The notes beneath the pieces were generated by a model. That model was not told the DNA's origin. It saw nothing but the letters and a program-made list of their open reading frames with translations, and ran no database searches. A stretch of DNA of 20,925 nucleotides, from contig CAVQGX010000054.1 of NCBI GenBank assembly GCA_963712115.1, forward strand, positions 1 to 20,925, read 5' to 3'. This document shows positions 1 through 20,925 of the stretch, in pieces (within the stretch, counting starts at the first letter, position 1; every line of letters starts with the position of its first letter). Position numbers and translations under genes: made by a program. The DNA is from an uncultured delta proteobacterium (GTDB lineage Bacteria > Desulfobacterota > Syntrophobacteria > BM002).

Positions 1-87
1 TCCCATGCACTTCCGCCATTAAGTATAACAATATCAACCACTTAATATAACGTAGACTGGACATGCCCTACCCGCTCTCTACTTGTC

Positions 88-129
88 GCCCCCACTGGCC
101 TTTCCTGGCTCTGTCAGTGGGGGGCTTTT
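88..129 (+). terminator. Putative intrinsic terminator
   Basis: GCCCCCACTGGC...GTCAGTGGGGGGC stem followed by TTTT. Confidence 0.5.
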
Positions 130-336
130 ACTTGCAATTTCTTCCCTCATTTTGTAACCTGACCGCTGCTTAATTTCCTGCAGTAGAGAATTTTCGCAAA
201 TCTCATCTGATTTCTTGCTGGTTTGACCCGACTAAATGAGACATTCAAAACATGGGTCTGACCAAAAAATTTTTTGGACGCCTATTAATTGAGGCAGTCA
301 CATCCAATCTAACCTATGGTGAATGAAGGGGAGATT

Positions 337-1248
337 ATGTACAGACGAAATATTACTCTGATATTCTTATCTCTCACTCTAATTTTGGGCTTTAGTGCGT
401 CTTTGTTTGCCACGGCTGATTTCCGCTCTGGCATCGATGATATTGTGAAGCAGATAGTTGATTCGATGGAGTCGGAGCAGAAAAAGAGAGTGGCGATTAT
501 GGATTTCAGGAATATAGACCACTCAGTTAGTGAATTAGGTATGTATCTTTCAGAGACGCTTATTACCAAGCTGTTTCAAACCAATAAATTTAAAGTAATA
601 GAGAGAAGTCAACTTGACCAAGCCTTACAGGAAATAGGGCTGGGACAAACAGGGGTTGTGGACCAGAAGACTGCTCAAGAAGTTGGGAAAGTACTAGGAG
701 TTGATTCGCTGGTTATAGGTACTATTACAGATTTGGTTGATAGTATAGACGTAAATGCCAGACTGATTTCTACGGGAACAGGAGAAGTTTTCGCTGTAGC
801 ATCGTCAGAGATTCAAAAAAATGTAGTAGTTGCTGCATTGATGGGGCAAAAGATCAAGAAGAAAGAACCTTCCCTTGCTGTCACAGAGACCCCGAAGGTA
901 ACTGAACAGACCGAAGAGGTAATACCTGAGGGATTTAATTACCTTGCTGTTAATAAGAGCGGTGCTCAAACTCTACTGACTGAACTGAGTTGGGATGTCA
1001 AAGGAAGAGATTATTTTACTTTTAATAGAAAAGGAGGGGGTAAGACCAAAGTTAAATTTAACGACTGTAAAATACTAAAATTTTTTGCCGAAGAAAAGAA
1101 AGGTAGTGGTTATATAGTCATGGAGTTAACAAATAAGAGTGGGAAGAAATATGAAGGAACCATTTATCACTACCGCTTTTACGGAACCTCTGATTTAGGA
1201 GCGTGGCAATCTTTCCCCTATGAACTAGAAGCAATATATGTGAGATAG
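337..1248 (+). CDS. Secreted CsgG/FlgO-like (TolB-N-type fold) protein with an unrelated C-terminal domain
   Basis: ORF 316..1248. ATG 337 preferred (GGGGAG RBS, then a signal peptide). Motifs RVAIMDF, FKVIERSQLDQALQE, GKVLGVDSLVIGTI and VNARLISTGTGEV are typical of CsgG/FlgO-like domains. Confidence 0.75.
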   Translation: MYRRNITLIFLSLTLILGFSASLFATADFRSGIDDIVKQIVDSMESEQKKRVAIMDFRNIDHSVSELGMYLSETLITKLFQTNKFKVIERSQLDQALQEIGLGQTGVVDQKTAQEVGKVLGVDSLVIGTITDLVDSIDVNARLISTGTGEVFAVASSEIQKNVVVAALMGQKIKKKEPSLAVTETPKVTEQTEEVIPEGFNYLAVNKSGAQTLLTELSWDVKGRDYFTFNRKGGGKTKVKFNDCKILKFFAEEKKGSGYIVMELTNKSGKKYEGTIYHYRFYGTSDLGAWQSFPYELEAIYVR

Positions 1249-1260
1249 AGGAACTATCCC

Positions 1261-1341
1261 ATGTTACGTCTTGGCATAGATTACGGTGGTAAATTCACTG
1301 GCTCCGCTTGTTTATACTCCCAACATCTTGTGCCAGAGTAA
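1261..1341 (+). pseudogene. 5' remnant of a RuvC-I-motif nuclease gene (Cas9/IscB-like), MLRLGIDYGGKFTG, fused to repeat linker
   Basis: GAGGA RBS at 1248-1252 and ATG at 1261. Reads MLRLGIDYGGKFTGSACLYSQHLVPE*. Sequence from ~1295 onward is the linker repeat. Confidence 0.55.
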
Positions 1342-1351
1342 ATTCCAGGGG

Positions 1352-1380
1352 AGTGTGAATTAAGGGATGTTATCTAAATT
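1352..1380. repeat. R-type 11-7-11 putative recombination site R1
   Basis: AGTGTGAATTA-AGGGATG-TTATCTAAATT; box CCCAACATCTTGTG at 1319-1332, 19 bp upstream. Confidence 0.85.
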
Positions 1381-1640
1381 TCTATAGTGATCGAAGAGCG
1401 TCTGCTTAATTCATTAACCGAAAAGTCACATCTCCTTTTCATACCTTCAATCCTGGCCGATATTAAGCCTAGGCGGAAGATTCCAACTTCTTAATCACAA
1501 AATATTTGATTATGATTGGTATGATTTCACAACTTTGTCCTGAACATAGTCAGTTACATGTATTTGTTTTGCTTTGATATTTGGTTTTCTGCCAAGATAA
1601 ATGGAGCAGAACAGGTATTTCTCGAATTGGATTGGTTGCA

Positions 1641-1669
1641 TTGACCATCTGCGTCAGCGTGCTTATGCT
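1641..1669 (+). promoter_or_regulatory. Putative sigma70 promoter
   Basis: TTGACC-N17-TATGCT upstream of the 1780 ORF. Confidence 0.45.
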
Positions 1670-1779
1670 TTTTATGAATTCTAATCTATCACATCCTTTG
1701 CGCTGTATTTTGACTCTGAGGACAACTATGGGTAGCTGACTCCTACAGGTAACTTATTACTGCGGTTCGAAATAAGGGT

Positions 1780-2772
1780 TTGGACAAAATGGAAACGACG
1801 AATTCGAATGGATCTCCAAAAAAGAGTTCAAAACTGACATCCTTGGGCAAACGGATCATCCTGATACTTCTTGGCTTTTTGCTTATTTGGCCACTCACAG
1901 TCGGTATTTACTGGCTGATTTACCGCGGATATACTCTGATCGATCCTGCGCGGTTCCCGGAACTCGACAGTGCTGTTCAAAGCGTCCTCAACGAAACGAC
2001 GCCGGAATCCGGTGAGCCACACAAAGGGGCTGCTTTGTCCGCAGCCATTAGGAATCGCCTCCAGGAGGAAATGTCTTCGCCTCTCGGCTGGTCGGTCAAC
2101 GACTTGTTGATCTCACCCACTCGCTGGCTGGACAATCGCGCCAACCGCCAGCGCGGCACCATTTTTGCCACCCGAATGCTGGTGAACTTTTACCCCACCC
2201 ACCTGGCCAAATACGGCTCGGCAGATGCGGAAAACCCACAACTGAAGGAAGCCAGGGAAAAACGGTTTGCGTTCACAGAAGACAGCTGGTGGTTTCCGTC
2301 AACGGAAAAAGAATACCGTAAAGGCATCGCGTCACTGAAAAAGTATGAAGCCGATCTTCTCGAAAATAAGGCGGTGTTCAATATGCGCTCGGACGACATG
2401 TACGACCTGCTGGTGTACATCACCGGCAAACAATTTCTCGATCAGCCCCTAGGATTGCTGGTACAGACTAACGCCGAGGTTCCCTACTTCGAATTGGACG
2501 ACCGGATCTACTACACCCAGGGGGTCGCGCTGGTTCTGCGCGACTTCTTGACGGTCCTCTTTCACCTTTATCCTGAGATTGGAGAGAAAGGCGGGGCTGA
2601 AAATATTCGCATCGCCATGCGGGATCTGCATCAAATATGCACCTTTGACCCCCTGATCGTGCTAAGGGGCTCCCATGACTCGATTATGGCGGACCACCGT
2701 GGCAAGATGGCCCGGTACCTGATCTCCGTTCGCGAACGTCTCAATGACGTTGCCCAGTCAATCCGACGCTAA
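1780..2772 (+). CDS. DUF2333-like membrane-anchored protein
   Basis: N-terminal TM helix. Motifs GWSVND..P..WLDN, SWWFPSTE.EY..GI, DDRIYYTQG and PLIVLRGS...ADH..KMARY recall DUF2333. Start may be ATG 1789. Confidence 0.7.
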   Translation: MDKMETTNSNGSPKKSSKLTSLGKRIILILLGFLLIWPLTVGIYWLIYRGYTLIDPARFPELDSAVQSVLNETTPESGEPHKGAALSAAIRNRLQEEMSSPLGWSVNDLLISPTRWLDNRANRQRGTIFATRMLVNFYPTHLAKYGSADAENPQLKEAREKRFAFTEDSWWFPSTEKEYRKGIASLKKYEADLLENKAVFNMRSDDMYDLLVYITGKQFLDQPLGLLVQTNAEVPYFELDDRIYYTQGVALVLRDFLTVLFHLYPEIGEKGGAENIRIAMRDLHQICTFDPLIVLRGSHDSIMADHRGKMARYLISVRERLNDVAQSIRR

Positions 2773-2823
2773 TCCATTTCGGTCAGCCCTGCCGCGGCGA
2801 AGAAACCTTAAAGGATGAATTCA

Positions 2824-2852
2824 CTCAAAGTTTATATACTTTAATCTGCACT
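2824..2852. repeat. L-type site L2 (outer arm degenerate)
   Basis: CTCAAAGTTTA-TATACTT-TAATCTGCACT; box TACAATATCTTGGC at 2872-2885, 19 bp downstream. Confidence 0.7.
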
Positions 2853-2900
2853 GCTGCCTTTGAGACCAAGCTACAATATCTTGGCTTAGACTAAGAAAAT

Positions 2901-2926
2901 GCGGAGTCCCTGGCTCCGCTTTTTTT
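2901..2926 (+). terminator. Repeated linker terminator hairpin
   Basis: GCGGAG-TCCCTGG-CTCCGC + T7. Confidence 0.8.
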
Positions 2927-2959
2927 CTCAACATCTTGTGCCAATATAAATCCCAGAAG

Positions 2960-2988
2960 AGTGTGAATTAAAGGATGTAATTTAAACT
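2960..2988. repeat. R-type site R2
   Basis: AGTGTGAATTA-AAGGATG-TAATTTAAACT; box CTCAACATCTTGTG at 2927-2940, 19-bp gap. Confidence 0.85.
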
Positions 2989-3617
2989 TTTAGAGCTATC
3001 AAGGCGAGTTTATATTGCTCATCAATATATGTAATCGATCTTGCCCCTATACGATGCCCTTAATCGTTGCGAAATATTTTCATCAGCCCATGGCTTAGTC
3101 TATACTCTCCAACCCAAGGTAATCTGCCTGCACCACTGCAAAGGATCAGTCAAGTCACCAAAATCTCGCACATATTGACAGAAGAAATAATGTGGAAATG
3201 TAATTTTATACGAAATCGAAAGAAAATAGCAGCAAAACCAAGATATCGTTGAACCGCTAAATTGCATGTATTATGGGTATCATATAGATATTTCTCCATT
3301 TCTTAAACATTATAAAAAATATAAATATCTTGGTATGTTACAGGGCTGTCAAAAAAATTCTCCTTGATTCCCCAAGGGTTACTCTCTGTGCATAGCTTCT
3401 GTAGATAAAATTTATTTTTTGGCGCAAACTGCATTTGAAGGATTTAGAATATTGGCTTATCTTTCAAAATTATCTTTTCGTGTGGTGCCAATTCCGAGGG
3501 CGGATATAGCTGGCTCAGAATTTATCATAAAGGGGGGTGATAAAGGGCAATTCATTGCTGCATAGAGATCTTATGAGTTTGTGATTGTAAACAAAGCAAG
3601 CAAAGAGGGAGAGGAAC

Positions 3618-4001
3618 ATGAAAAGAGCGACTATCATTTCTTTAGCTTTGATTCTGGGTTTTTGTCTGGTAGCAGGTGCTTTTGCTGCAGATAAAGATGC
3701 TATTCAGAAACAAGTAGATGAAATTGTTGTATCCATCGATAGCGGAAAAAAAGCTGATGACTTTAAGGATGCAGCACAAAATAAGCCCAACTATGTATTT
3801 ATAATGGAAGAAGGTGGACAGATGTTGGTGCATCCGTCATTAGTTGGGCAAAGCCTTAAGGATAAAGCAGAGCCTGTTTATAATGAGTGTAGTAAAGCGA
3901 CTACCGATGGTACATGGGTTGAATATGAGTGGCAAGGGAAGCAAAAAAACACTTATGTAAGAAAAACCAAGGATGGTTTAATAGTCGGAAGTGGATACTG
4001 A
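3618..4001 (+). CDS. Secreted single Cache-domain-like protein
   Basis: GGAGAGGA RBS; signal peptide ending AFA; YVFIM..G.MLVHP.LVG, GTWVEYEW, KNTYVRK and IVGSGY motifs. Confidence 0.75.
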   Translation: MKRATIISLALILGFCLVAGAFAADKDAIQKQVDEIVVSIDSGKKADDFKDAAQNKPNYVFIMEEGGQMLVHPSLVGQSLKDKAEPVYNECSKATTDGTWVEYEWQGKQKNTYVRKTKDGLIVGSGY

Positions 4002-4056
4002 GAGTAATTCCTTTTTGTCTAAGTATCTTGTGTCAAAGGTTATAGAGAAATCGTGG

Positions 4057-4098
4057 TGTCGCCCATAGAAATTATTGTTTTATGGGCGACATTTTTTT
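4057..4098 (+). terminator. Intrinsic terminator
   Basis: TGTCGCCCATA / TATGGGCGACA perfect 11-bp stem + T7. Confidence 0.8.
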
Positions 4099-4172
4099 CA
4101 TATGGAGCCTCTTTCAAGAACTCAAAACTCCTGAAGATCATCGTCCTCAGATGACTCGAAGGTAAAGACTGC

Positions 4173-4236
4173 TTCTAACCACTTAATGCAGCGGACGCGG
4201 TAAATTGTACCGCAAGATTTCACCCTTCCGTTAGCA
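4173..4236 (+). other. Degenerate integron attC site
   Basis: TTCTAAC, then ATGCAGCGGAC, internal GCGGTA/TACCGC stem, ends GTTAGCA; L' side pairs poorly. Confidence 0.55.
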
Positions 4237-4289
4237 TATTAAGTCCGCATCGGTATCCCGAAAGTTCACATACCTTAAGAGCCTGTTCA

Positions 4290-5765
4290 CTAATGCCTCA
4301 AGTTTCTTGATCTATCAGAGTTTATTCCATATTTCTGGATGATACTCTGACCATTTTGATCTACTTTATTCTTTTCCAATACTATTCGATAACCCATTTC
4401 GTCCAATATAACGTGGTATTTCCCTCCATAACTCTCAAACGCATTTACTAAATCATTCATGTTGGCAATTCTTTTACCATTAACATAATATACAATTTTG
4501 TCATGTACGTTATGGTAGCCCACGTTAATCTCGTCAGCAAGAACTTTTGACAAGATAACCATTTCTCTCTTGTCTTCGGTGGGTTGTCCATAATAGTATT
4601 GATTTAACAAATTTTTTGAAGCCTCATGATGCCACTTATCGCCCCACAACTTTAGGAAGTTTACCGTCAATGGCTGAAATACCAACCCCCCCAGAATAAA
4701 ATATGTGGGGGCCACGTCATATTGTTCATACGGAACTAATTGGAGAGGATTCGAAGGCTTGGATAGTTTCACCCTAAGGGTTATTACTTTATTCTTTCTT
4801 AATACCTCAAACTCTACTGTATCATTGATATATTTATTTTGAATTAGATAATTAAAAGATGTCCTTTCCCCCTCCCTAAACTCTATTGTCCCATCGTTTT
4901 CGACAGTTTTTCCGTCAATTGAAAGAATAATATCTTCTGTTTCAAGTATCCCCTTGGCTGGGGAATCGGGATATATATTGTATACCAACACCCCAGTCTG
5001 TTGGGCGGTCATATCATATTTGCGCTTTATGTCTGGATTCTCCATATCTTGCCAGGCTATCCCAAGATTTGGTATTCCGTCATAGTTGCCGTCTCTTATG
5101 TCAGTCAAAAAATGGTCAACGATAGGAGTTGGAACCATATAGCCAATATTCTCAGCATCGTTCCCTGATCTAGACTGAAAGGCTACTCCAACTAGTTTGT
5201 CACCCCTGATTACAGGGCCACCACTATTACCAGAGTTAATTGCAGCATCAATTTGGCAAGCTAATAAATCGGCCATGCTGTGGGTATATTTACGATTCTC
5301 AACTCTAGAAACAACCCCTTCGGTAATGGACAATTTATCGCCACCTTCTGGAAAGCCGTAAACTGCAACCTTATCCCGAATTTCTGCCAGAGATCCGATG
5401 TCGATGGGTTTGACACCAGAGAAGAATGAATCATCATTTACTTTGAGGATAGCAAGGTCACACTCGTGAGCTACAACTTCTACTTCTGCTGTATACTTCT
5501 TCGCCTCTCCTGCTCTCCTCACCTGAATAAATGTCTGATTTGCTACCACGTGGGCATTCGTTAGGATTCTTTTCCCTCTAATAATACATCCAGAGCCGTT
5601 TCGCGAATTTTGCCCCATCTTTTGCCAGGGCTCATAGTAGTCATATTTATTAGTCACAGTGTATATTTTTACCACTGCATCTTTTATATATCTATTTGCC
5701 CATGCAGTTGGGGTACTAGCGAAACTTAAGATCATCACCAAAAAAATCATTTTGCTGCATTTCAT
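4290..5765 (-). CDS. Deg/HtrA-family trypsin-like serine protease with PDZ domains (Do-like 2 type)
   Basis: Signal peptide; catalytic triad motifs TNAHVV, CDLAIL, DAAINSGNSGGP; PDZ motif PDSPAKGIL...DIILSIDG. Confidence 0.92.
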   Translation of the reverse strand: MKCSKMIFLVMILSFASTPTAWANRYIKDAVVKIYTVTNKYDYYEPWQKMGQNSRNGSGCIIRGKRILTNAHVVANQTFIQVRRAGEAKKYTAEVEVVAHECDLAILKVNDDSFFSGVKPIDIGSLAEIRDKVAVYGFPEGGDKLSITEGVVSRVENRKYTHSMADLLACQIDAAINSGNSGGPVIRGDKLVGVAFQSRSGNDAENIGYMVPTPIVDHFLTDIRDGNYDGIPNLGIAWQDMENPDIKRKYDMTAQQTGVLVYNIYPDSPAKGILETEDIILSIDGKTVENDGTIEFREGERTSFNYLIQNKYINDTVEFEVLRKNKVITLRVKLSKPSNPLQLVPYEQYDVAPTYFILGGLVFQPLTVNFLKLWGDKWHHEASKNLLNQYYYGQPTEDKREMVILSKVLADEINVGYHNVHDKIVYYVNGKRIANMNDLVNAFESYGGKYHVILDEMGYRIVLEKNKVDQNGQSIIQKYGINSDRSRNLRH

Positions 5766-5860
5766 TATCGCCTCCAGTGGGAGGAGTATTTCCTATTGAA
5801 CAAAGATAGCGTCACTCTTGGCAAAACAGGACTATTGTGATGAAACAACCAATGAATCTA

Positions 5861-5876
5861 AGCAAAAGCAATGCCA
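5861..5876 (-). promoter_or_regulatory. sigma54 -24/-12 promoter for the protease
   Basis: Minus strand TGGCATTGCTTTTGCT, GG and GC 12 bp apart, ~95 bp upstream of the start. Confidence 0.6.
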
Positions 5877-6037
5877 AGTTCAACGTTGAGATTCTGCTTT
5901 TATATAAGCCTACTTTAAAAAGACCATATATGGTGGGGCAATCTTACCAATTGAGGGATAATCAATGAGGTTTTCTATGAGGTATGATCTTATCAGAATT
6001 TGATCTTTAACACCGAACTCCGCATCAGCCCTCTGAA

Positions 6038-6066
6038 AGTTTGCATTTCATACTTTAATCCACACT
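6038..6066. repeat. L-type site L3
   Basis: AGTTTGCATTT-CATACTT-TAATCCACACT; box CACAACATCTGGGA at 6086-6099, 19-bp gap. Confidence 0.85.
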
Positions 6067-6130
6067 TTCCCTTTTGAGACCCGACCACAACATCTGGGAT
6101 TGTTGAGCTATTCATTTTTCAAAGAGCAAT

Positions 6131-6157
6131 GCGGAGCTATTGCGGCTCCGCTTTTTT
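6131..6157 (+). terminator. Repeated linker terminator hairpin
   Basis: GCGGAGC-TATTGCG-GCTCCGC + T6. Confidence 0.8.
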
Positions 6158-6219
6158 GTTGGCTTAGACAAAAACGGGAATCTAAAGAATTATGGAAAAG
6201 AACCCTGCCATAAATTGAT

Positions 6220-6235
6220 TGGCATAGACCTTGCG
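6220..6235 (+). promoter_or_regulatory. sigma54 -24/-12 promoter
   Basis: TGGCATAGACCTTGCG. Confidence 0.6.
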
Positions 6236-6245
6236 CTACCCACAC

Positions 6246-6317
6246 TTGTAGGCTAAAGCTTCTCCTTTACCACATATCACGAAAAGGGTTGCTATTAAGG
6301 CAATAGCAGCCCTTTTT
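6246..6317 (+). ncRNA. Candidate ~70-nt sigma54-dependent sRNA
   Basis: Lies between the sigma54 promoter and the terminator at 6282-6317; contains CTTCTCCTTT (anti-SD-like); 5' end inferred from promoter spacing. Confidence 0.4.
6282..6317. terminator. Bidirectional intrinsic terminator
   Basis: AAAAGGGTTGCTATT-loop-AATAGCAGCCCTTTTT. Confidence 0.75.
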
Positions 6318-6477
6318 GCTCTACGAAGGCTAGGGTTAGGCCATTGGACTGTGTACACAAAAGTATGAATTTACATACCGCAAAAGTGATTGAAAGACGA
6401 CAATATCCTAGAGTCAAGCTTGTAGATACCGTCTTCGGAAAAACCATTTAAGCAATCATTGGCGAGGGAGGTGCAAA

Positions 6478-6870
6478 ATGCTTGTGAAAAGAAAACAACA
6501 AATATCTCCTAGAGCTGACCTTAGATGGCAAGTGAACGCAGTAACTCCTAAAGGTCCATTAGAGGGAGTAACAAAAGATATTGGTACAAGAGGAGCTTAT
6601 GTATGTTGCGCTAGACCGCTGAGACTAAATGAAGTTTTTCATATGTCCATAAATGCCCCCGAAAAATCCCTTCATGTCAAAGCCGAAGTTGTCTGGTCGA
6701 ATAAATACGGCCCTGATGACGAAATTAACCCTCGTGGTATGGGTGTCCGCTTCCTAAAGATTTCATCTCAAGACCGAAAATTCATTGCTAAAGAGGTGAG
6801 CCAGCAGAGTGATGACGCACCAGAATTTGAAAAATTAGAAACTCTTACCCTGGAAGTGGGCGATGACTAA
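6478..6870 (+). CDS. PilZ-domain protein
   Basis: GGGAGG RBS; KDIGTRGAY (DxSxxG-like), AEVVW and GMGVRFLKIS motifs. Confidence 0.85.
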   Translation: MLVKRKQQISPRADLRWQVNAVTPKGPLEGVTKDIGTRGAYVCCARPLRLNEVFHMSINAPEKSLHVKAEVVWSNKYGPDDEINPRGMGVRFLKISSQDRKFIAKEVSQQSDDAPEFEKLETLTLEVGDD

Positions 6871-6974
6871 CTGAGGTTTTTCTTTGACTCCCTCTCTTGC
6901 TCTTATGTTCTCCTATTCCATAAAGTGAATCCTACCCTCGCCGTTAAAGACCTATTCGTTTTTGAGAGAACACT

Positions 6975-6998
6975 GCGGAGTCACTGGCTCCGCTTTTT
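6975..6998 (+). terminator. Repeated linker terminator hairpin
   Basis: GCGGAG-TCACTGG-CTCCGC + T5, preceded by the shared TATTCGTTTTTGAGAGAACACT motif. Confidence 0.8.
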
Positions 6999-7164
6999 AA
7001 TTTGCATTGGGTTTGCATTTGTGAGTCCGTGGGGTGAGCGTGGGGTTCATCCTGCTGGTGTGCAGATGCCCCCATCGGTTTGGTAACTGTCTGATGGGGG
7101 TAACTTTGTGACTCGCATTGACTTGATCATCCACAGCATTTGGTACCAGATTATATTTCAAGCG

Positions 7165-7189
7165 AGCGTAAATTAAGGGAAACCACAGT
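7165..7189. repeat. R-type site R4 (4 bp missing)
   Basis: AGCGTAAATTA-AGGGA..AACCACAGT; box CACAGCATTTGGTA at 7132-7145, 19-bp gap. Confidence 0.7.
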
Positions 7190-7229
7190 CCGCTCCCACC
7201 CCCCATGCTGCCTACTTACTGAAGTAGCG

Positions 7230-7245
7230 TGGCATAGGCTTTGCA
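7230..7245 (+). promoter_or_regulatory. sigma54 -24/-12 promoter
   Basis: TGGCATAGGCTTTGCA, 34 bp upstream of ATG 7280. Confidence 0.65.
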
Positions 7246-7279
7246 CTTCGAATCAGGCTAAAAATCGGAGGTTCCTGTC

Positions 7280-8413
7280 ATGAAAATGAAGCAAAGAACC
7301 GAAGTCATCGTATCAATATTGCTCATTGCTCTTTTCGCTTTAATGCAAGCTGCAACTGGATGCGGAGGCGGTGGAGGCGGTGGGGATGGAGGAACCGCTC
7401 CAGCCACAATAGACTCCACTACAGCCCCTCAGATTGCCACCGGCTTAGGGAATATAGCAGCGAGTACTCAATTAACCATTACTACTATTGGTTTGAACAC
7501 CGGAAGTGGTTTGTATTCTCCTAAGACGTTATTGCGTCACGTGGATCGTCTTTGGACTAGACAGGACGTGGCCATCCCCGGGACCGTACAACCACTTGGA
7601 TATGATTCTGCCACTTTCCCTTGTGCAGATGGAGGCGAGGTTACCATAAATGTCACGTGGGATGGTCCAGACAACCCAATAGATTGTAGTGAAATGAACA
7701 ATGTAAACATGGAGTTTGTTTATTCCGACTGCCAAGAGGGTATGGACACTTTGAACGGAACCATGGGGCTCTATGTGCCAGGTGACTCTTGCACAGATAC
7801 ACCCTCAGCTTTTGACATCTCGTTTACTAGCTTCAGATACCAGAATCCGCCGGAAGGCTCTGATTTCACTGTTAACTTCACAATGGTTTTTAATGGCCCG
7901 CAATACGACACGAATGACTACTTGGTGGGAGGTACAGTCTTATTTAACGGATCTATGAGCGGTTCTTTGGAAGGGACTTCAATGAATGTTACTTTTGACG
8001 CTTTGAATTTCGCTATGGCCGGAATGGCATATGATGCATTTGATGACATAGTGGAAGCGACTTTTACGATAAATGGTTCTATGTCTGGCAACATTGATGG
8101 GGATCAATTCAGTGAGAGATACCGCAATCTAGTTGTTCATTACGAACAGACTGTTCAGGGAGTTGATAGTGGCGAGGAATTTACTGTGAACGGCGACTAC
8201 GCAATAGGCTGTCTGGGTGGTTGGACCACTATTGAGACTTTGGTACCCGTATTTTGGCCAGATGGCGGTCATTGCCCAACCTCTGGGGAGGTAAGGATTT
8301 CTGGGGACGGAGAGGCCACAATTGAATGTCATAGCGATGGGAGCCTGACAATTTACGTGGATGGAGATACCTTAGATTATGCAAGCTGTGATGATCTGCC
8401 TCCGTGTATATGA
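7280..8413 (+). CDS. Putative lipoprotein, acidic, Cys-containing, predicted beta-rich
   Basis: GGAGG RBS; hydrophobic leader ending AATG-C followed by poly-Gly; paired Cys motifs (CADGG, CPTSG). Confidence 0.75.
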   Translation: MKMKQRTEVIVSILLIALFALMQAATGCGGGGGGGDGGTAPATIDSTTAPQIATGLGNIAASTQLTITTIGLNTGSGLYSPKTLLRHVDRLWTRQDVAIPGTVQPLGYDSATFPCADGGEVTINVTWDGPDNPIDCSEMNNVNMEFVYSDCQEGMDTLNGTMGLYVPGDSCTDTPSAFDISFTSFRYQNPPEGSDFTVNFTMVFNGPQYDTNDYLVGGTVLFNGSMSGSLEGTSMNVTFDALNFAMAGMAYDAFDDIVEATFTINGSMSGNIDGDQFSERYRNLVVHYEQTVQGVDSGEEFTVNGDYAIGCLGGWTTIETLVPVFWPDGGHCPTSGEVRISGDGEATIECHSDGSLTIYVDGDTLDYASCDDLPPCI

Positions 8414-8459
8414 ATTAATGCTTTAACAAACACAGTATTACTAACACTTCCGCAGTTTC

Positions 8460-8488
8460 GGGCAGGGTCATCTTGGCTCTGCCCTTTT
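8460..8488 (+). terminator. Intrinsic terminator
   Basis: GGGCAGGGTCA/TGGCTCTGCCC stem + TTTT. Confidence 0.7.
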
Positions 8489-8496
8489 GTTTGTAA

Positions 8497-8525
8497 ATTT
8501 TGCATTACATACTTTAATGCACAGT
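8497..8525. repeat. L-type site L5
   Basis: ATTTTGCATTA-CATACTT-TAATGCACAGT (TGCATTA/TAATGCA perfect inverted). Confidence 0.85.
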
Positions 8526-8578
8526 AACGCCCTTTTTTGACCACCTCTCCATGCAGTATTATGCTCTCCAAGGCGGAA

Positions 8579-8607
8579 AGTGGTGATTAAGGGATGTAAT
8601 CCGCAGT
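8579..8607. repeat. R-type site R6
   Basis: AGTGGTGATTA-AGGGATG-TAATCCGCAGT; only 53 bp from L5. Confidence 0.85.
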
Positions 8608-8820
8608 TTTGCACTGGCCCTTTTCTTGCAAAAGTTTGTCTGCGTATTTCAGGTTGTGATCAGAGCGGATATAGGTTTCGGTGTTTTCCGTTTTTAATAT
8701 TGCAGATGTTATCGAATAAATAACTGTAATTTCTCATAGTTTACGATACAGACATGAGACTTTCCGCATTATAAAGCGGATAATACGCCGTATAATCTAA
8801 GATTAGGCAGCAAAGATGAA

Positions 8821-9885
8821 ATGACCCAAGCTTCCTCACCTATCAGATTTATCTGCTTCTTGGTAGCCACCCTGTCCGTGTTTACATCCGCCCTGCAGGC
8901 CAACGCCGGAGTGCGGATCGCCATGGCCGACGGCCTCGAACCGGGGCGGCACTTCCTGGTGACCACTACGATCTTCAACCGCGGGTTTGATGGTTTCTTT
9001 ACAGAGCGACTCGACAGTTGCTTTTTGACCTCAGGCGAGAGGAAAGATATCACCTTACTGGCGGTCAAGCCGTTTTTCTATGATCGTGTCTCCGCCGACG
9101 CTGTTCATCCCGGCTTTTATGGCGATAGCACTAAATCCTATAAGGTACCGTTTGCACTGCGTACCGTAGTCCTGCCGACCCTGCGCCCACCTAGTTGGCG
9201 GTACTTTTTGGACAGCGGGGCGCCGATTAGGAAAGGCGGTGTTGGCATCACCCCCAGTAACGTCAACGACCACTTCCATTTAATCTTGCACCAATACCTG
9301 CCAGCCTTTGATCGCGCCGGCATCAAGGAGGACTTGTGTCAATACTTGCCACTTCTGCATGAAATGGCTGCCTTTGCTCACAGCGAACAAGCCTACGAAA
9401 ACAGCAAAGCCACCTTGGACCGACTCTCTGGCACGACCCAAGAGAAATATGTTGAATCCCTGAAAATAACCGTGGAACGATATCGGAGGGAGTTGGATCA
9501 GCGGCTCAAGGAGATCAAAGCATGGTTGGCACTGGAACAGAGCAAGCGGGCGCCGATGCACGACTGGATGGTTCATTTCCATAAGGCCGATTATGTCTAC
9601 CGAGAGATGATGAATGATTCAGACCACAAACGGATACAGCAATGGTTGGAAAAGAACGGTGATTTTCCCCGCGAGGCAACGCTGCAGTGGACCAACGCCG
9701 AAACCGGTCTACGCTACATTTTGCACCTCAAAACCGGTATCACTGGGAAATGGGGCTCCGGTTACAGTACTGTCTTAACCGTCGATCTTAATCCGATTCT
9801 CGGGTTAGAAAACCATCAGCGGTATCTGAAGAAGAGCTATCCTGATTTCTATCGAAATGCAGGGGGAATGTGGAAATTAAAATAG
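8821..9885 (+). CDS. Hypothetical secreted protein (integron cassette gene)
   Basis: 354-aa ORF, signal peptide ending ANA, followed by attC. Confidence 0.7.
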   Translation: MTQASSPIRFICFLVATLSVFTSALQANAGVRIAMADGLEPGRHFLVTTTIFNRGFDGFFTERLDSCFLTSGERKDITLLAVKPFFYDRVSADAVHPGFYGDSTKSYKVPFALRTVVLPTLRPPSWRYFLDSGAPIRKGGVGITPSNVNDHFHLILHQYLPAFDRAGIKEDLCQYLPLLHEMAAFAHSEQAYENSKATLDRLSGTTQEKYVESLKITVERYRRELDQRLKEIKAWLALEQSKRAPMHDWMVHFHKADYVYREMMNDSDHKRIQQWLEKNGDFPREATLQWTNAETGLRYILHLKTGITGKWGSGYSTVLTVDLNPILGLENHQRYLKKSYPDFYRNAGGMWKLK

Positions 9886-9922
9886 GGTGTGGGGTTAAAA
9901 AAGAGAAATAGACGGCGAGAAT

Positions 9923-9982
9923 GCTTGACAAAACTCTGCGGCGGATGGCTTACAGCCCCGCCGCCTAGCTTGGCCGTCATGC
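9923..9982 (+). other. Integron attC site (variant GAC/GTC core)
   Basis: GCTTGAC...GCGGCGGATGGCTTACAGCCCCGCCGCC...GTCATGC, 60-bp imperfect palindrome between co-oriented ORFs. Confidence 0.7.
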
Positions 9983-10003
9983 ATTCAGAGAGATTCGGCA
10001 GAC

Positions 10004-10636
10004 ATGGCAATGAATGACAGCCCTAAAGATCGAAGGGGGTACGCAGCGCACGCAGCGTGGGCAGTGACTGCCGTCGCCGTGTCCCTTCTCATGATATTCA
10101 CAATAAACAAGGGGCATCCTCCTTTTATAGTCTTCCTTCCGCTGGTTATTCTCGTCTGGGTTGTGGGGCACCTTGCTATCTGGGGCGTCGCGTGGCTGGT
10201 TGTCAAGGGTCGGCGTGTTGCTAGCGGAACCCGAAGTGAAGGCAGATCTTGGCCAGTTGGCCTCAGGCTCGCTGTAATTGGTACAGGCGTTCTCACATCG
10301 GTAGGAGTGTTTCAAATTCTAGTGACAGGTTACCTGGGCAGGTTGTATCCATATCACTATGCTAATCTTTGGGCGCTCATGCTGGTCATAAAGCTTGTTC
10401 ACGCAGCGTGTTTTGTGGGACTGCTGTTACGACAGCGGTGGTCACGTCACATGAGCGCGCTGCTAGCGGTTGGGTGGGCGATGTTATTGGCGTCGCAGAT
10501 ATCAGAGCATTTGCCTCCAAGGGCTCCCTCGAACATCGCAGAATTAATGATCGCCTTCGGGATAATGGTGTTTCTATTCATACTCGGTCTTCACCTTGTT
10601 GTTTCACGCGAAGTGAAGTCGTTTCTGAAGAATTAA
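10004..10636 (+). CDS. Hypothetical multi-pass membrane protein (cassette gene)
   Basis: About six hydrophobic segments; flanked by attC sites. Confidence 0.75.
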   Translation: MAMNDSPKDRRGYAAHAAWAVTAVAVSLLMIFTINKGHPPFIVFLPLVILVWVVGHLAIWGVAWLVVKGRRVASGTRSEGRSWPVGLRLAVIGTGVLTSVGVFQILVTGYLGRLYPYHYANLWALMLVIKLVHAACFVGLLLRQRWSRHMSALLAVGWAMLLASQISEHLPPRAPSNIAELMIAFGIMVFLFILGLHLVVSREVKSFLKN

Positions 10637-10640
10637 GAAT

Positions 10641-10721
10641 GCATAACAAGCGCATCGAGGGGACCGACCGCAAGTGGCGATTTTCTTACTTGCACCCGGC
10701 CCCTCAGGCGCAACGTTATGC
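10641..10721 (+). other. Integron attC site (canonical)
   Basis: GCATAAC...GTTATGC perfect R''/R' pair; internal GAGGGG/CCCCTC and GCAAGT/ACTTGC stems; 81 bp. Confidence 0.9.
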
Positions 10722-10731
10722 ATAAGAGATT

Positions 10732-11220
10732 ATGAAATTCCTCATCAGATCAATAGCATTTGTGATAGGAGGATATTGTTTATATAAATTGTTATCAACC
10801 TGGCGAGCGATAGTATATTTCTTTGCAGACTTCTTTCGAGGGCCTGTTTCACCAGACATCGAACCGTGGTTTGCAATCCCATTGACACTGCTGACGATCT
10901 TGCTACTCTTCGCAGGAGTTGTTTCCTCATATGGTCTCTTCCATTTATGGCAGTGGGGTAGAAAGTTAGCCATCGCTGTATTGGGTCTCGACTTCCTCTT
11001 GCGATTGTACGGCGCCATAAATGTGTCGACTTACTCACTGCGCCATCCGGAACCCCCGCCCATTCCAAAAGATGCCGTAATCGTTGGGACCATCAGCATG
11101 TGGCCGTCCTACATTACCGGGATCATCAGCCTTATTTTCATAACCATATTAACGCGAAATTCAATTAGAGATGAGTTCAATGGAAAACCCATCGAACAGA
11201 TTGATGCGGCAAATGCATAA
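10732..11220 (+). CDS. Hypothetical membrane protein (cassette gene)
   Basis: About four TM segments; stop codon TAA lies inside the next attC R'' box GCATAAC (11215-11221). Confidence 0.75.
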   Translation: MKFLIRSIAFVIGGYCLYKLLSTWRAIVYFFADFFRGPVSPDIEPWFAIPLTLLTILLLFAGVVSSYGLFHLWQWGRKLAIAVLGLDFLLRLYGAINVSTYSLRHPEPPPIPKDAVIVGTISMWPSYITGIISLIFITILTRNSIRDEFNGKPIEQIDAANA

Positions 11221-11236
11221 CCCTTATAAGGCCTCC

Positions 11237-11747
11237 CCTTGTCAAGGGATAAAGGTATCCTGGTAACGAAAAAATGTTTTTTCGTTAGAACGCCTGATGC
11301 TGCCGTAACAAGGTTCAGCGTTCTGACTTGGTTTCAAAAGTTCAGGTTTACAGAAGCCGTGTCTGCACCAAACACCTATCGACGCTCATGCCGCTCTATG
11401 TGAGGCAAGCGGCGTTGGGCCTGCTGGATAAAGGCCCGGACCTAGAAATATATCCGTACCCGCATACCGGCCCGATCAAATCGACGGGATCATGGTAATT
11501 ACCAGTCCCAGTTAGAGCGGGGCTCGGGGACGGGGCAGAACACGGAAGCCGTTGTTCTGACATCATCGGTATAGAAAGATAGGGGCCAGGATGTGGATCC
11601 AATCAACTCGTAGGGACTCAGGGTTATCTCCTACGGTACCGTTTGCACTCTCTGGTGCAGTCGGTTGGACTTTTTCAGGTTCCTTGACGAGGTTGTCCCT
11701 TGGCGTTCCAGTTAGACGAATGGGCTCACACACCCTGCCCCGAGCTG
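11237..11747 (-). ncRNA. IS1111 3' non-coding region, likely source of the seekRNA/bridge RNA
   Basis: Position matches the IS1111 subfamily; several hairpins and short matches to the insertion junctions; exact RNA ends unknown. Confidence 0.55.
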
Positions 11748-12794
11748 TTATGTTTCGTTGAAAAAGACTTTCATACTGAATGGTTCCTTTCGTTTGAGCA
11801 TGAAGTAGGCGGCGCGGCCGATTTTGTGAGCCAGGATTGAGAGAGCCTTTCCTTTGCCGTATTTGCTGACCAGCCGGGCGTGGTAGTGTTGCGCTTGCTC
11901 GTTTCCTCTCAGGAAGAGACAAGCCGCTTCAGAGAAAGCCCACTTGAGGTGAGCGTTTCCGATCTTGCTATTTTTGGTACCGAACTTTTTTCCAGCTGAT
12001 TCTCTGGGGCATTTGACCAAGCGGCAATAGGAGACGAAGTCCTGGACTCTGGGAAACCGTTTGATATCGTGGATTTCATAGAGGAGAATGAGACCGAGGA
12101 TTTTGCCGACTCCGGGGATACTTCGCAAACGATACCAGCTGTAGGCATCGTCCACTTTGGCCTTTTTGACGATATAGAGTTCGAGGTCATTGAGGAGCTG
12201 GTCGTAGAAATCGAGTAGTTGAAGATCGACCTCGATGCTTTTGCTAACGGAAGGGTCGGGGAAGTGTTCGGCAACACCTTCACGGTTTGCCTTGTAGGCG
12301 AGTTTTTTGCCAAACTCTGGTAGATTGTATTGGCTGTTGGTGTTTTGGATATGGGCGAGGAGCTCAGAGCGTTTACGCATGAGGTGGTTTCTGCGGCGCA
12401 GCAGATCCCGGGTTGAGCGCATCTTTCTGGGGTAGACGTAGGCCATGGGGATGTTGCCTCCGCGAAGCAGGGTAGCGATCTTCTTGGAGTCGATTTTGTC
12501 GTTTTTACTTTTGCCCCCATGGATAGCCTTCATGTAGAGGGCGTGGCCGAGGACGAAAGGGATCTTCTCTTTGGCGCAGAGATCAGCCAACCAGTACCAG
12601 ACGAACATGCATTCGACGGCGACAACGATATCCTCCCGAAAGGGCTCGATGGCTTTGAGCAATGCCTCTGCTGAGGCTTTCCTGTTACGGTGGAACACTG
12701 TTTTGCCTTGCTCGTCCACAATGCAGATGTACATGGAGCGGGCGTGAAGGTCGATTCCGCAGTAATAGTTGTGTTGTTTGGTGTAGAATCTCAT
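11748..12794 (-). CDS. IS110-family DEDD transposase/recombinase
   Basis: GIDLH, VAVEC, KNDKIDS (DEDD), LRSIPGVG, ESAGK, KIGNAHLKWA motifs; AAAGGAGG RBS. Confidence 0.95.
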   Translation of the reverse strand: MRFYTKQHNYYCGIDLHARSMYICIVDEQGKTVFHRNRKASAEALLKAIEPFREDIVVAVECMFVWYWLADLCAKEKIPFVLGHALYMKAIHGGKSKNDKIDSKKIATLLRGGNIPMAYVYPRKMRSTRDLLRRRNHLMRKRSELLAHIQNTNSQYNLPEFGKKLAYKANREGVAEHFPDPSVSKSIEVDLQLLDFYDQLLNDLELYIVKKAKVDDAYSWYRLRSIPGVGKILGLILLYEIHDIKRFPRVQDFVSYCRLVKCPRESAGKKFGTKNSKIGNAHLKWAFSEAACLFLRGNEQAQHYHARLVSKYGKGKALSILAHKIGRAAYFMLKRKEPFSMKVFFNET

Positions 12795-12878
12795 TGGGCT
12801 TCCTCCTTTGGTTGAAGATTATGGTTAAGGGACAAACCACATCTTACTATGCCATTGGAGGAGGCCTTAATAAGTATC

Positions 12879-12907
12879 AACTCGCTGCAGTCGGACGGGG
12901 CAAACAG
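12879..12907 (+). other. Remainder of the interrupted attC, left half only
   Basis: AACTCGCTGCAGTCGGACGGGGCAAACAG with no complementary right arm or GTT box before site L7. Confidence 0.7.
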
Positions 12908-12929
12908 TTTCTTTTGATTTTCGGTACTG

Positions 12930-12954
12930 ACTGAAAATTACTTTAATCCACACT
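12930..12954. repeat. L-type site L7 (4 bp missing in spacer)
   Basis: ACTGAAAATTA-CTT-TAATCCACACT; box TACAATATCTTGAT at 12974-12987, 19-bp gap. Confidence 0.8.
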
Positions 12955-13002
12955 TTTCCATTTAAGACCAAGCTACAATATCTTGATTTAAAATTAGAAA
13001 AT

Positions 13003-13028
13003 GCGGAGTCACTGGCTCCGCTTTTTTT
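13003..13028 (+). terminator. Repeated linker terminator hairpin
   Basis: GCGGAG-TCACTGG-CTCCGC + T7. Confidence 0.8.
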
Positions 13029-13064
13029 CTTCTCAACATTTTGTGCCTGAGCAAATCCCAGTAA

Positions 13065-13093
13065 AGTGTGAATTAAGGGATGTAATCTACAGT
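13065..13093. repeat. R-type site R8
   Basis: AGTGTGAATTA-AGGGATG-TAATCTACAGT (arms 8/11 inverted); box CTCAACATTTTGTG at 13032-13045, 19-bp gap. Confidence 0.9.
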
Positions 13094-13420
13094 TTCTCCT
13101 CAGTTGCCTCCAATACTTGATCTCATTTGACACAGTCCACCTAGTTGTCATATCTTAAAAGCAGTTCACGCTCCTTATATTGCTCATCTGCGAGTGACAT
13201 TCTTTTCGTAAAGCATTCACAAGGCAAGTTTCTTTCTCTAGATATATTCAGAACCGCACAGGCCTACCTAAATAAGTAAGGCATTTCTTGTCAGTTGCAT
13301 TGGTTTCTCCATTACTGGTCGTTTATTACTCAGCAACCAGGGAGGTGAGGTGATGGCCGAGGAAAGATATGGACTGACATTGGTGGTTTTGCCAACTTTT
13401 TTATTTTCCGGAGGTGTAAG

Positions 13421-13849
13421 ATGCCTGTAAGAACTGCAGAAGCCGAATGGAAAGGGAATTTGAGTCGTGGCTCTGGACAAATGAAGTTGGGCAGCGGAGC
13501 TTTTGAAGGATCTTTTAGCTTCCCATCTCGATTTAAGGATGGACCGGGCAGCAATCCGGAGGAACTAATAGGCGCAGCGCACGCCGGCTGCTTCTCAATG
13601 GCGCTGTCCCATATGCTGTCCGAGGCTGGCCATATACCGGACGTGGTCCACACCAAGGCCAAGGTCCATATTGATAAAGTGGATGAGGGTTTCAAAATCA
13701 CCACTATTGAGTTGCAGGTGGAAGCTAAGGTCCCCGGGATTAACGAAGAGACTTTCCAGGAAAAGGCAGAGGCTGCTAAGGAAGGATGCCCCGTTTCCCA
13801 AGCCCTGGCCGGTACGGATATCAAGCTGGAAGCCAAACTCTTGAGCTAG
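13421..13849 (+). CDS. osmC: OsmC-family peroxiredoxin
   Basis: GGAGGT RBS; AEWKGNL..GSG, GSNPEELIGAAHAGCFSMAL and AKEGCPVSQAL motifs. Confidence 0.93.
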   Translation: MPVRTAEAEWKGNLSRGSGQMKLGSGAFEGSFSFPSRFKDGPGSNPEELIGAAHAGCFSMALSHMLSEAGHIPDVVHTKAKVHIDKVDEGFKITTIELQVEAKVPGINEETFQEKAEAAKEGCPVSQALAGTDIKLEAKLLS

Positions 13850-14027
13850 CGTCCGTGGCCGGTTGCAAAAAGAGCATGGGGCATGAAGCATAGATTAAGG
13901 AGCCAGGATTCAGAATTTATGTTGTCTGCTGTCGGATTTCACAACCATAGTGGTCTCGAGCGTTTACCTCTAATCATTAGCAAGCATACGATGGAGAAAA
14001 CCTTGGCTGCGCTCCCCCCGTGGGTCT

Positions 14028-14258
14028 TTAGAGTTTAGCGCAAGGGTTGTTGAAAAGCGAGAGCAGAACGCTTCTGAGAGGCTCGCCTGCCATTTCGGCG
14101 AATGCGCTTACGTTTTTACCCACTTCCTTTTCGAAGTCGTCGTTGATTTTTCGCATATCTTTCTCATTGCCCTCAGCCATGGCGCTGGACATTTGCTCTT
14201 CATATAGTTCTACTTGGCCTCTTATTACTGTGCCCAGTTCACCCAGGTATGTTTCCAT
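14028..14258 (-). CDS. Small hypothetical helical protein (76 aa)
   Basis: Strong RBS AAGGAG just upstream of ATG on the minus strand; protein-like composition. Confidence 0.6.
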   Translation of the reverse strand: METYLGELGTVIRGQVELYEEQMSSAMAEGNEKDMRKINDDFEKEVGKNVSAFAEMAGEPLRSVLLSLFNNPCAKL

Positions 14259-14539
14259 TTAAACACTCCTTGCTGCTCGAGCCCTTATCTTTGACTTACT
14301 AAGAGCGCTCATATTACATCACAAGTATCCAACCTAAAATGGGGTCTTAGCAGTATTTTGTCCCCAGAAAAGGTGTAGGAGATAACGGAGGTATTTTTAT
14401 ATGGCAAGGACGGAAAATAAGTTTCAGAGACTTATTACAAGTACCCAGATAGCCAAACGCTTCCTGTCGGTAGCATTTGGAACCCATATGTTACTGTGAA
14501 GGAGCTTGGGAAAGGACAGAAAAAGGGGAGGGAGACTCT

Positions 14540-15301
14540 ATGAATACCAAGTCCAAGCCAGTAGTTAAAACAACTAAAAGGATTCCCAAAAATTTTGACA
14601 TAGATTCCTTGATGCCCAAGGGTATGAAGAATTGGTTAAAATTTCGCTCTGAGTTGAAAAAGCTTGGATTCGAGCCAGATGAGATTAAGAATCTCTGGGG
14701 TCACTATGTAAAGGCAGGAGTGTTGGATGAGGGCATTTTGGCTGGTAAGCCTACTAAATCTACTAGCTCAGTAAAACCTAAGAAAAAACGGAAAACTGCT
14801 ACGATTAAGCCAAAGTCGAAAAGAGGCAGATCCCAGCAAATAGCTGCAGCGGGGGACTTCTTTGTTGCCGCAGAACTTTCCCGCCGAGGTGCTCATACCG
14901 CAGTTTACCTTGGCAATATGCCACGAATTGACCTTTCTGCCACCAATATCGATCAGACAAGGGTAGTGAGCATACAGGTTAAGACACGGAGATCTGGCAC
15001 ATGGCAGTTGAATAACCAAGATGGCGAGCCACGCAAGAAAAACCCCGAAGAGGATCGTTTCTGGATTTTTGTGGACCTTCTGAAGAACAAGCTGCAACCA
15101 GACTACTATATTGTGCCTGAGTGGTGGATAAAAAATGACATGTACGAGGCTCATTTGGCTTATGAAAAGAAAAAAGGTAGGAAAGTCAAACTTCCCTTAG
15201 AAGCTGGCCATCACAGTATTGCACTAGATCGTATTTGGAAATGGAAAGACAGGTGGGATATCCTTGGCCTTGATCTTGAAGAGGTGAAGGGGGTAGAGTG
15301 A
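14540..15301 (+). CDS. PD-(D/E)XK-superfamily nuclease with basic N-terminal extension
   Basis: ATG 14540 after GGGAG; AGDFFVAAELSRRG, PRIDL and IQVKT motifs. Confidence 0.75.
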   Translation: MNTKSKPVVKTTKRIPKNFDIDSLMPKGMKNWLKFRSELKKLGFEPDEIKNLWGHYVKAGVLDEGILAGKPTKSTSSVKPKKKRKTATIKPKSKRGRSQQIAAAGDFFVAAELSRRGAHTAVYLGNMPRIDLSATNIDQTRVVSIQVKTRRSGTWQLNNQDGEPRKKNPEEDRFWIFVDLLKNKLQPDYYIVPEWWIKNDMYEAHLAYEKKKGRKVKLPLEAGHHSIALDRIWKWKDRWDILGLDLEEVKGVE

Positions 15302-15414
15302 TCAGTCAAGAACTTCTTAGAAAAGCTTGTCGACGAAGTGCTCTTTGGATTGTACGCCGAACCCTTTTTTTAATTCGACCCCCCACGTGTAGTAGTATTC
15401 TTTCCAGAGCCAAA

Positions 15415-15443
15415 AGTGTGAATTAAGGGATGTAATACAAAGT
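15415..15443. repeat. R-type site R9
   Basis: AGTGTGAATTA-AGGGATG-TAATACAAAGT; box-like CCCCACGTGTAGTA at 15381-15394, 20-bp gap. Confidence 0.88.
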
Positions 15444-15551
15444 CCGCTCCCAGCCCCTCCATGCTACACACACATTCTCTCCCCGATTGCCCGCCTGTTG
15501 AAGAAATCCACAAATTAAGTCCAAACCCCTACTAAAATGGTAGTTTTTCTA

Positions 15552-15580
15552 TTGACTCTAGCTCGACTCATTCCTATCCT
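15552..15580 (+). promoter_or_regulatory. Putative sigma70 promoter
   Basis: TTGACT-N17-TATCCT. Confidence 0.45.
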
Positions 15581-15779
15581 TTTGACCGAATGTTTTTACT
15601 ACTAACACGGTTATAGGTAACTCGGTTTAGGCATTCTAAAAATATGGATTTTAGGGATATTTTGGACGTGTATTCATAATTCGGCATCAATATTCATTAA
15701 CAAGACTTCACACGTAAAAGTATAAGAAAACATTCTATCCTCGTATTAAACAGGATTTAGCTTCACAAGGAGGTTGAAA

Positions 15780-16670
15780 ATGAGTGGTAAAATTAAATCG
15801 GTATTCTTTGTTTTGATGACAGGGTTCATGTCACTTGCACCTACCGTACAATCTGCCGAAGTGAAAATTATGACTATCCCGGTCACTGAGCAGATATACA
15901 TGATTACGGGAGAAGGCGGTAATATCGGCTTGTTCATCGGTGCGGATGGGACATTTTTAATTGACGACCAGTATGCTCCTCTAACGGAGAAAATTGTAGC
16001 GGCCATCAAATCGGTTGGTGGTGATTTCCCCAAATTTCTGATCAATACCCATTACCACGGCGATCACACTGGCGGAAACGAGAACCTGGGTCAAGGAGGA
16101 ACCTTGATTTTTTCTCACGATAATGTACGGGAGCGTTTGAGCACTGGTTCCTTTATCGAGGCGTTCAATACGAAGCGGGAAGCTGTTTCCCGGGAAGGCT
16201 TACCGGTCGTGACTTTCTCAGAGGATATTAGTTTCCACCTTAACGGCGACAGTATCCGTGCCACCCATGTGCCCCACGCCCACACCGATGGTGACAGCTT
16301 CATCCATTTTAAGAAAGCCAATGTTATTCACGCCGGCGACATATTTTTCAATGGTTTCTATCCGTTTATCGATGTTACCCATGGGGGTTCCCTCAAGGGG
16401 ATGATCAAAGCTGTCGACAAAGTTTTAGCGCTGGCTGATGACAATACAAAAATTATCGCAGGGCACGGCCCCTTGGGAGATAAGGCACAGTTAACACGTT
16501 ACCGTCAGATGCTCGGGATCGCTTATGAACGCTTGAGTAAGCTTAAAGCGGAAGGAAAAACCGCCCAGGAGGCGTCCGCCACCAGACCCCTAGCCGATCT
16601 TGATGCAACTTGGGGCGATGGGATCTTCAAGAGCGATCGCTGGATCGAGATAATTTACTCCGGAGTCTAA
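15780..16670 (+). CDS. Secreted MBL-fold metallo-hydrolase (cyclase-like group)
   Basis: AAGGAGG RBS; signal peptide; NTHYHGDHTGGN, AHTDGD, HAGD and IAGHG metal motifs. Confidence 0.9.
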   Translation: MSGKIKSVFFVLMTGFMSLAPTVQSAEVKIMTIPVTEQIYMITGEGGNIGLFIGADGTFLIDDQYAPLTEKIVAAIKSVGGDFPKFLINTHYHGDHTGGNENLGQGGTLIFSHDNVRERLSTGSFIEAFNTKREAVSREGLPVVTFSEDISFHLNGDSIRATHVPHAHTDGDSFIHFKKANVIHAGDIFFNGFYPFIDVTHGGSLKGMIKAVDKVLALADDNTKIIAGHGPLGDKAQLTRYRQMLGIAYERLSKLKAEGKTAQEASATRPLADLDATWGDGIFKSDRWIEIIYSGV

Positions 16671-16752
16671 ATGGTAAAGCGGGCTGATTTATTTAATGCC
16701 TCGCAATCAATGAATCGGACGACAATAATCTTCGAACCAAGAAGTCACAGGC

Positions 16753-16789
16753 TTCTAACCATTCGCTGCAGTCGGATGCGGCTAACAGC
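16753..16789 (+). other. Left half of an attC site
   Basis: TTCTAAC-CATTC-GCTGCAGTCGGATGCGGCTAACAGC, similar to the reconstituted 11215/12879 site; no right half. Confidence 0.65.
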
Positions 16790-16805
16790 TTTGTTGATGC
16801 TCTGG

Positions 16806-16825
16806 ACTGTGAATTACATACAACT
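16806..16825. repeat. L-type site L10 (about 9 bp missing)
   Basis: ACTGTGAATTA-CATAC..AACT; box CACAACATATTGGG at 16845-16858, 19-bp gap. Confidence 0.72.
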
Positions 16826-16915
16826 TTTGTTATTTTGAAAAAGCCACAACATATTGGGTCGAACCAAGGAGGAGTATTATCCCCGCCCTGCAGAGCTATT
16901 TATTTTCCAAGAACT

Positions 16916-16940
16916 ATGCGGAGCCGGAACTCCGCATTTC
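16916..16940 (+). terminator. Variant linker hairpin
   Basis: ATGCGGAG-CCGGAA-CTCCGCAT, preceded by GCTATTTATTTTCCAAGAACT. Confidence 0.6.
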
Positions 16941-17133
16941 ATTTTTCGATACCATTTAGCAACACCCAAACTGTCCCAAATTCCTCTGAGGTGGGGATTT
17001 TTCTATTGCCTTCATTTCACATCTCATAAAATTTACTTTCTCAATTGCAAATATTCGCACTTCCTCCTTGCAACTCGCCACGCCTTTTCGTAATTTGACC
17101 AGCGGCGCATCAATTTTACAGTGGTAGAATCTT

Positions 17134-17784
17134 ATGGCCAATCCTGAACACTTGGTTATCCTCAAAAGAGGTGTGCAATTCTGGAACTCTTGGAGGAGCG
17201 AGAATCCGAATACACGTCCTGACTTTAGTGGGGCTGACCTTTCTCAAATCAGCCTGAGGGGAGCATTTCTTGCTAGTGCTAACTTGGAGGGTGCTTCTCT
17301 CGTTTCAGCCGACTTGGAGAAGGCGATTATCTGGGGGGCTAATCTACAGAAGGCAAACCTTCAAACGGCCAATCTTGAGGAAACAGACTTTTTTGAAGCT
17401 AATCTCAAGAGTGTGAATCTTTTGAGAGCCAAAATGCAAAAAGCTGACCTGACAAAAGCGAATCTGCAAGAGGCACTACTTGCTAAGGCTGATCTTGCCT
17501 GGGTGAGGCTCTGGCAGGCTAATTTGAAAGAAGCGGATTTATACAAAGCTAACCTAAAGAAAGCCAATCTTTACGGTGCAAATTTAGAGGGTGCTGACCT
17601 TCTGGAGACTAACTTCACTAGAGCAATTCTTTTAGAAACAAAGCTCAAAGGTGCTTTAAATCTATCTGTTAGACAAATTTCCCAAGCCATGACATTACAC
17701 AAATCTGAGTTGGAAGAAGCCTTAATGGGGAGGCTGCAAGAAGGTTATCCTCATCTTTTGGAAAGGCCAAAGTCTGGAGAGTAG
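17134..17784 (+). CDS. Pentapeptide-repeat protein
   Basis: MANPEHL..LK.GV..WN.WR N-terminus and tandem A(D/N)Lxx repeats. Confidence 0.92.
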   Translation: MANPEHLVILKRGVQFWNSWRSENPNTRPDFSGADLSQISLRGAFLASANLEGASLVSADLEKAIIWGANLQKANLQTANLEETDFFEANLKSVNLLRAKMQKADLTKANLQEALLAKADLAWVRLWQANLKEADLYKANLKKANLYGANLEGADLLETNFTRAILLETKLKGALNLSVRQISQAMTLHKSELEEALMGRLQEGYPHLLERPKSGE

Positions 17785-17803
17785 CGGATAGGTATGCAAG
17801 TAC

Positions 17804-18925
17804 TATATACAGCGTCATAAAGAATTGCGCATAATACTGCCTTCTGGTATAGTAGATATCGGAAGGAGGGAGCCATGCGCAAGCTTGAGATCAAAGATGC
17901 AGAGATCATTCGATTGGCAGTGCAAGATGAAATTCTGCGATCCGAGGAGTCGCGATATGACCATCGCCTGCATGGCATACTTTTGGTCTGCAGCGGCTTC
18001 AGTTGTTCCGAGGTGGCAGAGCTCTTCGGGCGCAGTCGACGCACGATTCAGTACTGGGTGCGCCGTTTTGAGCAGAGCGGTTTTGCAGGACTGGAGGAGG
18101 TTCCCCGTTGTGGACGTCCACCAGTGCTGAGCGAAGCTCTGTTTCAAGACGTTGGCAAAGATCTTCGCCGTTCGCCTTTTGAGTTTGGTTATACTCAGAA
18201 CCTGTGGGACGGAAAGCTTCTCAGTCATCACTTAGCTCAGATCTACGGGGTGGAGCTCAAGCTACGTCAATGCCAGCGCCTGTTCCACCAGTTGGGATTT
18301 CGCCGGCGCAAGCCGCGTCCCCTCATTGCCAAAGCCGATCCGCATGCGCAACGAAATTATAAAAAAACTCAGCCTCCTGGCCAGAAGAGACGACGTTGAC
18401 CTGTGGTTCGAAGACGAATGCCATTTCCAGCAACACGGTTCGCGCTGTACAATGTGGGTACCTCCAGAGGATGTAGATCCTGTGGTTTTGCATGCACCTA
18501 CAAGGAAAAACGTTGGAGTATTTGGTGCAGTTTGTACGGCAGACGGACGTCTGACCACCGATCGCGCTGAGAAGTTCAATGCGGAGACATTCCTTTCTTT
18601 CTTACAACAACTGGTGCGCCGTCGCCGCAAGGGCCGCAAGATGGTTGTCGTTTTGGATAATGCCCGCTGGCATCGTGCCAAACTTCTGCAGCCGTGGTTG
18701 AAGAAACATCGTAAACATCTCCGACTGGACTTTCTGCCTCCCTACAGCCCGGAACTGAACGCTATTGAACGAGTGTGGAAGCTGACGCGCCGGCTCCGCA
18801 CCCATAATCGTTACTTCCCCCTCTTGGATGATCTGGTGCAGACCGTATTCGATCAGTTCGAGTCCTGCGCGAACCCAACGAAACCTTACGTCGATTATGC
18901 GCAATCATTTAAGACGCTATATATA
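17804..18925 (+). mobile_element. IS630-family insertion sequence (coordinates include flanking TA)
   Basis: 32-bp inverted ends 17804-17835 / 18894-18925 with 4 mismatches, ending in TATA. Confidence 0.92.
17875..18399 (+). CDS. IS630 transposase orfA (HTH domains)
   Basis: GGAGG RBS; EVAELFGRSRRTIQYWVRRF HTH and GRP motif; A7 tract at 18361-18367. Confidence 0.88.
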   Translation: MRKLEIKDAEIIRLAVQDEILRSEESRYDHRLHGILLVCSGFSCSEVAELFGRSRRTIQYWVRRFEQSGFAGLEEVPRCGRPPVLSEALFQDVGKDLRRSPFEFGYTQNLWDGKLLSHHLAQIYGVELKLRQCQRLFHQLGFRRRKPRPLIAKADPHAQRNYKKTQPPGQKRRR

Positions 18926-18967
18926 AAACCAAAATCATGCATCTGCCCTATTTACAGAGTCAGTTAA
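18326..18967 (+). CDS. IS630 transposase orfB (DDE domain), probably with a frameshifted C-terminus
   Basis: WFEDE, VLDNARWH, LPPYSPELNAIERVW; this frame runs past the right IR. Confidence 0.85.
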   Translation: MPKPIRMRNEIIKKLSLLARRDDVDLWFEDECHFQQHGSRCTMWVPPEDVDPVVLHAPTRKNVGVFGAVCTADGRLTTDRAEKFNAETFLSFLQQLVRRRRKGRKMVVVLDNARWHRAKLLQPWLKKHRKHLRLDFLPPYSPELNAIERVWKLTRRLRTHNRYFPLLDDLVQTVFDQFESCANPTKPYVDYAQSFKTLYIKPKSCICPIYRVS

Positions 18968-19121
18968 CTTGTTGTATTCTCATTAAAAAGTCATCCATAC
19001 CTCTGATTATATCTATGCCTATAAAAATATTGTGTTTAATATCAGATGTTTGGAAGAAACTATTGTATGCCAACTGTTTGCTGATAAGCATAACTCAAGC
19101 CACAAGGAAGAGGTATAGACA

Positions 19122-19751
19122 ATGAAAAGGATCTTATCAATTCTGGTGGTTATCGCGCTGGGAGTCTTGTTATTGGCCGGAAATGCGAGCGCACTGGGGA
19201 TTGATATTTCGGCGACTGTAAACCCAAATTGGAACGATAGCTGGAATGATGTTACTTTAACGGGGACCGCCCTCTACAGTCTTTACGTTGATTCCACCAG
19301 TGCTTATGGTGCCAATGTATTCACTGTCACTTTTGAAAATGACATTTTTGCATCACTAACGAATGGTGACCTGATATCCCCGGGCGGCTGGACTTTATAC
19401 TATTATCCTGCCCCTAATATGTACAGTGAACATATGCTCGAGGTCGCTTATGGCGGATCTGATGTGCTTGAGCCGGGAGAAACACCACCTGTTTCCTTCT
19501 CTGTTGACTACACATTGTTCTCCGCGGACCAGTTTAGCCAGGCCTCTGGGTCGGGATGGGCCTGGAATGAGGGTGGCCGTTGGCAACAGTCAGTCAGCGC
19601 AACCAATAATAACGTCTCGCTCGGACCATTTGGAAATCCAAGCGGTGGCACCTCAACAGCCATGACACCCGAACCCGCCAGCATGCTTCTGCTTGGAACC
19701 GGCCTAGTTGTAGCTGGACTTGTGGGGTATAGAAGAAGGTCCAAATCGTAA
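19122..19751 (+). CDS. PEP-CTERM sorting-domain protein
   Basis: Signal peptide ending ASA; C-terminal TPEPASMLLLGTGLVVAGLVGYRRRSKS. Confidence 0.93.
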   Translation: MKRILSILVVIALGVLLLAGNASALGIDISATVNPNWNDSWNDVTLTGTALYSLYVDSTSAYGANVFTVTFENDIFASLTNGDLISPGGWTLYYYPAPNMYSEHMLEVAYGGSDVLEPGETPPVSFSVDYTLFSADQFSQASGSGWAWNEGGRWQQSVSATNNNVSLGPFGNPSGGTSTAMTPEPASMLLLGTGLVVAGLVGYRRRSKS

Positions 19752-19779
19752 CTTTTCTAATTCGATCTGTAGGGTCTAG

Positions 19780-19810
19780 AAGGTAGACTTAGAAATGGGT
19801 CTGCCTTTTT
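19780..19810 (+). terminator. Intrinsic terminator
   Basis: AAGGTAGACT/GGTCTGCCTT stem + T run. Confidence 0.6.
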
Positions 19811-19818
19811 ATTTGGAA

Positions 19819-19842
19819 AGTAAAGATTACATACTGCACACT
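19819..19842. repeat. L-type site L11 (5 bp missing)
   Basis: AGTAAAGATTA-CATACT..GCACACT; box CACAACATCTAGGG at 19862-19875, 19-bp gap; downstream linker resembles 6067-6165. Confidence 0.78.
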
Positions 19843-19906
19843 TTCCCCCTTGAGAACCCACCACAACATCTAGGGCTGTGGGGATATTCATTTTTCAAAG
19901 AGCATT

Positions 19907-19935
19907 AGCGGGGCTATTGCGGCTCCGCTTTTTTT
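19907..19935 (+). terminator. Repeated linker terminator hairpin
   Basis: AGCGGGGC-TATTGCG-GCTCCGCT + T run. Confidence 0.78.
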
Positions 19936-20059
19936 GGCTTTAAAAATGATAGTTTCTCAATTGACAGCGACAGCTTCGTCTGTGATAAAGTTGGCAAACT
20001 TTTAAGTGGATAGAACAGACTGTTAGGTCTGAAATCGGCTCTCAATTATCGGTATTTAG

Positions 20060-20818
20060 ATGAGAAACAGAAAATGGATTATTCTGATTATTGCGCTGTT
20101 TTTTATGGCGTGCTTATTGGTGATTAGAATGAGGATTGAAGATATTGTTAAGCGAGTTTCGAGTGGCGAGAAAGAAACCGATTATCAAACAGCCATGGGT
20201 TTTGTTCCTGACAAAGCATACCCTTGGGTTGCTAAGCTACGGATGAGAAAAATAACCCCGCATGTAAAAGAGGATGATACGGTTTTGGAATACGGTGTTA
20301 GGTTTGGATGGAACCTTGCTTTTGTTGGATGCAAAAAGAGACTAGGTTTCGATCTGTCTGATTCGTTGGCCCCTATTGTTCGCGAGCATGGGATAGAGTT
20401 TATTAATGATTTAGCCGCTATTTCTGACGATGCCATAGATGTAATTATTTGCCACCACCAGCTCGAACACGCACTAGCTCCAGCTGAAGTTCTCGGTGCT
20501 ATCAAACGCATACTTCGTCCCAATGGGAAACTGCTATTATTTGTTCCCTACGAAAAAGGAAAAAGAACTCGTCGGTATGAAACTAATTATCGCTATCATC
20601 GTCTTTACTCTTGGAATGTTCAGACGCTAGGTAACCTTGTAAAGGCGAACGGATTCAAAGTCATTGAAGGACAGGTCGGAAGGTATGGCTACGAGCGATT
20701 TTCGGCGGTTTTGGCTAACTGCTACCAGTTGGGAGAACTCGGGTTCAGGGTCATAAGGAGGACTATTCACTTAGTGAGACCTGGTTATGAAGTTGAAATG
20801 GTTGCCATAAATGAGTAG
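20060..20818 (+). CDS. Class I SAM-dependent methyltransferase with N-terminal TM anchor
   Basis: VLEYGVRFGWN (degenerate motif I), DVIICHHQLEH, RILRPNGKLLL. Confidence 0.8.
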   Translation: MRNRKWIILIIALFFMACLLVIRMRIEDIVKRVSSGEKETDYQTAMGFVPDKAYPWVAKLRMRKITPHVKEDDTVLEYGVRFGWNLAFVGCKKRLGFDLSDSLAPIVREHGIEFINDLAAISDDAIDVIICHHQLEHALAPAEVLGAIKRILRPNGKLLLFVPYEKGKRTRRYETNYRYHRLYSWNVQTLGNLVKANGFKVIEGQVGRYGYERFSAVLANCYQLGELGFRVIRRTIHLVRPGYEVEMVAINE

Positions 20819-20877
20819 CATCATGGTCTAATAACATCCTTGCCAAGTGGGTCTATCCGTTTTTTTTAAAGAACACC

Positions 20878-20900
20878 GCGGAGTCATTAGCTCCTTTTTT
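20878..20900 (+). terminator. Degenerate linker terminator hairpin
   Basis: GCGGAGTCATTAGCTCC + T6, preceded by CTATCCGTTTTTTTTAAAGAACACC (cf. 6952-6974). Confidence 0.65.
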
Positions 20901-20925
20901 GGCCTGCTTTGCCGAAACTTTAGAT

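What the first reader, a model, noticed from the sequence alone, without database searches (positions are those of the whole stretch)
1319..19935. Gene-cassette array punctuated by an unrecognised family of 11-7-11 tyrosine-recombinase-like sites
Seen: twelve related intergenic sites, in the order R1352, L2824, R2960, L6038, R7165, L8497, R8579, L12930, R13065, R15415, L16806, L19819 (L2824 is the least conserved). Each has 11-bp imperfect inverted arms (e.g. AGTGTGAATTA/TAATCTACAGT) around a 7-bp spacer. The first nine alternate strictly in orientation and bracket one to three unrelated genes. Known: 11-bp arms with a 6-8-bp spacer is the core geometry of tyrosine recombinases, and alternating inverted sites around gene modules is how XerCD pdif modules are built, but dif spacers are 6 bp and the arm sequences differ. 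Inference: a gene capture and shuffling platform analogous to integrons or pdif arrays. No recombinase is encoded in this window, so the enzyme is unidentified.
Basis: partly seen in the sequence, partly recalled or inferred. Interest (0 to 1): 0.93.

Follow-up and report, generated by a model that had tools for sequence, protein, structure and literature searches.

The report
Chromosomal dif-like gene cassette arrays
An uncultured marine-sediment sulfate-reducer lineage carries many short recombination-type DNA sites that resemble its own chromosome-resolution site (dif) and separate small groups of unrelated genes, so this looks like a new chromosomal version of the gene-shuffling 'dif module' system so far described in Acinetobacter.

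Summary
All 12 sites are at the stated places: 7 are intact 11-7-11 cores and 5 are deletion or half-site variants. The window is a whole contig of a 4.9-Mb Desulfobacterota MAG that carries about 180 such cores.

There are two classes. R has spacer AGGGATG and lies mostly upstream of genes. L has spacer AAGTATG and lies mostly downstream. Within an array the two classes keep fixed, opposite orientations.

Copies that share one flank but not the other switch sequence inside the core, between positions 15 and 20, in 25 of 25 strict pairs. There are no target duplications. This points to site-specific recombination, not transposition.

All six informative right-arm positions equal the XerD arm of the genus's own dif. 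The sites occur in 17 of 17 sister species. Two single-contig genomes with 30 and 8 sites encode only XerC and XerD as tyrosine recombinases and no serine recombinase was found. IntI and a neighbouring phage-type integrase each occur in only 4 of 18 genomes.

Best reading: chromosomal Xer-type module arrays, a new variant of Acinetobacter dif modules, with a 7-bp spacer, two spacer classes and a conserved accessory box. The enzyme is inferred, not shown.

The parts
1352..1380 (+). R-type core, intact: AGTGTGAATTA / AGGGATG / TTATCTAAATT. Box A (CAACATCTTGTGCC) at 1321-1334.
   Evidence: (D3)
2824..2852 (-). L-type core, degenerate: spacer AAGTATA, right arm TAAACTTTGAG.
2853..2959 (+). Long compact connector (C module, 107 bp between cores). 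It holds the L-side box 2866-2884, the terminator-like hairpin 2901-2919 followed by a T run, and R-side Box A 2929-2942.
   Evidence: (D4)
2960..2988 (+). R-type core, intact, with variant spacer AAGGATG.
2989..6037 (+). D module: Cache-domain protein 3618-4001 (+) and trypsin/PDZ protease 4290-5765 (-). The stretch 3519-6081 is 97% identical to C36:23455-26018, which lies between R and L sites there.
6038..6066 (-). L-type core, intact: AGTGTGGATTA / AAGTATG / AAATGCAAACT.
6067..7164 (+). Enlarged C module with two terminator-like hairpins (6131-6151, 6975-6993) and a PilZ gene (6478-6870).
7165..7189 (+). R-type core lacking 4 nt at the junction of spacer and right arm: AGCGTAAATTA AGG..GAAACCACAGT.
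8497..8525 (-). L-type core, intact.
8526..8578 (+). Short compact connector (C module, 53 bp).
8579..8607 (+). R-type core, intact, with left arm AGTGGTGATTA.
8608..12929 (+). D module holding three ORFs (8821-9885, 10004-10636, 10732-11220). Each is followed by a classical attC-like hairpin (9893-9982, 10637-10722, 11213-11300). It also holds an IS110-family transposase (11748-12794, minus strand) and a classical attC left half (12876-12901).
12930..12954 (-). L-type core lacking 4 nt: AGTGTGGATTA AAG TAATTTTCAGT.
12955..13064 (+). Long compact connector (110 bp). It holds the L-side box 12968-12985, the hairpin 13003-13021 and Box A 13034-13047.
13065..13093 (+). R-type core, intact and equal to the consensus: AGTGTGAATTA / AGGGATG / TAATCTACAGT.
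15415..15443 (+). R-type core, intact, in direct orientation to R13065 with no L site between them. It is followed by a conserved leader that R7165 shares.
16806..16823 (-). Half-site: right arm TAATTCACAGT plus part of the spacer, with the left arm replaced. A classical attC left half lies upstream at 16757-16782.
19819..19842 (-). L-type core variant lacking TTAAT. The following 100 nt (19832-19934, including hairpin 19907-19929) match the sequence after L6038.
   Evidence: (D7, D17)
17804..18925 (+). IS630-family element with 32-bp terminal inverted repeats and its transposase split over two frames. It is a passenger, not part of the site system.
   Evidence: (I1)

Best explanation
The sites are core sites of a tyrosine-recombinase type: 11-bp arms around a 7-bp spacer. 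They resemble the lineage's own dif and are most likely used by the host XerC/XerD pair.

Each core has three parts. The left arm is well conserved (AGTGTGrATTA). The spacer comes in only two classes: AGGGATG (R) and AAGTATG (L). The right arm is looser (TAATnTnnAnT) and resembles the XerD arm of dif. A conserved box (Box A) sits 18-31 nt beyond the left arm.

Sites divide the DNA into two kinds of segment. Segments with left arms facing inward are short connectors. Most are 52-53 bp or 107-110 bp, and the longer ones carry a terminator-like hairpin. Segments with right arms facing inward hold 1-3 accessory genes. This is the C-module/D-module layout of Acinetobacter dif modules.

Within an array all R sites point one way, upstream of genes, and all L sites point the other way, downstream of genes. 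Same-spacer partners are therefore in direct orientation, and recombination between them would excise or insert a gene module together with a connector, not invert it.

Shown here: the sites, their geometry, the two spacer classes, their orientation rule, their spread through the genus, and the fact that homology between copies switches inside the core. Inferred: that the switch is made by strand exchange at the right-hand edge of the spacer, that XerC/XerD do it, and that Box A binds an accessory factor.
For: Geometry. A scan that fixes only the arms finds 171 hits with a 7-nt spacer, against 5-23 hits for lengths 3-6, 8 and 9; the reversed-arm control gives 4. The spacers are AGGGATG (71) and AAGTATG (42), with 38 more hits that are reverse readings of the same cores. 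Right-arm positions 24, 27 and 29, which were not part of any search pattern, carry 0.6-1.2 bits and mirror the left arm.

Recombination signature. Among 371 unique site windows, 11 pairs share the inner flank (95% or more over 60 nt) with an unrelated outer flank. None of them differs at core positions 1-19; differences start at position 20 or 23. Another 14 pairs share the outer flank with an unrelated inner flank. These differ in the left arm, and in 2 R/L hybrid pairs they also differ at spacer positions 13 and 15. None differs at positions 16-19 (first pass).

No target duplication. None of 24 compact connectors has a flanking direct repeat of 4 nt or more. Of the 15 whose two ends are not both TA, none has a 2-nt repeat.

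Orientation rule. Same-class neighbours are direct in 50 cases and inverted in 2. Different-class neighbours are inverted in 72 cases and direct in 2.

Polarity. The nearest gene reads away from the R site at 82 of 111 R sites, and towards the L site at 48 of 62 L sites (crude ORF calls).

Link to Xer. The dif site is identical in G000, G002 and G013: TAGTCTGATAA TGTATA TTATGTAAACT. The six informative right-arm positions (T1, A3, T4, T6, A9, T11) all equal its XerD arm. C62:23741-24634 passes the XerD equivalog (375 bits, cut-off 329.6) and C30:207931-208920 passes the XerC equivalog (347 bits, cut-off 335). A XerD orthologue is found in 17 of 18 genomes of the genus. Sites are found in 17 of 17 sister species plus one species of a second genus in the family, and in 0 of 22 other relatives.

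Other enzymes. The single-contig genomes G002 and G013 carry 30 and 8 sites, including a G002 array of single-gene modules. Each has only 2 PF00589 matches, XerD-like and XerC-like. No serine recombinase was found in any of 5 genomes. IntI is found in 4 of 18 genomes, and the integrase next to the C39 and C11 arrays also in 4 of 18.

Precedent, from passages read. [quoted passage not shown]

Metagenomes. In contigs of four sediment or estuary runs, alignments stop just after R13065 (window 13095/13096) and continue into many different sequences: 26, 6, 9 and 43 contigs, with agreement of about 0.5 (table 7).
Against: The spacer is 7 bp, whereas dif here and pdif sites have 6 bp.

The left arm matches the XerC arm of dif at only 3 of 11 positions in register, or 6 of 11 if shifted by one base (my alignment of the and outputs).

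Site numbers range from 2 to 84 per genome (1 mismatch or fewer) among species that all have Xer. Three sister genera with nearly the same dif (same XerD arm in 2 of the 3, one change in the third) have no sites. Xer alone therefore does not explain the spread.

MAG chromosomes do not include plasmids or phages, which could encode a dedicated enzyme.

Of 130 neighbour segments, 56 lie between direct repeats, so strict C/D alternation is not the rule.

One duplicated module loses homology 540 bp inside the module, not at its R site.

A recurrent exact 4-nt deletion at the exchange point (8 sites) has no explanation under a 7-bp-stagger model.

The direction of exchange rests on only 2 hybrid pairs. 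No binding or recombination was tested.
Confidence: 0.55

Rival explanations
1. The sites are true recombination sites but belong to a dedicated, still unidentified recombinase. It could be plasmid- or phage-borne, or of an unrecognised family. The resemblance to dif would then be convergent, or would reflect common ancestry of the enzymes.
For: The spacer is 7 bp, not 6, and the left arm is unlike the XerC arm. A conserved Box A at a fixed distance suggests a specialised complex. Copy number varies 2-84 among species that all carry Xer. In G000 two paralogous phage-type integrases sit 0.5-1.4 kb from the last R site and are transcribed divergently from it (C39:10742-11977; C11:84757 onward, which has a stop codon).
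Against: That integrase is found in only 4 of 18 genomes, and not in G005 (79 sites), G009 (56 sites) or G002. G002 and G013 show only XerC and XerD among tyrosine recombinases and no serine recombinase. Larger C modules contain assorted IS110, IS3 and other genes, with no shared enzyme.
Confidence: 0.2
2. The compact L-R connectors are non-autonomous transposable elements of the MITE or REPIN type. They would insert at a preferred palindromic target, and the genes between them would simply be whatever lies between insertions.
For: Connectors are 97-153 bp imperfect palindromes with about 55-nt terminal inverted repeats and two discrete sizes. They fold somewhat better than shuffles, with median z of -2.1 for the short class and -3.2 for the long class. 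They are scattered in many clusters. A REP-associated tyrosine transposase exists in G002 (NF047646, 82.8 bits against a cut-off of 80).
Against: There are no target duplications. The same outer flank is joined to different connector types, and in 2 pairs to an L end in one copy and an R end in the other. 56 neighbour segments have R-R or L-L direct sites without a complete connector. The G002 RAYT is flanked by its own, different 33-bp inverted repeat, has no core (3 or fewer mismatches) within the 8-kb locus, and has no close orthologue in G000, where the best tblastn hit is 27% identical. No autonomous element with these ends was found.
Confidence: 0.12
3. The L-R elements are an unusual long attC family recombined by the integron integrase of this genome.
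For: G000 encodes a genuine IntI (TIGR02249, 487 bits) with classical attC cassettes beside it. The window contains classical attC hairpins. 6 of 10 classical attC left halves in G000 are fused to an L core. The arrays show cassette-like polarity.
Against: IntI is found in only 4 of 18 genomes and not in G002 or G013, which have arrays. The cores lack the AAC...GTT boxes seen in this genome's classical attC sites. Breakpoints occur at both the L and the R ends, not at one end only. The one short connector folded as single-stranded DNA is not stable (z -0.6).
Confidence: 0.04
4. The cores are operator or structural protein-binding sites, or transcribed RNA elements, that do not recombine. The shared flanks would then reflect ordinary duplication and homologous recombination.
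For: R lies about 280 bp upstream of gene starts and L about 120 bp downstream of gene ends. Connectors carry terminator-like hairpins. R sites are followed by conserved leader families.
Against: Homology switches at one place inside a 29-bp core in 25 of 25 strict pairs, which homologous recombination between diverged repeats would not give. No Rfam family matches the window. Promoter-like hits are not enriched: 37 found against 30.9 expected.
Confidence: 0.05

Closest known systems
Acinetobacter dif modules (pdif / XerC-XerD sites on Rep_3/OrfX plasmids, and recently the Acinetobacter chromosome)
   Same: Gene modules are bounded by inversely oriented dif-like sites. Segments with one kind of arm facing inward alternate with segments with the other kind (C and D modules). 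Sites resemble the host dif. Exchange appears limited to sites with the same spacer. Fused modules arise from damaged sites. Cargo is accessory genes. (Passages of PMC13141974 read; abstract of PMC12907356 seen.)
   Different: Here the arrays are chromosomal, in an uncultured Desulfobacterota genus, with up to about 180 sites per genome. The spacer is 7 bp, not 6. Only two spacer classes exist and each is tied to one orientation and one side of the genes. Most 'C modules' are tiny conserved connectors of 52-53 or 107-110 bp with a conserved Box A and often a terminator-like hairpin. Many neighbouring sites are direct repeats. Xer dependence is untested.
Integron cassette arrays (IntI / attC)
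   Same: Both show arrays of mostly single, unrelated and often unannotated genes in one orientation, separated by imperfect palindromic elements. Both are species-wide repeat families that break assemblies. The two systems coexist, and are even nested, in this genome.
   Different: No integrase is adjacent in most genomes. The sites are double-strand-type 11-7-11 cores without the AAC...GTT boxes of this genome's classical attC sites. Breakpoints occur at both ends of the palindromic element.
Plasmid Xer sites with accessory sequences (cer, psi) and IMEX attP sites
   Same: Core sites are 11 + (6-8) + 11 bp; cer has 8 and the VGJ phage attP is 29 bp in total. Conserved accessory DNA lies on one side of the core. 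Exchange of only one strand pair occurs when spacers are not fully homologous (PMC5357621, passages read).
   Different: Those sites are single, serving dimer resolution or integration at dif. They are not hundreds of sites arranged as cassette arrays. Box A here is about 14 nt, not about 180 bp.
REPIN/RAYT and BIME elements
   Same: They are short inverted-repeat doublets of roughly 100 bp in intergenic regions, present in many copies (recalled knowledge, not from a call).
   Different: The RAYT of G002 has other flanking repeats and G000 lacks an orthologue. The same outer flank occurs with different connectors.

Membership tests
dif modules / Xer-dependent modules | The site is a XerC-binding arm, a 6-bp spacer and a XerD-binding arm (28 bp), resembling the host dif. 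| tested here: inconclusive
   The right arm equals the XerD arm of the genus's own dif at all 6 informative positions. The left arm matches the XerC arm at 3 of 11 positions, or 6 of 11 with a 1-nt shift. The spacer is 7 bp, not 6.
dif modules / Xer-dependent modules | Modules are bounded by inversely oriented sites, and C and D modules alternate. | tested here: met
   There are 34 C and 40 D segments. 72 of 74 different-class neighbours are inverted. However, 56 further segments lie between direct repeats, like fused CD modules.
dif modules / Xer-dependent modules | [quoted passage not shown] | tested here: met
   In 25 of 25 strict one-flank-shared pairs the sequence switches between core positions 15 and 20. 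23 of these pairs have identical spacers and 2 are R/L hybrids.
dif modules / Xer-dependent modules | Recombination is carried out by host XerC/XerD. | not testable with these tools
   The evidence is circumstantial only. XerC and XerD are the only tyrosine recombinases found in G002 and G013, and XerD is found in 17 of 18 genomes.
Integron | An IntI gene with attI lies next to the array. | tested here: not met
   IntI is found in 4 of 18 genomes. It is absent from G002 and G013, which have arrays. In G000 it sits beside classical attC cassettes, not L/R sites.
Integron | attC is a single-strand-folding palindrome with AAC...GTT boxes and crossover at one end only. | tested here: not met
   The cores lack those boxes. 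Breakpoints occur at both L and R ends. The short connector folds with z -0.6 as single-stranded DNA, against -6.2 for a classical attC in the window.
MITE (DDE transposon derivative) | Target-site duplication, and an autonomous partner with the same ends. | tested here: not met
   None of 24 connectors has a repeat of 4 nt or more. No common transposase lies inside the larger C modules.
REPIN / RAYT | A single-copy RAYT gene is flanked by the same repeats. | tested here: not met
   The G002 RAYT (NF047646, 82.8 bits) is flanked by a different 33-bp inverted repeat. There are no cores in the 8-kb locus. G000 lacks an orthologue.

The most novel reading that the evidence does not exclude
This would be a third natural gene-cassette platform, beside integrons and Acinetobacter dif modules. 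It is chromosomal and genus-wide, and is driven by the housekeeping XerCD machinery, or by an unknown partner that redirects it. Two mutually incompatible spacer classes are held in opposite orientations around every gene module. Modules could then be excised, inserted or swapped by paired R x R and L x L exchanges without ever being inverted, a natural counterpart of engineered recombinase-mediated cassette exchange. The conserved connectors would supply a terminator and an accessory-protein site for each cassette. The platform also takes up integron cassettes, as shown by attC halves fused to L cores.
Probability: 0.3. Interest if true: 0.9.

Novelty: new variant of a known kind. Interest (0 to 1): 0.76.

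Why it matters
dif modules are so far described as a peculiarity of Acinetobacter plasmids, and how they move is still debated. A second, independent system with the same layout would show that turning the chromosome-dimer resolution site into a cassette-exchange system is a general evolutionary solution. This one sits in the chromosome of an uncultured sediment lineage, has hundreds of sites, two spacer classes and a clear orientation rule. Its many natural recombinant junctions also give material for working out strand-exchange order and spacer rules. It explains why these MAGs break into low-GC contigs. It is also a case where an integron and a second cassette system intermingle.

Tried and rejected
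Integron attC reading: rejected.

RAYT/REPIN reading: rejected after the G002 RAYT turned out to carry different flanking repeats and G000 turned out to lack an orthologue.

MITE reading with TA duplication: rejected.

Serine invertase reading: no Resolvase-domain match in any of 5 genomes.

The phage-type integrases beside the C39 and C11 arrays looked promising because they are divergent and 0.5-1.4 kb from the last R site. They occur in only 4 of 18 genomes.

Covariation between dif and the right arm across lineages could not be used. The XerD arm of dif is the same in 4 of the 5 other genomes checked and differs by one base in the fifth (G021).

An unbiased blastn of the window against the rest of the genome and the fetched loci gave only 8 long matches. 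Most modules of the window are unique. One duplicated module ends homology 540 bp inside the module.

Promoter scan: 37 found against 30.9 expected, so no support for a promoter in the R end.

Rfam: 0 matches.

Laying metagenome contigs: the listed joints are other copies of connectors mapping to two sites of the window. They are not evidence of excision at this locus. Uncovered bins say nothing.

I considered an IHF-like reading of R-side Box A from a recalled consensus and dropped it, because the L-side box does not fit.

The inverted copy of the right arm downstream of R sites is a subfamily feature only: 13 of 114 sites, against 2.5% in the control.

Literature: two searches listed no paper describing such arrays outside Acinetobacter. 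I saw only listings and abstracts, apart from passages of PMC13141974 and PMC5357621. Supplementary files were not consulted because they are closed.

This report is the same text with that field added.

Full report
**What the window is.** The window is the whole of contig C54 (20,925 bp, 45% G+C) of a 4.9-Mb, 70-contig MAG. Public contigs holding the same site are titled as Desulfobacterota MAGs from sediments (Desulfobacteraceae, Syntrophobacterales, "Deltaproteobacteria"). Three of them are single-contig chromosomes. The order as held here has only 22 genomes in 5 genera.

**The observation.** All twelve sites exist at the given places.
- Seven are intact: R1352, R2960, L6038, L8497, R8579, R13065 and R15415. 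Each has an 11-nt left arm (AGTGTGrATTA), a 7-nt spacer and an 11-nt right arm (TAATnTnnAnT).
- Five are damaged. L2824 has substitutions. R7165 and L12930 lack 4 nt at the junction of spacer and right arm. L16806 keeps only the right arm and part of the spacer. L19819 lacks TTAAT.
- The 22-mer occurs 5 times at 3 or fewer mismatches, against 0.00 expected.
- The genes between sites are unrelated and include IS110 and IS630 transposases. No tyrosine recombinase is in the window.

**Anatomy beyond the 29-bp core.** L and R ends are related for about 55 nt. A conserved Box A lies at -31 to -18 from the left arm, at the same distance in both classes. It reads CAACATCTTGTGCC at R sites and a related aCaAgATaTgGTgGC at L sites.

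Genome-wide there are 180 cores at 3 or fewer mismatches to a degenerate 18-mer: 115 R, 63 L and 2 unclear. A scan that fixes only the arms finds 171 hits with a 7-nt spacer, 5-23 for other lengths, and 4 for a reversed-arm control. Practically only two spacers occur: AGGGATG (71) and AAGTATG (42), plus 38 reverse readings. Right-arm positions outside every search pattern (24, 27, 29) are informative and mirror the left arm, so the dyad is real.

**Segments.**
- Between cores whose left arms face inward there are 34 segments. Fifteen are 52-53 bp, nine are 107-110 bp, and the rest are 288-8,874 bp. The 107-110 bp class carries a GCGGAG...CTCCGC hairpin with a T run, seen in the window at 2901, 13003 and also 6131, 6975 and 19907.
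- Between cores whose right arms face inward there are 40 segments, with a median of 1,715 bp.
- 56 further neighbour segments lie between direct repeats (R-R 40, L-L 10).
- Same-class neighbours are direct in 50 cases and inverted in 2. Different-class neighbours are inverted in 72 cases and direct in 2.
- R sites mostly precede genes (82 of 111) and L sites mostly follow them (48 of 62) (crude ORF calls).

**Is it recombination?** I compared all pairs among 371 unique site windows (G000 plus fetched loci). Eleven pairs share the inner flank (95% or more over 60 nt) but have unrelated outer flanks. None differs at core positions 1-19, and differences begin at position 20 or 23. Fourteen pairs share the outer flank but not the inner one. 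They differ in the left arm, and in two R/L hybrid pairs also at spacer positions 13 and 15. None differs at positions 16-19 (first pass).

The switch therefore lies within the core, between positions 15 and 20, in 25 of 25 pairs. In the two hybrids the spacer stays with the left arm.

Compact connectors have no flanking duplication: none of 24 has a repeat of 4 nt or more, and none of the 15 non-TA cases has a 2-nt repeat. The same outer flank occurs with short and with long connectors, and twice with an L end in one copy and an R end in the other. A simple insertion model does not predict that.

In contigs of four sediment or estuary metagenomes, alignments run through the connector and R13065 and then continue into many different sequences. 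Loose ends at 13095/13096 number 26, 6, 9 and 43 contigs, with agreement of about 0.5. An example from another genome is shown.

**Which enzyme?** G000 has 12 PF00589 matches.
- One is a genuine integron integrase at the start of contig C27, followed by classical 115-bp attC cassettes that do not resemble the L/R cores.
- Two paralogous phage-type integrases lie divergently 0.5-1.4 kb from R sites on C39 and C11.
- Neither is general. IntI occurs in 4 of 18 genomes of the genus and the C39-type integrase in 4 of 18. The sites occur in 17 of 17 sister species and in one species of a second genus of the family, and in 0 of 22 further relatives; reversed-pattern controls give 0.
- The single-contig genomes G002 and G013 have 30 and 8 sites, including an array of single-gene modules with unrelated cargo. 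Each has only two tyrosine recombinases, which are the XerD and XerC orthologues.
- No serine recombinase was found in any of 5 genomes.
- C62:23741-24634 passes the XerD equivalog and C30:207931-208920 the XerC equivalog. XerD is found in 17 of 18 genomes; the missing one is 61% complete.

**Resemblance to dif.** A dif site identical in G000, G002 and G013 reads TAGTCTGATAA TGTATA TTATGTAAACT. Its XerD arm is conserved through most of the family. All six informative positions of the L/R right arm equal this arm, and the three non-matching positions are the uninformative ones. The left arm fits the XerC arm poorly: 3 of 11 in register, or 6 of 11 with a one-base shift.

From the Xer review passages I read (PMC5357621): natural Xer sites have central regions of 6-8 bp, cer is 11-8-11 with accessory sequences and XerC-only exchange, and the VGJ phage attP is 29 bp. 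A 29-bp core with a flanking accessory box is thus within the known range of Xer substrates.

**Most likely mechanism.** This part is inferred. Two recombinase monomers bind each core, and strand exchange needs spacer identity. R and L differ at two spacer positions, so they would rarely recombine with each other. Because R and L have opposite orientations, the frequent reactions are R x R and L x L between direct repeats. These would excise or insert a gene module together with a connector, as reported for adjacent C+D module pairs in Acinetobacter (PMC13141974).

The two hybrids fit a rare exchange started at the right-arm side, where both classes share ATG, and resolved without the second exchange. 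Long connectors supply a terminator-like hairpin behind each module.

**Rivals and open points.**
- A dedicated unknown enzyme cannot be excluded, because plasmids are not part of these MAG chromosomes and copy number varies 2-84 among species with Xer.
- The REPIN/RAYT reading fails. The G002 RAYT (NF047646, 82.8 bits) has its own different 33-bp inverted repeats and G000 lacks an orthologue.
- Larger connectors hold only assorted IS and other genes.
- Still unexplained: the recurrent exact 4-nt deletion at the exchange point (8 sites); the function of Box A; the conserved leader families after R sites; and the six classical attC left halves fused to L cores.

**Comparison and novelty.** The layout is that of Acinetobacter dif modules. 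It differs in host, replicon, scale, spacer length, the two orientation-locked spacer classes and the miniature conserved connectors. Two literature searches listed nothing similar outside Acinetobacter. I file it as a new variant of a known kind, with Xer dependence as the main untested step.

Noticed in passing
G000 C27:1-3303; window 9893-9982, 10637-10722, 11213-11300: A genuine integron integrase (TIGR02249, 487 bits) with classical ~115-bp attC cassettes lies at a contig start. Three classical attC-like hairpins follow three ORFs inside one D module of the window, so integron cassettes are nested within the L/R system.
   Followed up: partly
window 12876-12954 and 16757-16823; G000 C13:18542, C27:118312, C31:156448, C42:183943: Six of ten classical attC left halves in the genome are followed about 45 nt later by an L core, with no attC right half. 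This looks like a recurrent junction between the two cassette systems.
   Followed up: partly
G000 C49:23178-23199; G002:C1:280948 (minus strand), against dif at G002:C1:289579: A second dif-like site has the same XerD arm as dif but spacer TTAATC. It lies 8.6 kb from the true dif, in inverted orientation. It could mark an invertible or Xer-exploiting element at dif.
   Followed up: no
window 7165-7189 and 12930-12954; G000 C3:106106, C4:8644, C5:8118, C14:51436, C31:155025, C39:2081, C60:5409, C66:29012: The same exact 4-nt deletion (ATGT, at the inferred exchange point) recurs in both R and L cores at different loci. Its origin is unexplained.
   Followed up: partly
window 17804-18925; G000 C11:80756-81881: An IS630-family element has 32-bp terminal inverted repeats and its transposase split over two frames. 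A 98% identical copy lies on C11, inside another array.
   Followed up: no
window 7190-7225 and 15444-15480; many R sites in G000: The sequences just outside R sites fall into a few conserved leader families. One begins AAAGTCCGCTCCCA and runs on to CCATGCT. Another forms a hairpin that re-uses the right arm (13 of 114 R sites, against 2.5% in the control).
   Followed up: partly
L101 (G002:C1:611000-619000) 3747-4721: A REP-associated tyrosine transposase is fused to a DnaA C-terminal-like domain. It is flanked by its own 33-bp inverted repeats, which are unrelated to the L/R cores.
   Followed up: partly
window 19815-19848; upstream of R sites at G000 C18:2324, C29:16273, C60:7270, C66:22648: A subfamily of L cores lacks TTAAT (CATAC directly joined to TCCACACT) and has spread to several loci.
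   Followed up: no

Follow-up and report, generated by a model that had tools for sequence, protein, structure and literature searches.

The window, as the whole stretch of 20,925 nt analysed here is called, comes from an uncultured delta proteobacterium and carries repeated copies of a short, near-palindromic site in two forms, L and R, which face in opposite directions and differ at two bases of the spacer. The question that it raises is whether these are two classes of recombination site that pair like with like, as in a natural form of recombinase-mediated cassette exchange, or repeats of another kind. Such lox/dif-like sites, a family found throughout the genus, split the accessory DNA of uncultured sediment bacteria of the sulfate-reducer type into portable gene modules, which are probably shuffled by a small Xer-like recombinase.

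Sites of the window and their spacer classes

The site has the form ATTA-CATNCNT-TAAT, in which a 7 bp spacer separates an outer from an inner arm, both about 11 bp long, each half-site reading TAAT-NN-A-N-A-N-T. The spacer is CATCCCT in R and CATACTT in L. With up to 3 mismatches, the 15-nt core ATTACATMCYTTAAT has 12 occurrences in the window where 2.6 are expected, and 0 of 100 shuffles reached 12. Weight matrices trained on the remaining genome, with the window excluded, score 11 window sites above the best of 20 shuffles (-0.8). The positions in the original prediction are correct, both for L (CATACTT at 6049 and 8508, TATACTT at 2835) and for R (AGGGATG at 1363, 8590, 13076 and 15426, AAGGATG at 2971). 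The sites and site remnants of the window are as follows.

1359–1373, minus strand: R1 core, ATAA-CATCCCT-TAAT as read on this strand; score 70.8; R-type inner flank at about 1318–1358
2831–2845, plus strand: L1 core, degenerate, TTTA-TATACTT-TAAT; score 29.3; inner flank and terminator-like hairpin 2901–2919
2967–2981, minus strand: R2 core, one-base variant spacer CATCCTT; score 64.1, inner score +26.3
6045–6059, plus strand: L2 core, ATTT-CATACTT-TAAT; score 70.3; terminator-like hairpin 6131–6151
7172–7186, minus strand: R3 core, damaged, outer ATTA and CAT replaced; score 15.8; repeat family D3
8504–8518, plus strand: L3 core, ATTA-CATACTT-TAAT; score 42.5; left half of an 82-nt doublet
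8586–8600, minus strand: R4 core, CATCCCT; score 33.8; right half of the 82-nt doublet with L3
12933–12947, plus strand: L4 core, outer half replaced, GAAA-ATTACTT-TAAT; score 42.5; intact inner flank, terminator-like hairpin 13003–13021
13072–13086, minus strand: R5 core, CATCCCT; score 74.9; the 32-nt palindromic site is 13064–13095
15422–15436, minus strand: R6 core, CATCCCT, a solo R; score 47.9; decayed partner L at about 15330–15352 (by eye)
16755–16820, plus strand: attC 5' half (16755–16809, E 1.3e-4) and truncated L core ATTACATAC (16812–16820, recognised by eye only), followed by a terminator-like hairpin at 16916–16937
19826–19836, plus strand: L6 core remnant ATTACATACTG, TTAA missing (gapped); score -0.4, borderline; repeat families D7 and D11; L-type inner flank, hairpin 19907–19929

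L1 and R2 form a doublet of the 138 type, and a PilZ gene (6478–6870) occupies the inner-facing position between L2 and R3. Damage to the core is seen in 5 of 6 L sites of the window and in 2 of 6 R sites. Metagenome contigs part just beyond the palindromic site of R5, with loose ends at 13063/13064 and 13095/13096. The intermediate spacer of R2 had been suggested to be a hybrid or a mutation. Since its inner flank is typically R-type (score about +26), R2 reads as a one-base variant of R, for which a hybrid origin is possible.

When the spacer triplet is left free as NNN in the seed, 228 matches are found genome-wide, with CCC in 95, ACT in 52 and every other triplet in 5 or fewer. Exact ATTACAT-NNN-TTAAT cores in the genome comprise 60 with CCC, 23 with ACT and seven single-base variants. 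Summed over 19 of the 22 genomes of the family, there are 509 exact cores (300 CCC, 167 ACT and 42 others), 467 of which belong to the two classes. The 15-nt core is nearly invariant over these 19 genomes. Spacer alleles tabulated in this way are discrete rather than continuous, and the two classes are confirmed as genuine. Of 17 further genomes of the genus, 16 have the R 21-mer, as does 1 of 4 from other genera of the family and none of 19 from outside the family. In single-contig genomes the sites are spread along the entire chromosome.

Spacer class goes with the type of inner flank in 94 of the 96 sites with CCC and in 49 of the 52 with ACT; in the genome of the window (G000), one or two of 148 sites look mixed. 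Among 42 sites sampled non-randomly from relatives, 5 have the CCC spacer on an L-like inner flank and 5 more are unclear. L and R differ beyond the spacer in the base after TAAT, in the outer-arm consensus (aaAcTtta.ATTA in R, ggAcTgta.ATTA in L) and in inner flanks of about 45 nt; the inner arms and these flanks are well conserved and the outer arms weakly so. An ACAAYATCTTG motif lies about 28 nt inward of both L and R cores, and it could be this motif, rather than the spacer, that imposes direction. Mirrored arm positions are complementary just at the level expected of independent columns (13 of 13 positions), with pairing beyond ATTA/TAAT at only 4.3–4.7 of 9 positions. With no covariation in the arms, the site is a double-strand binding site rather than a hairpin.

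Arrangement, breakpoints and portability

Within arrays the R sites all have one orientation and the L sites all have the opposite one. Neighbours in direct orientation share their class in 48 of 49 pairs, and inverted neighbours are of unlike classes in 56 of 58. The longest ORF runs from R to L in 23 cargo modules and the other way in 6 of the 29. There are 17 doublets at a spacing of 81–82 or 137–139 nt. It is plausible that the two-base spacer difference blocks recombination of L with R. Because the classes also differ outside the spacer, the avoidance of L x R is not attributable to spacer heterology in isolation.

The ends of duplicated sequences fall in the cores. Of 703 internal ends of intragenomic duplications, 34 fall no more than 15 nt from a core centre, where 1.5 would be expected and 200 randomisations gave at most 7; for ends within 500 nt of a site the count is 34 of 103, with 3.2 expected. 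Homology between duplicated modules stops inside the core. The L site at C3:123621 matches C39:6929 on its outer side and C13:18499 on its inner side, making it an L x L chimera, and four R sites have one common inner flank and four unrelated outer flanks. The interval of exchange runs from base 3 of the outer ATTA to the base that follows TAAT, the breakpoints clustering in a 12-nt window although the repeats share up to 60–100 nt. Modules of the window occur singly in other species at 86–95% identity, in the company of other neighbours, so that whole R-gene-L modules are portable, as had been proposed. A direct recombination product was sought in the contigs of four metagenome runs, where only repeat-induced joints were found. 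Taken with the pairing of neighbours, the chimeras and in-core breakpoints support sites that act in recombination, like with like.

The reading preferred here, held at a probability of roughly 0.5, is that L and R belong to a single type of double-strand site for site-specific recombination, of which they form two classes, and that modules are exchanged by a tyrosine recombinase, likeliest a Xer-like enzyme of 278 aa. L and R, always mutually inverted, would divide the accessory DNA of the genus into alternating modules. In cargo modules the outer arms would face in, usually in the order R-genes-L; in linkers the inner arms would face in, most being 82- or 138-nt doublets, the longer type with a terminator. 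The recombinase would swap strands in or beside the spacer, pairing each R with an R and each L with an L, and such like-with-like exchange would allow one cargo and one linker to leave as a circle and to enter at any like site. Two crossovers would replace a cargo. The enzyme, a 'simple' tyrosine recombinase, would itself be encoded in a linker position and be kept mostly off by an A-run.

Of the cassette exchange first envisaged, the recombination sites, the like pairing and the portable modules are supported. Evidence against a strict two-site exchange comes from 99 R sites to 54 L sites, from 38 direct R-R neighbour pairs from which L has been lost, and from the few sites in relatives that have the R spacer on an L-like inner flank. 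L is often dispensable. The excess of R and the R-R pairs suggest that R x R events by themselves could sustain much of the system, in the way that integrons use one end of attC.

A candidate recombinase and competing explanations

The best candidate for the enzyme that acts on these sites is the 278-aa Xer-like recombinase, whose gene in related genomes is bounded by an R and an L core. At G006:C123 the gene is preceded at about 190 nt by an R core and followed at about 68 nt by an L core, and the inner arms of both point towards it; the R side recurs in G005:C209 and the L side in G005:C536, each with unrelated outer flanks. G011 and G018 also have an L-like core downstream of the gene. On C3 of G000 the gene takes the place of the 82-nt doublet at the paralogous C28 locus, with no canonical cores beside this copy. 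R142, H224, R227, H251 and Y260 are the same in all of 8 aligned sequences. As in archaeal XerA/dif, the protein has a core-binding and a catalytic domain only (PF00589 and a weak PF13495), and the near-symmetric site would suit a single recombinase, as it does there. XerA is the best NCBIfam match (E 2e-34), but at 119 bits it falls far under the cut-off of 220, and the candidate is bacterial, multi-copy, module-borne and recoded at an A-run; nor is it a chromosome-dimer resolvase. The reading frame usually needs a slip on this A-run, which leaves the first 18 codons out of frame.

The gene is present in 8 of 19 site-bearing genomes, and G017 has an N-terminal fragment of it. No copy was found in nine others, namely the single-contig genomes G002 (24 exact cores) and G013 (17), nor in G009 (57 cores), G015, G003, G007, G016, G014 and G008. 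The XerCD dif site is rejected as the identity of L and R, the dif of the genus, TCTGATAA-TGTATA-TTATGTAAACT (single-copy in G013 and G018), being a different sequence.

Simple tyrosine recombinases have been described on mobile elements, in the part of PMC8138268 available. L and R might be the unlike left and right ends of a small mobile element, the inner-facing module that bears the recombinase. The spacer difference would then be plain end asymmetry, the 82- and 138-nt doublets would be MITE-like derivatives settling between genes, and cargo portability would be only apparent, arising from flanking elements and later rearrangements. Conserved inner arms and flanks beside weak outer arms are what an element and its target would give; the gene sits between inner arms, the ACAAYATCTTG motif inside both ends recurs upstream of it, and in distant relatives it is flanked by inverted repeats of its own about 90–200 nt away. 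This explanation is nevertheless unlikely. A tyrosine recombinase could not excise the element through L x R between inverted ends, the class-specific outer-arm consensus makes the arms part of the site rather than random target, and the 38 solo-R runs stand in direct order. By eye, in one case, the doublet at C5:2208/2290 has no target-site duplication. Homology between doublet interiors and the recombinase element is not significant, the likeness being limited to a motif of 13–15 nt (nhmmer E 0.4–0.9).

An integron-like system with a single site is decidedly unlikely. The L-linker-R doublet would be an attC-like composite of two inverted simple sites, R the only regular crossover, the unit a cargo with its doublet, and L an accessory half that can decay. 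The R to L ratio, the R-R pairs and the greater damage to L in the window all favour it. Integrons, especially sedentary chromosomal ones, likewise have co-oriented cassette arrays of unrelated functions, an inter-cassette repeat made up of two simple sites in inverted orientation, of which one end is better preserved, and insertions of IS110/IS1111 elements, which target attC. A true integron is present in the same genome, with intI at C27:2350–3303 and three attC sites, and L sites are joined to attC halves in 6 places. In the window, an insertion sequence sits at the 5' end of the first of two attC halves, the second being that at 16755–16809.

11218–12878, minus strand: IS110/IS1111-family insertion sequence, transposase 11748–12794
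12876–12935, plus strand: 5' half of a canonical integron attC, E 2.4e-9; resembles the attC sites beside intI on C27; joined directly to the inner half of L4

Against such a system are the L x L chimeras, and arms that, lacking covariation and any single-strand fold signal, do not make a folded site. The cores are unlike the integron box consensus, RYYYAAC / GTTRRRY, and full attC matches are confined to C27. No integron integrase lies beside the site arrays, and an integron integrase is rejected as the account of the sites. Matches of similar score to the integrase occur in three other genomes of the genus, most having none (the integrase was inspected at G000:C27 only). The cassettes bring 235–650 nt of upstream DNA and terminators of their own, and the sites are scattered along the chromosome in many small arrays.

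REP, BIME and REPIN sequences are dispersed intergenic palindromes that form inverted doublets with fixed linkers and are hot spots for IS elements, the Y and Z units of BIMEs being two palindrome types in inverted pairs with discrete linkers. Structural repeats of this kind, with no recombinase of their own, binding a host protein or ending transcripts, and with breakpoints left by occasional homologous or illegitimate recombination, would match the dispersal over whole chromosomes, the two unit types in fixed-linker doublets, the terminators of the long linker, the insertion of IS elements in the repeats and the persistence of sites in genomes without the candidate recombinase, but are very doubtful in view of arms that, unlike REP stems, show no covariation and little pairing, breakpoints held to mid-palindrome despite the longer shared repeat, and the near-invariant core. 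A RAYT gene is likewise rejected as the account of the sites, as none of the 4 PF01797 (RAYT / Y1 transposase) matches inspected has an adjacent core.

Comparison with known systems and the cargo

Among known systems, the dif modules of Acinetobacter are the closest to the alternating L and R modules. In the available part of PMC13141974, these are accessory genes between inversely oriented pdif sites recombined by XerC/XerD, in which C and D geometries must alternate; pdif partners have identical or near-identical spacers, module pairs are excised between direct sites, and a single module is replaced through two crossovers. The same portion documents in pdif, a natural analogue, that tyrosine recombinases need spacer identity, the rule that had been invoked for L and R. 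Acinetobacter pdif sites are also targeted by IS elements, according to the available text of PMC10132070. As far as these extracts extend, inversely oriented bounding sites, alternating geometries (inner- and outer-facing here), partners of like spacer and IS targeting are common to both, and so would be the excision of module pairs and the replacement of single modules. The differences are that the spacer is 7 bp here and 6 bp in pdif, that there are two spacer alleles, each fixed to one orientation, where Acinetobacter has many, and that long direct R runs occur. The present modules are chromosomal and genus-wide in uncultured Desulfobacterota-type bacteria, whereas those of Acinetobacter are on plasmids. 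The dif site of the genus itself does not resemble the arms of L and R (ATTA/TAAT, TCACAC), and in place of XerC/XerD the candidate is a single recoded Xer-like recombinase inside a module.

The papers listed by a literature search on cassette exchange between heterospecific sites were all on engineering. In engineered exchange, an established practice, heterospecific lox or FRT sites share arms, differ in the spacer and recombine only like with like. Here too, two site variants flank cargo and pair with their like. The present case is natural, however, its L x R non-reactivity is deduced from arrangement, and the arms and flanks differ slightly as well.

The cargo that follows the L3-R4 doublet has these coordinates.

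8821–11220, plus strand: module cargo, three ORFs (8821–9885, 10004–10636 and 10732–11220)

None of the three ORFs has a Pfam match above the curated cut-off. The GC content of this cargo is 47–52%, against 36–42% in the adjacent modules; such abrupt shifts of GC content between one module and the next agree with their portability.

Site classes and array structure

The short motifs CATACTT and AGGGATG, all correctly positioned in the original prediction, are the centres of a longer site, ATTA-CATNCNT-TAAT, with weaker flanking arm positions. In the direction from the outer arm, which is poorly conserved, to the inner arm, which is well conserved, the R consensus is aaAcTtta.ATTA CATCCCT TAATTCACACT (spacer triplet CCC) and the L consensus is ggAcTgta.ATTA CATACTT TAATCcACACT (triplet ACT). 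Beyond the spacer, the two classes differ in the base after TAAT, in the outer-arm consensus and in their inner flanks. The R sites of the window are on the minus strand and the L sites on the plus strand. When the window was left out of the training of the matrices, six of its R sites and five of its L sites scored above the shuffle maximum; several of the L sites are damaged. A conserved inner flank follows each L site, the long form of which adds a GCGGAG...CTCCGC hairpin and T-run. Back-to-back L/R doublets are present in the window in lengths of 82 nt (8504-8600) and about 138 nt (2831-2981 and 12933-13086).

It had been predicted that the spacers form two classes, and the tabulation of alleles across genomes, with CCC and ACT dominant, bears this out. 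Where ATTACAT and TTAAT are matched exactly, the source assembly (G000) has 60 CCC and 23 ACT sites and seven singletons. A looser seed, with CAT, TTAAT and some of the inner arm as its sole fixed positions, gave 95 CCC and 52 ACT sites (n = 228), with no other triplet above five, so that the spacers do not vary continuously. Exact cores are found in 19 of 22 genomes of the family, the 509 sites being made up of 300 CCC, 167 ACT and 42 others. Within the genus, the R 21-mer is present in 16 of 17 further genomes; elsewhere it is in one of four from other genera of the family and in none of 19 from other families. The rare triplets CCT, CAC, TCC, CCA, AGT and AAT are each one base from one class and lie on the matching type of inner flank; the spacer of R2 in the window is among these one-base variants on the inner flank of its own class. 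Mixed-looking sites number one or two out of 148 in the source assembly, and an R spacer is on an L-like inner flank in 5 of 42 sites from loci of relatives that were fetched for other reasons. These mixed sites may have arisen by L x R exchange from time to time, or they may be R sites whose flank has diverged less.

The window is the whole of contig C54 (20,925 bp) in an assembly of 4.9 Mb and 70 contigs, and parts of it are found in metagenome runs from marine, estuary and other sediment. Its GC content changes in block-wise steps, between about 36-42% and 47-53%. The genes are of mixed, unrelated function, encoding a CsgG-like lipoprotein, DUF2333, a Cache domain protein, a trypsin-PDZ protease, PilZ, OsmC, a metallo-beta-lactamase fold protein, a pentapeptide-repeat protein, a PEP-CTERM protein, a methyltransferase and several family-less ORFs, together with one IS110-family and one IS630-type mobile element. 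Rfam and tRNA scans of the window gave no matches, and there is no tyrosine recombinase gene within it.

Features of the interval 8497-13093, in order
8504-8600: 82 nt doublet of L3 (plus strand) and R4 (minus strand), opening the interval
8821-11220: three-ORF cargo of higher GC
11218-12878: IS110/IS1111-family element
12876-12935: remaining 5' half of an attC site, joined to the inner half of L4
End of the interval: terminator-like hairpin, then R5

The Cache-protease module at 3519-6081 has a 97% identical duplicate in the source assembly (C36:23455-26018). The C36 copy is followed by a complete 138-nt doublet and the window copy by an inner module containing PilZ, and the homology of the two stops 29 nt inside L2.

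Evidence for recombination at the sites

Four lines of evidence indicate that L and R are recombination sites: their arrangement, breakpoints, the statistics of their arms and the portability of the modules between them. Where neighbouring sites of the source assembly are no more than 6 kb apart, the direct pairs are R-R (38) or L-L (10), with a single mixed pair. The inverted pairs are L/R in 56 cases (30 outer-facing and 26 inner-facing) and of like class in two. Spacings of 81-82 or 137-139 nt account for 17 of the inner-facing pairs.

Breakpoints were taken from intragenomic duplications of at least 250 bp and at least 90% identity, which have 703 internal ends. Of these, 34 are within 15 nt of a core centre, compared to 1.5 expected, some being IS insertions into the core. 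Restricting the count to the 103 ends that have a site no more than 500 nt away leaves the same 34, again including some IS insertions into the core, against 3.2 expected. One L site is chimeric, its outer side matching a second L and its inner side a third L, and four R sites have a common inner flank with four different outer flanks. Variants of the outer ATTA follow the outer flank and the base after TAAT follows the inner flank, which places the exchange within a 12-nt window containing the spacer. Inverted copies of one cargo were looked for as possible footprints of L x R recombination. Sites bound both copies in only four distinct duplicated pieces, a small sample, and in all four the class is kept at the same end.

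At each of the 13 mirrored positions, the arms are complementary at just the rate that multiplied column frequencies give, and pairing beyond ATTA/TAAT involves only 4.3-4.7 of nine positions. The arms are two copies of a consensus, with no maintained stem. These statistics fit a protein dimer on duplex DNA and argue against hairpins of the REP or attC type.

Modules of the window are found singly in other species, with different neighbours, at 86-95% identity.

Window modules recurring in related genomes
1295-2907: G014
1580-2883: G005 and G011
2927-4881: G006
13068-13882: G005, beginning at the R5 core
15748-16711: G003
16823-17799: G006

In public sequencing runs, at most 32% of the words of 6500-16400 are present in any one run. 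In four metagenome runs compared as contigs, the depth summed over the doublets is very high, and loose ends bracket the 32-nt R site; all joints in these runs have short sides (18-30 nt) and are most simply taken as repeat-induced.

Candidate recombinases

The best candidate for the enzyme is a 278-aa Xer-like tyrosine recombinase consisting of core-binding and catalytic domains only. Its PF00589 match is above the cut-off (E 5e-20 to 2e-21), the catalytic residues R142, H224, R227, H251 and Y260 are invariant in eight sequences, and there is no arm-binding domain. Archaeal XerA is its best NCBIfam match, with scores of 115.6 and 119.2 bits against the equivalog model NF040815, below the curated cut-off of 220. 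The family is widespread, with a relative encoded by 357 stretches in one-genome-per-species contigs, mostly from Desulfobacterota-type MAGs.

On one contig (G006:C123) the recombinase gene is preceded by an R core at a distance of about 190 nt and followed by an L core at about 68 nt, both with the inner arms facing the gene. The same R side is found on G005:C209 and the same L side on G005:C536, and the DNA outside the cores is unrelated in all three. An L-like core is downstream of the gene in G011 and G018. The copy in the source assembly (C3:1094-1930) is without canonical cores beside it, and the paralogous C28 locus has an 82-nt doublet at that place. The gene is therefore in the linker position, between inner arms that face in, and in the source assembly it stands in the place of a doublet. 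By position, this is suggestive of the doublets being deletion derivatives of a recombinase element. The motif ACAAYATCTTG is located 28 nt inside the cores of both classes. Upstream of the recombinase gene it has this same spacing from the R core, and there, by eye, it overlaps a promoter-like TTGAGA-N18-GATAAT pair. It could be a directionality element. When R inner flanks were made into a profile, its match to the upstream regions of the recombinase was confined to a 13-15-nt motif (E 0.4-0.9).

Weighing against the candidate, its gene was found in only 8 of 19 site-bearing genomes, a ninth having just an N-terminal fragment. Searches did not find it in G002, G013, G009, G015, G003, G007, G016, G014 or G008, most of which are fragmented MAGs, where repeats assemble badly. 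In the wider family, inverted repeats of at least 9 nt surround the gene at 36 of 80 loci, counted among those with enough flank; a few are convincing (L110/L062 at -87/+87, L065/L053 at -195/+95). The L/R core was not seen at wider-family recombinase loci outside the genus and G018.

The reading frame of the gene is frequently interrupted near its start. A run of 5-10 A follows codon 18-20 in 43 of 80 relatives (loci L032-L111), counting those caught by the pattern, with A8 in 23 and A7 in 12; the A-run loci also include C3:1094-1930 in the source assembly and L025, L023 and L029/L032. An N-terminal peptide (MxxxxAxxxxLEYH-like), searched for at the 80 loci, is in another frame than the gene body in 27 and in the same frame in seven, with 45 unmatched by the pattern and one too near a contig end. 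The copies in G006, G005:C209 and G018 are one base out of frame, and that in the source assembly is in frame. The A-run together with the frame offset suggests programmed slippage or phase variation, for which slippage in transcription, a +1 frameshift and phase variation at the DNA level are the candidate routes. Such recoding, found in many unrelated assemblies, is a testable case of how an enzyme of this kind is kept nearly silent.

At E<=1e-8, the tyrosine recombinases of G002, G013, G016, G007, G001, G003 and G006 are of the XerC/XerD type only, and several site-bearing genomes, among them the single-contig G002 and G013, have just two, the XerC- and XerD-like pair. It is unlikely that XerC/XerD is the enzyme, since the site is unlike theirs. 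A dif-like site, TCTGATAATGTATATTATGTAAACT, occurs once in G013 and in G018, and once with one 3-mismatch variant in G002 (C1:289576 and 280948) and in the source assembly (C43:75937-75961 and C49:23175-23199). The second, 3-mismatch copy has the spacer TTAATC and in G002 is inverted, 8.6 kb away; it may mark an Xer-exploiting insert. A supposed resemblance of the site to ColE1 cer, TTAAGGGA, was dropped after failing a by-eye alignment of the arms. Large integrases near the arrays are not conserved with the sites. A 411-aa integrase beside the arrays on C39 and C11 was rejected, being present in only two of 14 other genus genomes searched.

Cassette exchange and known systems

Spacer identity is a known requirement for recombination. 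For the natural pdif sites, one report describes inversions, deletions and module replacement only between identical or one-mismatch spacers (PMC13141974). The original prediction read L and R as heterospecific spacers serving natural cassette exchange. Of this mechanism, the genome comparisons support recombination of like with like, strict polarity of the arrays and portability of R-cargo-L modules; no pairs of loci with the same two linkers and different cargo, the trace of a double crossover, were found. That L x R does not recombine as L x L and R x R do is suggested indirectly, by polarity, by the linkage of class to flank and by the rarity of mixed sites. The spacer may be the cause of such avoidance, but the two classes also differ in the base after TAAT, in outer-arm consensus and in inner flanks, and the motif 28 nt inside the cores could set direction. 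R sites outnumber L sites 99 to 54, with 38 direct R-R neighbour pairs, and most of the activity may come from an R x R cycle of the integron kind.

On a tentative reading, to which a probability of 0.3 is given, the arrays would be a natural two-site cassette-exchange system. One recoded Xer-like recombinase would act on two site classes that have common arms and differ at two spacer positions, so that any R-cargo-L module could be excised, inserted or swapped throughout the arrays of the genus without inversion. Such a system would be to the chromosome what integrons and dif modules are elsewhere, working on the principle later invented for lox/FRT cassette exchange. If so, uncultured sediment bacteria of an entire genus, and of part of a family, use a module exchange that is neither integron- nor Xer/dif-based. 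Equipped with a site and a small recombinase of its own, and inherently guarded against inversion, the system would be a third natural architecture of cassette capture, and would help to account for the gene-order breaks at repeats in these genomes. The compact recombinase and its two apparently orthogonal 29-bp sites would also be a candidate tool for genome engineering. The chief interest is that a single small enzyme and a pair of 29-bp sites are enough for a test.

Among known systems, the dif modules of Acinetobacter plasmids come closest, having module geometry and the spacer rule in common with L and R. The inverse sites and two alternating geometries of dif modules are also present here (30 outer-facing and 26 inner-facing pairs), yet there are 48 direct like-class pairs. 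Site, enzyme and replicon differ, and L/R has just two orientation-locked spacer alleles. Whereas dif modules have XerC/XerD arms like those of the host dif and a 6-bp spacer, the L/R arms and 7-bp spacer do not fit this.

Integrons have a similar lifestyle and a different site chemistry. The intI gene with its extra domain, which in integrons lies beside the array, is not found at L/R arrays. Nor are the R''/R' boxes and folded, paired arms of attC, as a profile of attC sites from C27 matches only half-sites at L cores and the arms do not covary. The likeness to REP/BIME with RAYT is superficial, L and R failing on both the RAYT flanked by repeats and the stem-loop of complementary arms. Four PF01797 (Y1 transposase) matches were looked at as RAYT candidates and rejected, none having a core within 900 nt at up to two mismatches. 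A description of the L/R system was not found in full-text literature searches, with most subscription journals outside their coverage; the matches were integron, dif-module, engineering or recoding papers only.

A genuine integron is present in the source assembly at C27:1-3303, with an IntI-like gene (2350-3303), at least three attC sites of about 117 nt (2-119, 490-606 and 1635-1752) and a partial one, and cassettes that run off the contig start. The sole integrase inspected is the one here, accompanied by canonical attC sites of its own. At six places in the source assembly, a canonical attC 5' half directly abuts the outer side of an L core: 12876-12935 and 16755-16809 (junction 16755-16820) in the window, C27:118283-118332, C31:156417-156476, C42:183916-183969 and C60:7134-7195. 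The matching 3' halves of attC turned up nowhere but in the true C27 integron. The module at 8497-13093 thus ends in an attC-L hybrid, an attC 5' half having been fused to the inner half of L4.

When joined, the flanks of the IS110/IS1111 element (11218-12878) restore the 5' end of an integron attC, the insertion point being CATAAC^C at the start of attC. Two further copies, at C29:8378-9992 and C9:20689-22303, have the common ends TATAAGGCCTCC...GGAGGCCTTTATAAG. Two other repeated elements start at fixed points in R sites: three times the start follows TTAATTCACAC and twice it follows TTAAT (C42:18351, C41:2018 and C36:19671; C5:20503 and C11:77420). Several types of IS thus use the cores as hot spots for insertion. 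The IS630-type element of the window (17804-18925) has 32-nt terminal inverted repeats and a 98% identical copy at C11:80756-81881, and its transposase is split in two overlapping frames, 17875-18399 with HTH domains and 18326-18967 with DDE_3.
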